From Thermoanaerobaculia bacterium (GTDB taxonomy: Bacteria > Acidobacteriota > Thermoanaerobaculia > Multivoradales > Multivoraceae), in the NCBI GenBank assembly GCA_963666565.1, contig OY762911.1, forward strand, positions 3,072,001-3,136,000: a DNA stretch of 64,000 nucleotides. The letters are read 5' to 3'. The notes under the pieces were generated by a model. It was not told where the DNA came from. It made no database searches and saw only the letters and a list, made by a program, of their open reading frames with translations. Shown in pieces: positions 1 to 64,000 of this stretch; position 1 is the first letter of the stretch, and every line of letters starts with the position of its first letter. Made by a program: the position numbers and the translations under genes.

Positions 1-1
1 C

Positions 2-3000
2 AGCGATGCCGATACACTGACCTTCCAGATCTGGGCGAAACGGCCCGCTCTCACGGCGAGCCCGAAGAACCTGACGATCAAAGGCGGAGCGACGGGGACG
101 TTCACGGTGGCGCCGACGACCCCGCCTACGGGCAAGGTGACGGTGTCGGTTTCGAGCGGGGCTGCCGGAACGGCGACGGTGAGTCCGGCGAAGCTGATCT
201 TCAACAAGGGCGACATCGCGGCAAAGACGGTGACGGTAACCGCCGTGCCGCACTGCAGCGCCACGGACAAGAGCGCGACGATCAACCTGAGGGCCAGCGG
301 CGGCGGCTACAACAACTCCTCGGCGTCGGTCAGCGTGACGGTCACGGCCGGTGACACCCCGGGTCCGGTCGCGACCGGAACACCTCTGACGATCAGCGAG
401 GGGAGCAACGGCTCCTTCAACGTGAGGCTGGCGGCTAGGCCCGCTGGCACGGTGACGGTAACGCCAGCGAGCGATGACGTCGGGGCGGCGACGGTGAGTT
501 CGAGCCTGACGTTCAACACTTCAAACTGGAACACTACGCAGGACGTGACGGTGACCGGCGTCCAGGACCCCGATGCGTGGAGCGAGAACGTGACGATCAC
601 TCTGACTTCGAGCGAGGGAAGCTGTGGCAGCGCTTCGGCGAAGGGCCCGGTGACGGTGATCGACGACGATTCGCGGGGCATCGATGTCGATCCGACGAGC
701 CTGTCGATCATGGAGGGCGGAACCGGCGCCTTCACGGTGAAGCTGTCGACGGAGCCGAGCGAGCCGGTGACGGTGTCGGTGGCGAGCTCGAACACGGCAG
801 TAGCGCCGGTCGACCTGGGCAGCCTCGCGTTCAACACTTCAAACTACAACTCCACGAAGACGGTGACGGTGACAGGAAAGAAGGCCGGCAGCGTCACGAT
901 CGACTTGGGGGCCAGCGGCGGCGATTACGGCAACGAATCGGCGTCGGTGAGCGTGACGGTGGTAGCGGACACGGCCCCCTCATTCAGGAACGAGGAGGTC
1001 GGAGACAAGGTCTGGACGAAGGACGAGGCGATCACGCCGATCACGCTTCCCGATGCGACCGGCGGCAACGGAACGTTGTCGTACGCGTTCAGTTGCGATT
1101 TGCCTGCAGGCGTGAACCGGTCGAACAAGACCATCAGCGGCACGCCGACGGCGTTGCTGAACTCGGCGACGTGTACCTGGACGGCGACGGACACGGACGG
1201 CGACACGGCCACACTCACGTTCACGGTCTCCGTAGTGGCGCCGCCGCCCGCGGACAAGACGCCGTCGTTCGGGAACGAGGACATCGACGACATGATCCTG
1301 ATCCGCAACCGGGCGATGACGACGAAGACCCTTCCGCAGGCGACCGGCGGCGACGGCGATCTGACCTACACGCTGTCCCCGGCGCAGCCCGCGGGTCTGT
1401 CGTTCGACGCCGCTTCTTCTTCGCGGACGCTCTCGGGCACGCCGACCGTGGCGCAGGACGCGACGGAGTACACCTACACGGCGACGGACTCGGACACGAC
1501 CTCACCGGACTCGGTGTCGTTGAAGTTCAAGATCACGGTAGTCGATCTGACCGTGAGCGCTACGAGCTTGACGGTCACGGAGGGTACGTCCGCGGAGGAC
1601 AAGAGAGACTTCACGGTGAAGCTGGCGACGCTTCCGACGGCCGACGTGACGGTGTCGGTGTCGAGCGGGGACACGACCGTCGCGACGGTGAGCTCGGCGA
1701 GCCTGACGTTCACGACGACGAACTACAACACGTTCCAGACAGTGACGGTGACGGGCGTGGAGGACGCGGACGCGTCCGACGAAAGCACGACCGTCAGCCT
1801 GAGCGCGAGCGGCGGAGGCTACGCCAACGTGTCGGCCTCGGTGAGCGTGACGGTGGACGACGACGATACGCCTACCCTCCTCGCCGCGGAGAGCGTGAGG
1901 ATCTCCGAGGACGGCAACGGCACGTTCACGGTGAGTCTGGCGACGCTTCCGACGGCCGACGTGACGGTGTCGGTGTCGAGCGGGGACACCGGAGCCGCGA
2001 CGGCGAGTCCGGCGAGCCTGACGTTCACGACGACGAACTACAGCACGGCGCAGACGGTGACGGTGACGGGCGTGCAGGACGCCGACGCGTCCAACGAGAG
2101 CGTGACGGTCAGCCTGAGCGCCAGCGGCGGGGACTACGCCAGCGTGTCGGCGTCGGTAGCCGTTACGGTGACCGACGACGATACGCGGGCGGTCGTCGCA
2201 AGCCCGACGAGCGTGACGGTGGCCGAGGGTGGCAGCGGCACCATCGCGGTGAGTCTGGCGACCCAGCCGACGGCCGACGTGACGGTGTCGGTGTCGAGCG
2301 GGGACCCGGGCGCCGCGACGGCGAGTCCGGCGAGCCTGACGTTCACGACGACGAACTACGCCACGACGCAGACGGTGACGGTGACGGGCAAGCAGGACGC
2401 CGACGCCTCCAACGAGAGCACGAGCATCGGCCTGACCGCTGCCGGCGGCGACTACGCCAACGTGTCGGCTTCGGTGAGCGTGACGGTGACGGACGACGAC
2501 ACGAAGGCCGTGGTCGCCAGCGTAGCGAGCCTGACGGTGGCCGAGGGCGGCAGCGCCACGTTCACGGCGAAGCTGGCGACGCAGCCGACGGCCAGCGTGA
2601 CCGTGACGACGTCGAGCGGCGACCCGGGCGCCGCGGCGGCGAGTCCGGCGACCCTGACGTTCACGACGACGAACTACGGCACGACCCAGACCGTGACGGT
2701 GACCGGCGTGCAGGACACGGACGCGACGAACGAGAGCACGACGGTCGGCCTGACCGCGAACGGCGGGGACTACGCCAACGTGTCGGCGTCCGTCGGCGTG
2801 ACGGTGACCGACGACGACAGCGTGGACAAGCAGCCCTCGTTCGGCGACAAGACGATCTCGGACATGACGCTGACGCAGAACCGGGCGATGACCTCTACGG
2901 TGCTGCCGGAGGCGACCGGCGGCGACGGGACCCTGACCTATTCGCTTTCGCCGGCGCTGCCCTCGGGGCTGTCGTTCGACTCTTCTCCTTCGTCGCGGAC

Positions 3001-6000
3001 GCTCTCCGGCACGCCGACCGCGACGCTGGCCGAGACGACCTACACGTACACGGCGACCGACACGGACGGCGACACGGCGACGCTCACGTTCAAGATCGCG
3101 GTGTCGGCGGCGCCGGCCAATCCGACCTTCAACGGGACGATCCGCGACCGGACGTGGGTGAAGAACGTGTCGATCGGCACGGTGACGCTGCCGGCCGCGA
3201 TCGGCGGGACCGGCTCGCTGAGCTACTCGCTGACCGGGACGCTGCCCGCGGGCGTGACGTTCGACTCTTCGGCGCGGACGCTGTCGGGCACGCCGACGAA
3301 GAAGCAGGCCGCGGTCACCTACACCTACAAGGCGACGGACACCGCCGCCAAGTCGGCGACGCTCACGTTCACCATCCGGGTGGACGGCAAGGCGTCGGAC
3401 GGCGCGGCGTTCGTGTCCTACACCGGCGTGCCCTCGACGATGACGGCGGGTTCGACGGCGACGGTGACGGTGCGGATGCGGAACGCGGGGACGACGACCT
3501 GGACCTCGGCCGCGGGCTACCAGTTGGGTTCGCAGCGGCCCGCCGACAACACGACCTGGGGCCTGAAGCGGGTCGCTCTGCCGGCCTCCACGCCGCCGAA
3601 CGCGACGGCGGACTTCTCGTTCAGCATCGCGGCGCCGTCGAAGGCGGGGAGCTACAAGTTCCGCTGGCGGATGCTGAAAGGCGCGGCCGGCTGGTTCGGC
3701 GCCAAGACGACGCTCGAGACGATCGCGGTGACGGCGGCGCCGGACACGTCGCCGTCGTTCGGGACGCCGCCCCTCGACCTGACGTGGGTGAAGAACGTGT
3801 CGATCGGCACGGTGACGCTGCCGGCGGCGACGGGCGGCAACGGCAATCTGACGTATTCGCTGACCGGGACGCTGCCCGCGGGCGTGACGTTCGACACGTC
3901 TTCCTCGGCGCGGACGCTGTCGGGGACGCCGACGAAGAAGCAGACCGCGACGACGTACACGTACAAGGCGACGGACACGGACGGCGACGCGGCGACGGCC
4001 ACGTTCACCATCCGGGTGGACGGGAAGGCGTCGGACGGCGCGTCGTTCGTGTCCTACACGGGCTTGCCTTCGACGATGGCGGCGGGTTCGACGGCGACGG
4101 TGACCGTCCGGATGAAGAACGCGGGCACGACGACCTGGACGTCGGCCGCGGGCTACCAGTTGGGCTCGCAACGGCCGGAGGACAACACGACGTGGGGCCT
4201 CAAGCGAGTCGCTCTGCCGTCGTCCACGCCGCCTAACGCGACGGCGGACTTCTCGTTCACGATCACGGCGCCGACGACGGTGGGCAGCTACAAGTTCCGG
4301 TGGCGGATGCTGAAGGGAGCGGCCGACTGGTTCGGCGCCAAGACGGCGCTGAACACCATCGCGGTGGAGGCGGACACGACGCCGTCGTTCGGCTCGTCCT
4401 CGATCCTCGACAAGACGTGGGTGAAGAACGTGTCCATCGGGACGGTGACGCTGCCGGCGGCGACGGGCGGCAACGGCACGCTGGGCTATTCGCTGACCGG
4501 GACCCTGCCGGCGGGCGTGACGTTCGACGACTCGGCGCGGACGCTGTCGGGCACGCCGACGAGCAAGCAGGACGCGACGACGTACACCTACAAGGCGACG
4601 GACGCGGACGGCGACGCGGCTACCCTCACGTTCACCATCCGGGTGGCGGGCAAGGCGTCGGACGGGGCGACGTTCGTGTCGTACAGCGGCGTGCCGACGA
4701 AGATCGTGGCCGGCGGCAAGGCGACGGTGACGGTGCGGATGCAGAACACCGGCACGACGACGTGGACGTCGGCGAACTACAAGCTGGGTTCCCAGCGGCC
4801 GGAGAACAACACGACGTGGGGCCTGAAGCGGGTTTCGCTCGCATCGGACGTCGCGCCGAACGCGACGGGCGACTTCACGTTCACGATCGTGGCGCCGACG
4901 GCGACGGGGAGCTACAAGTTCCGGTGGCAGATGATCCAGGGCGCGTCGGGCTGGTTCGGCGCCAAGACGACGCTGAACACGATTACGGTGGAGAACCCGT
5001 CGTTCGGGGACGCGACGGTGGCCGACCAGGCGTGGATCAAGGGCACGCCGATCGCGTCCCTGACGCTGCCGGCCGCGAGCGGCGGCACGGGCGCCTTGAC
5101 TTACGCGCTGACGCCCTCGCCGCCGGCGGGCGTGACCTTCACGGAGGCGACGCGGACGCTGGCGGGGACGCCGACGGCGGCAAAGGCGGAAGCCTGGTAC
5201 ACGTACACGGCGACGGACACGGCCGGCGACAAGGCGACTCTGTCGTTCCGGATCGAGGCGACGGAGGCGCCGGTGGACAACGCGGCGTTCGTGTCGTACT
5301 CGGGCGTGCCGTCGAAGATCGCTGCGGGCGGCACGGCGACGGTGACGGTGACGATGCGGAACACGGGCACGACGACGTGGACGTCGGCCGCCGGCTACAA
5401 GCTGGGCGCGCAGAGTCCGGCCGACAACACGACGTGGGTTTCGAGCCGGGTGTCGGTGCCTTCGGACACGGCGCCGAACGCGACGGCGGACTTCACGTTC
5501 GCGATCGCGGCGCCGTCGACGACGGGCTCGCACGCGTTCGCGTGGCGGATGGTGCGGGACTCGGCGACCTGGTTCGGCGATTCGACGACGAGCCGGACGA
5601 TCGCGGTGGAGGACCCGTCGTTCGGGGACGCGACGGTGGCCGATCAGGCGTGGGTGAAGGACACGGCGATCGCGACGCTGACGCTGCCTGCGGCGAGTGG
5701 CAGCAACGCGACGATGACCTACGCGTTGACGCCCGCGCTGCCCGCGGGCGTGACCTTCGCGGCGGCGACGCGGACGCTGTCGGGGACGCCGACGGCGGCG
5801 AAGACGGGAACGACGTACACCTACACGGCGACCGACGGGGCCGGCAACAAGGCGACGCTGACGTTCCGGATCCGGGTGGCGGCGGCTGCCGGCGACAGCG
5901 CGGCGTTCGTGTCGTCTAGCGGCGTGCCGTCGAAGATGGCGGCGGGCGGCACGGCGACGGTGACGGTGACGATGCGGAACACGGGGACGACGACCTGGAC

Positions 6001-7798
6001 CACGGCCCTGGGCTACAAGCTGGGCTCCCAGAGCCCCGCCGACAACACGACGTGGGGCACGAACCGGGTCTCCTTGGCGTCGGACGTGGCGCCGAACGGC
6101 GAGGCGGCCTTCACGATCTCGATCACGGCGCCGACGACCACGGGCGGGCACACCTTCGCGTGGCGGATGGTGCGCGATCCCGGTTCCTGGTTCGGCGCTT
6201 CCACGGCGAGCGCGACGATCACGGTGGAGGATCCGTCGTTCGGTGCCGCGACGGTTGCCGACCAGTCGTGGCAGAGGAACTCGACGATCAGGGACTTGAC
6301 CCTGCCCGCGGCGGGGGGCAGCGACGCGTCGTTGACCTATTCGCTGACGCCCGCGTTGCCGCCCGGCCTGATCTTCACGGCCTCGACGCGTACGGTGTCG
6401 GGGATGCCGAGGGCGGCGAGGGCGGCGACGACGTACACGTACACGGCGACGGACACGGACGGCGACAAGGCGACGCTGACGTTCTCGGTCGCGGTGGCCG
6501 AGGATCCGTCGTCCCAGTCATCGGCGGCGCTTGCGCCTCCGGCGCCGTCCGGCGTCTTCGACATGCTCGATTACTGGCTGCTGCCGCACGGTAGCGCCTT
6601 GAAGGTGCGGACTCGCCTGCGGAACGGGCGCGCGGCGCCGGCCGAGGGCTCGGCGTATCTCCGCTCCTTCTGGCGCGGCGACCTGTGGGGCAGGAAGGTG
6701 GCCCTCCTGGGAGATCCGGACAGCGAGCGCTACGACATCTTCGAGGAGGTCGAAGGCGGCCTCGACTACTGGGGGACGTTCGGCGGCGCCTCGGCGGGCA
6801 GGGAAGAGCGTCCGAGCATTGCGCTGGACCGTCCCTTCCGCTGGATGAACCGCTTCATGGCGGTGGGCGACGCAGTGCAGGGTCCCGCGACCGGCCGGCT
6901 GCTCTCGGACCGTAGGCGTAACCAGGCCGGCGTCCTGTGGTCGACGATGCGCATGGAGGCGCTGTCGCGCCGTGCCTCCTTCGAGGTGCCGCCGGTCCCC
7001 GGCCTCGTCTTCGAGGACGTGCTGGAAGTCCGGTACTGGCCGGACGCGGCGCGGGCGGAGGTCCACGACACGTTCTACCTGGCGCGGGGCTACGGCGCAG
7101 TGTACGCGCGGCGATCCGGGGTCGCTGCGCCGGGAGAGGTCGTCGAGTGGTGGGCGGTCGAGAAGGCGCTGACGCCGGTCGCGCCCGCGGCGCCCTCCGT
7201 ACCGTGGTTCGATCCGTTCTCTCCGGGCTGGCCGAAGACGGCGGTGCTGAACGGGAACCTGGACGATGTCGCGCCCGAAGTCGGACTCCTGGGCGAACCG
7301 GCCGCGACCTCCGCAGGGCTCGGACGCGACGGCGGGCGGGACAGGGCTTCCGCGGCGCCCGGCTGGACGGCCGCCTGGGGCGACGCGACGGTCGCCCGGC
7401 CGCCCTCGGGCCTCGACGCCGGTGCCTGGAGCCTGGTGCTCCGCGGCAGCGGCGACGCAGCGCCCGACGCCGCGGTCACCGCAGAGTGGATTCCCATCGA
7501 GGGCGGGACCTACCAACTCTCCGCGTGCATGGTCCGGGAGAACGTCAGCGACCATGTGTTCGTGGACTTCGACGACGGCGCAGGCCGGGATGCAACCTTC
7601 GACGACGCCCACCTGGTGTCCAGTTCGACCGGGACCTGGGAGTGCCGGGCCGTGACGAAGTGCATCCTCGCCTCGGTCGGCGCGGTAAGGATCCGGGCGG
7701 CCCGCGACGGCGCGAACCTGGGCGATGCCTGGTTCGACCGGATCGAGCTGAAGCGGATTGCCGCCTGCGAGGAGCGGCCGGGCGTCTCGCGGCCCTGA
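2..7798 (+). CDS. Giant repetitive surface protein/adhesin, 5'-truncated (>2590 aa): Calx-beta-like repeats, putative-Ig (He_PIG-like) repeats, NBR1-Ig-like (FW) repeats and a unique C-terminal region
   Basis: The frame is open from base 2 (SDADTLTFQIWAK...) to TGA 7798. By eye there are 7 units of type LTVxEG..FTVxLAT.P...VTVTDDD, 9 of type PSFG...LPxATGG.G.L.Y.L...LPAG..F....RTLSGTPT...YTYTATD, and 5 of type AAFVS..GVP....G..ATVTV.M.N.GTTTW...AP...G.Y.F.W.M....WFG. Thr/Ala/Ser-rich. Confidence 0.9.
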   Translation, partial: SDADTLTFQIWAKRPALTASPKNLTIKGGATGTFTVAPTTPPTGKVTVSVSSGAAGTATVSPAKLIFNKGDIAAKTVTVTAVPHCSATDKSATINLRASGGGYNNSSASVSVTVTAGDTPGPVATGTPLTISEGSNGSFNVRLAARPAGTVTVTPASDDVGAATVSSSLTFNTSNWNTTQDVTVTGVQDPDAWSENVTITLTSSEGSCGSASAKGPVTVIDDDSRGIDVDPTSLSIMEGGTGAFTVKLSTEPSEPVTVSVASSNTAVAPVDLGSLAFNTSNYNSTKTVTVTGKKAGSVTIDLGASGGDYGNESASVSVTVVADTAPSFRNEEVGDKVWTKDEAITPITLPDATGGNGTLSYAFSCDLPAGVNRSNKTISGTPTALLNSATCTWTATDTDGDTATLTFTVSVVAPPPADKTPSFGNEDIDDMILIRNRAMTTKTLPQATGGDGDLTYTLSPAQPAGLSFDAASSSRTLSGTPTVAQDATEYTYTATDSDTTSPDSVSLKFKITVVDLTVSATSLTVTEGTSAEDKRDFTVKLATLPTADVTVSVSSGDTTVATVSSASLTFTTTNYNTFQTVTVTGVEDADASDESTTVSLSASGGGYANVSASVSVTVDDDDTPTLLAAESVRISEDGNGTFTVSLATLPTADVTVSVSSGDTGAATASPASLTFTTTNYSTAQTVTVTGVQDADASNESVTVSLSASGGDYASVSASVAVTVTDDDTRAVVASPTSVTVAEGGSGTIAVSLATQPTADVTVSVSSGDPGAATASPASLTFTTTNYATTQTVTVTGKQDADASNESTSIGLTAAGGDYANVSASVSVTVTDDDTKAVVASVASLTVAEGGSATFTAKLATQPTASVTVTTSSGDPGAAAASPATLTFTTTNYGTTQTVTVTGVQDTDATNESTTVGLTANGGDYANVSASVGVTVTDDDSVDKQPSFGDKTISDMTLTQNRAMTSTVLPEATGGDGTLTYSLSPALPSGLSFDSSPSSRTLSGTPTATLAETTYTYTATDTDGDTATLTFKIAVSAAPANPTFNGTIRDRTWVKNVSIGTVTLPAAIGGTGSLSYSLTGTLPAGVTFDSSARTLSGTPTKKQAAVTYTYKATDTAAKSATLTFTIRVDGKASDGAAFVSYTGVPSTMTAGSTATVTVRMRNAGTTTWTSAAGYQLGSQRPADNTTWGLKRVALPASTPPNATADFSFSIAAPSKAGSYKFRWRMLKGAAGWFGAKTTLETIAVTAAPDTSPSFGTPPLDLTWVKNVSIGTVTLPAATGGNGNLTYSLTGTLPAGVTFDTSSSARTLSGTPTKKQTATTYTYKATDTDGDAATATFTIRVDGKASDGASFVSYTGLPSTMAAGSTATVTVRMKNAGTTTWTSAAGYQLGSQRPEDNTTWGLKRVALPSSTPPNATADFSFTITAPTTVGSYKFRWRMLKGAADWFGAKTALNTIAVEADTTPSFGSSSILDKTWVKNVSIGTVTLPAATGGNGTLGYSLTGTLPAGVTFDDSARTLSGTPTSKQDATTYTYKATDADGDAATLTFTIRVAGKASDGATFVSYSGVPTKIVAGGKATVTVRMQNTGTTTWTSANYKLGSQRPENNTTWGLKRVSLASDVAPNATGDFTFTIVAPTATGSYKFRWQMIQGASGWFGAKTTLNTITVENPSFGDATVADQAWIKGTPIASLTLPAASGGTGALTYALTPSPPAGVTFTEATRTLAGTPTAAKAEAWYTYTATDTAGDKATLSFRIEATEAPVDNAAFVSYSGVPSKIAAGGTATVTVTMRNTGTTTWTSAAGYKLGAQSPADNTTWVSSRVSVPSDTAPNATADFTFAIAAPSTTGSHAFAWRMVRDSATWFGDSTTSRTIAVEDPSFGDATVADQAWVKDTAIATLTLPAASGSNATMTYALTPALPAGVTFAAATRTLSGTPTAAKTGTTYTYTATDGAGNKATLTFRIRVAAAAGDSAAFVSSSGVPSKMAAGGTATVTVTMRNTGTTTWTTALGYKLGSQSPADNTTWGTNRVSLASDVAPNGEAAFTISITAPTTTGGHTFAWRMVRDPGSWFGASTASATITVEDPSFGAATVADQSWQRNSTIRDLTLPAAGGSDASLTYSLTPALPPGLIFTASTRTVSGMPRAARAATTYTYTATDTDGDKATLTFSVAVAEDPSSQSSAALAPPAPSGVFDMLDYWLLPHGSALKVRTRLRNGRAAPAEGSAYLRSFWRGDLWGRKVALLGDPDSERYDIFEEVEGGLDYWGTFGGASAGREERPSIALDRPFRWMNRFMAVGDAVQGPATGRLLSDRRRNQAGVLWSTMRMEALSRRASFEVPPVPGLVFEDVLEVRYWPDAARAEVHDTFYLARGYGAVYARRSGVAAPGEVVEWWAVEKALTPVAPAAPSVPWFDPFSPGWPKTAVLNGNLDDVAPEVGLLGEPAATSAGLGRDGGRDRASAAPGWTAAWGDATVARPPSGLDAGAWSLVLRGSGDAAPDAAVTAEWIPIEGGTYQLSACMVRENVSDHVFVDFDDGAGRDATFDDAHLVSSSTGTWECRAVTKCILASVGAVRIRAARDGANLGDAWFDRIELKRIAACEERPGVSRP

Positions 7799-7809
7799 AG
7801 AACGGGCTG

Positions 7810-9399
<1,590 letters not shown>

Positions 9400-9582
9400 G
9401 GCTGGCGTTTTCGGGCGGGGCGGGGCGGGGCGCGGAGGACAGAGGCGAGGCGTGGGCGGCCGCCCTGTCCGGGATCCTCGCGCAGCGGCCGGCGGAGTCT
9501 ATAGTCGGGCGCCGCCCGCCGGGGCGCCGTCCGTGCCAGAATGCGCGCCGCGCCACCCGGTTTCAACTGTCGAGGTAACCGC

Positions 9583-10770
9583 ATGACCGATCTGTCCGCG
9601 TTTCGAGAGGAGGCCCGCGCCTGGGTCGAGGCGAACTCGCCCGAGTTCCTGCGGGGCAAGGCGTCCGACCCGAACGCCTGGGCCGCCGGCGGCCGCAAGG
9701 CGCCCTTCATCTACCCGGAGAGCCGCGACTGGCTGCTGGCCGCGGCCGACCGGGGGTTCTCGGTGCCGACCTGGCCCGAGCGGTACGGCGGCGCCGGCCT
9801 GTCGCGCGACGAGGCGATCGTGCTGCACGAGGAGTTCGCCCGCCTGGCGCTGCCGATGCCGCTGACCGGCTTCGGCTACAGCATGATCGGACCGACGCTG
9901 CTCGACCATGGCACGGAGGCGCAGAGGACGGAGCACCTGCCGAAGATCGCCCGCGGCGAGATCCGCTGGTGCCAGGGCTACTCGGAACCGAACGCGGGCT
10001 CGGACCTGGCGTCGCTCGCCACGTCGGCGGTGCGCGACGGCGACTTCTACGTGATCAACGGCCAGAAGATCTGGACCTCCGGCGCCGACGAGGCGGACTG
10101 GATCTTCATGCTCGTGCGCACGGATCCGGACGTGAAGAAGCAGCGCGGCATCACCTTCATCCTGGTCGACATGGAGTCGCCGGGCGTCGAGGTGCGGCCG
10201 ATCCGGCTGATCAGCGGCGCCTCGCCGTTCTGCGAGACGTTCTTCCACAACGTGCGGGCGCCCGTCCACCAGGTCATTGGCGAGGTGAACTCCGGCTGGA
10301 CGGTGGCGAAGGCCCTGCTCGGCCACGAGCGGACGTCGATCGGCGGCATGGGCCGGGGCCGGCCGCGCGCCTCGCTGCCGGACCTGGCGCGCGACTACGT
10401 CGGCGTCGACGAGTCGGGCCGGATCCACGATCCCGCGCTCCGGGAGCGGGTGACCCAGTGCGAGATGGACGCGATGTCCTACGGGCTCACGATCCGGCGG
10501 CACGGCGACGGGCTGGAAGCCGGGCACAAGCCGGGGCCCGAGAGTTCGATGTTCAAGTACTACGGCACCGAGCTGAACATGCGCCGCGAAGAGCTGATGC
10601 TCTCGATCCGCGGGCCGCAGGCGCTCGGTTGGGAGGGCGAGGGCTTCGAGCCGGCCGAACTCGACCAGACCCGAACCTGGCTCCGCTCCCGTGCGAACAG
10701 CATCGAGGGCGGAACCTCGGAGATCCAGTTGAACATCATCGTCAAGCGCGTTCTGGGACTGCCGGACTGA
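9583..10770 (+). CDS. Acyl-CoA dehydrogenase family protein
   Basis: Motifs WCQGYSEPNAGSDLASL, INGQKIWTSGA and RANSIEGGTSEIQLNII; start MTDLSAFREE after GAGGT. Confidence 0.93.
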   Translation: MTDLSAFREEARAWVEANSPEFLRGKASDPNAWAAGGRKAPFIYPESRDWLLAAADRGFSVPTWPERYGGAGLSRDEAIVLHEEFARLALPMPLTGFGYSMIGPTLLDHGTEAQRTEHLPKIARGEIRWCQGYSEPNAGSDLASLATSAVRDGDFYVINGQKIWTSGADEADWIFMLVRTDPDVKKQRGITFILVDMESPGVEVRPIRLISGASPFCETFFHNVRAPVHQVIGEVNSGWTVAKALLGHERTSIGGMGRGRPRASLPDLARDYVGVDESGRIHDPALRERVTQCEMDAMSYGLTIRRHGDGLEAGHKPGPESSMFKYYGTELNMRREELMLSIRGPQALGWEGEGFEPAELDQTRTWLRSRANSIEGGTSEIQLNIIVKRVLGLPD

Positions 10771-11903
10771 TGGCCCCGCTCGTACTCACCGCACCCCAGA
10801 ACATGCTCGCCCGCACGGCGGCCGAGCTGATCGAGAAGCACGGCGGCGTGGACCGCCAGCGCAAGCTCCGCGACGAGGCCGGCGAACTCGGCTACAGCCC
10901 TGAGGTCTGGGCCGAGATGGCCGATCTCGGCTGGCTGGGCATTCCCTTCGCGGAGGAGCACGGCGGCCTCGGCATGGGCATGGCCGAGACGGTGCTCATC
11001 ACGGAGGCGATGGGCCGCGGCCTGGCGCCGGAGCCGTTCGTGTCGGCGGTCGTCTTCGGCGGCGGGCTGATCGCGGACGCGGGCAGTTCCGAGCAGGTCG
11101 CTGCGTGGCTGCCGCCGACGATCGAGGGCGAGAAGAAGCTCGCGCCCGCGCTGCTGGAGCCGGGCGGCCGGTATCGCGTGGCCCGCACGTCGACGGCGGC
11201 GGAGAGGAACGGCGGCGGCTGGTCGTTGTCCGGCGAGAAGACGCAGGTGGTCGGCGGCGTCGGCGCCGACGGCTACGTGATCCCGGCGCGGGCGGCCGGC
11301 GGCGACGGCCTGACGCTCTTCCTCGTGCCGGCCGGCGCGGGCGGCCTGGAGGTCGTGGCCCAGAGGCGCGTCGACTCGCGGAACTCGGCGATCCTGAGGT
11401 TGAACGGAGTCGAGGTGGCGGCGGATGCCGTCCTCGGCGAGGTCGACGGCGGGCTCGAACCGCTCGGCCGCGCGGTGGACCGGGCCACGGTTGCGGTCTG
11501 CGGCGAGATGCTCGGCGTGATGACGGAGGCCTTCGAGCGGACGATCGAGTACCTCAAGTCGCGCAGCCAGTTCGGCGTGCTGATCGGCACCTTCCAGGCG
11601 CTCAAGCACCGCGCGGCGAAGATGTTCATCGAGATCGAGCTGTCGCGTTCCACCGTCATGGCGGCGGCGCGCGCGCTCGACGACGGAAGCGACGACGCGG
11701 AACTCCAGGTCTCGAACGCCAAGGCGCGCTGCTCGGACGCCCTGATCCTCGTCACCAACGAGGCCCTGCAGATGCACGGCGGCATCGGCATGACCGACGA
11801 GCACGACGTCGGCCTGTTCATGAAACGCGCCCGGGCCCTCGAGTTCGCCTTCGGCGACGCGGCGTTCCACCGCGAACGGTTCGCGCGTTTGCGCGGCTTC
11901 TGA
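10770..11903 (+). CDS. Acyl-CoA dehydrogenase family protein, likely the partner subunit of a heteromeric pair
   Basis: TGATG overlap with the upstream ACAD; motifs WAEMADLGWLG, RSQFGVLIGTFQALKHR and LQMHGGIGMTDEHD. Confidence 0.92.
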   Translation: MAPLVLTAPQNMLARTAAELIEKHGGVDRQRKLRDEAGELGYSPEVWAEMADLGWLGIPFAEEHGGLGMGMAETVLITEAMGRGLAPEPFVSAVVFGGGLIADAGSSEQVAAWLPPTIEGEKKLAPALLEPGGRYRVARTSTAAERNGGGWSLSGEKTQVVGGVGADGYVIPARAAGGDGLTLFLVPAGAGGLEVVAQRRVDSRNSAILRLNGVEVAADAVLGEVDGGLEPLGRAVDRATVAVCGEMLGVMTEAFERTIEYLKSRSQFGVLIGTFQALKHRAAKMFIEIELSRSTVMAAARALDDGSDDAELQVSNAKARCSDALILVTNEALQMHGGIGMTDEHDVGLFMKRARALEFAFGDAAFHRERFARLRGF

Positions 11904-11904
11904 A

Positions 11905-14900
11905 CTACAACTCGAACCGCAGGCCGACGCTGAGAACCCGGCCCAGGGGGTTGTGGGTGGAGGGGTCGTAGTTCAACTGGCGGAAGACCCGGGGCGGATC
12001 CTTGTCGGCGAGGTTGAGGATGGACGCGAAAAGCGTCGCCCTGTCGCCGGGAATGTCCCAGGAGACGTGAAGGTCGTGAGTGGCGAAGGCGTCGATGGGG
12101 TAGTCGGCGCCCCACGGGGCGGGGGCGTCGTGGACGTAGGAATCGACGTGGTTCAGGTGCCAGCGGGCGGTGAAGGCGCCGGCGGAGTAGCCGGCGAAGA
12201 GGCGGCCCTTGAGTTCGGGCAGGGCGCGGGCGAGGGAGGTGTCGTAGTTCAGGCGGCCCTTCGCGTCGTAGGCGTCGCCCAGTTCCCAGCCGTCGATGTT
12301 CCAGGACAGGGCGTAGGTGCCCGAGGCGCCGAGGGTCAAGCGGCCGGGGCCGGCGTTGGCCTGGAGTTCGGCGCGGAAGTCGATGCCGTCGGTTGCGATG
12401 TCCGGTCCGTTCACGATCCGCACCCGGACGGTGTCGAGGTTCACGATGGTGGGCACGGCGCCGCTGATGGTCAGCGAGTCGAACCAGGGCGAGCCGGTGT
12501 CGCAGATCGGGTGCGTGGCGGCCGGGCAGGCCTCGCCGAGGATGAAGTTGAAGGGCTGGATGACGAGAGGGTCCGTGAAGTCGTAGCGCCAGTAGTCGGC
12601 GGTGGCGAAGAAGCGGCCGCTGCGGCCGGCGAGGCCGGTCTTCTCGAACACGAGGCCGGCGTTCAGCGTCGTTGCCGATTCCGGGTCGAGGGTGGGGTCG
12701 CCGAAGATGTGGATCGGCTTGAAGGTGCCGATGCTGCCGATGAACTGGCGCGAGGTGTCGGCGATGCCCGGGATGGTCTGGTTGAGCGTCGGACCGCGGA
12801 AGGTCGTGCCGAACGAACCGCGCAGCGCCAGGGCGTCCGTCGCCTGCCAGCGCAGGGCGACCTTGGGATCGAGGCTCGAACCGACGCCGCGGCCGTAGTC
12901 CTCGAAGCGTAGCGAGACCTGGCTCTCGACGGAGGGCGCGAGCGGCAGCGACAGTTCGCCGAAGACGGAGCCGATGCCGCGGTCGTCCGACACGGGGAAG
13001 GCCGGCGGCAGGTAGCTGAAGACGCCGTCGGCGCGGTCGCAGGAGACGATGTCGGGGCCGCCCGCGCAGGGGTAGATCGCGATGTCGTGCAGGGCGCCGC
13101 CGCGCGGCGTGGCCGCGCCCAGGGTGTAGGGGCTCAGGTCGTAGGTCTCGCTTCGCCACTGGGCGCCGGCCGCGTACTCCGCCGCGCCTCCCGGCAGATC
13201 CCAGTCGAGGAGGCCGCTCGCCACCGCCTCGAGGACGAGCAGGGAGGTCTCGCCCCGGTAGCCGAGGATGGTCGTCAGGTAGTCGTGAATCGGGGCGTTG
13301 TCGAAGGCCGGGTCGTAGTCCGGGTTCGTCGCGTTCGGCACCAGATGGTGGGGCCTGATCGCGTTGGAGAACGGGTGCCAGTACAGGCAGTCGCCCCGGC
13401 CCGCGTGCCGGCGCAGGGTGTCGAGGGAGAAGCTGAGGGCGCCGTTCGCGTCGTACTCGTTCGGCACCCGTTCCTCGCAGCCGAAGCCGGCCAGGCCGAG
13501 CAGCGCCCGGCGCTCGCGGTAGTGCAGCGAGTCGCCGTCCTCGAACTCGCGCTCGGCCTCCGACCAGGCGCCGCGGAAGGCCCACAGCGTCTCGCCGGTG
13601 ACGCCCTCGAAGTCGAAGGCGAAGCGGCGGGTCTCGGACTGGCGAAGATGCCCGCGCGTCGGACCCTCCTGCCCGAAGGTGCGGCCCCGGATCCACGCCA
13701 CCTCCTGCCAGGCCGGGTCGATGCCGGCCGCGTCCTGGGCGCCGCCGTCTCCCGTCCAGCGGCAGTACGCGGCGTCGCAGAATGCGTAGGGGCCGTAGAG
13801 ATCGGGGTAGCGCCGGGCCATGTCGATCAGGCTCGGGTGGTTGGCGCGCACCGAGCGGCCGGGGTCGAGGGTCCGGTGCGGGTAGGACGGGGAGGTCTGC
13901 CACGAGGGCACGTCGCTCTCGGCCACCAGCACCTCGGCGCCGATGTGCCAGCCGCCCTCGGTGTCCCAGGAGGCCTCGGTGAACCACTGGCCGCGCCGAG
14001 TGTCCTGGACCAGGTTGTCGAAGGCCGTGTACTGGAAGCGGCAGATGGCGCTGGTCGGGCTGCTGACCGCGCCGCCGACGCGCTCGCAGTTCGGGTCGCG
14101 GATGGCGGGAGCGCCGGAGAGGGGGTTGAACACGCCCGGCCGGCCCGTTCCCGTCCAGCCGCCGCGCGGGTTGTCGGCGTAGGGCCGGATCGCCCAGTCG
14201 CGGTCGGCGAGCAGGACGGGGCTCCGCCGGGACAGGCCGAGCGAGGTCACGGCGTGGCCGCGGCCGCCGCCGAACGGCGTGCCGCCGACGATCCCGATCT
14301 CGCCGTCGCCGTTCGACGCGTCGATCATGCTGTGCTTGCCCTCGAACGCGAGGCCGCCGAAGTGGCTGCGGGTGATGACGTTCATCACGCCGGCGATGGC
14401 GTCCGAGCCGTAGGTCGCGGCGCCGCCGTCCCGCAGGAACTCGACCTTCTCGACGGCGACCATGGGCAGGACGTTCGTGTCGACCAGGAGCTGCGCCTGA
14501 TCGGGGATCGCGCCGGGCGACCAGGTGATCCGGTCGCCGTTCAGCAGCACCAGGGACCGGCTCGGTCCGAGGCCGCGCAGGTTGAGCGTGGAGCGGTCGG
14601 CGCCGGTGCGGGAACCGAACTGGTCCGACTCGAGATCGGCGCCGAGGCTGAACGAGAGGTTGCGGACGACGCCGAGCATCGACGGCGAGCCTTCCGCCTC
14701 CAGGTCGTCGCGGGAGAGAACGGAGACGGGCTGCGCGGCGTCCTCGGGGCTGCCCGGGATCCAGGAGCCGGTGACGGTGACGGAGTGGCTGAAGGTCTCG
14801 ACGTCGTGGGAATGCTCGTGACCGTGGCCGTCTTCTTCCGCTGCGTCGTGTTCGTCCGCGTGCTCGTGGCCGCTCTCTTCCGTGCCGGCTTGAGCGTGCT

Positions 14901-15141
14901 CGTCCCCGTGGTCGTGGCCGGCGTCCTCCGGACCGGCGTGTTCGTGTCCGTGCTCCTGCTCGTCCGGGTGGTCGCCGTCGGTCTCCTCCGCGTGTTGGCG
15001 CTCCCGTTCGTGCTCGTCCTCGGTTTCCTGTGCCGCCGCGCCGGCCGTCCAGAGAAGCGCGAGAAGCGCGAGCGGAAGCGCGGGCAACGCCACGCGCGCG
15101 GGCCTGGGCGTGGACTCCGTGAAGAAGAGGGTACGGGCCAT
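11905..15141 (-). CDS. TonB-dependent receptor with His/Glu/Asp-rich N-terminal extension
   Basis: Signal peptide (...WTAGAAA), VTVTGS box, LNLRGLGPSRSLVLLNG, plug motif VEKVEFLRDGGAATYGSDAIAGVMNVITR, C-terminal GRVLSVGLRFEL; GGAGG upstream. Confidence 0.93.
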   Translation of the reverse strand: MARTLFFTESTPRPARVALPALPLALLALLWTAGAAAQETEDEHERERQHAEETDGDHPDEQEHGHEHAGPEDAGHDHGDEHAQAGTEESGHEHADEHDAAEEDGHGHEHSHDVETFSHSVTVTGSWIPGSPEDAAQPVSVLSRDDLEAEGSPSMLGVVRNLSFSLGADLESDQFGSRTGADRSTLNLRGLGPSRSLVLLNGDRITWSPGAIPDQAQLLVDTNVLPMVAVEKVEFLRDGGAATYGSDAIAGVMNVITRSHFGGLAFEGKHSMIDASNGDGEIGIVGGTPFGGGRGHAVTSLGLSRRSPVLLADRDWAIRPYADNPRGGWTGTGRPGVFNPLSGAPAIRDPNCERVGGAVSSPTSAICRFQYTAFDNLVQDTRRGQWFTEASWDTEGGWHIGAEVLVAESDVPSWQTSPSYPHRTLDPGRSVRANHPSLIDMARRYPDLYGPYAFCDAAYCRWTGDGGAQDAAGIDPAWQEVAWIRGRTFGQEGPTRGHLRQSETRRFAFDFEGVTGETLWAFRGAWSEAEREFEDGDSLHYRERRALLGLAGFGCEERVPNEYDANGALSFSLDTLRRHAGRGDCLYWHPFSNAIRPHHLVPNATNPDYDPAFDNAPIHDYLTTILGYRGETSLLVLEAVASGLLDWDLPGGAAEYAAGAQWRSETYDLSPYTLGAATPRGGALHDIAIYPCAGGPDIVSCDRADGVFSYLPPAFPVSDDRGIGSVFGELSLPLAPSVESQVSLRFEDYGRGVGSSLDPKVALRWQATDALALRGSFGTTFRGPTLNQTIPGIADTSRQFIGSIGTFKPIHIFGDPTLDPESATTLNAGLVFEKTGLAGRSGRFFATADYWRYDFTDPLVIQPFNFILGEACPAATHPICDTGSPWFDSLTISGAVPTIVNLDTVRVRIVNGPDIATDGIDFRAELQANAGPGRLTLGASGTYALSWNIDGWELGDAYDAKGRLNYDTSLARALPELKGRLFAGYSAGAFTARWHLNHVDSYVHDAPAPWGADYPIDAFATHDLHVSWDIPGDRATLFASILNLADKDPPRVFRQLNYDPSTHNPLGRVLSVGLRFEL

Positions 15142-15194
15142 GCCGGCGGCCTCCGTTCGGTCGTGTCGAGGAATGGCTGCGCCGGCCGTGCCGG

Positions 15195-15704
15195 TCAGCT
15201 AACGACGCGGTTCGGGTTCATGCCCGAGCAACCGTCGTGCCTGGCCGCCGTGGAGCAGCGGCCGGTGTAGCAGGAGTTGCCGGCGAAGCCCTGGGGACGC
15301 ACGCTCTCGATCCAGCGTTCGACGTTCGCCTGGACCTCGGCCGCGGTCTGGCCGTGCTCCGTGATGAGGACCTTCGAGAGGCCCCACCATGCCCGCCCCA
15401 GGTTGCACTGGCAGCAGCAGGTGTAGGCCGAGCGGTCGCTGCAGCAGGGCGCCGGGATGGGGGTGAGCGCGGCGCGCTTGACCTCCTCCTGCTCGGCCGT
15501 CAGTTCGATCTCGGCGTCGTACGCGATGAGCCGCTCCATCGGCAGCGCCAGCAGGGCGGCGACCGGGTCGTCGCCGGGCGCGGCGGCGGCCGCGCCCGCC
15601 GACGCCGGCGGCGGAGCGCCGCCGCAACTCCAGACCGTCAACGCGACCGGGAGTATCGCGGCGGCGGCGACGAGGCGGCGAAAGCGATCAGCGCGGCGAA
15701 CCAT
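15195..15704 (-). CDS. Cys-rich putative lipoprotein of unknown function
   Basis: Basic N-terminus, hydrophobic stretch and TVWSC lipobox; PCC..YTCCCQC..SCYTGRC..GCSGM gives 9 further Cys; TAAGAT lies 8 nt before ATG 15704. Confidence 0.75.
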   Translation of the reverse strand: MVRRADRFRRLVAAAAILPVALTVWSCGGAPPPASAGAAAAAPGDDPVAALLALPMERLIAYDAEIELTAEQEEVKRAALTPIPAPCCSDRSAYTCCCQCNLGRAWWGLSKVLITEHGQTAAEVQANVERWIESVRPQGFAGNSCYTGRCSTAARHDGCSGMNPNRVVS

Positions 15705-15771
15705 GGCGTGCGATCTTACATCCGTCGGGGTCGGCAATGCACAACCGAGGAGCGTGGACCTCCTCCGTTTC

Positions 15772-16182
15772 TCATGGTGTCTCCACCACGGTGCACTCCA
15801 GCGCGGACACGCGCAGGTAGTCCCGGTCGGAGGTCAGGAGATGGCCGTGACACTCCAGCGTGCAGGCGGCGATCCAGACGTCGTTCAACGGGATTGGCGT
15901 GCCGGCCGCCCGCAGGGAGGCGAAGACGCGGGCGTAGTGGCGAACCGTCGCTCGGGTCACGTCGAGGACGCTCACGAACGGCTCCGTCAGGAACTCGTCG
16001 AGTACGCGCCGGTTCTCGGCTGCGCGGCTACCGCGTTCGAAGGCCGCTTCCAGTTCGCCGAGAACGATCACGGGCACGAGAACCTGCACGGCGGCGGTGA
16101 GGCTCGCGAGTACCTGCGGGTGTCGACTGCGAAAGTGCGAGTAGGCGCTGGTGTCGAGGACCAGCCGATCGATCGCGTTCAT
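15772..16182 (-). CDS. vapC: PIN-domain toxin (VapC family)
   Basis: LVLDTSAY, VIVLGEL, GTPIPLNDVWIAA, LLTSDRDY; ATGA overlap with the antitoxin. Confidence 0.92.
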   Translation of the reverse strand: MNAIDRLVLDTSAYSHFRSRHPQVLASLTAAVQVLVPVIVLGELEAAFERGSRAAENRRVLDEFLTEPFVSVLDVTRATVRHYARVFASLRAAGTPIPLNDVWIAACTLECHGHLLTSDRDYLRVSALECTVVETP

Positions 16183-16424
16183 TCCCAGTACTGCCTGTCG
16201 AGCACCCGCTGTTCGGCCAGCGCGGCATCGAATTCGATCGCGTCTTCTTCGGTCCATGTGGCGTAGCGGAGGAGGCGAGCGCGACGGGCGTCCGGTCCGA
16301 CAGCCTGGCGAAGCACGTGCAGCACGGTGGCGTTCAGGCTCTCGCCTCGCTCGGCGCTGATGGTGCGCAGCCGCCGGGCGAGATCCGCTTCCACGTTGCG
16401 TATGGTCAATTGGGATGACGGCAT
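16179..16424 (-). CDS. FitA/VapB-like ribbon-helix-helix antitoxin
   Basis: 81 aa MPSSQLTIRNVEADLARRLRTISAERGESLN...; acidic C-terminus; overlaps the vapC start. Confidence 0.85.
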   Translation of the reverse strand: MPSSQLTIRNVEADLARRLRTISAERGESLNATVLHVLRQAVGPDARRARLLRYATWTEEDAIEFDAALAEQRVLDRQYWE

Positions 16425-16462
16425 GACAGCGCGACTATGCATGCGCGATGTCACCGTGTCAA
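16424..16462 (-). promoter_or_regulatory. Sigma70-type promoter and probable autorepression operator of the TA operon
   Basis: Minus strand TTGACA(16462-16457)-17 nt-CATAGT(16439-16434)-9 nt-ATG; TGACA/TGTCA half-sites at 16424, 16449 and 16457. Confidence 0.7.
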
Positions 16463-16485
16463 CCTGCCGGTGACGCTCCTCGCGG

Positions 16486-17781
16486 TCACGGCTGCGGCGT
16501 AGACGATCGGCCGCAGTCGCCCGCCGAGCCCCGATACCCCCGATAGCCGGCCCAGAAGTACGGATGGGAGGCGTCGAACTCCACAGGTTCGCGACCCTCG
16601 CCCTGATGGAACACGAGGGGATCGGCGAGCAGCCTGAGCTGGGCCACTCGGAGTGCGTCGGCGGGCGCCTTGTCGTCGCCGGCCAGGTTCCGGTAGAAGG
16701 CGTCGAACAGGTGGGTGGCGGATTCGTCGAGCACCGGCCAGAGCGACGCGACGACGGAAGTCGCGCCGGCGGCGCCAAAGGCCTCGACGAACGGCCCGGG
16801 TCCGATGCCGTGGCCGCCGGTGTCGAGGCCGGAGAGGACGACCAGGGAATCGGCTTCGAGGGCCAGTCTCGACGCGAGTTGGCCGGTCGAGACGGGAACG
16901 GGCTGCTCGTCATACCGCTCGGGGGAGAGCAGCACGGCGGAAGCGCCGGAGTCGCCGGGCTCGACAAGCGCTTCCACCGCGACGTGCAGGAACCGGACTG
17001 CGTAGCTCTCGGTCGATTCCCACAACAGCGCTGGCGAGGCGGCCTGACCGAAGCGGGACAGCACCGGCAGGCCCAGGGCAGCGACGGTGCTCGCCTGATT
17101 CCGCCGGGCGGCGTGACGGCGCCAGGAGATGCCGCCGTCGCTCATCGAGGCGCCGAGCGGCCGCGCCGGCGGACGGTACACGGCGTCGGCCACCGCCAGA
17201 GCGATCTGCGTCTCGCCAGCGGGTCGGTCGGCGGCAGCGCCGGCGCTCAATGCCGGGTTCACCCAGCACAGCGTGCGCGTCTCGATCAGGTAGCGGCCCC
17301 GAGGATCGAGCGACCGCGGCGCCCGGGTCGCGCCGAAGGGAAGGTCGGCGAGCGGCCCGTTGGCGGACAGGACCAGACGCGAGGCGTCTCGGAGACGCTC
17401 GGAGACCGGGCCGAGCAGGATCTCGCCCAGTTCGTCCCCGAGACGAACGATCCGACCGAGAGAAGCCGGCGGCCTGAGCAGCGCGAGTTCGCGGATCTCG
17501 GCGACGAGCGGCTGGAGACTCTCGGCGGTCGCGTGCAGCGTCAACGTGGCCGGCGGGTCATTGTCCGGGCCCGCAATGACGGTCAGGCGGACGGGACGCC
17601 CGGGAGAGGCGTCGTAGACGAGCGTCGCGACGCCGTCGACGGTTGGCCGGAGGTGGTCGGGGAGGGAAGCGGGGTCGGGTCCGGCCTGCGCCCACGCGGA
17701 CGAACCGGCGAGGATCGGCAGGCTGAGTGCCGCGGCAGCGACCCAGGCGGCAGCCGACCGCGGGTTTCCTGCGTTCCTCAT
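16486..17781 (-). CDS. Secreted CHAT-domain protein lacking the catalytic His and Cys
   Basis: Signal peptide (...SSAWA); CHAT hallmarks GPLADLPFGA, AFGAAGATSVVASLWPVLDES, ADALRVAQLRLL and HPYFWAGY; the catalytic motifs read LHVAVEA and LVVLSGLDTG. Alternative start 17796. Confidence 0.85.
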   Translation of the reverse strand: MRNAGNPRSAAAWVAAAALSLPILAGSSAWAQAGPDPASLPDHLRPTVDGVATLVYDASPGRPVRLTVIAGPDNDPPATLTLHATAESLQPLVAEIRELALLRPPASLGRIVRLGDELGEILLGPVSERLRDASRLVLSANGPLADLPFGATRAPRSLDPRGRYLIETRTLCWVNPALSAGAAADRPAGETQIALAVADAVYRPPARPLGASMSDGGISWRRHAARRNQASTVAALGLPVLSRFGQAASPALLWESTESYAVRFLHVAVEALVEPGDSGASAVLLSPERYDEQPVPVSTGQLASRLALEADSLVVLSGLDTGGHGIGPGPFVEAFGAAGATSVVASLWPVLDESATHLFDAFYRNLAGDDKAPADALRVAQLRLLADPLVFHQGEGREPVEFDASHPYFWAGYRGYRGSAGDCGRSSTPQP

Positions 17782-17859
17782 CGTCGATCCCCTCATGAGC
17801 GCCGGAGAGTCCGCGTTGTATCAGAGTCGGCCGGCCGACGCGGATACGATCCCGGCGCG

Positions 17860-18609
17860 ATGTCCGACGTGCGGCTCGACTCCGACGGCGAGGTGGCGCG
17901 GATCACGCTGACCCGGAGCGCCAGGGCGAACGCGCTCGATTCGGCGACGACGAAGGCGCTGCGCGAGGCGGTCATGGAGTCGGCGGAGGCGAACCCGCGG
18001 GTCGTCGTCCTCGCCGGCGAACGTGTCTTCTGCGGCGGCGCCGACCTTCGCGAGATGGAGGATCTCGATTCGGTCGCGGCGGAGCGCTTCATCCGCGGGC
18101 TGCACCGGGCGTTTCTGGCGATCCGCCAGCACGCGGCGCCGGTCGTCGCCGAGGTTCGCGGAGCGGCGCTCGGCGCGGGCCTGGAGCTCCTCGTCTCGTG
18201 CGACCTGTCGGTTGCCGCCGACGACGCGATCTTCGGGATGCCGGAACCCCACGTCGGCCTGCCTTCAGTGATCGAGGCGGCGCTGCTGCCTCACGTGGTG
18301 GGCCTCGTTCGCGCCCGCGAACTGCTGTTCCTGGGCGATCCGATCGGGGCCGCCGAGGCGGCGAGCATCGGCCTGGTCGGCGAGGTCGTCCCGGCGGCCG
18401 ACCTGGAGGCGGCCGTGAACGCGAAGGTCGAGCGGCTGCTGCGACTGAGCCCCGAGGCCCTGTCGCTGCAGAAGCGCCTGATCGGCCGCTGGCTCAACCT
18501 GCCCCTGGAGAAGGCCGTGGAGGCCGGCGTGTCGGCGTTTCGGGCCGCCTATGGGACCGATGAGCCGAAGCGGGCGATGCGGGAGTTCTGGCGACGTCGC
18601 CGCGGCTGA
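17860..18609 (+). CDS. Enoyl-CoA hydratase/isomerase family protein
   Basis: ARITLTRSARANALD, FCGGADLREM, GAALGAGLELLVSCD, FGMPEPHVGL. Confidence 0.92.
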   Translation: MSDVRLDSDGEVARITLTRSARANALDSATTKALREAVMESAEANPRVVVLAGERVFCGGADLREMEDLDSVAAERFIRGLHRAFLAIRQHAAPVVAEVRGAALGAGLELLVSCDLSVAADDAIFGMPEPHVGLPSVIEAALLPHVVGLVRARELLFLGDPIGAAEAASIGLVGEVVPAADLEAAVNAKVERLLRLSPEALSLQKRLIGRWLNLPLEKAVEAGVSAFRAAYGTDEPKRAMREFWRRRRG

Positions 18610-18621
18610 GAGTCCGCGCCA

Positions 18622-18762
18622 CTGGGTGCGCGGGTCTTCCGACCCGCTCCCGGCCGCCGTCGCGGAGCGGCGGAGGCCGGAAACAAGGCCGCCGGCCAGA
18701 GGCCGGCGACGACATTGGATGCCGCCTTCGGCGGGAGCGGGTCGGAAGACCCGCGCACCCAG
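18622..18762. mobile_element. MITE/REPIN-like element: inverted REP doublet, 141 bp
   Basis: 18622-18652 is the perfect reverse complement of 18732-18762 (31 bp); internal blocks are shared with 61581-61770; no transposase. Confidence 0.7.
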
Positions 18763-18858
18763 CGGCCCGCGCACCCAGCGGCCCGCGCACCCAGCGGCCC
18801 GCGCACCCAGCGGCCCGCGCACCCAGCGGCCCGCGCACCCAGTGGCCCGTGGACCCAG
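18763..18858 (+). repeat. 16-bp tandem repeat CGGCCCGCGCACCCAG (5 perfect + 1 degenerate copy)
   Basis: Units start at 18763, 18779, 18795, 18811, 18827 and 18843; the unit ends in the same 13 nt (CCCGCGCACCCAG) as the adjacent REP. Confidence 0.95.
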
Positions 18859-18870
18859 CGGACTCGGCGG

Positions 18871-19869
18871 TCAGGCGGCCAGCCAGCGCAGGCAGCCGGT
18901 CGACTCCAGCACCGCGTCGATCTCTTCGCGGTCGGAGAGTTCGGCGTACTTGGCGCGCAGCGCCGCCAGCGACCGGGCGTGGTACTTCTGCGGCTTCTGG
19001 GTCCACGTCCCACTGGCAATGTCCACCGAGAACTCCTCGTCGCCTCCGGCGATCGCCGCGGCATTGGCGACGCTCCAGGGCAGGAAGAGCCCGGCGACCT
19101 GCCGTTCGACCAGGGGCGTCAAGGTCGGCGCCAGGGACGCCCAGTCCTCGAAGTCGCCGTTCGCGGTCGGATCGACCAGGCGCTTCACCCAGGCGACGGT
19201 GCGGGGCGCGCGTTCCTCCAGCAGGGCGCCCGGCGTCGGATCGGTCCACGCCTGGTGCAACTGGAAGCCGATGCCGAAGTCGCCGAACGCCGGCCGGTCG
19301 CCGAAGAGGTAGTCGCGGCCGTCGAGGTGGGCCTCGATCAGGTCGGCCGTGTCCAGGAACGACTGCTCGATCTGCGGCGCGGTCTTCTCGTTGGAGCCGA
19401 CGAACCACACCCTGGGCACCATCCGCTCGCGGATCTGGGCGGTCATCGCCTGGAGCGTCTCCTCGTCGGCGTCCGGGTTCATGCCCTGGGCGATGCGGCG
19501 GGCGCCGGACTCCTGGTCCGCCGGACGGGCCCAGCGGTAGTGGAACATCAGCTTGTTGCCCCACTCGTCGCCGTACTCCTCGAGCAGCACGGAGACGAAG
19601 GCCGCGGTCGGATCGGGAGGGTGGATCGAGGGCTCGGGGAACTCGGCCTCCATCGCCTCGATGATCGGCGTCGAGTCTTGCATGCCCCGGTCGTCGGGCG
19701 TGACGACCAGGGGCACCAGCGGCAGCCTGGCGTAGCGCTTGAACTCGTCCTGGTTGGCGCCGCTCCGGCGCAGCCACTCGTGGGGGATTCCCTTGTAGCG
19801 GAAGTACGAGCGGATCTTGACGGAGTAGGGCGACAGTTCCGCGCCGAAGATTCGGTAGGGTCGGGCCAT
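18871..19869 (-). CDS. Glutathione S-transferase family protein
   Basis: IFGAELSPYSVKIRSYFRYKGI, LVPLVV..MQDSTPII, YLFGDRPAFGDFG; CAGGAGG upstream. Confidence 0.9.
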   Translation of the reverse strand: MARPYRIFGAELSPYSVKIRSYFRYKGIPHEWLRRSGANQDEFKRYARLPLVPLVVTPDDRGMQDSTPIIEAMEAEFPEPSIHPPDPTAAFVSVLLEEYGDEWGNKLMFHYRWARPADQESGARRIAQGMNPDADEETLQAMTAQIRERMVPRVWFVGSNEKTAPQIEQSFLDTADLIEAHLDGRDYLFGDRPAFGDFGIGFQLHQAWTDPTPGALLEERAPRTVAWVKRLVDPTANGDFEDWASLAPTLTPLVERQVAGLFLPWSVANAAAIAGGDEEFSVDIASGTWTQKPQKYHARSLAALRAKYAELSDREEIDAVLESTGCLRWLAA

Positions 19870-19934
19870 TGGCGTGAGCCTCCTGGAGGGAGTCGTTGTC
19901 GGACGGAGGAGGCTATCCCAGGAGGATTCACTGC

Positions 19935-21956
<2,022 letters not shown>

Positions 21957-21972
21957 CAGAATCGCGCATGCG

Positions 21973-21998
21973 CCGGGTGCGCGGGTCTTCTGACCCGC
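21973..21998 (-). repeat. REP-like hairpin, family 1
   Basis: CCGGGTGC-GCGGGTC-TTCT-GACCCGC just after the recQ stop. Confidence 0.9.
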
Positions 21999-22077
21999 TG
22001 CCGGCGTAGCCGGCCAGATGCCGGGGCCGGTCGCGGCACCGAAGCGACGGGAGACGACAGGGAGGGCCAGAACGCAC

Positions 22078-23556
<1,479 letters not shown>

Positions 23557-23603
23557 CAGCACCTTTCACCAAGGTGCCAAAGGGGCGCTCAACGCTCCAC
23601 TCG

Positions 23604-23933
23604 ATGGTGGACGATCTCACTACCATGGTCACCTGCAACGACTTCGAGCGTGAGTTCGGTCACTTCCTTGGCCGCGCTCCCGACGTGCTCCGGTTCGTTG
23701 CGCTCGGAAGGACCGAACAGGGTGACCGAGGTGCCGCGTTCCGGGTCGACTACGTGAAACCCTCGGGTGCGATCGGCTTCTACTACCCGGACTGGGTCGT
23801 GGTCCAGCGGGACCACTCCGGGGAGGTCAACTGGATCGTCGAGACGAAGGGCCGAGTCCGGGAAGGACCACTTCCCCGCGCCGGGCTCGCGCTTGACTCA
23901 CTCCCGGTGAGTCATGCAGACTCATTGCGATGA
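23604..23933 (+). pseudogene. Remnant of the C-terminal PD-(D/E)xK nuclease region of a type III restriction (Res-like) helicase
   Basis: NDFEREFGHFL..FRVDYVKPSGAIGFYYPDWVVV..NWIVETKGR; there is no helicase part, and similarity stops at about 23867. Confidence 0.65.
23893..23922 (+). promoter_or_regulatory. Promoter/operator of the second TA operon
   Basis: TTGACT(23893)-18 nt-CAGACT(23917)-7 nt-ATG 23930; the perfect inverted repeat TGACTCAC-5 nt-GTGAGTCA (23894-23914) overlaps it. Confidence 0.65.
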
Positions 23934-24175
23934 CTAAACGCATGCAAGTGCTGTTCGAGGACGAGGAGTATCGGGGGATACAGCGTGTCGCGCGCGAGTG
24001 CCGCATGACCGTCGCCGAGTGGGTGCGCCAGTCTCTGCGCGAAGCGCGGATGGCCCGGAAGTCCGTCGCGGAGGCCAAGCTGCGAGCGGTGGATGAGGCG
24101 ACCCGTCACAGTTTCCCCGTCGGCAACATCGAAACGATGCTCCGGGAAATCGAAGCGGACCGGTTGCCGGAGTGA
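23930..24175 (+). CDS. CopG/RHH-like antitoxin
   Basis: 81 aa MTKRMQVLFEDEEY..MTVAEWVRQSLR; GTGA overlap with the PIN gene. Confidence 0.82.
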   Translation: MTKRMQVLFEDEEYRGIQRVARECRMTVAEWVRQSLREARMARKSVAEAKLRAVDEATRHSFPVGNIETMLREIEADRLPE

Positions 24176-24567
24176 TCTTCATCGACTCCAACATTCCCAT
24201 GTACCTGGTGGGCGCGGAACACCCGAACAAGGTTCGGGTGCATGAGCTTCTCGCACGGTTCATCCGCGGGAACGAGCGCCTCGTGACCGACGTCGAGGTC
24301 TACCAGGAGGTGCTGCACCGGTACGTATCCATCCGTCGCCAAGACGCGATCGATCCCGCCATCGCCAGTCTCGACGCAATCGCCGACGAGGTGCTGCCGA
24401 TCCACATGGCCGACGTGCGGTCCGCTCGCGAGCTGATCCGGTCGATCCACGGCATATCCGCCCGGGACGCCCTCCATGCCGCGGTGATGCGACGTGCGGG
24501 CATCGAACGCATCTTCAGCCTCGACCGGGGCTTCGACGCCTGTCCCGGACTGGAGCGGCTGGGATAG
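24172..24567 (+). CDS. vapC: PIN-domain toxin (VapC family)
   Basis: MIFIDSNIPMY, EVYQEVLHRY, SARDALHAAVM, IFSLDRGFD. Confidence 0.92.
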   Translation: MIFIDSNIPMYLVGAEHPNKVRVHELLARFIRGNERLVTDVEVYQEVLHRYVSIRRQDAIDPAIASLDAIADEVLPIHMADVRSARELIRSIHGISARDALHAAVMRRAGIERIFSLDRGFDACPGLERLG

Positions 24568-24647
24568 CGAGGGACACGTCCACGCAGAGCGTCGGTCATG
24601 TCCTCTCTCCTCGTCTCAAGCGGCGGGAGCGCCATTGATCCCCGCGT

Positions 24648-25247
24648 TCAGGCGCGACGGAAGATCCTCGGCAGGTAGCGGCCGGCGCGGTCGAGGTACT
24701 CCTCGTAGGCGGCGCCGTGGAGACGGCGCAGGTGCGGTTCCTCGAGGCGGCGGACGTTGATGTCGATGGCGACGAACTGGAGAACGAGAAAAAGCAGCAC
24801 GAAGACGTGCGGCAGGAGCGCCAGGACGCCGAGGCCGAGGCAGAGCACGCCGGCGTAGATCGGGTTCCTAATCCGGGCGAACAGGCCGCGGGTCACGAGC
24901 GGAGTCCGCTCCGCGTCGTCGAAACCGCCTCGCCAAGCCGTTCCCATCTGTTGCTGGGCGATGACGGTCGTCGCGATGCCGCCGAGGCCCACCGCGGCCC
25001 CGGCCCATCGCGCCGCGGGACCGAGTTCGACCTGCGGCTGGAGCAGGTCCGCGGCGTCCAGGCACGCAAGAACGAGGTTGCCGAGCAGCGAAGCTCCCAG
25101 CAGCGGCCCGGCGAGCGCGACGATCCGGGACGAGGACTTCCAGGCATCCGGCCGGATGCCGTGGTCTCCGGTGCTGCGGTACTGCAGCGCTATCCGCCCG
25201 CCGACGGCGAACAGCAGGAACAGGACGTGGAGCGTCAGCGCGTTCAT
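24648..25247 (-). CDS. Isoprenylcysteine carboxyl methyltransferase/PEMT family membrane protein
   Basis: Multiple TM helices; LVTRGLFARIRNPIYAG, EEPHLRRLHGAAYEEY..RYLP. Confidence 0.88.
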   Translation of the reverse strand: MNALTLHVLFLLFAVGGRIALQYRSTGDHGIRPDAWKSSSRIVALAGPLLGASLLGNLVLACLDAADLLQPQVELGPAARWAGAAVGLGGIATTVIAQQQMGTAWRGGFDDAERTPLVTRGLFARIRNPIYAGVLCLGLGVLALLPHVFVLLFLVLQFVAIDINVRRLEEPHLRRLHGAAYEEYLDRAGRYLPRIFRRA

Positions 25248-25362
25248 GCGGGCGGGTGTCCGTCTCTTCCTCAGGACGCTCGTCGATCGGCGGGCCGCGC
25301 CGGCGCCGGACGGCGCCTTCCGGCAGCCGTTCGTGCAGCCGCGCGGGTGAGCGCGGCCGGCG

Positions 25363-26952
25363 TCAGTTGATGCCGCGCTCCTTGCCCTCCCAGTACGGCG
25401 CGCGCAGCTCGCGCTTCAGCACCTTCATCGCGCCGGAGAGCGGCAGCGGCTCGGCCCGGAACTCGACGGACTTCGGCACCTTGTAGCCGGCGATCGACTC
25501 GCGGGCGTGGCTGACGATCGAGGCTTCCGTACCCTCGTCGACCTCGGCGCCCTCCTTCGGCACGACGATGGCGTGGACCTGCTCGCCCCAGACGTCGTGG
25601 GGGATGCCGATGACGGCGACCTGGCCGACGACGGGATGCGTCGAGATCGCGCTCTCGACCTCGGCGGAGTAGACGTTCTCGCCGCCCGAGACGATCATGT
25701 CCTTGACCCGATCGACGAGGAACAGGTAGCCCTCCTCGTCCAGGTAGCCGGCGTCGCCGGTGTGGTACCAGCCGCCCTGGAACGCCTCTTCGGTGGCCTC
25801 GGGCTTGTTCCAGTACTCCGTCATGTAGTTGCCGCCCTTGGCGCAGACCTCGCCGACCTCGCCGGAGGGCAGCATGTTGCCGTCCTCGTCCTGGATCGAC
25901 AGCACGACGCCGGGCACGGCGCGCCCGACGGAGCGCAGGCGGTCGCCGCCGGCCTTGTGGTCCTCGGCGTCGAGCACGGTGAGAAGCGAGGAACTCTCCG
26001 TCATGCCGTAGCCCTGGCCGATCTCCATCTCCGGGAACAGGGTGAGCAGCCGGTCGAGCAGCGCCGCCGGCATCGGCGAGGCGCCGTAGCCGAGGTTGCG
26101 CAACGAGGCGAGCTTCTCCGGCGTGAAGTCCGGGTGGCTCATCATCATGTGGATCATGGTCGGCACCATGGTGGTCGTCGTCACCTGGTACTTCTCGATC
26201 AACGCGATGGCGGCGCCCGGGTCGAACATCGGCATCAGGACGAACTTGCCGCCGAAGGTCTGGGTCGCGATGACGCCGACCATGGAGGCGGCGTGGAAGA
26301 TCGGCGTCTGAAGAAGCGCGACGCCGTCGGAGAGCTGCGGAAAGCGCATGACTCCGTGGTACGTGTTCAGGATCTCGGCGCGCTGGTTGCAGAGAACGCC
26401 CTTCGGCAGGCCGGTGGTGCCGCCGGTGTACATGAGGACGACGGAATCGGTTTCCTCCGGCTCGTCCGGCAGAACGGGGTCGCTGCCGGCGATCAGATCC
26501 TCGTAGCGGAGGTCGTAGGGAGCGTCCGTGTCGTCGCCGGGACCGCCGATCAGCACGGTCCGCCGGACCGTGCACTCGTCGCCGGCCAGGGCCATCGCCT
26601 GCGCGAACAGGGGCGCGAAGGTCTTGTCGACGAAGGCGACCTCGGTGCCGGAGTCGCGCACGATGTAGTCGAGTTCCTTGCCGGCCAGGCGCAGGTTGAG
26701 CGGGTTGATCACGCCCGCGCCGAGGTAGGCGGCGTGGTACAGCTCGACGTACTCGTGGCAGGTGAGCGCCATGACCGCGAAGCGATCCGCGCGGCCCACT
26801 CCCAGCTCGCCGCCCAGCGCGGTGCACAGGCGCATCGTCCGGTCCGCGTGCTCGCCGAACGTGGCGCTGTAGGCGCCGTCGACGATCGATTCCTTGTTCG
26901 CCAGGTAGTTCATGGCGGGCACGAACAGCCGGTGGAAGATCAACTCCTTCAT
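25363..26952 (-). CDS. Long-chain fatty acid--CoA ligase (AMP-binding)
   Basis: MYTGGTTGLPKGV, QGYGMTE, WYHTGDAG, DRVKDMIVSGGENVY; AAGGAG upstream of ATG 26952. Confidence 0.93.
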   Translation of the reverse strand: MKELIFHRLFVPAMNYLANKESIVDGAYSATFGEHADRTMRLCTALGGELGVGRADRFAVMALTCHEYVELYHAAYLGAGVINPLNLRLAGKELDYIVRDSGTEVAFVDKTFAPLFAQAMALAGDECTVRRTVLIGGPGDDTDAPYDLRYEDLIAGSDPVLPDEPEETDSVVLMYTGGTTGLPKGVLCNQRAEILNTYHGVMRFPQLSDGVALLQTPIFHAASMVGVIATQTFGGKFVLMPMFDPGAAIALIEKYQVTTTTMVPTMIHMMMSHPDFTPEKLASLRNLGYGASPMPAALLDRLLTLFPEMEIGQGYGMTESSSLLTVLDAEDHKAGGDRLRSVGRAVPGVVLSIQDEDGNMLPSGEVGEVCAKGGNYMTEYWNKPEATEEAFQGGWYHTGDAGYLDEEGYLFLVDRVKDMIVSGGENVYSAEVESAISTHPVVGQVAVIGIPHDVWGEQVHAIVVPKEGAEVDEGTEASIVSHARESIAGYKVPKSVEFRAEPLPLSGAMKVLKRELRAPYWEGKERGIN

Positions 26953-27041
26953 GGTGCGGTCAACTCCTTGTCGGGTCCGGTCGGGTCCTGTCGGGCGCGT
27001 CGCTCGGGCGGCGGCCCGGGCGAGCTTCGGTTCGGTTCGCG

Positions 27042-28049
27042 TCAGTTCGCCGAAAGGGAGGCGATCACGTCCCGCTGCGTCGCCTCGTCGAGGAAGCGGA
27101 GGTTGGGGCTCATGCGGTCCACCACGCTGCCGTAGCGGTCGAGGACGCCCCGGGCCAGGTCGGCCGGCTCGCCGACGACGGCGAAGGCGTCGAGCATTTC
27201 GTCGGTGATGAGCGTGCCCATCTCGTCCCACTGGCCCTGCTTCGACATCCGGTTCAGTTCGAGCTGCAGGTCGCCCCAGCCTTCCGATTCGAGCACGGGC
27301 CGGTAGGCGGGAGTCGAACCGTAGAAGGAGATCTGCTTCTTGACCGCGCGCTTCGTCTCCTCGAACGTCTTCTCGTCCTGGCCGGAGACGATGAAGCCGG
27401 GGTAGGCGATCTCGAAGTCGGCGCGGTCGCGTCCGGCCGCTGCCAGACCGCGCTCGATGGCCGGCAGCGTGGTGTCGCGCATGTACGACTGCGTCGTGAA
27501 GGGATGGACGATCAGGCCGTCGGCCACCTCGCCGGCGACTTCCGTCATCAGCGGCCCGACCGCGGCGAGGAACACCCTGGGCGGGCCGTACTCGGTGTCG
27601 GTCGGCGTGAACATCGGCGTCATCAGGGTGTGCGAGTAGAAGTCGCCCTGGAAGCGGAGCCGTTCGCCCTCGTACCAGTTCGACCAGATCGCCCGCATCG
27701 CCAGAATCATCTCCCTCATGCGCGCCGCCGGGCTCGACCACGGCATGCTGAACCGTTTCGTGATGTGGGGACGGATCTGGGAACCCAGGCCGAGGATGAA
27801 GCGGCCCTTCGAGTAGGCGTTCAGGTCGTGGCCGACGTTCGCCAGCGTCATCGGGCTGCGCGCGAAGGCGACCGCGATGGAGGTCATCAGCTCGATCCGC
27901 TCGCTGTGCTCGGCGGCCAGAAGCAGCGGGAAGAACGGATCGTGCGCCGTCTCGGCGGTCATCGCGGCGGCGAAGCCGGCGTCCTCGAGTTCGCGGATGC
28001 GCGCGGGAACCTCGCGCAGATCGGTGGGGAGTCCGCCGTCAACCTTCAT
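27042..28049 (-). CDS. LLM-class (probably F420-dependent) oxidoreductase
   Basis: AETAHDPFFPL, TSIAVAFARSP, GRFILGLGSQIRPHITKRFSMPW, AAVGPLMTEVAGEVADG. Confidence 0.9.
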   Translation of the reverse strand: MKVDGGLPTDLREVPARIRELEDAGFAAAMTAETAHDPFFPLLLAAEHSERIELMTSIAVAFARSPMTLANVGHDLNAYSKGRFILGLGSQIRPHITKRFSMPWSSPAARMREMILAMRAIWSNWYEGERLRFQGDFYSHTLMTPMFTPTDTEYGPPRVFLAAVGPLMTEVAGEVADGLIVHPFTTQSYMRDTTLPAIERGLAAAGRDRADFEIAYPGFIVSGQDEKTFEETKRAVKKQISFYGSTPAYRPVLESEGWGDLQLELNRMSKQGQWDEMGTLITDEMLDAFAVVGEPADLARGVLDRYGSVVDRMSPNLRFLDEATQRDVIASLSAN

Positions 28050-28195
28050 CGTCTCTCCAGGCTGGTCGTCTTCTCTTGGGTCGGAGCGGTCGCGAGTATA
28101 GAAGAGCGGCGCCACCTTGGCCCTTGCTACGATCCCGGCCCTCTCGCAGCCGCGAGTTCGCGCTTCCTCCCCGTCACCCACCGAACGGAGTTCCC

Positions 28196-29542
28196 ATGCA
28201 CCAGGTGCTCGCCGGCGTCCGCGTCCTGGACTTCGGCCGCTACATCGCGGGTCCGTTCTGCGCCGCGCTGCTCGGCGACCTGGGCGCGGAAGTGATTCGG
28301 GTGGAGAAGGTGCGCGGCAGCGAGGACCGCTTCATCGCGCCGGTGACGCCCTCCGGCGAGGGCGGGATGTTCCTGCAGATGAACCGCAACAAGCGGTCGC
28401 TGACGCTGAACCCGATGAAGCCGGCGGGCCGCGAGATCGTGAAGCGCCTGGTCGCGACCGCCGACGTCGTGGTCGCCAACCTGCCGCCCGCCACGCTCCG
28501 GGCGATGGCCCTCGACCTCGACAGCCTGCGCGAGACGAAGGAGGACATCATCCTGACCACCGTCTCCGCCTACGGCCGGGGCGGTCCTTACAGCGACCGG
28601 GTGGGCTTCGACGGCATCGGCCAGGTCATGTCGGGGATCGCCTACATGACGGGCGATCCGGACCGTCCCCGGCGGGCGGCCGCTCCCTTCGTCGACTTCG
28701 GGACCGCACTCTCGTGCGCCTACGGCACGCTGGCGGCGCTGATGGCGCGGCAGCAGACCGGCGAGGGCCAGATGGTCGAGGGCGCGCTGCTCAAGACCGC
28801 GCTGATGATGGGCAACGCGAACCTGATCGAGCAGGCGGTGATCGAGAGAGACCGCCAGCCGACCGGGAACCGGGGGCAAACCTCGGCGCCGTCCGACCTC
28901 TACCGGACCGCGGACGGCTGGGTGTTGTGCTCGGTGATCGGCGAGCCGCTGTTCAGGCGCTGGGTGGACCTGATGGAGAAGGACGATGCGGTGAGCGTCG
29001 GATGCGACGGTGGCGCTCGCATCGACGCCGGTGATGGCGAGGCCAGCCTGCGGAGCGGCAACGACAAGGGAAGCGACAGCAAGGGCAACAGGGAGGGCGG
29101 CGACAACGGGAACGGGCGCGACCGCGACGCCGGTCGCGAACGGATCGACTGGCTGAACGATCCCCGTTTCGCCGACGATCTCGCCCGCGGCGACAATGCC
29201 GGTCCGATCGGCGAGCGGATGAACGCCTGGTGCGCCTCGCGTACCACCGCCGAGGCGGTCGAGGCGCTGAACGCGGCGATGATTCCCTCGGCGCCGGCTT
29301 ACTCCATGCAGCAGGCGCTGGACGACCCGCACATCCGCGAGGTCGGGTCCTTCGTCGAACTCGACTATCCGGGCATGGAGCGAGCGGCGCCGGTGGCGCA
29401 ACCTTCCGTGCGTCTGACCGGAACGCCGGCCACCATCCGCCACCGGGCGCCGACCCTCGGCGAGCACACGGACGAGATTCTGGCCGACCTCGGCTACGGC
29501 GCCGACGAGATCGAGGCGTTTCGGGCGGAACGGGTGGTGTAG
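28196..29542 (+). CDS. Family III CoA-transferase (CaiB/BaiF) with a low-complexity insertion
   Basis: LAGVRVLDFGRYIAGPFC..LGDLGAEVIRVE, NRNKRSLTLN, APTLGEHTDEIL. Confidence 0.93.
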   Translation: MHQVLAGVRVLDFGRYIAGPFCAALLGDLGAEVIRVEKVRGSEDRFIAPVTPSGEGGMFLQMNRNKRSLTLNPMKPAGREIVKRLVATADVVVANLPPATLRAMALDLDSLRETKEDIILTTVSAYGRGGPYSDRVGFDGIGQVMSGIAYMTGDPDRPRRAAAPFVDFGTALSCAYGTLAALMARQQTGEGQMVEGALLKTALMMGNANLIEQAVIERDRQPTGNRGQTSAPSDLYRTADGWVLCSVIGEPLFRRWVDLMEKDDAVSVGCDGGARIDAGDGEASLRSGNDKGSDSKGNREGGDNGNGRDRDAGRERIDWLNDPRFADDLARGDNAGPIGERMNAWCASRTTAEAVEALNAAMIPSAPAYSMQQALDDPHIREVGSFVELDYPGMERAAPVAQPSVRLTGTPATIRHRAPTLGEHTDEILADLGYGADEIEAFRAERVV

Positions 29543-29589
29543 TGGCGGGCTCGAAGGAGCTCGGCAGCCTCGCACGTTTGCCTCCGAAA

Positions 29590-29615
29590 GCCGGCGAGGA
29601 CGCCGGCGCACCCAG
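29590..29615 (+). repeat. REP-like hairpin, family 2
   Basis: GCCGGCG-AGGA-CGCCGGC-GCACCCAG; same tail and geometry as family 1. Confidence 0.8.
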
Positions 29616-29649
29616 TGGCTTGGCAATCCGCCTTTCGTTCGGGGACCGG

Positions 29650-31590
29650 GTGCGCCTGCGTCCTCGCCGCCATCTGGCGCAAAGTGCCGGTCTGCTTCCG
29701 GCGCTTCTCCTGCTCCCGCTGGGAACTGTCGCCGCCCAGCCACAGCCCGACCTGCCTCCCCCCAACGTCCTCTGGCTCTCCAGCGAGGACAACGGCCCGC
29801 ATCTAGGCGCCTACGGCGACGACTACGCCACGACCCCGAACCTCGACGGCCTCGCAGCCCGCGGCCTCGTCTACCGCAACGCCTGGTCGACCGTCCCGGT
29901 CTGCGCGCCGGCCCGCACGACGATCATCAGCGGCCTCTACCCGGCGTCCACGGGCGCCCAGCACATGCGGAGCCGGTCCAGGCTGCCGGAGGGCTTCCGC
30001 TTCTTCCCGCAGTACTTGCGCGAGGCGGGCTACTACGCGACGAACAACGCGAAGGAGGACTACAACCTCGAGAAGCCGGGCGGCCAGGGTGCCGTGTGGC
30101 ACGAGTCCTCCCGCGAAGCGCACTGGCGGAACCGCCCCGACGGCGCTCCGTTCTTCGCCGTCTTCAACTTCACCGTCACGCACGAGAGCCAGATCCGCCG
30201 CCGGCCCCACGCGCAGGTCCACGACCCGGCCGGCGTTCGCGTGCCGGCCTACCACCCGGACACGCCCGAGGTCCGTCAGGACTGGGCGCAGTACTACGAC
30301 AAGCTGACGGAGATGGACGCGCTCGTCGGCGAACGCCTGGCCGAACTCGAAGCGGCTGGCCTGACGGACGACACGGTCGTCTTCTACTGGGCAGATCACG
30401 GTCCGGGCCTGCCGCGCGGCAAGCGCACGGCGCTTGAGACCGGCCTCGGCGTACCGCTCATCGTCTCGATTCCGGAGAAGTACCGGCATCTGGCGCCGGA
30501 CGACTACGAGGCGGGCGGCGGCACGGACCGGCTGGTCGGCTTCATCGACTTCGCTCCGACCATGCTGAGTCTGGCCGGCATCGAGCCGCCGGCGAACTTC
30601 CAGGGACGGGCCTTCCTCGGCGCCAACGAAGCCGAACCGAACGAGTTCCTGTTCGGCTTCTCCGACCGCATGGACGAACGCTACGACCTGGTCCGCAGCG
30701 TGCGGGCCAAGCGCTACATGTACGCGCGGAACTTCCTCGTCGACCGGCCCTACGGCCAGCGGCTCTCATACCAGATGGAGACGCCGACGACCCGGGTCTG
30801 GTTGCGGCTGTTCCAGGAGGGTGAACTGAACGCCGCGCAGTCGGCCTTCTGGCGGGAGAAGCCGAGCGAGGAGCTCTACGACCTGGAGAACGACCCGGAC
30901 CTGGTGAACAACCTCGCGGCGTCGCCGGACCACGCGGCTGCGCGGGACCGGCTGGCGGCCGCGCTGCGGCTGCAGCTCCTGACGATCCGCGATCTCAGTT
31001 TCCTGCCCGAGGCCGAGATGCACCGCCGCGCCGCGGCGATGGACGCCACGCCCTGGGCCTATGGCCAGGGTGGCTACCAGGTCGAGCGGGCGCTCGCGGC
31101 GGCCGAACTCGCCACGGACAGGTCAAGGCGGGGCAGCGGGGACATCGAGCGGCTCGGGCGGATGCTCGGCGACCCGGACTCGGCGGTCCGCGCGTGGGCC
31201 GCGATCGGCCTGCGCACGCGGGGTAAGGAGGCGGTCGGCGCGGCCGGCGCCGAGCTGCGCGCCGCGCTTGCCGACCCGTCGCCGCCGGTTCGCATCCACG
31301 CCGCCGAAGCCCTGGGCCGCTTCGGCGAGGAAGCGGACCGTGCCCCCGCGGTCGAACTGCTTCTCGATGCCGCTTCGACCGACGACAACGACTTCTTCGA
31401 CGCCCTGCTCGCGCTCAACGCCCTCGACTACCTGCCGCCCGACGTCCTGGGCGGGCGGGACGCACAGGCCGAAGCGTGGCGCGAACGGCTCAGCGCCCTG
31501 CCATCCGACCTCGAAGGTCTCGACCGCCGCTTCAGGAACTACGTGCCGCGACTGCTCGAGGCGATCCGACTCGACCTGCCGGATCGTTGA
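29650..31590 (+). CDS. Secreted formylglycine-dependent sulfatase with C-terminal HEAT-like repeats
   Basis: PNVLWLSSEDN, TPNLDGLA, VCAPARTTIISG (CxPxR), WADHG, EELYDLENDP; repeats D.DSAVRAWAA and DPSPPVRIHAAEALG. Start uncertain (29620 or 29650). Confidence 0.92.
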   Translation: MRLRPRRHLAQSAGLLPALLLLPLGTVAAQPQPDLPPPNVLWLSSEDNGPHLGAYGDDYATTPNLDGLAARGLVYRNAWSTVPVCAPARTTIISGLYPASTGAQHMRSRSRLPEGFRFFPQYLREAGYYATNNAKEDYNLEKPGGQGAVWHESSREAHWRNRPDGAPFFAVFNFTVTHESQIRRRPHAQVHDPAGVRVPAYHPDTPEVRQDWAQYYDKLTEMDALVGERLAELEAAGLTDDTVVFYWADHGPGLPRGKRTALETGLGVPLIVSIPEKYRHLAPDDYEAGGGTDRLVGFIDFAPTMLSLAGIEPPANFQGRAFLGANEAEPNEFLFGFSDRMDERYDLVRSVRAKRYMYARNFLVDRPYGQRLSYQMETPTTRVWLRLFQEGELNAAQSAFWREKPSEELYDLENDPDLVNNLAASPDHAAARDRLAAALRLQLLTIRDLSFLPEAEMHRRAAAMDATPWAYGQGGYQVERALAAAELATDRSRRGSGDIERLGRMLGDPDSAVRAWAAIGLRTRGKEAVGAAGAELRAALADPSPPVRIHAAEALGRFGEEADRAPAVELLLDAASTDDNDFFDALLALNALDYLPPDVLGGRDAQAEAWRERLSALPSDLEGLDRRFRNYVPRLLEAIRLDLPDR

Positions 31591-31761
31591 TTCTCAGGGA
31601 GACGCAGAGGCTGCTGGCGCGATCGAAACGTTGGCACGTTGCCGGCGGCGGGCCTGTCGACGTGCGGATCGGGCGTCAGATATCCTCTGCCGTCGTTCGA
31701 TCCCTGTGGCCGTCAGACCGCTCCGTGAGCGGCCCAATCTGTGGGCGCGGGTGGTAGGCCG

Positions 31762-34173
31762 ATGGGCATTCGAGGCATCGAGTACGGACACGGTCACGAG
31801 CGGCTCGAAGAGTTGCTGCGATCCATCGACCGGCCTGGCGACTACTGCGTCGGCGGCCGGCTCTACGTGCCGATGCCCCGCATCGTCGTCGAGGGCACGG
31901 GAGAACTTTCCTTCCCGGTTCCGCCAGCCCAGATCGAGGCGTTGATCGCCGGAGCCGAGCGCGCCCCCTACGGCAAGGGCACGCAAACGCTGGTGAACAC
32001 GTCGGTTCGCGACTGTTGGCAGATCGATGCCCGAGAAGTGCGCTTGCTCGGCAGGGCTTGGCCGAATTCTCTCGCCAGGGTCGTGGGTCTCGCGGCGGAG
32101 GGGCTCGGTCTGCCCATGGCGCGACTCAGGGCCAAGCCATACAAGCTGCTCGTCTACCGGCGGGGAGGCTTCTTCGCCGAGCACCGGGACACCGAGAAGG
32201 TCCCGGGCATGGTGGCGACCCTGACGCTGTCGTTGCCGGCGGCCGGCGCCGGAGGCGAGCTCGTCGTTCGTCACGGCGACCGGGAGACCGCCTTCGATCT
32301 GGCTGCCGCGGAGCCGTCGGAGTTGTCGTTCGCGGCCTTCTACGCCGATTGCCCGCACGAAGTGCGGCCGGTGACCGAAGGCCACCGCGTGTCGCTCGTC
32401 TACAACCTGTCCCTCGATTCCCGCGCGGCCGATCTCGGCGCCCCCGACTACGCGGACTTGGCCGCGTCAGTGGCAGAGGGTCTGGCGGAATGGCGGGATG
32501 CAGGTTCGACCGACAAGATCGTGTGGCTGCTCGAACATGAGTACAGCGAAGGAGGTCTGTCGTTCAAGGCGCTCAAGAACACCGATGCCGCAGTCGCCCG
32601 GGTGCTGGTCGAGGCCGCGGACCGGGCGGACTGCGAACTGCACGCCGCCGTGCTGAAGATCCAGGAGTACGGCATACCGGAGATCGACGCCTTCTACAGC
32701 CGTCGGGGATGGGACGAGGATGACGGCGCGGATGCCGGAATGGAAGAAGTCTACGACCGGTGGGAGGCTCTGGACGGATGGGCCGCTCGCGACGGCAGCC
32801 GGCCAGCCTTGGGCGAGATCCCGCTGAAGAATGAGGAGCTTCTTCCTTGCGGCGCCCTCGACGACGCCGAGCCGGACGACCGCCGGCTGGAGGATTCGAC
32901 CGGCAACGAGGGTCCCACCCTGGAGTTCATCTACAGGCTGGGAGCGCTCGTGGTCTGGCCCGTCGAGAAGGCCGTCGACGTCGTTGCGGACGCCGGCATC
33001 GACGGCGCCGTGGCCTGGGCGACCGGCCGATGCAGGGACCGCGCCGACTCCGAATCGAGCCGTCGCATCCTTGGCCGGCTGGTCGATCTCTGGCCGGTAG
33101 GGAAGAAGGACTACGGGGAGCAAGATCGCGGCGCAATGCTCCGCCTTCTGGCGGACGTCGGCGCGGCGGATGTTGCGGCCGATTTCCTCCAGCACGCCGT
33201 GATGGCGAGGTACGACGGCAGCGAGAACGAAGATCTCGCGGCGCTCATGCCCCTGATCCACCCCGACGACGGTTGGGAGTTTCTCGTCGGCCTCGTGGTG
33301 GAGCACCTGGCTCGCCGGCCGGGCGACGTCGTCGAACTTCTCGCATTGACGGCCCGCAGTGCGGACCTGAGACAGAACGACGCGTGGCGCGTGGCGCTGC
33401 GCGAATCCGTGGAGATCGCCCTGACTCGTCTGGGCGCGGCTCTCAGGCGGTTGGGGAAGAAGCGCGCCAAACAGGCCTCCGCCCGACGAACGCGGATCAT
33501 GTCCTGGGGCAGCTACGACTACCGAACCCCGCCGCGGGAGCGGATCGGTCACGAGGCCGTCCGCGACCTGTTCGCACTCGCGCGGCGGTTCGGTCTCGAC
33601 GAGGAAGCGGCGGCGGCCGTCCGGGCGATCGGGAAACACCCGGAGATCGTGACGCCGGACCGGATGCTCCCGGCGGCGCTTCGGGACATGCGCGAAGACG
33701 CCGGTCTCGCGGGTTCCGGCGCGTACGCCGCACTGTGGAAGCAGGCCGTGGACTTTCTCCTCGAGCGCAGTTCCGCGGTGCCCTCCGAGCCGGGCGACTG
33801 GACGATCGCCGCGGAGATCCCGCGCCATTGCGCGGATTGCACCGCGTTGCGCGCCTTCTGCCGGGATCCCGACAAGCGGACCGAACGATTCAGCGTGCGC
33901 AAGGACCGGCGCAGGCATCTTCACCGGGTCATCGACGCTCACGGGCTCGACATCGATCACGTGACGGAGCGTCGCGGCAGCCCCTACACGCTGGTCTGCA
34001 CGAAGACCGGCGCCGGCCACCGGCGGCGATTGGAGGAGTACGCGGAAGATCTGCGACGCATGGGTTCGTTGCGCTCGTGCGCACCCTCCGGCAGGGACGT
34101 CGCCGCCGTTTCGGAGAGAGTCGACCGCCTCGCCGATGCGCTGGCGACGGGCGGGGCCGCAAGTCGAATCTGA
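31762..34173 (+). CDS. Large 2OG-Fe(II) oxygenase-domain protein
   Basis: APYGKG...VRDCWQI, YKLLVY..GGFFAEHRDTEK (HxD), AFYADCPHEVRPVTEGHRVSLVYNL; long helical C-terminus containing HCADC. Confidence 0.88.
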   Translation: MGIRGIEYGHGHERLEELLRSIDRPGDYCVGGRLYVPMPRIVVEGTGELSFPVPPAQIEALIAGAERAPYGKGTQTLVNTSVRDCWQIDAREVRLLGRAWPNSLARVVGLAAEGLGLPMARLRAKPYKLLVYRRGGFFAEHRDTEKVPGMVATLTLSLPAAGAGGELVVRHGDRETAFDLAAAEPSELSFAAFYADCPHEVRPVTEGHRVSLVYNLSLDSRAADLGAPDYADLAASVAEGLAEWRDAGSTDKIVWLLEHEYSEGGLSFKALKNTDAAVARVLVEAADRADCELHAAVLKIQEYGIPEIDAFYSRRGWDEDDGADAGMEEVYDRWEALDGWAARDGSRPALGEIPLKNEELLPCGALDDAEPDDRRLEDSTGNEGPTLEFIYRLGALVVWPVEKAVDVVADAGIDGAVAWATGRCRDRADSESSRRILGRLVDLWPVGKKDYGEQDRGAMLRLLADVGAADVAADFLQHAVMARYDGSENEDLAALMPLIHPDDGWEFLVGLVVEHLARRPGDVVELLALTARSADLRQNDAWRVALRESVEIALTRLGAALRRLGKKRAKQASARRTRIMSWGSYDYRTPPRERIGHEAVRDLFALARRFGLDEEAAAAVRAIGKHPEIVTPDRMLPAALRDMREDAGLAGSGAYAALWKQAVDFLLERSSAVPSEPGDWTIAAEIPRHCADCTALRAFCRDPDKRTERFSVRKDRRRHLHRVIDAHGLDIDHVTERRGSPYTLVCTKTGAGHRRRLEEYAEDLRRMGSLRSCAPSGRDVAAVSERVDRLADALATGGAASRI

Positions 34174-34316
34174 ACTGTCGCGCGGCGACTCAGCCGCCGT
34201 CCGCATTCCTCGCGGCGGAGTCCAGGTCAGGGAGTTCCGCGGATGCTCGGCTTCCGCCAGTACGCACCCTGTCGACGATGGCGCGGACCATGCGGTCGAG
34301 CGGGACTGCCATCGGC

Positions 34317-35828
34317 CTACTCGCTGGCCGTCTCCGGCGGCCAGCCGAAGGGCAGGTCCTCCGGCACGACCTTGATCTCGGTCGAGAACTGGAACGGGGC
34401 CTCGCCGGGGCCGGGGAAGTGGAACTCGAGGTAGAAGCCGGTCCAGCCGCGGTCCGGCGCGGGGACGGCGCCGACCCACCTGCCGTCCTCGCCCGGTTCG
34501 ACGGCGGTGCCGGTCCACGTCCGGCTGATCGTGTCGACCCGGAGGTCGCGCGTTTCCGGGTTCGTGGCCTGCCACAGGAGAACCCGGCTGGGCGCCATGT
34601 CGTTCGCCACCCAGGCGGTGATTGCCCCGCCCCCCGAATCGTCGGTCTCGATCGACCAGTCGACGTCCGGGCGCTCCACGCCATCCAGAATGGCCTGGTA
34701 GAAGGCGAGGAAACCGACCGCCGCGTCGCTGCCGCCCAGGGAGTGTTCGGTGTTCGGCACGTAGCGCAGGTGCTTCTCGCCGAGCAGGTCGTCGAAGTAG
34801 AACTGGGCCGAGTCGGGCAGGAAGAACTGGTCGCCCGTCGCGTTGATCAGGTACTTCGGCATCGTGAGCTTGTCGAGGTGCTGGTAGGGCTCGACGATCT
34901 TCTGGAGTTCCAGGTACTCGGGAGTTCCGAACCAGTCCGTTATCCCCTCGTGGACGTAGTCGCCGATCGCCGGCGCCCAGAAGCCGTAGGCCTTCCAGTG
35001 GTGCTCGAAGGAAGCCTCGAGGTTCAGGAGATCGATCACGATCGGCGCGATCGCGACCACCCGGTCGTCGACCGTCGCCGTGGTCCAGGTGGTCCAGCCG
35101 CGCTTGGAGCCGCCGGCGACGACGAACCGGTTCACGTCGTTCCCGCCGCCGTCCTCGGAAGCCGCGAACGCGGTCATCGTGTCCATCGCCCGCACCGCGG
35201 CCTTCGTCATCGGCAGCCGCGCCAGCCAGATGGGATCCTCGCCGCGCAGGAACTTGTCCCAGCCGTAGGCGATCAGCTCGTCCTCGACCCGTTCGCCGTA
35301 GTCGTCGCCGACGAAGTTGAGCGGCTGGTTCGGCACCATCCGCAGTTCGGCCGTGAACGAGCCGGTCGCGAGGGCCGGTTGGAGGGTCAGCGGATTGGCC
35401 TGCTCCGGCGGGTCGCCGCCGTTCCGGCCGCCCGAGATGTAGAGGAAGCCGTGGTCGCTACGGACCTCGTCGGGCTCGACCACCATCAGCCAGTGGGTCC
35501 ACAGCGGCCGGTCGACCTCCGCCTCGGTGAGCCAGGTCTGGCTCGTCATCTCGATCGTGTGCAGGGTGTAGCCGTCGCCGGGCTCGCTGTTCACCAGGGT
35601 CCAGCCGTAGGCGGGATCGGGTGTGTCCACGTACTGCTTGAGGACCTCGCCCGGCCCCGGTCCGGCTTCGGCCTCGGCGGCGGCATCTTCGCCGCCCGAG
35701 CCGACCCGAACCTGGCATGCGGCGAGAAGCAGCAGGGCCGCCGCCGCGACCGCGTAGACGGCGTGGCGGCTGCGAGTGCGTCCGCCAGGGGGTGCCGGCG
35801 GTCTGTCGAGATCGAATCTGGTGGTCAT
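34317..35828 (-). CDS. PhoPQ-activated pathogenicity-related (PqaA/AprA-like) lipoprotein, alpha/beta-hydrolase-like
   Basis: LLLAAC lipobox; MTSQTWL, VPNQPL, ARLPMTKAAVRAMD, VAGGSKRGWTTW, GDQFFLPDS, VPNTEHSL. Confidence 0.88.
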   Translation of the reverse strand: MTTRFDLDRPPAPPGGRTRSRHAVYAVAAAALLLLAACQVRVGSGGEDAAAEAEAGPGPGEVLKQYVDTPDPAYGWTLVNSEPGDGYTLHTIEMTSQTWLTEAEVDRPLWTHWLMVVEPDEVRSDHGFLYISGGRNGGDPPEQANPLTLQPALATGSFTAELRMVPNQPLNFVGDDYGERVEDELIAYGWDKFLRGEDPIWLARLPMTKAAVRAMDTMTAFAASEDGGGNDVNRFVVAGGSKRGWTTWTTATVDDRVVAIAPIVIDLLNLEASFEHHWKAYGFWAPAIGDYVHEGITDWFGTPEYLELQKIVEPYQHLDKLTMPKYLINATGDQFFLPDSAQFYFDDLLGEKHLRYVPNTEHSLGGSDAAVGFLAFYQAILDGVERPDVDWSIETDDSGGGAITAWVANDMAPSRVLLWQATNPETRDLRVDTISRTWTGTAVEPGEDGRWVGAVPAPDRGWTGFYLEFHFPGPGEAPFQFSTEIKVVPEDLPFGWPPETASE

Positions 35829-35889
35829 GGCGTTGCTCCCGTGATGAATGGCGTGTCCCGAAGCGCTCAGGCGCGGACAGGCCTCTCGC

Positions 35890-37020
35890 TCAGATCGCTC
35901 CGGCCGCACGCATTGCCTCGATCCGGTCGGCGGCGAATCCCCAGTCCGCGAGGACCGCGTCGCTGTGCTCGCCGGCCTTGGGCGGCGGCCCCTGCACCGC
36001 CACCGGCGTCCGGCTGAAGCGCGGCGCCGGCGCCGGCTGGGCCACGCCGTCGACTTCGACGAAGGTCTGCCGGGATCGGTTGTGAGGGTGCTCGATCGCC
36101 TCGCCGATGCGGAGCACCGGGGCGAAGCAGATGTCGCTGCCCTCCATGATCCCGGACCACTCGTCGCGCGTCTTCGTGCGGAACGTCTCGGCCAGCTTCG
36201 CCTTGAGCTCCGGCCAGCGGTCCCGGTTCTGGAGATGTCCCTCCCACTCGGCGCCGTCGAGGCCGGTCTTCTCGAGCAGCAGCGCGTAGAACTGGGGCTC
36301 GATCGAACCGATGGAGACGTACTCGCCGTCCGCGCACTCGTACGTGTCGTAGAAGTGGGAGCCGCTGTCCAGCATGTTCGAGCCGCGGTCGTCCTTCCAC
36401 ACGCCGGCGCCGTGCATGCCGACGACGGCGGCCAGCAGCAGCGCCGAACCGTCCGTCATCGCCGCGTCGACGACCTGGCCCTTGCCGGACTTCTGCGCCT
36501 CCAGCAGGCCAGCCACCACGCCCAGGGCGAGCAGCATGCCGCCGCCGCCGAAGTCGCCGACCAAGTTGAGCGGGGGCACCGGCCTGCCGCCGTTGTTGCC
36601 GATCGAGTGCAGCACGCCCGACAGGGCGATGTAGTTGATGTCGTGGCCGGCGGCGTGGGCAATCGTGCCGTGCTGGCCCCAGCCGGTCATGCGGCCGAAG
36701 ATGAGCTTCGGATTCCGCTCCAGGCACACGTCGGGGCCGAGTCCGAGCCGCTCCATCACGCCGGGCCGGAAGCCCTCGATCAGGCCGTCGGCCTGTTCCA
36801 CCATGTCGAGCACGGCCTTGATCGCCTCGGGCCGCTTGAGGTCCATCGCGAGGGAGCGGCGGCCGCGGTTCAGCACGTCGAACTTCGAGCCGCGGCCCGC
36901 GTAGGCGCGCCGGTCGATGCGGACCACCTCGGCGCCCAGGTCGGACAGCACCATGGCGCAGAACGGGCCGGGGCCGATGCCGGCGATCTCGAGAATGCGG
37001 TAGCCGTTCAGTGGTCCCAT
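35890..37020 (-). CDS. Family III CoA-transferase / alpha-methylacyl-CoA racemase-like
   Basis: [56 protein letters not shown]. Confidence 0.93.
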
Positions 37021-37066
37021 GATGCGTGTCTCCGGGCGGAGGTTCGTGTGGCGGAGGAGGCGGGTC

Positions 37067-37092
37067 AGTATAGGAGACGCCTGCCGTACAAT
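37067..37092. promoter_or_regulatory. Back-to-back -10 hexamers of a divergent promoter
   Basis: TATACT on the minus strand (37072-37067) and TACAAT on the plus strand (37087-37092) between divergent genes; a similar pair sits at 28095-28133. Confidence 0.45.
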
Positions 37093-37163
37093 CCGCCCTC
37101 GACGCCCCAACCCGAACTTCAGCCGAACCGCGGCCCCGGCCGCCGTTCCGGAGGCTTGCGACG

Positions 37164-38117
37164 ATGCAGAGATACGGCATGACGATCCCCTTCGGCCTGC
37201 CCCTGGCGGAGCAGGAAGACCTGATCAAGGAGATGGTCGACCTCGGCTACACGGACTTCTGGTCCTCCGAATCGAACGGCTCGGACGGCTTCACGCCGCT
37301 GGTCCAGGCCTCCATCTGGGCGCCGGCGGCCCGGCTCGGGATTGCGATCATCCCCGCGTACACCCGCGGGCCGGCGCTGATGGCGATGACCGTCGGCGCG
37401 ATGGCGGAGGCGGCCCCCGGCCGCTTCGTCATGGGCGTCGGCACCTCGTCCAACGTGATCGTCGAGCAGTGGAACGACATCCCCTTCGAGCGGCCGTACT
37501 ACAAGACCCGCGACATGGTGCGGTTCCTCAAGAAGGCGCTCACCGGCGACCGCATCGACGAGGAGTTCGAGACCTTCAACGTGCGCGGCTTCCGCATGGG
37601 CCGGCCGCTCGAGGAGTGCCCGCCGATCCTCGTCGCGGCGCTGCGCCAGGGCATGCTGCGGATGGCCGGCCGCGAAGGCGACGGCGCGATCCTCAACTGG
37701 CTGTCGCCCGACGACGTGAAGACGGTCGTCCCCTACGTCCACGAAGCCGGCCCCGGCAAGGAAATCGCCGCCCGCATCTTCGTGCTGGCCACCGAAGACA
37801 AGGGCACGATCGACTTCGTCGGCCGGCGCTCGATGGCCGCCTACCTGAACGTCCCCGTCTACGCCGCCTTCCACGACTGGCTCGGCCGCCGCGACGTCCT
37901 CGGCCCGATGTGGGACGCCTGGGCCGCCGGCGACCGCAAGAAGGCGCTGGAGGTCATCCCGGAGGAGGCCCTGAACGACATCCTGATCATCGGCTCCCCC
38001 GGCAAGTGCCGCGAGCGGATCCAGGAGTACATCGAGGCGGGCGTCCACACCCCGGCGATCCAGATCATGCACCCGGGCGACGATCTGCGCGAGACGATCC
38101 GCGCGCTGGCGCCGTAA
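37164..38117 (+). CDS. LLM-class (probably F420-dependent) oxidoreductase
   Basis: [59 protein letters not shown]. Confidence 0.9.
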
Positions 38118-38146
38118 GCGGAGCCTTGTGAGCGTGGCGACACAAA

Positions 38147-38172
38147 CTGGGTGCGCCGGCGTCCCCGCCGGC
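38147..38172 (-). repeat. REP-like hairpin, family 2
   Basis: CTGGGTGC-GCCGGCG-TCCC-CGCCGGC, a reverse-orientation copy of 29590. Confidence 0.8.
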
Positions 38173-38280
38173 TTCGGAAAGGACGCGCCGCGTAGCGGCT
38201 CGGCTCACTCATGCGCCCAAAGTCCTTCGCGCCGCACGCTGCTGGACTGCCACGCGGCAGGAGAACCAAGGACCCTCAGA

Positions 38281-39296
38281 ATGAAGTACGCCTTCTGGAA
38301 CAACAAGGGAGGCGTCGGCAAGACGTTTCTCTGCTTCGCGTCGGCCTGCCAGTACGCGCGACGGCATCCGCGAACGGCGGTCGTCGTCATCGACATGTGC
38401 CCGCAGGCCAACGTCAGCGAGATTCTGCTGGGCGGCAACGGAGGGGAGGAACGGAACTGCAGCGGCTGTTGGCGAAGCTGCCCGTTCCGCAGACCGTGGG
38501 CGGTTACTACCACCAGCGCATCCTTCAGCCCCATCGGGCGACCGGAACCGAGACGAGCTTTCTGGTCCGCGTTCGCGATACGAACCCGCGCGTACCGGCC
38601 AATCTCCACCTGGTAGTGGGCGATCCGTCGCTGGAGCTCCAGGTACAGACGATCAACGACATCGCCGTCCAGGACATCCCGGCGGGGGCGTGGCGCAGCG
38701 TCCACTCCTGGGTGATCGACCTCCAGAACGCCGCCACGACCCACTTCGGCGAATGCGCCTTCTTCATCGACTGCAACCCGAGCTTTTCCTCCTACACGGA
38801 GCAGGCGATTCTCGCCGCGGACCGGTTGATCGTCCGCTGCACGGCAGACGGTTCCTCCGCGCGGGCGATCGACAACGTCGGCCAACTGGTCTACGGCCAT
38901 GGCGTACCGCCCGAGTACAGGGAGGCGAGCTTCAGCGCCAAGGCGAAGCTCTTTTCGATGACGCTGCCGAGGCTGCACCTCGTGGCCATGAACCGTTCGA
39001 CCACCTATCGCCAGAAGTCCGCCAAGGCGTTCGCCAAGATGGTCTCGTTGATCCGGCAACGGGTCGAAGGGCAAAGCGAGCACCTGCCCGACTCCTTCTC
39101 CCGCGAGCCGGACGACGACATGTTCATCGAGATCCCTGACGCGCATACGGTGGTGATCGTCGCCTCGCACCTTGGCGCGCCGATCCAGAGCCTTAGCGCC
39201 GGAAAGTACGATCTCGACGGTGAAGACACGCAGCTCAACAGCACCTCGCTGGAGAGATACCAGCGCTCCATCGAGGACCTCGTCGAGCGTCTCTGA
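38281..39296 (+). pseudogene. ParA/MinD-family ATPase, frameshifted near 38443
   Basis: MKYAFWNNKGGVGKT..IDMCPQANVSEILLGGNG lies in one frame; the rest (NLHLVVGDPSL, FFIDCNPSFS, ADRLIV) is in the -1 frame after GGAGGGGAGGA. A sequencing error is possible. Confidence 0.82.
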
Positions 39297-39849
39297 GCGC
39301 GGTGCCGTGTCCGTGTTCAACGGCCCCGAACCCGGGATTCGCGTCTTCGGGTCCGAGGCGGAGGAGACAGCGGCCGTTGGCCACTGGCTTCGCGAACTGT
39401 CGCGGGCTGGCAGCGGAACCTTCGGGACAGAGCCCGGGCGCGGCGGGATTGGGCTCGTCCGGTCGTCGAGCGAGATCGAGCGGGCTCTCCGCGCCGCGGA
39501 GGCGGCCGGTCTGGAGGCGGTGCGACTTGACGCGGGGGAATCGGCCACGGTCGTGGGGAACAGTGCGGACCGCTCCCAGGTCGACGCTGTGCCGGCTCCC
39601 GTTTCGGTCGGGACCATGCATCGCGCCAAGGGGCTGGAGTTCTCCGCCGTGGCCGTCATGGCATGCGACGACGAGGTGCTGCCGCTGCAGGCCCGGATCG
39701 AGAACGTCGCCGACGAGGCGGACCTGGAGGACGTCTACAACACGGAGAGGCACCTGCTGTACGTCGCGTGCACCAGGGCGCGCGATCGGCTGCTCGTGAC
39801 CGGCGTGGATCCGGCTTCGGAGTTCCTCGATGACCTGGCCCGGGCGTAG
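39295..39849 (+). pseudogene. C-terminal fragment of a UvrD/Rep-like superfamily 1 helicase
   Basis: TMHRAKGLEF (motif V) and ERHLLYVACTRARDRL (motif VI) are present; Walker A/B are absent; about 180 aa. Confidence 0.8.
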
Positions 39850-39914
39850 AAGGGGAGATCCCCTCGTTCAGGCGCCTCGGGCGTGGGCCGCGACTTGGGG
39901 ATAGTCTCATCTGC

Positions 39915-41000
39915 ATGGCCATCACGCGACTGCGGCTTCAGCGGTTCACGGCTTTCGACGAGTTCGATTTCGAGCCCTCTCCGGGCATCAACGTCCTGAT
40001 CGGGGCCAACGGCACGGGCAAGACCCACCTGATGAAGGTCGCCTATGCGGCCTGCGACGTCAGCAAGACGGGGGCTTCCTTCGCGGAGAAGCTCCTGCGC
40101 GTGTTCCTCCCGTCCGGTGGCGCGCTGGGTCGCCTGGTCAAGCGGCAACAGGGCAGTTCCCGTTGCCTGATCGAGGTCCACCGACGCCCGAGACGCAGTC
40201 TGGCGAAGCTCTCGGCTTCCTTCTCGAATCATTCGTCGGTGCCGAAGTCGGCGACCGTCAGGGGGGCCAAGGCCTGGTACGGCGCTCCGCTCGAGAGCGT
40301 CTTCATCCCCGTCAAGGAGATGCTGGCCAACGCTCCGGGATTCCGCTCGCTCTACTCCCAACGCGAAGTGCACTTCGAGGAGGTGTACGCCGACGTGCTC
40401 GACCGTGCCTACCGCCCAGCTCTGCGGGGCGCGCCCGACCAGCACCGGAGACGGCTCCTGGACGTCCTCCAAGGTGCAATGGCGGGCAAGGTCACGGTGC
40501 GCAACGAGGAGTTCTTTCTCCGCAGCAGGCAGGGCAACCTCGAGTTCTCGCTTCTCGCGGAGGGCATGCGGAAGCTGGGCCTGCTGTGGCTCCTCATCCA
40601 GAACGGCACCTTGCTCAAGGGTTCGGTGTTGTTCTGGGACGAACCCGAGACGAATCTCCATCCCGGACTCTTCGGTCGCCTCGCGGACATCTTCGTCCAG
40701 CTCCAGCAGGCGGGCATCCAGATCTTCCTGGCCACCCACGACTACACCATCCTGAAGGAGCTCGATCACCGGGTTGCGGGCCGAAGCCGGAAGGAGGTCG
40801 GATTCCACTCTCTGTACCGGGAGCCGGAGGGCGGCAGGATCGCGTGCCGTACGTCGAGGACGTACGCCGGCATCGCTCCGAACACGATCGCGGACGCCTT
40901 CTCTGATCTCTACGATCGAGAGGTTCAGCGCAGCCTTGAAGCTCTCGGAGGGTGGTCGGGTCGTAGCTGCCGGAGCACGCCGCCCGCCGCACCGGCTTGA
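39915..41000 (+). CDS. Soluble ABC/AAA_21-type ATPase (AbiEii/OLD-like family)
   Basis: ITRLRLQRFTAF, LIGANGTGKT, LAEGMRKLGLL, LFWDEPETNLHP, FLATHDY; no TM segments. Confidence 0.88.
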   Translation: MAITRLRLQRFTAFDEFDFEPSPGINVLIGANGTGKTHLMKVAYAACDVSKTGASFAEKLLRVFLPSGGALGRLVKRQQGSSRCLIEVHRRPRRSLAKLSASFSNHSSVPKSATVRGAKAWYGAPLESVFIPVKEMLANAPGFRSLYSQREVHFEEVYADVLDRAYRPALRGAPDQHRRRLLDVLQGAMAGKVTVRNEEFFLRSRQGNLEFSLLAEGMRKLGLLWLLIQNGTLLKGSVLFWDEPETNLHPGLFGRLADIFVQLQQAGIQIFLATHDYTILKELDHRVAGRSRKEVGFHSLYREPEGGRIACRTSRTYAGIAPNTIADAFSDLYDREVQRSLEALGGWSGRSCRSTPPAAPA

Positions 41001-41075
41001 CGTAAGCTCGCCGCCGCGCGCGGCCCGACAAGCGGCCGCGCACGCGCCGACTCGACTTGACTCAAGGAGAACCCC

Positions 41076-41495
41076 ATGGCCCTCAGCACCTACTTGACCT
41101 TCGGCGGCAACTGCCGCGAGGCGTTCGAGTTCTACCGGTCCGTGTTCGGCGGCGAGTACTCGGACTTCAACACGTTCGGCGAGGGGCCGGAGGGACTGCC
41201 GCTGGCGGAGGGGCAGGAGGACCAGATCATGCACGTGGCGCTGCCGGTGGGCGACAGCCTGCTGATGGGGAGCGACAGCACGACGTTCGGCCCGCCGCTC
41301 GAGGTCGGGAACAACTTCTCGATCTCGGTCGACGCCGAGAGCCGGGAGCGGGCGGACGAGCTGTACGCGGCCCTTTCGGACGGCGGCGCGGCGGCGATGC
41401 CGATGCAGGACCAGTTCTGGGGCGCCTACTTCGGCATGTGTACGGACCGGTTCGGCGTGAACTGGATGGTCGTACACGGGCAACCCGCGGAGTAG
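41076..41495 (+). CDS. VOC/PhnB family protein
   Basis: YLTFGGNCREAFEFYRSVFG, IMHVAL, FWGAYFGMCTDRFGVNWMV; AAGGAG RBS. Confidence 0.93.
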   Translation: MALSTYLTFGGNCREAFEFYRSVFGGEYSDFNTFGEGPEGLPLAEGQEDQIMHVALPVGDSLLMGSDSTTFGPPLEVGNNFSISVDAESRERADELYAALSDGGAAAMPMQDQFWGAYFGMCTDRFGVNWMVVHGQPAE

Positions 41496-41589
41496 CGGAG
41501 CACCGGATCAACGGAAGCGCGGATCCTCGCGGTCGCCCGCCGGGGCGCCGCCGGAACCGAAGCGAGGATCGCCGCAAGGAGCCATTGCG

Positions 41590-42690
41590 ATGAGCGCCAT
41601 CTCACCCAACGACGGACCGGTTGCCGTCACCGGCTGTTCCGGCTTCACCGGCGGCCACATGGTGCGGGAACTGGCGACCCAGGGCTACCGGGTCCGGGCC
41701 TGCATCCGCAACGCCGAATCCTGGCGCGGCAAGGACTGCGTCGACTACCTGAAGCGGCTGCCGAACGTCGAGATCGTCGACGGTTGCGACCTGTTCGTGC
41801 CGGGCTCCTACGACGAGGCGTTCGCGGGCTGTTCGGCCGTCTTCCACGTCGCCGCCGTGCTCGGCAACTCGGCGGACGGCAAATCGCAGCCGCTCGGCTC
41901 GGGCAACGTCTCGACGGATGTCTACGAGGGCGGCATGGCCGGGACGCGGAACGTGATCGACGCGGTCGAGCGGAGCGGCAGCGTGAGGCGCGTCCTCTAC
42001 ACGAGTTCCCTGGCGGCGGTCGCGGGCCTGGGCGCCCCGGCGCAGCCTCCGGGCTACGCCTGGACGGAGACGGACTGGGCTTCCGACAACTTCCCCGAGG
42101 AAGTCTGGAACCACCCGCGGATGGCCTACGCCCGCAGCAAGGTGGACACGGAGCGGCTGCTGAACCAGGCCGCGGACTCGAGCGGTGGGCGCTGGGACGT
42201 CGTCACCCTGAACCCGGCGATGATCTGCGGCCCGATCCTGTTCAAGGCGCAGGTCGGCCAGTGGATCGAGCAGATCGGCCGGCTGGCCGCCGGGCTTGCG
42301 CCGTCCTGGCCGACGCCGTACGACATGTACTACAACATCATCGACGTGCGCGACCTGGTGAAGGCGGAGCGGCTGGCGGCGGAATCGCCGGTCGACCACC
42401 GGGCCACCAACGGCGGCAGCCGCTACCTGCTGCACGGCAGCGGCGGCCGGTCGGCGCTGCGTTTCGGCACGGAAGTGCGCGACATCGTCCAGGAGCTCTT
42501 CCCGTCCTTCGCGGTGGGCGAAGCGCCGGTTCCCGAGGGCGGCGTGCCGCCGCCGGCGGCGATCAACCACTCGAACAAGGCGACGTCGGTGCTGGGCGCC
42601 ACCCTGCGGCCGGTTGAGGACACGATTCGGGACGTCATCGAGACGTCGGTCGAACTGGGCGTGATCGAGCCCCGGCTGCGCGGCGGCTGA
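41590..42690 (+). CDS. NAD-dependent epimerase/dehydratase (dihydroflavonol reductase-like extended SDR)
   Basis: VAVTGCSGFTGGH, VFHVAA, YTSSLAAV, YARSK, IIDVRD; AAGGAG RBS. Confidence 0.9.
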   Translation: MSAISPNDGPVAVTGCSGFTGGHMVRELATQGYRVRACIRNAESWRGKDCVDYLKRLPNVEIVDGCDLFVPGSYDEAFAGCSAVFHVAAVLGNSADGKSQPLGSGNVSTDVYEGGMAGTRNVIDAVERSGSVRRVLYTSSLAAVAGLGAPAQPPGYAWTETDWASDNFPEEVWNHPRMAYARSKVDTERLLNQAADSSGGRWDVVTLNPAMICGPILFKAQVGQWIEQIGRLAAGLAPSWPTPYDMYYNIIDVRDLVKAERLAAESPVDHRATNGGSRYLLHGSGGRSALRFGTEVRDIVQELFPSFAVGEAPVPEGGVPPPAAINHSNKATSVLGATLRPVEDTIRDVIETSVELGVIEPRLRGG

Positions 42691-42703
42691 CGGCAGCCCG
42701 GAC

Positions 42704-44257
42704 GTGGGCGGCAGCGAGGCTGACCTGGACGGAAACCTTGGACCCCGGGGCACGCCAGCCGACGGCTGCGTGGCCGGGGGAGGACGTGGCATTCTGGGCC
42801 TGAGTGGCCTGACGCCGGCTCTTCTCGCGCTGGCCTTCGGCGCGCCGCTCGCCGCCGACGATCCGAACCCGACCCGCAACCGCGTGGCGGCGGCCGCGGA
42901 CCTCCCGGTGACCTGGGACGTTGCCGCCGGCGACGGCGTGCTGTGGTCCGCCGAACTCGGCACGACGACCTACGGCGGGCCGACGATCGCTGGCGACCTC
43001 GTCGTCGTCGGCACGAACAACGAGCGCCCGCGCGACCCGGCCGCGACCGGCGACCGCGGCATCCTGATGGCCTTCGACCGGCGCGACGGCGGCTTCCGCT
43101 GGCAGATCGCCCACGAGAAACTGGCGGTCGGCGAGGTGAACGACTGGCCGCTCCAGGGCGTTTGCTCCACGCCGTCCTTCGACGGCGAGCGCCTCTACTA
43201 CGTCTCGAACCGTGCCGAACTGGTGGCCGTCGACCTGGCCGGCGAGACGGTCTGGTCGCTCGACATGATCGCCGAGTGGGGCGTGTTTCCGAAGCACATG
43301 GCGGCTTCCACGCCGCTGGCCGCGGGCGGACTCGTGTTCGCGTCGACCAGCAACGGCGTGACCGACGACGGACGGATTCCGGCCCCGGCCGCGCCGAGCT
43401 TTGTCGCGGTGGACCGCGCCACGGGCGCGCCGGTCTGGACCGACGCCGGCCCCGGCGCCGGCCTGATCGACGGCCAGTGGGGAAGTCCGGCCCTGGCGGC
43501 TGCCGGCGGCGCCGCCGGCCAATCGGCAAACCGGGGGCAGGTCGTCTTCCCGGGCGGCGACGGCCGCCTGTACGCGTTCGATCCGGCGACGGGCGAGTCT
43601 CTGTGGCGCTTCGACGGCAACGCGGCCGCTGCCGGTCAGGGTGGGGAAGCTGGCCGCAGTCGGAGCTTCACTTCGCCGCCTGCGGCGGCAGCGGGTCGGA
43701 AGACCCGCGCACCCAGCGACGCTGCCGTGCCGACCGCCCGTGCCGACCGCGCCGAGTCCGGCCACGCCTTCGTCGCCACGCCGGTGCTGCACGAGGACAC
43801 CGTCTACATCGCGATGGGCCGCGACCCGGAGGTCTCCATCCGGCCCGGCGTCCTCTGGGCCATCGACGCCGGCAGCCGCGGCGCCGCCGCCTCGAGCCGC
43901 GTCCGGTGGCGCTTCGAGGACCCGGACTTCGGCCGCGCCATCGCCACCGTCGCGGTCGCCGGCGGCATCGTCTACGCCGCGGACCTGAACGGCTTCCTGT
44001 TCGCTCTCGATGCGGACACCGGCGAGAAGTTGTGGGTCTACGATGCCCTGGCGCCGTTCTGGAGTTCGCCCCTGGTCGCGGACGGGAAGGTCTACGCCGC
44101 CGACACGGAGGGCGACGTGACAGTGCTCCGGCACGGCCGGACGCTCGACGTGCTGGCCGAGAACGTCATGCCGGGACCGGTCTACGCCTCGCCCTCGACC
44201 GACGGCGCCGCGCTGTACGTCGCCACCAGCGAGACGCTCTACGCGCTGGGCCTTTGA
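42704..44257 (+). CDS. Secreted PQQ-like (BamB-type) beta-propeller protein 1
   Basis: Repeats of type AFDxxTGxxxW; VNDWPLQGVCSTP; signal-like LLALAFGAPLAA. Start uncertain (42704 or 42770). Confidence 0.85.
   Translation: MGGSEADLDGNLGPRGTPADGCVAGGGRGILGLSGLTPALLALAFGAPLAADDPNPTRNRVAAAADLPVTWDVAAGDGVLWSAELGTTTYGGPTIAGDLVVVGTNNERPRDPAATGDRGILMAFDRRDGGFRWQIAHEKLAVGEVNDWPLQGVCSTPSFDGERLYYVSNRAELVAVDLAGETVWSLDMIAEWGVFPKHMAASTPLAAGGLVFASTSNGVTDDGRIPAPAAPSFVAVDRATGAPVWTDAGPGAGLIDGQWGSPALAAAGGAAGQSANRGQVVFPGGDGRLYAFDPATGESLWRFDGNAAAAGQGGEAGRSRSFTSPPAAAAGRKTRAPSDAAVPTARADRAESGHAFVATPVLHEDTVYIAMGRDPEVSIRPGVLWAIDAGSRGAAASSRVRWRFEDPDFGRAIATVAVAGGIVYAADLNGFLFALDADTGEKLWVYDALAPFWSSPLVADGKVYAADTEGDVTVLRHGRTLDVLAENVMPGPVYASPSTDGAALYVATSETLYALGL
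43673..43716 (+). repeat. REP-like element, family 1, in frame inside a CDS
   Basis: CGCCGCCTGCGGCGGCA-GCGGGTC-GGAA-GACCCGC-GCACCCAG, encoding PPAAAAGRKTRAPS. Confidence 0.9.
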
Positions 44258-44373
44258 TACCGTTGCCGCCCTTCGGCGGCGGGACCGCGGCGGCCGGCCG
44301 TCGCGAACGGCCCCGCCAAGCGCTTCGCCGCCGGCATTCCCACACGCTCATTCGACCAACGGACTGGATCACC

Positions 44374-45813
44374 ATGACGTCTCGACTCTCTCCGCTCACG
44401 GCGCTCCTCCTCGCAGCCGTCGCCTCGGCGCCGCTCGCGGCGGCGGATCCCGAACCGCCGGCCATGTTCGGCAACACGCCGGCCCGCAACATGGTGTCGA
44501 GCGCGACGAACCTGCCGACCGCCTGGGACGTGAGATCCGGAGAGAACGTCCTCTGGCGGGCCAAGGTCGGCTCCCAGACCTATGCCGGCCCGGTGGTTCA
44601 CGGCGGCCGGGTCTACGCCGGAACGAACAACGAGGGGCTGCGCCGGCCCGGCATCGAGGGCGACAAGGGCGTCCTCGTCGCGCTGGACAAGGAGACCGGC
44701 CAGCTCCTCTGGCAGGCCACCCACGACAAGCTCGGCGCCGGCCGGGTCAACGACTGGCCGCTCCAGGGCATCTGCTCGACGCCCTACGTCGAGGACGAGC
44801 GCGTCTACTACGTATCCAACCGGGCGACGGTCGTCGCCGCCGACGTGGACGGCTTCCGGGACGGCGTGAACGACGGGATGACGGACGAGCAGTACCGGGA
44901 GGAGCTCGACGCGGACATCGTGTGGGAGTACGACATGATCGGCGAACTCGACGTGTTCCCGCACAACCTGGCCGCCGGGTCGCCCCTGGTCGTCGGCGAC
45001 CTCCTGTTCACGGTCACCGGCGCCGGCGTCGACGAGGGGCACATCAACCTGCCCTCGCCGGCCTCCCCGGCCTTCATCGCGCTCGACAAGAACACCGGCG
45101 AGCTGGTCTGGGAGAGCATCGACAGCAGCGACGCCGTCCTGCACGGCTCCTGGTCGAACCCGGGCTACGGCGTGATCGACGGCCAGCCCCAGATCGCCTT
45201 CCCGGGCGGCGACGGCTGGCTCTACACCTACGAGCCGGCGACCGGCAATTTGCTGTGGAAGTTCGATCTGAACCCCAAGGACTCGATCTGGGAACTCGGC
45301 GGCGCCGGCACCCGCAACAACATCATCTCGACGCCGGTCTTCTACAACAACCGCTTCTACCTCGGCGTCGGCCAGGATCCGGAGCACGGCGAGGGTCCGG
45401 GCCACCTCTACGCCATCGACGCGAACGTCGAGGGAGACGCGACCGGCAGCGCCGCCCTCTGGCACTTCGGCAACGAGGACTTCAACCGGACGATCTCGAC
45501 CGCTGCGATCGCCGACGGCCTGCTCTACATCCCTGATCTGAGCGGCTTCCTCTACGTGCTGGACGTCGAGACCGGAGAGCATCTCTGGACCCACGACACC
45601 TTCGCCGCCGTCTGGGGTTCGGCCTTCGTTGCGGACGGCAAGGTCTACCTCGGCGACGAGGACGGCGACATCGTCGTGCTGGAACACGGTCGCGAGGAGA
45701 AGGTCATCGCCGAGCACAACATGGGCTCGGCCGTGTACACGACGCCGGTCGCGGAGGACGGGAGAATCTACGTGGCGACCCGTTCGGACGTGTTCGCCAT
45801 CGGTTCGGACTGA
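44374..45813 (+). CDS. Secreted PQQ-like (BamB-type) beta-propeller protein 2, paralog of protein 1
   Basis: Signal peptide MTSRLSPLTALLLAAVASAPLAA; MFGNTPARNMV, VNDWPLQGICSTP, ALDKNTGELVW, FPGGDGWLY. Confidence 0.9.
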   Translation: MTSRLSPLTALLLAAVASAPLAAADPEPPAMFGNTPARNMVSSATNLPTAWDVRSGENVLWRAKVGSQTYAGPVVHGGRVYAGTNNEGLRRPGIEGDKGVLVALDKETGQLLWQATHDKLGAGRVNDWPLQGICSTPYVEDERVYYVSNRATVVAADVDGFRDGVNDGMTDEQYREELDADIVWEYDMIGELDVFPHNLAAGSPLVVGDLLFTVTGAGVDEGHINLPSPASPAFIALDKNTGELVWESIDSSDAVLHGSWSNPGYGVIDGQPQIAFPGGDGWLYTYEPATGNLLWKFDLNPKDSIWELGGAGTRNNIISTPVFYNNRFYLGVGQDPEHGEGPGHLYAIDANVEGDATGSAALWHFGNEDFNRTISTAAIADGLLYIPDLSGFLYVLDVETGEHLWTHDTFAAVWGSAFVADGKVYLGDEDGDIVVLEHGREEKVIAEHNMGSAVYTTPVAEDGRIYVATRSDVFAIGSD

Positions 45814-45901
45814 GAGGCGCTCCGAGCCACCGGTTGGCTGTGGAACTCGCGCGAGCAGCCTGCGGCCGGGATCCGGTTGCGCCGGAGAGGCCGGGCGCTC
45901 G

Positions 45902-47272
45902 ATGAGCCAGGCAGGAGGCGTCGCGACGGCCGTGGGCATCAAGAGAGGTCAGCGTCCGCTCCCGGCGGAGGACTCCTGGAGCGTGGACACCGCGCCGGGC
46001 CGCGTTCTGTTCGGCGCCGGGGTGATCGACCGCCTCGGCGAACTCGTCCGGGAGCGGGGCGGGGGCCGCGTCCTCGTGGTGACGGATCCCGGCATCGTCG
46101 CCTCGGGTCACGCCGACCGGGCCGCGGAGTCGCTGCGGAGCGCGGGTCTCGAGGTCGCCGTCTTCGACGCCGTCGAGGAGAACCCGGGCGAGCGTCATGT
46201 AGCGGCCGCCGCTGCCGCCGCCGCGGAGCACCGGGCCGGCTTTCTCGTCGGCCTCGGCGGCGGTTCCGCGATGGACTGCGCCAAGGGCGCCAACTTCGTG
46301 TTCACCAACGGCGGCCGGATGGAGGACTACTGGGGCTTCGGCAAGGCCTCGAAGCCGATGCTGCCGTCGGTCGGCGTTCCGTGTACCGCCGGCACCGGCA
46401 GCGAGTCCCAGTCGTTCGCCGTCATCTCGCGGGAAGACGACCACCGCAAGATGGCCTGTGGCGACCCGAAAGCCCGGTTCGCGGCCACGCTGCTCGATCC
46501 GGAGCTCGTGCGGACGGCGCCGCCCGAGGTCATGGCCGCGACCGGCCTGGACGCCCTGTCGCACGCGCTCGAGAGCTTCGTCTGCACCGCGGCCAACCCG
46601 TACGCCCGGATGTTCGCGTCGGAGGGCTTCGCGCGGCTGCTGCGGGGGTTCGAGGCGGTGGTCGAGGCGCAGCCGGGCGGCGGTGCTTCCGGCGAAGAGG
46701 CCGCCAGGCGGGAAGCCGGCGCCGGCAGCGAAGCAACCGAGGCCGGCAACGGAGCAGCCGGGGCCGCCAGCGGAGAAGCCGAGACCGGAGGTGACTCGGC
46801 CGGCGCCGGTGGCGGAGAAGCCAAGGCCGGCTCGACCGAACTCTGGGGCGAGATGCTGCTCGGCGCCCACTTCGCCGGGGCCGCCATCGAGGCGTCCATG
46901 CTCGGCGCCGCCCACGGGCTGGCCAATCCGCTCACCGCTCGCTACGACATCACTCATGGCGTGGCGGTGGCCGTCATGCTCGACCACGTCGTGCGGTTCA
47001 ACGGCGCGGCCGCCGGCGCCGCCTACGGCGACCTTGCGCGGCTTGCCTTCGCCGGCTCGGCGGACAACGGCGGCGCCGCCGAGCGGCTGGCCGGGCTGTG
47101 GGCTGGCCTGCGGGACCGCGCGGGCGTCGCGGCCAGATTGCGCGACCTGGACGTCCGGGAGGCCGAACTCCAGCTTCTGGCGTCGCAGGCGGCCGAGCAG
47201 TGGACGGCACAGTTCAACCCGCGGGCGGCCTCCCCCTCCGATATGCTGGCGCTCTATCGGGCGGCGTTCTGA
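45902..47272 (+). CDS. Iron-containing alcohol dehydrogenase family protein
   Basis: LVVTDPG, GLGGGSAMDCAKG, PCTAGTGSE, GLDALSHALES, GAAHGLANPL..ITHGVAV (metal-binding D/H/H/H). Confidence 0.93.
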   Translation: MSQAGGVATAVGIKRGQRPLPAEDSWSVDTAPGRVLFGAGVIDRLGELVRERGGGRVLVVTDPGIVASGHADRAAESLRSAGLEVAVFDAVEENPGERHVAAAAAAAAEHRAGFLVGLGGGSAMDCAKGANFVFTNGGRMEDYWGFGKASKPMLPSVGVPCTAGTGSESQSFAVISREDDHRKMACGDPKARFAATLLDPELVRTAPPEVMAATGLDALSHALESFVCTAANPYARMFASEGFARLLRGFEAVVEAQPGGGASGEEAARREAGAGSEATEAGNGAAGAASGEAETGGDSAGAGGGEAKAGSTELWGEMLLGAHFAGAAIEASMLGAAHGLANPLTARYDITHGVAVAVMLDHVVRFNGAAAGAAYGDLARLAFAGSADNGGAAERLAGLWAGLRDRAGVAARLRDLDVREAELQLLASQAAEQWTAQFNPRAASPSDMLALYRAAF

Positions 47273-47329
47273 GGCCGCCCCGGCCCCGCGAAGACACCCC
47301 TCGACCGGAAGATCAGCCGAGACCCTGCC

Positions 47330-48616
47330 GTGCCGGAGAGTCGAACCCCAGGGAAGCGCGCTGTCCGGCGCCGTCCGCACGGGCAGGGGACGGTCCTGGC
47401 CGCGGCGCTGGCCGGTCTGTTCGGCCTGCCGATCCTGCTCGGCTCGGCCTTTCTCTCCGGCGCCGGGTTCGTGCCCGGCTCGGCAGTCCTTCCCGGCGCC
47501 GACGCCGGGGCGGACGACGCCGAAGACCGGCAGGCGCCCGCGGCCGGTTCTCTCTTCCGGCCCTCCGCCGATTCCTGGCCGGTCTTTCGGGGCAACCTGC
47601 TCGGCACCGGCGTCGCCGGCACCACGTTGCCGGACGATCCGAAACTGCTGTGGACCTTCGACACGGAGAGCGAGATCGAGGGCACGGCGGCGATCGTGGG
47701 CGGCGTCGTTTACTTCGGCGACTTCGAGGGCCGCGTCTACGCCCTGACCCTGGCCGGGGGCAGGGAGCTTTGGCGCTTCGAGGCCGGCACGCCGATCAAG
47801 GCGCCGGTATCCGTCTTCGACGGCGTCGTCTACGTCGGCGACGAGTACGGCTTCGTCTACGCGCTGGACGCCGCCACCGGGGAGCAGCAGTGGAGGTTCG
47901 AGACGCTGGGCGAGATCTACGCCGGCGTTTCTCTCTACGAGTCGCCCGAGGGAGGGAACCGCCTGCTCGTGGGCTCCTACGACAACTCGCTCTACTGCCT
48001 GGACCGGGCCAGCGGCGAGAAGGTGTGGCAGGTCGAGACGGAGGGCTACGTCCACGGGACGCCGGCGATCGCCGGCGGGCTGACCACCGTGTCCGGCTGC
48101 GACGGCTTCCTGTGGCTGATCGACATCGAGTCGGGCGAGACGGTCCAGAAGATCAACCTGCACGGGCAGGCCGCGTCGAGCCCGGCGGTGGTGGGGAGCA
48201 TGGCCTACGTGGCCACCTACGAGAACGAAGTCCTCGCGATCGACCTCGAGAAGCGCGAGGTCGCCTGGGCCTACGAGCACGAGGTGCGCAAGTTCCCCTT
48301 CTACGCCTCGGCGGCGGCGGACGACGAGATCGTCGTCATCGGCGGGCGGGACAAGATCGTCCACGCCCTCGATCCCCGAACCGGCGAGCGGCAGTGGGAG
48401 TGGAACAGCGGCGCGCGGCTCGACTCCTCGCCGGTCATCGTGGGCGACCGGATCTTCCTGGGCTCGAATCGCGGCCCCGTCCTTGCCCTCGACAAGGCGA
48501 CGGGCGAGCCGGTGTGGGAGTTCGACACCGGCTCGGCGATCGTGGCCTCGCCCGCCGTGGCCGCGGAGCGCCTCGTCATCGGCAGCCTCGACGGCACTCT
48601 GTACTGCTTCGGTTGA
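47330..48616 (+). CDS. PQQ-like (BamB-type) beta-propeller protein 3
   Basis: WPVFRGN..TG followed by about 8 regular blades (VYxGxxxGxVYALDxxTGxxxW), ending DGTLYCFG. Confidence 0.9.
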   Translation: MPESRTPGKRAVRRRPHGQGTVLAAALAGLFGLPILLGSAFLSGAGFVPGSAVLPGADAGADDAEDRQAPAAGSLFRPSADSWPVFRGNLLGTGVAGTTLPDDPKLLWTFDTESEIEGTAAIVGGVVYFGDFEGRVYALTLAGGRELWRFEAGTPIKAPVSVFDGVVYVGDEYGFVYALDAATGEQQWRFETLGEIYAGVSLYESPEGGNRLLVGSYDNSLYCLDRASGEKVWQVETEGYVHGTPAIAGGLTTVSGCDGFLWLIDIESGETVQKINLHGQAASSPAVVGSMAYVATYENEVLAIDLEKREVAWAYEHEVRKFPFYASAAADDEIVVIGGRDKIVHALDPRTGERQWEWNSGARLDSSPVIVGDRIFLGSNRGPVLALDKATGEPVWEFDTGSAIVASPAVAAERLVIGSLDGTLYCFG

Positions 48617-48633
48617 GGGAGGGGTCGCTGGAG

Positions 48634-50019
48634 ATGAAGGGCGAAGCGCCGGAAGCCACGGGAACCGGGGCCGGCGAGCCGGCGTCGGTCCGGGCCGAGC
48701 CGGCGACCGGTCTGCTCGACCTCGAAGCGACGGACATCGGCTCCGTCTTCGTCTCGAACTACCCGCCGTACTCGGCCTGGAACGAGGCGGCGGTGGCGGA
48801 CGCGATGGCGGCCCTCGACCGCGAGCCGGCGCCGGACACGTCGCTCGGCCTCTACATCCACATCCCGTTCTGCCGCAAGCGCTGCAAGTTCTGCTACTTC
48901 CGCGTCTACATCGACAAGAACCACGAACAGATCGGCCGCTACCTGGACGCCCTGGGCGCCGAGATCGAGCGCTACGCCGAGCGGGAGGCGGTCCGGGGCC
49001 GCGGCCTCGACTTCGTCTACTTCGGGGGCGGCACGCCGTCCTACATCGCCGCCAAGCAGTTGATTCCGCTGGCCGAGAGGCTGCAGGGCGTGATCCCGTG
49101 GAGTACGGCGGAGGAGGTCGCCTTCGAGTGCGAACCAGGGACGCTGACGCGGTCCAAGCTGGAGGCGATCCGGAGCATCGGCGTCACCCGGCTGAGCCTC
49201 GGCGTGGAGAACTTCGACGACGAGATCCTTCAGGAGAACGGCCGCGCGCACGTCTCGAAAGAGATCTACCGGGTGCGCGACTGGATCCGGGAACAGGACT
49301 TCCGGCAACTGAACGTGGACCTGATCGCCGGGATGGTCGGCGAGACGTGGGAGAGCTGGAAGCGGACGGTCGAGCTGACGATCGACTACGACCCGGACTC
49401 GATCACGCTCTACCAGATGGAGCTTCCGTTCAACACGGTGTACTCGAAGGCGCGGCTGCGCGGCGACGAGGACGTGCCGCCGTTCGCCGACTGGCGCACG
49501 AAGCGCGAATGGCACGCCTACGCCTTCGAGCAGTTCGAGCGAGCCGGCTTCGAGCGCTGGAGCGCCTACACGATGATGCGCCGCGACCGCGGCTGCAAGT
49601 TCGTCTACGCCCGCGAGGTCTGGAGCGGCGCCGACATGATCCCGATCGGGGTCTCTTCGTTCGGCCACATCGGCGGCGTCCACATGCAGAACCACGACCG
49701 CTGGGACGGCTACCTGGCGGCGGTCGACGCCGGCGGCCTGGCGACCCGGCGGGCGCTGGCGACCTCGTCGCGCGAGCGGCTGACGCGGGAGGTCATCCTG
49801 CAGCTCAAGAAGGGATGGCTGGAGCGCGCCGCGTTCGAGCGGAAGTTCGGCGTCGACGTCGTTGCCGACTACGCCGATGCCTTCGGCAGCCTCGCCGAGC
49901 AGGGTCTCGCGGAGATCGGCGCGGAGCGGGTCGAACTCAGCGAGGGCGGGCTGTTGCGGGTGGACCAGTTGCTGCCGCGGTTCTACGACGAGCGGTACCG
50001 CGGCGCCCGCTACACATAG
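48634..50019 (+). CDS. HemN-like radical SAM protein
   Basis: LYIHIPFCRKRCKFCYF (CxxxCxxC), YFGGGTPS, ECEP, TRLSLGVE, NVDLIAG, IGVSSFG; GGAGG upstream. Confidence 0.92.
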   Translation: MKGEAPEATGTGAGEPASVRAEPATGLLDLEATDIGSVFVSNYPPYSAWNEAAVADAMAALDREPAPDTSLGLYIHIPFCRKRCKFCYFRVYIDKNHEQIGRYLDALGAEIERYAEREAVRGRGLDFVYFGGGTPSYIAAKQLIPLAERLQGVIPWSTAEEVAFECEPGTLTRSKLEAIRSIGVTRLSLGVENFDDEILQENGRAHVSKEIYRVRDWIREQDFRQLNVDLIAGMVGETWESWKRTVELTIDYDPDSITLYQMELPFNTVYSKARLRGDEDVPPFADWRTKREWHAYAFEQFERAGFERWSAYTMMRRDRGCKFVYAREVWSGADMIPIGVSSFGHIGGVHMQNHDRWDGYLAAVDAGGLATRRALATSSRERLTREVILQLKKGWLERAAFERKFGVDVVADYADAFGSLAEQGLAEIGAERVELSEGGLLRVDQLLPRFYDERYRGARYT

Positions 50020-50026
50020 CAACGGA

Positions 50027-50098
50027 CGCCGGCCTCACGGCCGGCGCGACCTTCTGGCCGCCTTCGACGCAGGCGGGTCAGAAGACCCGCGTACCCAG
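50027..50098 (+). repeat. Composite multi-hairpin REP unit between convergent genes
   Basis: CGCCGGCC-TCAC-GGCCGGCG (50027-50046), a degenerate GCCGCCTTCG hairpin, then the REP at 50073-50098; matches the right half of the 61581 element. Confidence 0.8.
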
Positions 50099-50117
50099 CT
50101 CCGACGCACCCGGTGGG

Positions 50118-52517
50118 TCAGAAGTCGAAGCCGAGCTGCAGGCCGACCTCCGCGGGCGGCGCCCAGATGGCGAGCGATCCGGTGTAGTTCACGAAGAACT
50201 GGCTGAGCCGGTACTCCTCGTCGCCGAGATTGCGCCCGTAGGCGGCCACGAACACGCGGCCCTGGGCCGAGGTCCAGCGCAACTGGGCGTGGAACAGGCT
50301 GTAGGAGGGCTGGACGAAGCGCTCGAACGAGTCGAAGGCGACGTCGTCCGTGTACTGGTACTCGCCGCGGGCCATCAGCGAGCCGCTGCCGCCGAGGTCG
50401 AACGTGTACTGGACCGACGCCGTCGCCGAAAGATCGGGCGCCCGCGGCAGGCCGTTGCCGGACAAGTCGGTGGGCGGGATCGGCAGCGAGCCGCCGCCGC
50501 CCTGCAGCACCTGGGCCGGATCGATCAGGCCCGCGGCCAGCAACCCCTCCACGAACTCGGCCTGGAGCACCGGATCGAGCGTCGTGAACTCGGTGAACTC
50601 GTCGTCCAGCAACTCAAGCGACAGGTCGAAGGAGAACTGCCGGTTCGGCCGCGCCGAGAGCTCGAAGTCGAGCCCCCGGATCCGGGCGTTGGCGGCGTTC
50701 TCGACCACCGAACGATCGGGATAGAGCACCGCCACCTGCAGGTCGTCGTAGTCGTAGTGGAAGGCGGCGGCGTTGATCCGCACCTTGCGGTCGGCGAGGG
50801 AGGACTTGACGCCGATCTCGAAGCTGGTCACCGTCTCTTCGTCGAAGGCCGGCTGCAGCGAGATCGAGTTGTAGCCGCCGCTCTTGTAGCCGGCGGTCGC
50901 CGCGCCGTAGAACATCACGCTGTCCGACGGGCGGTACTCGAGGCCCAGCTTCGGCGTCAGCGCGCTCCAACTGTCGCTCAGCATCTGCTCATCCGGGATG
51001 AAGGTCTCGAAGTTCAACGCGGCCTGGTCGTGGTCCTTCTCGTCGGCGGTGTAGCGCAGGCCGGTGGTCAGGGTGACGCGGTCGCTCAGCAGCCAGTCGA
51101 CCTGGCCGTAGGCGGCGTAGAGCGAACTGTCGAGGTTCGTCTCGAACGGCAGGGAGGTGGTGGTTCCCGGCAGCGGCAGGCCGATGAAGGGCGCCACGGC
51201 GTTGTAGTAGTTCGGCCCGCACAGGAACGACGGCGCCAGGAAGCCGAGCGAACAGAAGTTCGTCGGGTCGAACAGGAACGTCTGCGGACTGTTCGCGAAC
51301 AGCCAGACGCCGAGCATCGCGGTGTCCGTGACGTTGTCGATCTTCGTCCGGCTCTCCTCGCCGAAGGCGTACGCCCCGGCGACCCAGTTGGCGCGCTGGT
51401 TGGCGCCGTGAAGCTGGAACTCCTGCGACCACCACTGGGACGCGTAGACGCCGGCGTTGACGACGAAGGGGTTGGGCGAGGCGTCGATGTCCGTCACCCG
51501 GCTCGAATCGAACTCGCGCCAACTGCTGATCGAGGTGAAGCTCGCGCCGCTCGCCATCGCCTTGTTCACGTGCAGCGAGAAGCCGGACTCTTCGTATGGA
51601 GACGACGGAGGGGTGTCCGCCGTGACCTTGTGGACGTCGTCGGGATCGGCGTAGCCGTAGAAGCGGTTCAGGGTTCCCACCGTGCTGTAGGGGGACGAGT
51701 GGAGCTGCTTGAACGAGAAGTTGGCGTGGGCGTCGTCGTCCGTGCTGTCGGCCCGGACGGTGAACGTGAGCGAGTCGGAAGGCAGGAAAGTGAGCGAGCC
51801 CCGGAGCGTGACGCCGTCGAAGTTGTCGGCGCTCTGGCCCAGGAAGTCGTTGTACGTCGGGTCGCCGACCTGGGCCGAGACGCCGGTGAAGCGGCCCAGC
51901 ACCTTGCTCGAGACCGGGCCGGTGAGCGACATGCCGTAGCGGCGGCCTTCCGCCGACTCGCTCGAGTCGAACTCGGAGAACGAGGTGAAAACGCGCCCGC
52001 GGAACTGGCCCTCCGGCGCCCGGGTGACGACGTTCACCGCGCCGGCGGTCGAGTTCCGGCCCCACAGCGTGCCCTGGGGGCCGCGCAGGATCTCGATCCT
52101 CTCCAGGTCGAGGAAGGGGTTGACCGCCGCCTGCGGTCGCGGCATGTAGACGCCGTCCACGTAGTAGCCGACCGTCGGCTCGCTGCCGATGCCGAGCGTC
52201 GCCGACCCGATGCCGCGAATGTAGATGGCGACTTCGCCGGTGGTCGGGCTCTGGCCCGAGATGACGACGCCGGGCGAGGCCTCGGCCAGGGCCTGCACGT
52301 CGCCGATCGCCTGTCGTTCGAGCTCCTCGCCCGAACGGGTGACGATCGAGATCGGGACGTCCTGGATCGCCTCCTCGACGCGCTGCGCGGTGACGGTGAT
52401 CTCGTCGGCGACGATGGACTCCGGGTCGTCCGGGTCCTGGGCCGTCGCGGCGCCGCCGGCGAGAAGGGCCGGCAGCAGGAAGAGGAAGGTCGTCGGAAGG
52501 GCGAAGTTCGAGCGCAT
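50118..52517 (-). CDS. TonB-dependent receptor
   Basis: Signal peptide, DEITVTAQRVEE.IQDVPISI, IYIRGIG, ERIEILRGPQGTLWGRNSTAGAVNVVT, GYKSGGYN, terminal GLQLGFDF. Confidence 0.95.
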   Translation of the reverse strand: MRSNFALPTTFLFLLPALLAGGAATAQDPDDPESIVADEITVTAQRVEEAIQDVPISIVTRSGEELERQAIGDVQALAEASPGVVISGQSPTTGEVAIYIRGIGSATLGIGSEPTVGYYVDGVYMPRPQAAVNPFLDLERIEILRGPQGTLWGRNSTAGAVNVVTRAPEGQFRGRVFTSFSEFDSSESAEGRRYGMSLTGPVSSKVLGRFTGVSAQVGDPTYNDFLGQSADNFDGVTLRGSLTFLPSDSLTFTVRADSTDDDAHANFSFKQLHSSPYSTVGTLNRFYGYADPDDVHKVTADTPPSSPYEESGFSLHVNKAMASGASFTSISSWREFDSSRVTDIDASPNPFVVNAGVYASQWWSQEFQLHGANQRANWVAGAYAFGEESRTKIDNVTDTAMLGVWLFANSPQTFLFDPTNFCSLGFLAPSFLCGPNYYNAVAPFIGLPLPGTTTSLPFETNLDSSLYAAYGQVDWLLSDRVTLTTGLRYTADEKDHDQAALNFETFIPDEQMLSDSWSALTPKLGLEYRPSDSVMFYGAATAGYKSGGYNSISLQPAFDEETVTSFEIGVKSSLADRKVRINAAAFHYDYDDLQVAVLYPDRSVVENAANARIRGLDFELSARPNRQFSFDLSLELLDDEFTEFTTLDPVLQAEFVEGLLAAGLIDPAQVLQGGGGSLPIPPTDLSGNGLPRAPDLSATASVQYTFDLGGSGSLMARGEYQYTDDVAFDSFERFVQPSYSLFHAQLRWTSAQGRVFVAAYGRNLGDEEYRLSQFFVNYTGSLAIWAPPAEVGLQLGFDF

Positions 52518-52692
52518 CGGCAGGTACCTCTCGTGACTGGAAGGTGGGCGCGACGGGCGACTGGAAGAACTCGCCGCGCGCGCAGCGGCGGCAGGCTACA
52601 ACAAACGGGACTACGTGCCGAAGGCGGTTCGGGTTGCCCGTGCGGCGGTTCGCCGGTGGCCGCCGCCGATGCTCTGCCGTAGACTCCCCGCC

Positions 52693-54009
52693 GTGTTCGC
52701 CGCGAGTTCCTACGACCTGATCGTGATCGGCGCCGGGCCGGGCGGCTCGGCGGCGGCGGCCATCGCCGCCCGCGGCGGCCTGCGGACCCTGCTGCTGGAA
52801 CGGGAGGCAGCGCCCGTCTTCAAGATCGGCGAATCGCTCATGCCGGACACCCACGGCGTGTTCGAGAAGATGGGCGCGCTGGACCGCATGAAGAAGAGCC
52901 GCTTCGTGGAGAAGCACTCCGTCCAGTTCTTCACGAAGACGGGCAAGGCGTCCATGCCGTTCTACTTCGAGAAGGAACGGCCGGGCGACGACAGCGCTCG
53001 CACCTGGCAGGTGCGCCGCTCCGAGTTCGACCAGCTCCTGATGGACGCGGCGGCGGAGCAGGGCGCGGAGGTCCGCCGCGGCGTCAACGTCCGCGACGTG
53101 CTGTTCGACGGCGGACGGGCGGTCGGGGTGCGGGCGACCGCGGCGGGCAACGGCGGGCCGGTCGAGATCGCGAGCCGGGTCGTCGTCGACGCCACCGGCC
53201 AGAGCGCGATGCTCTCGCGCCGGCTCGACCTTGGCCGGGTCGACTACGGGCTGCGCCACGCCTCGATCTACACCCACTTCCGCGGCGCGATCCGGGACGA
53301 GGGCAAGGACGAGGGCGCGACGCTCATCCTGCACACGAAGTCCGGGGAGAACTGGTTCTGGTACATCCCGCTGGCCGGCGACGTGGTCAGCGTCGGCGTC
53401 GTCGGGCCGATGGACGCGCTGATCCGCAACCGGGAGGGCAGGCCGCACGAGATCTTCTTCGAGGAGGTCCGCAACTGCGCCGAGATCGAGCGGCGCATCG
53501 CGCCCGCGGTCCAGTGCCGCCCCGTGTCCGTGATGAAGGACTTCTCCTACCGGATCGAGAAGATGGCGGGCGACGGCTGGATCGCGATCGGCGACGCGTT
53601 CTCCTTCATCGATCCGGTCTACTCGTCGGGGGTCTTCCTGGCGCTCAAGTCGGGCGAGATGGCGGCCGAAGCGGCGATCGGGGCGGTCGCCGCGGACGAC
53701 GTCTCCGGCGAGCGGCTCGGAGCGTTCCAGCCGCTGCTGATGCGCGGCGTCGAGGCGGTGCGGCAACTGGTCAACGTCTTCTACGACCGGAACTTCAGCG
53801 TCGGCGCGTTCCTGAGGCTCTACCCGCAGCACCAGAGCAAGGTGACCCGGATCCTGATCGGCGACGTGTTCGATCTGGACTTCACGTCGATGTTCGAGGA
53901 CATGGCGGCTTTCGCGGCGGCGGGTCGGAAGACCCGCGCACCCAGCGGAGGCCCGGTCTCCCTGCCGCCTGCGGCGACGGCGGGTCGGAAGACCCGCGCA
54001 CCCGGTTGA
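52693..54009 (+). CDS. Flavin-dependent halogenase-like oxidoreductase
   Basis: YDLIVIGAGPGG, FKIGESLMP, FVEK, WQVRRSEFD, VVDATGQ, WFWYIPL (WxWxIP), GDAFSFIDPVYSSGV; TAGACT lies 7 nt before GTG 52693. Confidence 0.85.
   Translation: MFAASSYDLIVIGAGPGGSAAAAIAARGGLRTLLLEREAAPVFKIGESLMPDTHGVFEKMGALDRMKKSRFVEKHSVQFFTKTGKASMPFYFEKERPGDDSARTWQVRRSEFDQLLMDAAAEQGAEVRRGVNVRDVLFDGGRAVGVRATAAGNGGPVEIASRVVVDATGQSAMLSRRLDLGRVDYGLRHASIYTHFRGAIRDEGKDEGATLILHTKSGENWFWYIPLAGDVVSVGVVGPMDALIRNREGRPHEIFFEEVRNCAEIERRIAPAVQCRPVSVMKDFSYRIEKMAGDGWIAIGDAFSFIDPVYSSGVFLALKSGEMAAEAAIGAVAADDVSGERLGAFQPLLMRGVEAVRQLVNVFYDRNFSVGAFLRLYPQHQSKVTRILIGDVFDLDFTSMFEDMAAFAAAGRKTRAPSGGPVSLPPAATAGRKTRAPG
53920..54005 (+). repeat. 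Two direct REP copies (60-bp period) in the 3' end of the halogenase-like CDS
   Basis: GCGGGTCGGAAGACCCGCGCACCC at 53920 and 53980, both read as AGRKTRAP. Confidence 0.92.
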
Positions 54010-54032
54010 GCCGGAAGTCCGCGGGCGGGTTG

Positions 54033-54284
54033 ATGGCGAAGCGAGCGGTCCGGGTCACGGCGTACGCGGCGTTGCCGGCGCTGTACCTGCTGCACAACGA
54101 TCTTTGGCTCTGGGACGACCCGGGCCGATTCCTGGGTCTGCCGGTCGGGTTGTCGTACCACGTCCTGTTCTCGGCGGCGGTGGTGCTCGCCATGTGGCGG
54201 CTGGTGCGCGTCGCCTGGCCGGGCGACACGCTCGCCGAGCTGGCGGGGTCTCCTGACGACGGCGGCGCGGAGGGCGCGGAGTGA
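54033..54284 (+). CDS. Small two-TM membrane protein (DUF3311-like symporter partner)
   Basis: LYLLHNDLWLWDDPGRFLGLPVGLSYH; GTGA overlap with the symporter. Confidence 0.8.
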   Translation: MAKRAVRVTAYAALPALYLLHNDLWLWDDPGRFLGLPVGLSYHVLFSAAVVLAMWRLVRVAWPGDTLAELAGSPDDGGAEGAE

Positions 54285-55747
54285 CGCTCGCGGTCATCTT
54301 CGCCTACCTCGCGGCGGTGCTGTCGATCGGGGTCTGGAGCAACCGGCGCCTGGCCGCGACAGGCGAGGACTTCTTCGTCGCCGGCCGGACGATCGGGCCG
54401 TTCGTCCTCCTGATGACGCTGTTCGGTACCCACATGACGTCCTTCGCGCTGCTCGGCGCCTCGGCGGAGTCGTACCGCGTCGGCATCGGCGTCTTCTCGC
54501 TGATGGCGTCGTCATCGGCGCTGATGGTGCCGGTCGTCTTCTTCTTCGTCGGCACGCGGGTATGGGCGGTGGGGCGGCGACTGGGGCTGCTGACCCAGGT
54601 TCAGTTCGTTCGCGCCCGCTGGGGTTCCGACGGCGTGGGCCTGCTGCTGTTCGTCGTGCTCGTCCTCCTGCTGCTGCCGTACCTGCTGATCGGCGTGATG
54701 GGCGGCGGCGTGGTCCTCGGCCAGATCACGGACGGGGCGGCGCCGTCGTGGCTCGGCAGCCTGCTCGTGTCGGGAGTCGTCATCGGCTACGTGACGAGCG
54801 GGGGGCTGCGCGGCACCGCCTGGGTCAACACGTTCCAGACCGCGATGTTCATGCTGCTCGGGGCGGTGACGGCGGTGCTGATCGTGACGAAACTGGGCGG
54901 CGTGGGCGCGGCGCTCGACCGGGTCGCGGAGAGCCGGCCGGAGCTGCTGGTGCGGGGCGACGCGATCCACCCGCTGCGGCTTCTCAGCTACACCCTGATC
55001 CCGCTGTCGGTGGGGACCTTCCCGCACATCTTCGCGCACTGGCTGTCGGCGAAGCGGGCGGCCACCTTCAAGGCGCCGATCGTCCTGTATCCGGTCTGCA
55101 TCGCGGCGGTCTGGATTCCCAGCGTGCTCCTCGGGCTGTTCGGGAACATCGACTTTCCGGGGCTCGACGGCGCGGAGTCGAACGCGGTCCTCGTCCGGAT
55201 GATCGCGCTCTACGCGCCCGAACTGCTCGCGGGCCTGCTGGGCGCCGGCGTGTTCGCGGCCATCATGTCGTCGCTCGACTCGCAGTCGCTTTCCCTGGGC
55301 GCGATGTTCACGCAGGACATCGTGCGGCACTACCGCTGGGGCGGCGACCTGAGCGAGGCGCGGCAGGTGCGCCTGGGCCGGCTGTTCGTCGTCGGCGTCG
55401 TGGCGGCGGTGTTCGTGCTGTCGCTGGTTGCCGAGCGCAGCATCTTCGCGCTCTCGGTGTGGTCGTTCACGGGGTTCGCGTCGCTGCTGCCGGTGGTGGT
55501 GGCCGCGCTTTACTGGCGCCGCAGCACGGCGGCGGGAGCGGGCGCGGCCATCCTCGCGACGATCGCCCTGTGGACCTGGTTCTTCCTGCGCGGAATCGGC
55601 GATCCGGACTACAGCGTCGGCGGCACGGGCGTCATGCCTGTCGCCGTGGTGTTCGCGGGTTCCGCCGCGGCGATGATCGTCGTCTCCCTCCTGACCAGGC
55701 CGCCCGTTACCGAGCGGGTGGAGCGCTTTGTCGGGCAGCCCCGATGA
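54281..55747 (+). CDS. Sodium:solute symporter family protein
   Basis: EDFFVAGRTIGP, YVTSGGLRGTAWVNTFQ, FAAIMSSLDSQ; about 13 TM helices. Confidence 0.93.
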   Translation: MTLAVIFAYLAAVLSIGVWSNRRLAATGEDFFVAGRTIGPFVLLMTLFGTHMTSFALLGASAESYRVGIGVFSLMASSSALMVPVVFFFVGTRVWAVGRRLGLLTQVQFVRARWGSDGVGLLLFVVLVLLLLPYLLIGVMGGGVVLGQITDGAAPSWLGSLLVSGVVIGYVTSGGLRGTAWVNTFQTAMFMLLGAVTAVLIVTKLGGVGAALDRVAESRPELLVRGDAIHPLRLLSYTLIPLSVGTFPHIFAHWLSAKRAATFKAPIVLYPVCIAAVWIPSVLLGLFGNIDFPGLDGAESNAVLVRMIALYAPELLAGLLGAGVFAAIMSSLDSQSLSLGAMFTQDIVRHYRWGGDLSEARQVRLGRLFVVGVVAAVFVLSLVAERSIFALSVWSFTGFASLLPVVVAALYWRRSTAAGAGAAILATIALWTWFFLRGIGDPDYSVGGTGVMPVAVVFAGSAAAMIVVSLLTRPPVTERVERFVGQPR

Positions 55748-55760
55748 CTCGCGCGCGGAC

Positions 55761-57143
55761 ATGTCCACGCACGGCGCGGGACGCGCCGCACGGGTGCATC
55801 CCGTGACCGCTACCGACCAGCCGTTGCGCATCGCCTACCTGGCGGCGGGCGCCGGCGGCATGATCTGCGGGAGCTGCATCCACGACAACGCGCTGGTCCG
55901 CGAACTCCAGCGGCGGGGGCACAACGCGCTGCTGCTGCCCATCTACACGCCGCTGCGGACCGACGAGGAGAACGTGAGCTACGGCCGCATCTTCTACGGC
56001 GCGGTCAACATCTACCTGGAGCAGAAGGTGCCGCTGTGGAGCCGGGCGCCGGCGGCGGTCCGCCGATTGCTCGACAGCCCGCGGCTGCTCGCCCGGGTCA
56101 CCCGGTCGGCGTCTGCGACCGACGCCAACCAGCTCGGCGAGCTCGCGCTGTCCATGGTGCGGGGCGAGGAGGGGCGTCAACTGGCGGAACTCAAGGGCCT
56201 GGCGACGTGGCTGGCCGGCGAGTTCCGGCCGGACGTGGTCCACCTGACGAACTCGATGCTCGTGGGCATGGCCCACTGGCTGCGCGAGGCGCTCCCGGAG
56301 ACGCTGATCGTCTGCGGCCTTCAGGGCGAGGACATCTTCCTCGAGGACCTGGACGAACCCCACAAGTCCCTGGTGGTCGAGGAGATGCGGAAGCGGGTGC
56401 GCGAGGCCGACGTGCTGGTCGCGCCGAACGACTACTACGCTGCGACGATGGCGGAACTGCTGGAACTGCCGCGAGCGGACATCGACGTGGCGCGGCTCGG
56501 CATCGAACTGGAAGGGCACGGGGGCCGCGAGGCGGAGCCTCCCGAGTCGCCCCTCGTCATCGGCTACCTGGCGCGGATGTGCCCCGAGAAGGGGTTCCAC
56601 CTCGCCGCCGAGGCGTTCCGGGAACTGAGCGAGCGTCTGGGGCCGGGCCGCGTCCGCTTCCGCGCCGCCGGCTACCTCGGCGGCCGCGACGAGGCGTACT
56701 TCGAGGAGCAGCGGCGGCGAATCGCCGGCTGGGGCCTCGAACCGCACTTCGACTGGCTGGGCGAGGTCTCCCGCGAGGAGAAGATCGAGCTGCTGTGCAG
56801 CCTGCACGCGCTCGTGCTGCCGACCGTCTACCGCGAGGCGAAGGGCCTGCCGGCGCTCGAGGCGATGGCGAACGGCGTCCCCGCCGTGCTGCCCGACCAC
56901 GGCTCGTTCCCCGAGATGCTGGAACGGACCGGCGGCGGCACGCTGGTGCCGGCCGGCGACCCGTCGGCCCTGGCCGACGCCGTCGAGCAGTTGGCCGGCG
57001 ACGCGGAGCGCAGGCGCCACCTCGGCCGCTCGGGAAAGGACGGCGTCCGCCGCCACTACTCCGCCGAACTGATGGCGGCGGACACGCTGGCCGCCTACCG
57101 GCGGGGAATCGAGCGCCGCCCACCGGGTGCGCGGGTCTTCTGA
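55761..57143 (+). CDS. Glycosyltransferase family 4 protein
   Basis: LRIAYLAAG, RPDVVHL, IGYLARMCPEKG, YREAKGLPALEAMANGVP (EX7E). Start 55761 or 55803. Confidence 0.92.
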   Translation: MSTHGAGRAARVHPVTATDQPLRIAYLAAGAGGMICGSCIHDNALVRELQRRGHNALLLPIYTPLRTDEENVSYGRIFYGAVNIYLEQKVPLWSRAPAAVRRLLDSPRLLARVTRSASATDANQLGELALSMVRGEEGRQLAELKGLATWLAGEFRPDVVHLTNSMLVGMAHWLREALPETLIVCGLQGEDIFLEDLDEPHKSLVVEEMRKRVREADVLVAPNDYYAATMAELLELPRADIDVARLGIELEGHGGREAEPPESPLVIGYLARMCPEKGFHLAAEAFRELSERLGPGRVRFRAAGYLGGRDEAYFEEQRRRIAGWGLEPHFDWLGEVSREEKIELLCSLHALVLPTVYREAKGLPALEAMANGVPAVLPDHGSFPEMLERTGGGTLVPAGDPSALADAVEQLAGDAERRRHLGRSGKDGVRRHYSAELMAADTLAAYRRGIERRPPGARVF

Positions 57144-57250
57144 CCCGCTGCCGCCAAAGGCGGCCAGGAACCGGGTGCGCGGGTCTTCCGACCCGCCGCC
57201 GCCAAAGGCGGCCAGGAACCGGGTGCGCGGGTCTTCCGACCCGCTGCCGC
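57123..57250 (-). repeat. Three tandem REP units, 48-bp period
   Basis: CCGGGTGCGCGGGTCTTCYGACCCGC at 57123, 57171 and 57219 with near-identical linkers; the GT4 stop codon lies in the first copy. Confidence 0.95.
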
Positions 57251-57266
57251 GCTAGCATCGTCCCGT

Positions 57267-57980
57267 ATGACTGAATCCCTTCGCTTCGAACGGGTCGCGA
57301 AGTCCTACCCGACGGAAGCCGGCGCCGTCGAGGTTCTGCGCGGAATCTCGTTCCGCCTGGAAGCGGGCGAAGCGATGGCGGTCACCGGACCGTCCGGCAG
57401 CGGCAAGAGCACGCTGCTGCACCTCGCGGCGACGCTGGAGACGCCGACCGCGGGCAGCATCCGCATCGGCGGCGAGGCCGCTCACGATTTGCCGGAACGG
57501 GAACTGGCGGCGTTCAGGAGCCGGCGCGTGGGCCTGGTGTTCCAGGATCACTACCTGCTGCCGCAGTACACGATGCTCCAGAACGTGCTGCTGCCGACGG
57601 TGGCGGCCGGCAACGGCCGGGACGAGGGCGACGCGGAAGAGCGGGCGCGCGCCCTGCTGGAGCGCGTCGGCCTCGGCGCCCGCGTCGATCACCGGCCGGC
57701 GCAGTTATCGGGTGGCGAGCGGCAGCGGGCCGCGATCGTGCGGGCGGTGATCAACCGGCCGAGCCTGCTCCTGTGCGACGAGCCGACCGGCAACCTGGAC
57801 GCGGAGACGGCGGGCGCCGTGGCCGACCTGCTGCTCGAACTCCACGGCGAGGAAGAGAGCGCCCTGATCGTCGTCACGCACAGCCTGGAACTGGCGTCCC
57901 GGTTGCCGAGGCGGCTGGAGTTGCGCAGCGGCCTGCTGGATGAGGCGACGCCGGTCCCGCTGCCGGCGGCGGGAGACTGA
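57267..57980 (+). CDS. ABC transporter ATP-binding protein (LolD/MacB-like)
   Basis: GPSGSGKST, VFQDHYLLP, LSGGERQR, CDEPTGNLD, VTH. Confidence 0.95.
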   Translation: MTESLRFERVAKSYPTEAGAVEVLRGISFRLEAGEAMAVTGPSGSGKSTLLHLAATLETPTAGSIRIGGEAAHDLPERELAAFRSRRVGLVFQDHYLLPQYTMLQNVLLPTVAAGNGRDEGDAEERARALLERVGLGARVDHRPAQLSGGERQRAAIVRAVINRPSLLLCDEPTGNLDAETAGAVADLLLELHGEEESALIVVTHSLELASRLPRRLELRSGLLDEATPVPLPAAGD

Positions 57981-58106
57981 TGCCGTGGCGGTGGTAAGCC
58001 CCGGGGGGCCCCTGCCCAGCCTGAGCCGCAGCCGGCGGCAGCCGGCGGCGGGAGACTGAGGCCATGGCTGCCGCGCGCCCCGGCGGGCCCCTGCCCAGCC
58101 TGCGCC
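57962..58106 (+). repeat. Diverged 79-bp tandem duplication of the ATPase-permease junction
   Basis: GCCGGCGGCGGGAGACTGA at 57962 and 58041; GGGCCCCTGCCCAGCCTG at 58006 and 58085. Confidence 0.85.
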
Positions 58107-61100
58107 ACTACTGGCGCGCGAACGTCGCCGTCGTGCTGACCGCGGCGGTCGCGGCCTCCGTGCTGACCGGCGCGCTGATGGTCGGCGATTCGGTGCGCGG
58201 CAGTCTGCGCGATCTGACTCTGGACCGGCTGGGCGGTATCGATCACGCGCTGCTCGGCGCCGGCTTCTTCCGCGAGGATCTGCGGGACGAACTGGCCGCC
58301 GACGAGGAGTTCGCCGCCCGCTTCGGCCCGGTGTCGGCCGCGATCCTGATGCAGGGCAGCGTGGTGGAACCCGAGAGCGGCCGCCGCGCCGCCCGCGTCA
58401 ATGTGCAGGGGATCGACGCCGGGTTCGTCGCCTTTTTCCCGGACGCGGCGGCAGGGCTCGACCTTTCCCGCCGCGAGGGCCAGTTCTTTGCGTCGCTGGC
58501 CGTCAACCGGTCGTTGGCCGAAGCGCTCGCGGTCGAAGCCGGCGACTCCGTCGTGCTCTACCTGGAGCGGCCCAGCGAGGCGCCGCGGGCCAGCCTGATG
58601 GGGGAGAAGGACCCGGAGGACCAGTTGGAGAGCGTGCGGCTGAGCGTCTCCTCCGTCCTCGACGACGAGGGCCCCGGACGCTTCCAGTTGGCGCCCCACC
58701 AGAGCCAGCCGCTGGTCGGCTACGTGCGGCTGCGCGACCTGCAGCGGGAGCTGGACCGGCGCGGCATGGCGAACGCGCTGCTCGTGGGCGAGCGCGCCGC
58801 GGCCGGCAGCGGGGTTGCCGCCGATCCCGACTCGGCGGCGCTGGACCTCGAACGGCGGATCCGCTCCCACGCCGAGGCCGGGGACTTCAGCCTGGCGTTC
58901 GACGGCGCGGAGGATCACCTCCGGGTGACGACCTCGCAGATCGTCTTCAGCGAGGAACTCGCCGGGGCGGTGGAGGCGCTGGCGCGGGACCGGGGCGCGG
59001 AGGCGGTCGGCGTATCCACCTACCTGGCCAACCGGACCGCGGCGGAGAACGGCGGCGCCGCGCCGTACTCGACGATCGCCGCGCTCGACACGGGCCGGGC
59101 CGGGGAACTCGGCGCGCTGCGGCTTGCGGCCGGTGCGCCCGCGCCGGCGCTCGGGCCGGGCGAGGCCCTGGTCAACACGTTCCTGGCGGAGGACCTCGGC
59201 GTCGGCGCCGGCGACCGGCTCTCCATCGACTACTTCGTCGTCGGGGATCGGGAGCAACTGGTCGAGCGGACGGTCGAGGCCACCGTGGCCGGCGTCGTCG
59301 AGATGACCGGCTGGGCCGCCGACCGGAGCATGACGCCGGACTTTCCCGGCGTCGCCGACGCCGACAACATGAGCGACTGGGACCCGACCTTCCCGGTGGA
59401 TCTGAGCCGCATCCGCGACCGGGACGAGGCGTACTGGGACGAATACCGCGGAACGCCGAAGCTGTTCGTCGACCTCGACTTCGGCGCCGGGCTCTGGTCC
59501 AGCCGCTTCGGGCATCTGACCTCGTTCCGGCTGCTGCCCGGCGACGGCGCCTCGCCGGACGAACTCGGCGCCGTCCTCGAGGCCGAGGCGCCGGCGCGCA
59601 TCGCGCTCCACGCGGCGGGGCTGGCGGTCGAGCCGGTCAAGGCCACGGGGCTGCGGGGCGCCACCGGCGCGACCGACTTCGGGGGCCTGTTCGTCGGCTT
59701 CAGCCTGTTCCTGATCGTCTCGGCGGCGCTGCTGGTGGGCCTGTTCTTCCGGCTCGGCACGGAGAGCCGCGCCAACGAGATGGGCCTGTTGCTGGCGCTC
59801 GGCCACGGCGTCCGGCGGGTGCGGCGGCGCTTCCTGCTGGAGGGCGCGCTGCTCGGCGGGGCGGGCGTGCTGCTCGGCCTGGGCGGGGCGGTGCTCTACG
59901 CCGGCGCGATGATGGCCGCGCTCCGTACGCTGTGGCGCTCGGCCGTCGGGTCGAGCCATCTCTACCTCCACGTCGAGCCGCTGACGCTGGCGCTGGGCGG
60001 CGCCGGCTCGCTGCTCGTCGTGCTGTTCGCCGTGCGGGGCGCCGTCGGCCGGCTGGCCGGGGTTTCGCCAATCCGGCTGCTGCGGGGAGAGACGGTGGAA
60101 CAGCCGGCGGCCGTCGCCGCGCCGCGGCCGCGGGCGCGCTGGACCGGCATCGTCGCCGGCGCTCTGGCGTTGGCCCTGCTCGGCGGGTCGGCCGCCGCGC
60201 CGGCGTCGGCGGCGGCCTACCTGTTCTTCTCGGGCGGCGCCTGCCTGTTGGTCGCCGGGCTCGCCGCCTTCGTCCTGTGGCTGCGGCGCCGTCCGGAGGC
60301 GCCGCTTCGCGGCTGGTCGCTGCGCGCCGGATCGAGCATGGCGGCGGCCAACGCGTCGCTCAACCCGGGGCGGAGCCTGCTCTGCGCGGCGCTCGTGGCG
60401 AGCGCGTCGTTCGTCATCGTGGCCGTCGGCGCCTACGGCCTCCGGTTCGGGGAGGAGACGAGGGATCTGGACTCGGGCGCGGGCGGCTTCGACCTGGTCG
60501 CCGAGTCCGACGTCTCGATCCTCGCCGACATGACCAGCGTGGACGGCCGCTACGAACTCGGGTTCGGCAGGGACGCTTCGGATCTCGTCGGACGGAGCGA
60601 GATCGTCGCCTTCCGCACGGTGCCGGGCGACGACATCAGTTGCCTGAACCTGTTCCAGCCGGAGAGGCCGCGGCTGCTCGGCGCGCCGCCGGAGTTCGTC
60701 GAGCGCGGGGGCTTCCGCTTCCAGTCGGTGGTCGACGTGGCGGGAGAGGAGGCGTTGGGGCGCGAAGACGCGCCGCCGGCGTCGCGGCCGGACCGCCCAT
60801 CATCGGGCGATCCCGGGACGCCCTGGCGGTTGCTGGAACAGGACCTCGGTCCGGGCGTGGTACCCGCGATCGGCGACTTCAACTCGGTCATGTGGATCCT
60901 GCACTCGGGGCTGGGCCAGGGGATCGAGGTGGAGACGGAGCGCGGCGAGACGATCGAGCTGCGGCTCGTCGGGCTCCTGCGCAAGAGCGTGTTCCAGAGC
61001 GAACTCGTGATCTCCGAGGCGAACCTGGCGCGGCACTTCCCGAGCCGGACGGGGGCGTCGTACTTCCTGCTGCGAACCGAGCCGGACGAGCAGGACCGGA

Positions 61101-61573
61101 CGATGCAGGAGCTGGAGCGGACGCTCTCGGGCTTCGGCTTCGACGCGGTACCCACCGCTCAGCGGCTGCAGGCATTCCAGGCGGTCGAGAACACCTACCT
61201 CGGCACCTTCCAGACCCTGGGCGGCCTCGGGCTGCTGCTCGGCACGCTGGGGCTCTCGGTGGTGCTGCTGCGGAACCTGCTGGAGCGGCGCGGCGAACTG
61301 GCGACGATGCAGGCGATCGGCTTCTGGCGGCGCGCCCTGGCCTGGCTGGTGGTCGCCGAGAACAGCCTGCTGCTGGCGGCCGGCGTCGCGGTCGGGGCCG
61401 CGTCGGCGCTGGTCGCGGTGAGTCCGCATCTGCTTGGCGGCCATGCGCTCGTGCCGTGGCTGTCGCTGGCGCTTACCCTGCTGCTGGTGCTGGCGGCCGG
61501 CACCCTGGCGAGCCTCGCGGCGGTACGCCGCGTGACCCGCGAGGACCTTCTCCCCGCCCTCCGAGGCGGCTAA
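58064..61573 (+). CDS. Large MacB/FtsX-type ABC permease (tandem, 1169 aa)
   Basis: Two permease halves (ESRANEMGLLLALG; ERRGELATMQAIG) with large periplasmic domains; terminal LLPALRGG. Confidence 0.92.
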   Translation: MAAARPGGPLPSLRHYWRANVAVVLTAAVAASVLTGALMVGDSVRGSLRDLTLDRLGGIDHALLGAGFFREDLRDELAADEEFAARFGPVSAAILMQGSVVEPESGRRAARVNVQGIDAGFVAFFPDAAAGLDLSRREGQFFASLAVNRSLAEALAVEAGDSVVLYLERPSEAPRASLMGEKDPEDQLESVRLSVSSVLDDEGPGRFQLAPHQSQPLVGYVRLRDLQRELDRRGMANALLVGERAAAGSGVAADPDSAALDLERRIRSHAEAGDFSLAFDGAEDHLRVTTSQIVFSEELAGAVEALARDRGAEAVGVSTYLANRTAAENGGAAPYSTIAALDTGRAGELGALRLAAGAPAPALGPGEALVNTFLAEDLGVGAGDRLSIDYFVVGDREQLVERTVEATVAGVVEMTGWAADRSMTPDFPGVADADNMSDWDPTFPVDLSRIRDRDEAYWDEYRGTPKLFVDLDFGAGLWSSRFGHLTSFRLLPGDGASPDELGAVLEAEAPARIALHAAGLAVEPVKATGLRGATGATDFGGLFVGFSLFLIVSAALLVGLFFRLGTESRANEMGLLLALGHGVRRVRRRFLLEGALLGGAGVLLGLGGAVLYAGAMMAALRTLWRSAVGSSHLYLHVEPLTLALGGAGSLLVVLFAVRGAVGRLAGVSPIRLLRGETVEQPAAVAAPRPRARWTGIVAGALALALLGGSAAAPASAAAYLFFSGGACLLVAGLAAFVLWLRRRPEAPLRGWSLRAGSSMAAANASLNPGRSLLCAALVASASFVIVAVGAYGLRFGEETRDLDSGAGGFDLVAESDVSILADMTSVDGRYELGFGRDASDLVGRSEIVAFRTVPGDDISCLNLFQPERPRLLGAPPEFVERGGFRFQSVVDVAGEEALGREDAPPASRPDRPSSGDPGTPWRLLEQDLGPGVVPAIGDFNSVMWILHSGLGQGIEVETERGETIELRLVGLLRKSVFQSELVISEANLARHFPSRTGASYFLLRTEPDEQDRTMQELERTLSGFGFDAVPTAQRLQAFQAVENTYLGTFQTLGGLGLLLGTLGLSVVLLRNLLERRGELATMQAIGFWRRALAWLVVAENSLLLAAGVAVGAASALVAVSPHLLGGHALVPWLSLALTLLLVLAAGTLASLAAVRRVTREDLLPALRGG

Positions 61574-61580
61574 CTCTCCG

Positions 61581-61795
61581 CTGGGTGCGCGGGTCTTCCG
61601 ACCCGCCCCTGGGCGGCGCCGCGGAGCGGCGCAGCCCGGACAACACGGTCGCCGGCCAAGAGGCCGGCGACCGCACCGCGGCGAGGCGCCAGCCAGAGCG
61701 GAGCCGGCCTGCGGCCGGCGCGCCTTTTGCCGCCTTCGGCGGCAGCGGGTCAGAAGACCCGCGCACCCGGCGGGTCGGAGGACCCGCGCAGCCAG
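61581..61795. mobile_element. MITE/REPIN-like element: inverted REP doublet plus an extra REP
   Basis: Reverse REP at 61581-61606, forward REPs at 61745-61770 and 61770-61795; internal CGCGGAGCGGCG, CCGGA.AACA and CGCCGGCCA(A)GAGGCCGGCGAC are shared with the 18622 element. Confidence 0.7.
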
Positions 61796-61803
61796 TGGGC
61801 GGT

Positions 61804-63999
61804 TCAGGGCTTCAGATGCGTCTCGAACAGCTTGAGGATCCGCCGGTACTCGTCGAGCCAGCTCGACGGCTCCACGAAGCCGTGCGCCTCCGCCGGGTAG
61901 ACGGCAAGTTCCCAGTCCTCCTTGCCGAGTTCGATCAGGCGCTGGACGAGCCGTACGGAGTCCTGGAACAGCACGTTGTCATCCAGCATGCCGGTGCAGA
62001 TGAGGAGGGGCTTCTCCAGGCCCTCGGCGAACTCGATCGGGGAGCTTCGTTCGTACGCCTCGGGGTCGAGCTCCGGCGTGTTCAGGATGTTCGACGTGTA
62101 GCGGTGGTTGTAGTGGGCCCAGTCGGTCACCGGCCGCAGCGCGGCGCCCGCGGCGAACAGCTCGGGCCGGCGGAACATCGCCATGAACGTGACGAAGCCG
62201 CCGTAGGAGCCGCCGTAGACGCCGATTCGCTCCCGGTCCACGCCGTGCTCGGCGGCCAGATAGTCGATGCCGTCGGCCAGGTCCTCGACCTCCGGCGTGC
62301 CCATCCGGCGGTAGATCGCGGTGCGCCAGTCGCGGCCGTAGCCGGCGGAGGCGCGGAAGTCCATGTCGAGCACGACGTAGCCGCGGCGCGCGAGCAGCGT
62401 GTGGAACATGAACTCCCGGAAGTAGGACGACCAGCCCTGGTGCGCGTTCTGCAGGTAGCCGGCGCCGTGGACGAACACGACCGCAGGCCTCGGCGCCTCC
62501 GCTTGACCGGACGGCAGGTAGAGGCGGGCGTGGATCGGCCGGTTCACGTGCGACGAGGGAACCTCGACGAACCGGGGCGCCGTCCAGTCGATGCCCAGGA
62601 ATTCGGGGGACACCGTTTCCGTCAGGCGGACCGCCTCGGCGCCCGGCGACGCTTCCTGCAGCCAGAGCTCGGGCGGCATGGCGGCGGTGGAGTGGACGAT
62701 CAGCAGGCGCCCGTCGTCGGGCGAGAGCCGGAACGAGTTCAGGCCGCCCAGGTCCGTGACCCGTTGGATGCCGCCGGCGGCCCGCGGAGATGCGGCGCCG
62801 TCGCCTCGCCGCCCGCCGGCCCCGACGCCGGGTCCGCGATCGCCTCGATCGCCGGGCCCTGCCGCCGGCACCGGCGTCCGGAAGACGTCGAAGACGCCGG
62901 GATGGTCCCGGTTCGCCTCGAAGTAGACGAAGGCGCCGTCGGCCGAAGCCTGGGGCGAGCGGACGACGAAGTCTCCCTCCGTGACCTGGCGCCGTTCGCC
63001 GGTCGCGGCGTGCATCAGGTAGAGGTGCGAGTAGCCGGTTTCCTCGGAGAGGAAGAAGATCGTCTCGTCGTCCGGCAGCCAGCCCAGGTCCTGGAACGCG
63101 TAGTTGATCCAGGCCGGATCCGTCAGCCGGTGCAGGGGGCGCAGTTCGCCGGCTTCCAGGTCGATGGCGGCAATCCAGCGGTCCTTGTTGTCGGCGGAGT
63201 AGGCCTGCACGACGGCTTGCGAGCCGTCCCGGTTGAAGCGCACCGGTCCGAAGCGGACCGGCCGGGGCTCGGACTCGTCGTCTTTCGCGGCGTCGTCCAC
63301 GGACCCGTCCTTCCCGGAGCCCTCCTCCTCGGGCCGGGCCTCCTTCGCCGCGTCGCTCTCGGATCCGTCCTCCTTGCTCCCGGCCTCCTGCGGCTCTGCC
63401 GGCGCCGCGTCGGGGCCGCCTGGGTCGTCGTCTCCATCGTCCCCGTTCAACGCCTCTTCCCGCGCCTTCTTCCGCTCGCGCGCCGCTTCCCGCAGGTCGG
63501 CCAGCGGATCGTCGGCGATTCCCGGCAGCACGGAGAGGTCGAGCGTCGCCGGTTCCGGGTCGCCGGCGCGCAGCAGGAGCAGCGTTTCGCCGGTCGCCTC
63601 GGCCGTCCCGACCTTCATCCGCACCTCCTCGACCTCGACCAGGCCGGTGGCGGTAACGTAGTTCGGCATCCGGTCGCGGAGGCCCTCGTCGCGCTGCTTC
63701 GGCCGGACGCGCAGAACGAGGCGGTCGAGGGCGGGGGACAGGGCGGAACCGGCGATCTCCACCTTGTCGCCGAGGTAATGGGGCGGGGCAAGGCGGCTCG
63801 CGTCGGCGGCCTGGCGTTCCCTGGCGACTTCGCGGCTGCGCTCCTCGCGCTCGCGGCGCTGGCGGACGATCTCGAGCAGCCGCGGCTGCTGCCGCTCCAG
63901 GTAGCCGGCTTCGGCGTCGCGCTCGGCCTGCTCGTCCTCCGGGTCTTCGGCCTCGCGGACGTCGAACGGCTGCCTCAGGAGGCCGGCGGCCCGCTCGCG
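61804..63999 (-). CDS. S9-family (dipeptidyl peptidase IV-like) serine peptidase, 5'-truncated
   Basis: Triad motifs VFVHGAG, GVYGGSYGG, DDNVLFQ and EAHGF; WD40-like propeller; the frame is open to the window end. Confidence 0.93.
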   Translation of the reverse strand, partial: RERAAGLLRQPFDVREAEDPEDEQAERDAEAGYLERQQPRLLEIVRQRREREERSREVARERQAADASRLAPPHYLGDKVEIAGSALSPALDRLVLRVRPKQRDEGLRDRMPNYVTATGLVEVEEVRMKVGTAEATGETLLLLRAGDPEPATLDLSVLPGIADDPLADLREAARERKKAREEALNGDDGDDDPGGPDAAPAEPQEAGSKEDGSESDAAKEARPEEEGSGKDGSVDDAAKDDESEPRPVRFGPVRFNRDGSQAVVQAYSADNKDRWIAAIDLEAGELRPLHRLTDPAWINYAFQDLGWLPDDETIFFLSEETGYSHLYLMHAATGERRQVTEGDFVVRSPQASADGAFVYFEANRDHPGVFDVFRTPVPAAGPGDRGDRGPGVGAGGRRGDGAASPRAAGGIQRVTDLGGLNSFRLSPDDGRLLIVHSTAAMPPELWLQEASPGAEAVRLTETVSPEFLGIDWTAPRFVEVPSSHVNRPIHARLYLPSGQAEAPRPAVVFVHGAGYLQNAHQGWSSYFREFMFHTLLARRGYVVLDMDFRASAGYGRDWRTAIYRRMGTPEVEDLADGIDYLAAEHGVDRERIGVYGGSYGGFVTFMAMFRRPELFAAGAALRPVTDWAHYNHRYTSNILNTPELDPEAYERSSPIEFAEGLEKPLLICTGMLDDNVLFQDSVRLVQRLIELGKEDWELAVYPAEAHGFVEPSSWLDEYRRILKLFETHLKP

Positions 64000-64000
64000 C

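Follow-up and report, generated by a model that had tools for sequence, protein, structure and literature searches.

In mycobacteria, p-hydroxybenzoic acid derivatives and phenolic glycolipids are produced by a pathway that comprises the chorismate pyruvate-lyase Rv2949c, the ligase FadD22 and glycosyltransferases. Pyoverdine is secreted by PvdRT, a MacB-type pump, and the 4-chlorobenzoate (fcb) catabolic operon combines a CoA ligase and a thioesterase with a TRAP transporter. Planctomycetales strain 10988 carries the baa locus, in which a chorismate lyase, BaaA, and a halogenase, BaaB, encoded side by side, are proposed to make 3,5-dibromo-p-anisic acid (10.1101/723874). The 'Halo_AMP' pseudoclass of sponge microbiomes is presented in a preprint as a set of predicted, uncharacterised clusters (bioRxiv 10.64898/2026.08.03.742642). 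As regards transport, YbbAP is described as acting together with a partner protein in the periplasm (PMC12646458).

The locus considered here occupies positions 42704-61573 of the window, that is, the whole analysed stretch of 64,000 nt (OY762911.1, 3,072,001-3,136,000; GCA_963666565.1), and all coordinates below are window positions. The best explanation of the region is a single, widely conserved functional gene cluster, present here in reduced form as its core, whose most likely role is to make a small molecule bearing halogen and sugar and to carry it through the envelope. Gene families were assigned by Pfam and NCBIfam profile searches of the window ORFs, and these bear out the preliminary description: eleven co-oriented genes of the families it named lie in two blocks, the sole separator is a TonB-dependent receptor (TBDR) on the minus strand, and the spacing is close, with gaps between co-oriented genes of -4 to 123 nt when the likeliest starts are used. 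As also claimed there, no NRPS, PKS, terpene cyclase or ACP family is found among the major window ORFs, to which the scan was confined. None of the proteins of the set reaches a curated NCBIfam equivalog cut-off of a characterised pathway.

The first block opens with propeller 1 (42704-44257, plus strand), a PQQ_2/BamB-like protein (Pfam PQQ_2, 99.6 bits) with an N-terminal hydrophobic signal segment by hydropathy and an in-frame REP unit at 43675-43718. Its identity is 66-74% in same-genus loci, other genera match only via the propeller 2 ortholog, and it is a genus-specific paralog of propeller 2. The latter (44374-45813, plus strand, start at about 44374; PQQ_2, 92.3 bits) is BamB-like, has a signal-peptide-like N-terminus from the ATG at 44374 and is the best-conserved protein of the set, with 55-65% identity in 8/10 order-level relatives; in the PDB it matches BamB and designed PQQ-repeat propellers. 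A group III Fe-ADH follows (ORF 45629-47272, likely start 45902, plus strand; Pfam Fe-ADH, 154.3 bits, and ADH_Fe_C), with ErcA as best NCBIfam match (239.9 bits, short of the cut-off of 550) and methanol dehydrogenase, FucO and 1,3-propanediol oxidoreductase as PDB matches (E 1e-51 to 1e-46). Propeller 3 (47330-48616, plus strand; Beta-prop_ACSF4, 192.2 bits, cut-off 133; PQQ_2, 176.1 bits) always lies between the Fe-ADH and radical SAM (rSAM) genes. Hydropathy places a TM segment at its residues 22-40, an N-terminal membrane anchor or signal, and its PDB profile matches are headed by BamB-type proteins, with quinoprotein dehydrogenases weaker; to judge from sequence, the propellers resemble BamB-type scaffolds more closely than quinoprotein dehydrogenases. 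The block closes with a HemN-like rSAM protein of class C type (48613 or 48634 to 50019, plus strand; Radical_SAM, 82.8 bits). Its HemN_C score of 23.2 bits falls just below the Pfam cut-off of 24, and the NCBIfam scores for ChuW/HutW (192.7 bits), HemN (181.6) and HemW (149.8) are all below theirs; the CxxxCxxC motif aligns with that of E. coli HemN (1olt, E 9e-37), and the class C methyltransferase NocN is matched at E 1.5e-26. The protein is an extra paralog, not a housekeeping HemN or HemW, and a second paralog, 30% identical, resides elsewhere in the same genome. By hydropathy, signal or anchor segments occur on the propellers and on none of the enzymes, the Fe-ADH being cytoplasmic.

Between the blocks lies the TBDR (50118-52517, minus strand; Pfam Plug and TonB_dep_Rec_b-barrel). 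Relatives carry a co-oriented siderophore-type TBDR in the same position, which shares ~26-29% identity with the window receptor (BLASTP) and scores 258.6 bits on TIGR01783 (cut-off 223.5) against 156.7 bits for the latter. The window type was found only in same-genus loci (6/7); it is inverted and not orthologous to the relatives' receptor. A TBDR encoded beside an inner-membrane symporter normally indicates uptake, which counts against an export reading.

The second block begins with a flavin-dependent halogenase (52615-54009, plus strand; Trp_halogenase/FAD by Pfam and motifs). It displays GxGxxG, an invariant WxWxIP (W247, W249, I251, P252) and an invariant K100 that aligns with K76 of CndH, and is by its sequence a genuine halogenase. 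Profile matches to the solved halogenases 8zop, CndH, Bmp2, PltA, Mpy16, ChlB4 and CmlS (E 6e-90 to 2e-67) place it in the phenol/pyrrole group of solved enzymes (CndH/Bmp2/PltA/CmlS). Two REP units (53914-54005) supply the coding sequence for the last ~30 residues of the enzyme. In genome G080 the cluster is contiguous without the halogenase, both blocks being joined, and the halogenase stands alone 565 kb off; halogenation seems to be a tailoring step that the system can do without.

Downstream, a small DUF3311-like membrane protein (54006 or 54033 to 54284, plus strand) scores a weak 22.9 bits on Pfam DUF3311 (cut-off 30), and despite this its ORF was recovered by tblastn in 30/80 related loci. 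It overlaps the start of a sodium:solute symporter (SSS; 54281-55747, plus strand; Pfam SSF, 128.8 bits) for which the NCBIfam models PanF, PutP and MctP all stay below cut-off. Hydropathy gives about 13 hydrophobic segments in this pair of ORFs, which together probably form a carboxylate importer. The GT4 glycosyltransferase of GT-B type (55728 or 55761 to 57143, plus strand; Glycos_transf_1, 95.2 bits; Glyco_trans_1_4, 86.5 bits) has weak PDB matches to sucrose-phosphate-synthase-like proteins, BshA and MshA. It is followed by a LolD/MacB-type ABC ATPase (57267-57980, plus strand; ABC_tran, 118.5 bits), with NCBIfam scores of 241.5 bits for LolD (cut-off 307.75), 195.2 for YbbA and 162.7 for DevA, and by an FtsX permease of 1169 aa (58064-61573, plus strand; Pfam FtsX in two stretches), single-copy in the genome. 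Hydropathy resolves the permease into two FtsX modules with about 10 TM segments and periplasmic domains of ~500 and ~260 residues. An AF2 model of residues 36-545 (pLDDT 85.5) retrieved, by Foldseek, the periplasmic domains of LolE, LolC and MacB (E 1.7e-10 to 1e-6) and YbbAP (E 1.6e-5): the protein is a duplicated Type VII (MacB/LolE/YbbP-like) ABC permease.

Directly 5' of the cluster and co-oriented with it are a glyoxalase/3-dmu-9_3-mt-like gene (41076-41495, plus strand; Pfam) and an NAD-dependent epimerase/SDR gene (41590-42690, plus strand; Pfam) that ends 13 nt before propeller 1. These are syntenic in same-genus loci, with one or the other before propeller 1 in L019, L021, L023 and L025, and neither turned up with the cluster in other genera among the related loci compared. 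They are genus-specific upstream neighbours, a correction to the earlier gene list. On the right the border is formed by a 230-bp element with terminal inverted repeats (61574-61803), beyond which an S9 peptidase gene (61804-63999, minus strand; Pfam) is convergent. The element is a real dispersed repeat, since it yields 1116 blastn HSPs in the genome and about 20 near-full-length copies (75-88% identity); it may be a MITE, its earlier designation, or equally a composite of REP-type palindromes. Its palindromic unit recurs inside the cluster (blastn), and three REP-type palindromic units fill 57123-57250 in the spacer between the GT4 and ABC genes (blastn), the site at which relatives encode a small membrane protein and a 4HBT thioesterase.

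The gene cluster is real, not a chance neighbourhood, and is common to at least six bacterial phyla. It is syntenic in 10/10 order-level relatives that possess the rSAM ortholog. The best 80 halogenase-centred loci, in only 52 of which both 10-kb flanks are complete, are labelled Acidobacteriota, Latescibacterota, Gemmatimonadota, KSB1, Planctomycetota and Poribacteria. Acidobacteriota and Planctomycetota, named beforehand, are confirmed; Verrucomicrobiota, named with them, labels none of the 80, and Latescibacterota, Gemmatimonadota, KSB1 and Poribacteria are additions. Co-oriented orthologs among these 80 loci number 50 for rSAM, 44 for GT4, 43 for SSS, 42 for propeller 3, 37 for ABC, 34 for Fe-ADH, 31 for FtsX, 30 for the relatives' TBDR and 29 for 4HBT. 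Gene order is retained between phylum labels at protein identities of 35-60%. Of 201 Acidobacteriota genomes sampled evenly, 51 have the halogenase, 49 the rSAM and 47 both; the pair lies within 12 kb in 39 of the 47 and far apart or on different contigs in 8. The giant permease is found in 47/47 genomes with both genes and in 12/154 others. These counts span 31-40 genera and related genomes are not independent, so that co-occurrence is overstated. Scattered orthologs with discordant profiles had been set beforehand as grounds for refutation; the orthologs are instead syntenic across phyla and phyletically concordant.

In relatives the cluster contains further genes: ligases, an ALDH-like reductase and a thioesterase. 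Directly upstream of the halogenase in 19/24 Planctomycetota loci, and in one unlabelled locus, is a 180-aa protein whose model (pLDDT 94) adopts a chorismate-lyase fold, matching the DUF98 entry 2nwi at E 9e-8 and UbiC 1fw9 at E 1.8e-4; structure and Pfam comparisons lead first to the DUF98/Rv2949c-like family. The HemN-like rSAM gene lies directly upstream of it in Planctomycetota loci. A PaaK-type ligase (AMP-binding_C_2) takes the same position beside the halogenase in 20 loci, and ORF calls in the 29 Acidobacteriota-labelled loci place neither gene there. The 4HBT thioesterase, of YbgC/FadM acyl-CoA type, is encoded between GT4 and ABC in locus L003 and in 29 of the best 80 loci, and a search of this genome at E 1e-8 gave no ortholog. 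Beside GT4 and 4HBT, 20 loci encode a conserved ~160-aa membrane protein with ~4-5 hydrophobic segments by eye. Atlas neighbours of the ALDH-like protein include a cluster with LuxC in 12% of members. In other lineages a TAXI-TRAP transporter replaces or accompanies the SSS. In this genome the cluster lacks ligases, ALDH-like gene, thioesterase and chorismate lyase; ligases, ALDH-like and lyase-like genes occur only at satellite loci 0.2-0.8 Mb away. The cluster is thus not self-contained here, several conserved members being at satellite loci or missing, and the pathway drawn below is therefore assembled from relatives. Of the partners predicted earlier, an ALDH-like protein does occur in relatives, together with ligases and a thioesterase. 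KAS, ACP, PKS and acyltransferase were not found among the major window ORFs or in the conserved set. The YbgC/FadM-type thioesterase, the trio of ligase, ALDH-like protein and Fe-ADH, and the Type VII ABC would suit a fatty-chain product equally well, which counts against the reading preferred below.

Tentatively, the cluster is proposed to make a halogenated hydroxybenzoate-type metabolite, attach a sugar to it and export it through the envelope. That the substrate would be an aromatic acid is inferred from the lyase-fold protein, the PaaK-type ligase, the 4HBT thioesterase and the baa precedent, and the genes beside the halogenase in other phyla favour a small aromatic acid over a lipid. 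Beyond the family assignments, the proposed course is conjectural throughout. A 4-hydroxybenzoate-type monocarboxylate precursor would enter through DUF3311/SSS, or TAXI-TRAP in other lineages, and in Planctomycetota may arise from chorismate through the lyase-fold protein. Aryl-CoA-ligase-type enzymes, at satellite loci in this genome, would activate it, the halogenase would chlorinate or brominate it, and the HemN-like rSAM would add a radical modification, probably of methyl type. ALDH-like reductase and Fe-ADH could then convert the activated carboxyl to aldehyde and alcohol, and GT4 would add a sugar. The LolD-type ATPase and duplicated FtsX permease, as a Type VII ABC 'mechanotransmission' machine, may extract or expel the product to the periplasm, where exported BamB-like propellers and the TBDR would bind it and pass it on or take it back. 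The earlier pathway reading is upheld in part: the system is conserved, and import, modification and MacB-type export are compatible with all parts, but a lipid or cofactor-like product handed to the propellers gains no support from these data.

The lipid variant of that reading would be an envelope glycolipid pathway: thioesterase, ligase, LuxC-like reductase and Fe-ADH would turn a fatty acyl group into a fatty alcohol and GT4 would make its alkyl glycoside, a heterocyst-glycolipid or bartoloside-like product, optionally halogenated and methylated, which the small membrane protein flips, the Type VII ABC extracts from the inner membrane and the periplasmic propellers deliver to the outer membrane. 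The thioesterase type, the LuxC-containing neighbour cluster, the ~160-aa membrane protein and the DevA score suit it, as does the likeness of the permease domain to LolE/LolC, which extract lipid-anchored cargo, and to YbbP, a proposed extractor of hydrophobic compounds from the inner membrane; the preprint (10.64898/2026.08.03.742642) matches such clusters to the glycolipid-exporter cassette of halogenated bartolosides. It is nevertheless unlikely: chain-building and acyltransferase genes are missing from window and conserved set, the halogenase falls in the phenol/pyrrole group with a chorismate-lyase-fold protein and PaaK-type aryl ligases as its own neighbours, BshA and MshA, the nearest solved (if weakly matching) relatives of GT4, use small soluble acceptors, DevC and DevA cut-offs are far off, and no DevB/MacA-type adaptor was seen. 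Less probable again is import of an environmental aromatic acid by TBDR, propellers and SSS or TRAP-TAXI for degradation, detoxification or salvage, with ABC/FtsX expelling a by-product. In G080, without the halogenase, the TBDR is followed directly by DUF3311-SSS; TAXI-TRAP replaces or joins SSS elsewhere, ligase, thioesterase and TRAP recall the fcb layout, and the relatives' TBDR exceeds the siderophore-receptor subfamily cut-off. Yet a motif-intact halogenase, GT4 and HemN-like rSAM are anabolic or tailoring enzymes, the Planctomycetota lyase-fold enzyme implies a precursor made from central metabolism, not imported, and the conserved set includes no gene for a ring-cleavage dioxygenase, a dehalogenase or beta-oxidation. 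A metallophore-like cycle, in which the product leaves by the MacB-type pump, binds metal and returns through TBDR and symporter, has the classical layout of biosynthetic enzymes, exporter, TBDR and inner-membrane importer, and the relatives' TIGR01783 score, in its favour. It is very improbable: neither an NRPS nor an NIS synthetase, nor any other enzyme known to build chelators, occurs among the major window ORFs or in the relatives' set, the window TBDR is below the TIGR01783 cut-off, a monohalogenated phenolic glycoside would chelate poorly, and the preprint remarks on TBDTs 'without other metallophore characteristics' (10.64898/2026.08.03.742642). That two or three unrelated operons are adjacent merely by descent is hardly credible: the permease is not adjacent in 4/8 order-level relatives where the contig permitted a check, halogenase and rSAM are separated in 8/47 genomes, Poribacteria loci mostly retain only the halogenase among differing neighbours and an opposite-strand TBDR splits the window blocks, but synteny persists at 35-60% identity, separated genes still co-occur (as the permease does, in counts inflated by kinship) and G080 unites both blocks without the halogenase.

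Among described systems, the mycobacterial pathway shares the proposed logic of chorismate lyase to 4-hydroxybenzoate, adenylating ligase, glycosylation and export to envelope or medium; it has no halogenase, rSAM, Type VII ABC, TBDR or propellers, its GT families differ and its context is that of actinobacterial PKS. The export machinery compares with the Type VII systems YbbAP-TesA, LolCDE and MacAB-TolC (PDB 9ge6, 7arh, 5udf and 3ftj). The ATPase is LolD/YbbA-like as in these, the permease has an N-terminal TM segment followed by a periplasmic domain of LolE/LolC/MacB fold, and, as in YbbP, a single chain of ~10 TM segments unites two FtsX modules; the analogy would predict a partner protein in the periplasm. 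It departs from them in its 1169 aa against about 800 for YbbP, in a first periplasmic domain whose alignment to the known fold covers just 210-260 or so of its ~500 residues, in the absence from the cluster of a MacA/DevB adaptor, LolA or TesA-like gene, and in scores below curated cut-offs (LolD 241.5 of 307.75; ADOP 47.2 of 622).

The baa locus resembles the Planctomycetota loci in its chorismate-lyase-like gene adjoining and co-oriented with a flavin-dependent halogenase, and the compound assigned to it is a halogenated derivative of 4-hydroxybenzoate; the methyltransferase that the route still needs is stated to be 'not in the locus' (10.1101/723874). That source calls BaaB Bmp5-like, a different type from the Bmp2/CndH/PltA group of the window halogenase; the window cluster lacks the lyase gene, and baa as described there has no GT, ABC/FtsX, TBDR or propellers. 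For Halo_AMP, the accessible preprint text states a rule that requires an AMP-binding gene close to the halogenase, where the window has none, and features a family, CC A, with P450s, none of which was seen in this cluster. That text draws no phyletic link to the duplicated FtsX permease or the Fe-ADH-propeller-rSAM triad and describes no chorismate-lyase-fold partner, 'chorismate' occurring 0 times in its main text. By the same text, Halo_AMP clusters share with this one a flavin-dependent halogenase whose best matches are Bmp2, PQQ-like domains 'at high frequency', rSAM, GT, thioesterase, TonB-dependent transporters and ABC transporters, and with the relatives' loci phenylacetate-CoA-ligase-like AMP-binding enzymes beside the halogenase; their origins include sponge-associated Acidobacteriota, Latescibacterota and Poribacteria, labels that recur here, and they have no MIBiG match or known product. 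The preliminary description of the system as undescribed has to be qualified, for the Halo_AMP clusters of the 2026 preprint (10.64898/2026.08.03.742642), themselves uncharacterised, probably overlap with it.

Between positions 42704 and 61573 of the window, where the preliminary description had placed eleven co-oriented genes in two blocks, eleven plus-strand genes in just this arrangement are confirmed by Pfam and NCBIfam. As the window has a G+C content of ~70%, genes were called by third-position G+C, and the calls were checked with the same two libraries. The first block encodes propellers 1 and 2, an iron-type alcohol dehydrogenase (Fe-ADH), propeller 3 and a HemN-like radical SAM (rSAM) enzyme. 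The second opens with a Trp_halogenase/FAD enzyme and a small DUF3311-like membrane protein, continues with an SSS symporter and a GT4 glycosyltransferase, and ends with an ABC ATPase and an FtsX permease of 1169 aa. With the likeliest start codons, co-oriented genes are separated by gaps of −4 to 123 nt, and a TonB-dependent receptor (TBDR) is encoded on the minus strand between the blocks (50118–52517). The family assignments are certain, and no cluster protein reaches a curated NCBIfam equivalog cut-off. The compartments of the products are equally plain from hydropathy: the cluster enzymes have no hydrophobic segments and all three propellers, of which the first is a genus-specific duplicate of the second, carry N-terminal signal or anchor segments.

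The grouping of these genes is more than chance. Conserved co-occurrence, which the preliminary description had anticipated, was borne out by synteny within the order, by halogenase-centred loci and by a phyletic profile. All 24 sampled genomes of the genus contain an rSAM ortholog with 83–91% identity; in other genera of the order it is present in 10 of 16 sampled genomes (54–61% identity), and all 10 display identical neighbours in identical order. A one-genome-per-species scan centred on the halogenase returned at least 594 confirmed loci, of which the best 80 were analysed. By label these 80 comprise Acidobacteriota (29, seven of them from the window's own genus or family and titled Candidatus Multivorans or Multivoraceae), Planctomycetota (24), Latescibacterota (10), Poribacteria (8), Gemmatimonadota (2), KSB1 (1) and other or unlabelled sequences (6). 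The names Gimesia, Fuerstiella or Lacipirellula appear in the labels of several loci. Orthologs were tallied by tblastn with identity thresholds chosen by the analyst. Co-oriented and within 10 kb of the halogenase, the best 80 loci harbour rSAM in 50 cases, GT4 in 44, SSS in 43, propeller 3 in 42, the ABC ATPase in 37, Fe-ADH in 34 and the giant permease in 31, counts that are lower bounds because both flanks are complete in only 52 loci. Planctomycetota loci mostly keep the Fe-ADH–propeller–rSAM–halogenase genes, and Poribacteria loci mostly the halogenase alone.

The phyletic profile is based on one even draw of 201 Acidobacteriota genomes, a sample and not the whole phylum. The halogenase was detected in 51 genomes (E ≤ 1e-60), the rSAM enzyme in 49 (E ≤ 1e-90) and the permease in 59 (E ≤ 1e-60), the positives spanning 31–40 genera. 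Halogenase and rSAM occur together in 47 genomes, within 12 kb of each other in 39 of these; four genomes have only the halogenase and two only the rSAM enzyme. The permease accompanies the pair in 47 of 47 genomes, against 12 of the 154 others. As related genomes are not independent, no probability is attached to these counts, and the tallies take in genomes flagged as unpublished (G189 and G088 among the 47, G063 among the four with halogenase only). In another genome, G080, the whole cluster is contiguous without the halogenase: the TBDR gene is followed directly by DUF3311–SSS, and a lone halogenase gene is located 565 kb away. Blocks 1 and 2 are therefore tied to each other even where the halogenase is missing, and halogenation appears to be a tailoring step that is separable or optional.

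The consensus order in relatives is longer. Propeller 2 is followed by an AMP-ligase-like protein (~360–400 aa), an ALDH-like protein (~470 aa), Fe-ADH, propeller 3 and rSAM; then come one to three further propellers, a co-oriented TBDR, optionally a PaaK-type ligase, the halogenase, DUF3311, SSS and GT4, and finally a ~160-aa membrane protein with roughly 4–5 hydrophobic segments (counted by eye), a 4HBT thioesterase of YbgC/FadM type, the ABC ATPase and the permease. The cluster often continues past the permease with a further propeller and a TAXI-TRAP transporter. Genes at related loci were called by a simple script that mis-called some high-GC genes as shadow ORFs, so that family counts derived from these calls are lower bounds. 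For the AMP-like and ALDH-like proteins, Protein Atlas gives generic names only.

The window holds a reduced, repeat-invaded core of this cluster. Its genome, a complete single contig, keeps the AMP-like and ALDH-like genes ~0.8 Mb from the cluster, a PaaK-like ligase gene beside a TRAP-TAXI system and a propeller ~0.23 Mb away, and a homolog of the small membrane protein elsewhere. No ortholog of the 4HBT thioesterase was found in this genome at E 1e-8, and three palindromic repeat (REP) units fill its place. The TBDR of the window is inverted and only ~26–29% identical to that of relatives, and is therefore a replacement at the same position; the relatives' receptor exceeds the siderophore-receptor subfamily cut-off (258.6 versus 223.5 bits). 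At one satellite locus (L099, contig C1, ~3,921,000–3,926,200), a Rieske [2Fe-2S] protein and a ~600-aa ORF without a Pfam match lie between the relocated AMP-like and ALDH-like genes. At another (L101, contig C1, ~3,354,000–3,363,300), the PaaK-like ligase gene is followed, on the opposite strand, by genes for a fused TRAP permease, a TAXI binding protein, a propeller of PQQ_2 type and an M16 peptidase of 999 aa, an arrangement that mirrors the propeller–TAXI–TRAP tail of Latescibacterota clusters. A further satellite locus of this genome is situated at ~2.754 Mb.

The right border is formed by a 230-bp spacer that proves to be a dispersed repeat: it has terminal inverted repeats and gives 1116 blastn HSPs in the genome. 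Blastn locates its palindromic unit at five further spots in the cluster, including one spot of two units at the 3′ end of the halogenase gene and three units in tandem in the GT4–ABC spacer. The last ~30 halogenase codons are made up of two REP-type units (53914–54005), which encode a C-terminal extension with GRKTRAP twice that is missing from eight aligned orthologs of other genera; a further unit is in frame inside propeller 1 (43675–43718). Just left of the cluster, a region of lower GC (38196–41000; 0.665–0.676) contains an ORF without a Pfam match, a short UvrD_C helicase fragment (39172–39849) and an AAA_21/AbiEii-type ATPase (39915–41000), and is possibly a defence-island remnant. Elsewhere the window encodes a giant surface protein with repeated He_PIG and N_BRCA1_IG Ig-like domains in an open-ended ORF of at least 2598 aa (2–7798), a second TBDR of 1097 aa (11905–15198, minus strand), a sulfatase fused to HEAT repeats (29035–31590) and, at 27–37 kb, two CoA-transferase family III genes and a luciferase-like monooxygenase.

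To judge from sequence comparison, the halogenase is a genuine flavin-dependent enzyme of the two-component type, to be placed in the CndH/PltA/Bmp2/CmlS group. The N-terminal GxGxxG FAD fingerprint (G39-x-G41-P42-x-G44) and the WxWxIP motif (W247, W249, I251, P252), which defines the flavin-dependent halogenase family, are invariant in nine of nine aligned orthologs. K100 is also invariant and is aligned by HMMER to K76, the catalytic residue, of CndH (3e1t). The family profile matches nine solved halogenase entries at E 6e-90 to 2e-67 (among them 8zop, the best PDB match, and CndH, Bmp2, PltA, Mpy16, ChlB4, 3nix and CmlS), and its non-halogenase matches are weaker (FixC or GGR, E 4e-23; monooxygenases, 1e-10 or weaker). 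The NCBIfam equivalog cut-off for CmlS is missed (175 of 900). A protein-cofactor maturase of QhpG/LodB type was rejected: the QhpG score is 119.6 of 240, the likeness to halogenases is far stronger and the gaps hold no fitting small precursor ORF. One order-level relative (locus L012 of genome G026, 4251–5537) has an internal stop codon in its halogenase ortholog, which was excluded from the alignment.

The rSAM protein belongs to the HemN-like branch of its superfamily. It has the CxxxCxxC motif, the radical SAM core (Pfam Radical_SAM, 82.8 bits) and a HemN_C-type C-terminal domain that scores 23.2 bits, 0.8 under the cut-off; residues 63–445, almost the full length of the protein, align to E. 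coli HemN (1olt) at E 9e-37, and the class C methyltransferase NocN is matched at E 1.5e-26. All equivalog cut-offs tried are missed: ChuW/HutW 192.7 of 400, HemN 181.6 of 324.95, HemW 149.8 of 205.4 and STM4012 175.3 of 380. The genome contains a second, 30%-identical HemN/HemW-like gene, and the cluster enzyme is therefore an extra paralog. Heme uptake coupled to anaerobic heme degradation by a ChuW-type enzyme was discarded, as the ChuW cut-off is missed, the HemN score is nearly equal and the TBDR is not of heme type (TonB-hemin, 87.7 of 316.85). A more distant second rSAM (39–41% identity) occurs in four genomes (G179 C146:3299–5934, G093 C14, G212 C90 and G190 C271); in G179 it directly adjoins a second halogenase (44% identity), which suggests a paralogous rSAM–halogenase pair. 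Comparison with the PDB shows nothing unusual about Fe-ADH, a group III NAD(P) enzyme, and the solved relatives of GT4 are weak (a sucrose-phosphate-synthase-like protein, BshA and MshA). For the propellers, the PDB matches are led by BamB and scaffolds of PQQ repeats (E 1e-51 to 1e-29), ahead of quinoprotein alcohol dehydrogenases (E 1e-24 or weaker). On this ranking and the TIGR03075 scores, 36–103 bits against a cut-off of 480, true PQQ-dependent quinoproteins were rejected.

The permease has ~10 transmembrane segments and periplasmic domains of ~500 and 260 residues by hydropathy, and Pfam recognizes two FtsX stretches; a large periplasmic domain of MacB/LolC fold precedes a four-helix FtsX-type module. 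An AlphaFold2 model of periplasmic domain 1 (pLDDT 85.5) was compared by Foldseek with the periplasmic domains of LolE, LolC and MacB, which it matches at E 1.7e-10 to 1e-6 over ~210–260 of 510 residues, only about half of the domain being alignable; E. coli YbbP and YknZ are matched as well. Together with the LolD-like ATPase, these fold matches identify it as a duplicated Type VII ABC system of the MacB/LolCDE/FtsEX/YbbAP kind. It corresponds to no named NCBIfam equivalog (LolD 241.5 of 307.75, YbbA 195.2 of 336, DevA 162.7 of 295.8, ADOP 47.2 of 622.3, DevC 25.5 of 290.35). Complex prediction for permease domain 1 with propeller 3 (score 0.00; mark 0.32) says nothing for or against binding. 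In G232, a genome of the same genus, the permease ortholog is matched in three pieces (query residues 2–768, 744–896 and 920–1168; contig C1, 3574031–3587107) and the halogenase match holds one TGA; this cluster may be decaying, or the assembly may contain errors.

Clues to the substrate come from the slot between rSAM and halogenase. A 180-aa protein occupies it in 19 of the 24 Planctomycetota loci and in one unlabelled locus among the best 80. Sequence searches with this protein gave no Pfam family at E 0.001, a Rv2949c-like match in only two of 15 members (E 0.055) and PDB 2nwi at E 0.029, and a fold search was needed because identification by sequence had failed. Its AlphaFold2 model (pLDDT 94) matches the DUF98/Rv2949c-like structure 2nwi (E 9e-8, TM 0.67–0.74) and E. 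coli chorismate lyase UbiC (E 1.8e-4); UTRA effector domains, which share the fold, are matched too. R74 and E172 are invariant, and the motifs around them presumably resemble those at the product-binding Arg and Glu of UbiC. The window's genome has a homolog of this lyase-fold protein ~370 kb from the cluster (38–40% identity). In 20 other loci the slot is taken by a PaaK-type ligase (AMP-binding_C_2): eight of 10 Latescibacterota, both Gemmatimonadota, six of eight Poribacteria and four others. Among the script-called ORFs of the 29 Acidobacteriota loci neither gene was found there, the halogenase having a TBDR upstream and a symporter downstream instead.

The reading preferred here, though held tentatively, is that the cluster imports or makes a 4-hydroxybenzoate-type acid, which it halogenates, modifies, glycosylates and expels to the periplasm. 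The acid, taken up or derived from chorismate, would be activated as a thioester and halogenated by the flavin-dependent halogenase; the halogenated acid would be modified by the rSAM enzyme. The ALDH-like enzyme and Fe-ADH would reduce the activated acid, and the reduced product would be glycosylated by GT4 and then released. The Type VII ABC system would expel the glycosylated product to the periplasm, where propellers and TBDR would deal with it. In this scheme the nature of the substrate, the sequence of reactions, the transport direction and any contact with the propellers are proposed features.

The main rival follows the same logic with a fatty chain, leading to a fatty-alcohol glycolipid. 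The thioesterase type, the trio of ligase, reductase and alcohol dehydrogenase, the small membrane protein and the likeness to LolE/YbbP fit it equally well; this reading is judged unlikely. Uptake and catabolism of a compound would account for the adjacency of TBDR and symporter, but a genuine halogenase, GT4 and a chorismate lyase are out of place in such a route; it is distinctly unlikely. The layout would also suit a metallophore system; however, the scanned window ORFs and the relatives' conserved families include no chelator-building enzyme and no NRPS or NIS family, the window's TBDR is below the siderophore-receptor cut-off (156.7 of 223.5), and this explanation is improbable. An equally doubtful but far-reaching idea is that the cluster provides the periplasm with a new small-molecule ligand or cofactor: a halogenated, rSAM-modified aryl glycoside would be made in the cytoplasm and passed directly by the unusually large Type VII ABC machine to its own dedicated BamB-like propellers, which would depend on it for their function, and TBDR and symporter would scavenge this compound or its precursor from neighbours. 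PqqU, through which PQQ is scavenged, is the model for that last role, and the propellers with PQQ-like repeats that are so abundant in Acidobacteriota, Planctomycetota, Latescibacterota and their kin would thereby acquire a function. Mere inherited adjacency is very improbable, contradicted as it is by the co-occurrence of the genes even when they are apart.

If the preferred reading, a halogenated aromatic product, is true, the cluster is a biosynthetic system to which rule-based searches are blind, without an NRPS, PKS or RiPP core. It would link a halogenase to an orphan HemN-like rSAM enzyme, a new and very large Type VII ABC member and poorly understood PQQ-like propellers. About one in four of the Acidobacteriota genomes sampled (47–59 of 201) carries the cluster, which is met again in at least five further phyla, mostly uncultured, of which several are labelled as sponge- or sediment-associated. 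The same reading would yield concrete candidates, open to testing, both for the source of the small halogenated aromatics of these communities and for a periplasmic protein that partners a new MacB-type machine. The dispersed, REP-invaded version in the window is useful for defining the minimal core. As far as the literature was searched, the phyletic tie between a halogenase cluster and a giant duplicated FtsX permease, the invariant Fe-ADH–propeller–rSAM triad, the lyase-fold partner in Planctomycetota and the evidence for optional halogenation are new.

The system had been put forward as undescribed, and it matches no characterized pathway: every NCBIfam cut-off is missed, and the literature searches made for the gene combination yielded nothing specific. 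A xanthomonadin or aryl-polyene cluster was dismissed for want of a KS or ACP. Tripartite exporters of the MacAB-TolC or DevBCA type have an adaptor gene adjacent, whereas none lies next to the window's ABC and FtsX genes among the scanned ORFs; no membrane-fusion adaptor (MacA/DevB/HlyD) was found among the scanned cluster ORFs or the relatives' conserved extra families. Bromophenol loci of the bmp/baa type carry a chorismate lyase gene beside the halogenase, which the window lacks and which the lyase-fold gene supplies in 19 of 24 Planctomycetota loci. The pairing of lyase and halogenase has a published precedent in a planctomycete: in the accessible part of the source, BaaA and BaaB are proposed, without genetics, for 3,5-dibromo-p-anisic acid, and BaaB is likened to Bmp5 (10.1101/723874). 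Closest among published work are the Halo_AMP clusters of sponge microbiomes, with which the window-type cluster probably overlaps. As described in the available portion of the 2026 preprint, these combine halogenase and phenylacetate-CoA-ligase-like genes, frequently with PQQ-like domains and also with genes for rSAM, GT, thioesterase, TonB and ABC proteins. They occur in Acidobacteriota, Latescibacterota and Poribacteria and have no MIBiG match and no product (10.64898/2026.08.03.742642). The Halo_AMP rule, as given in that portion, demands Trp_halogenase and AMP-binding close together, a feature present in 20 related loci; the window, with no AMP-binding family at 41–64 kb, would escape it, as no AMP-binding gene lies near the halogenase. 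Set against these systems, the cluster is rated as a small-molecule pathway that has a stand-alone halogenase and is coupled to a Type VII ABC machine.
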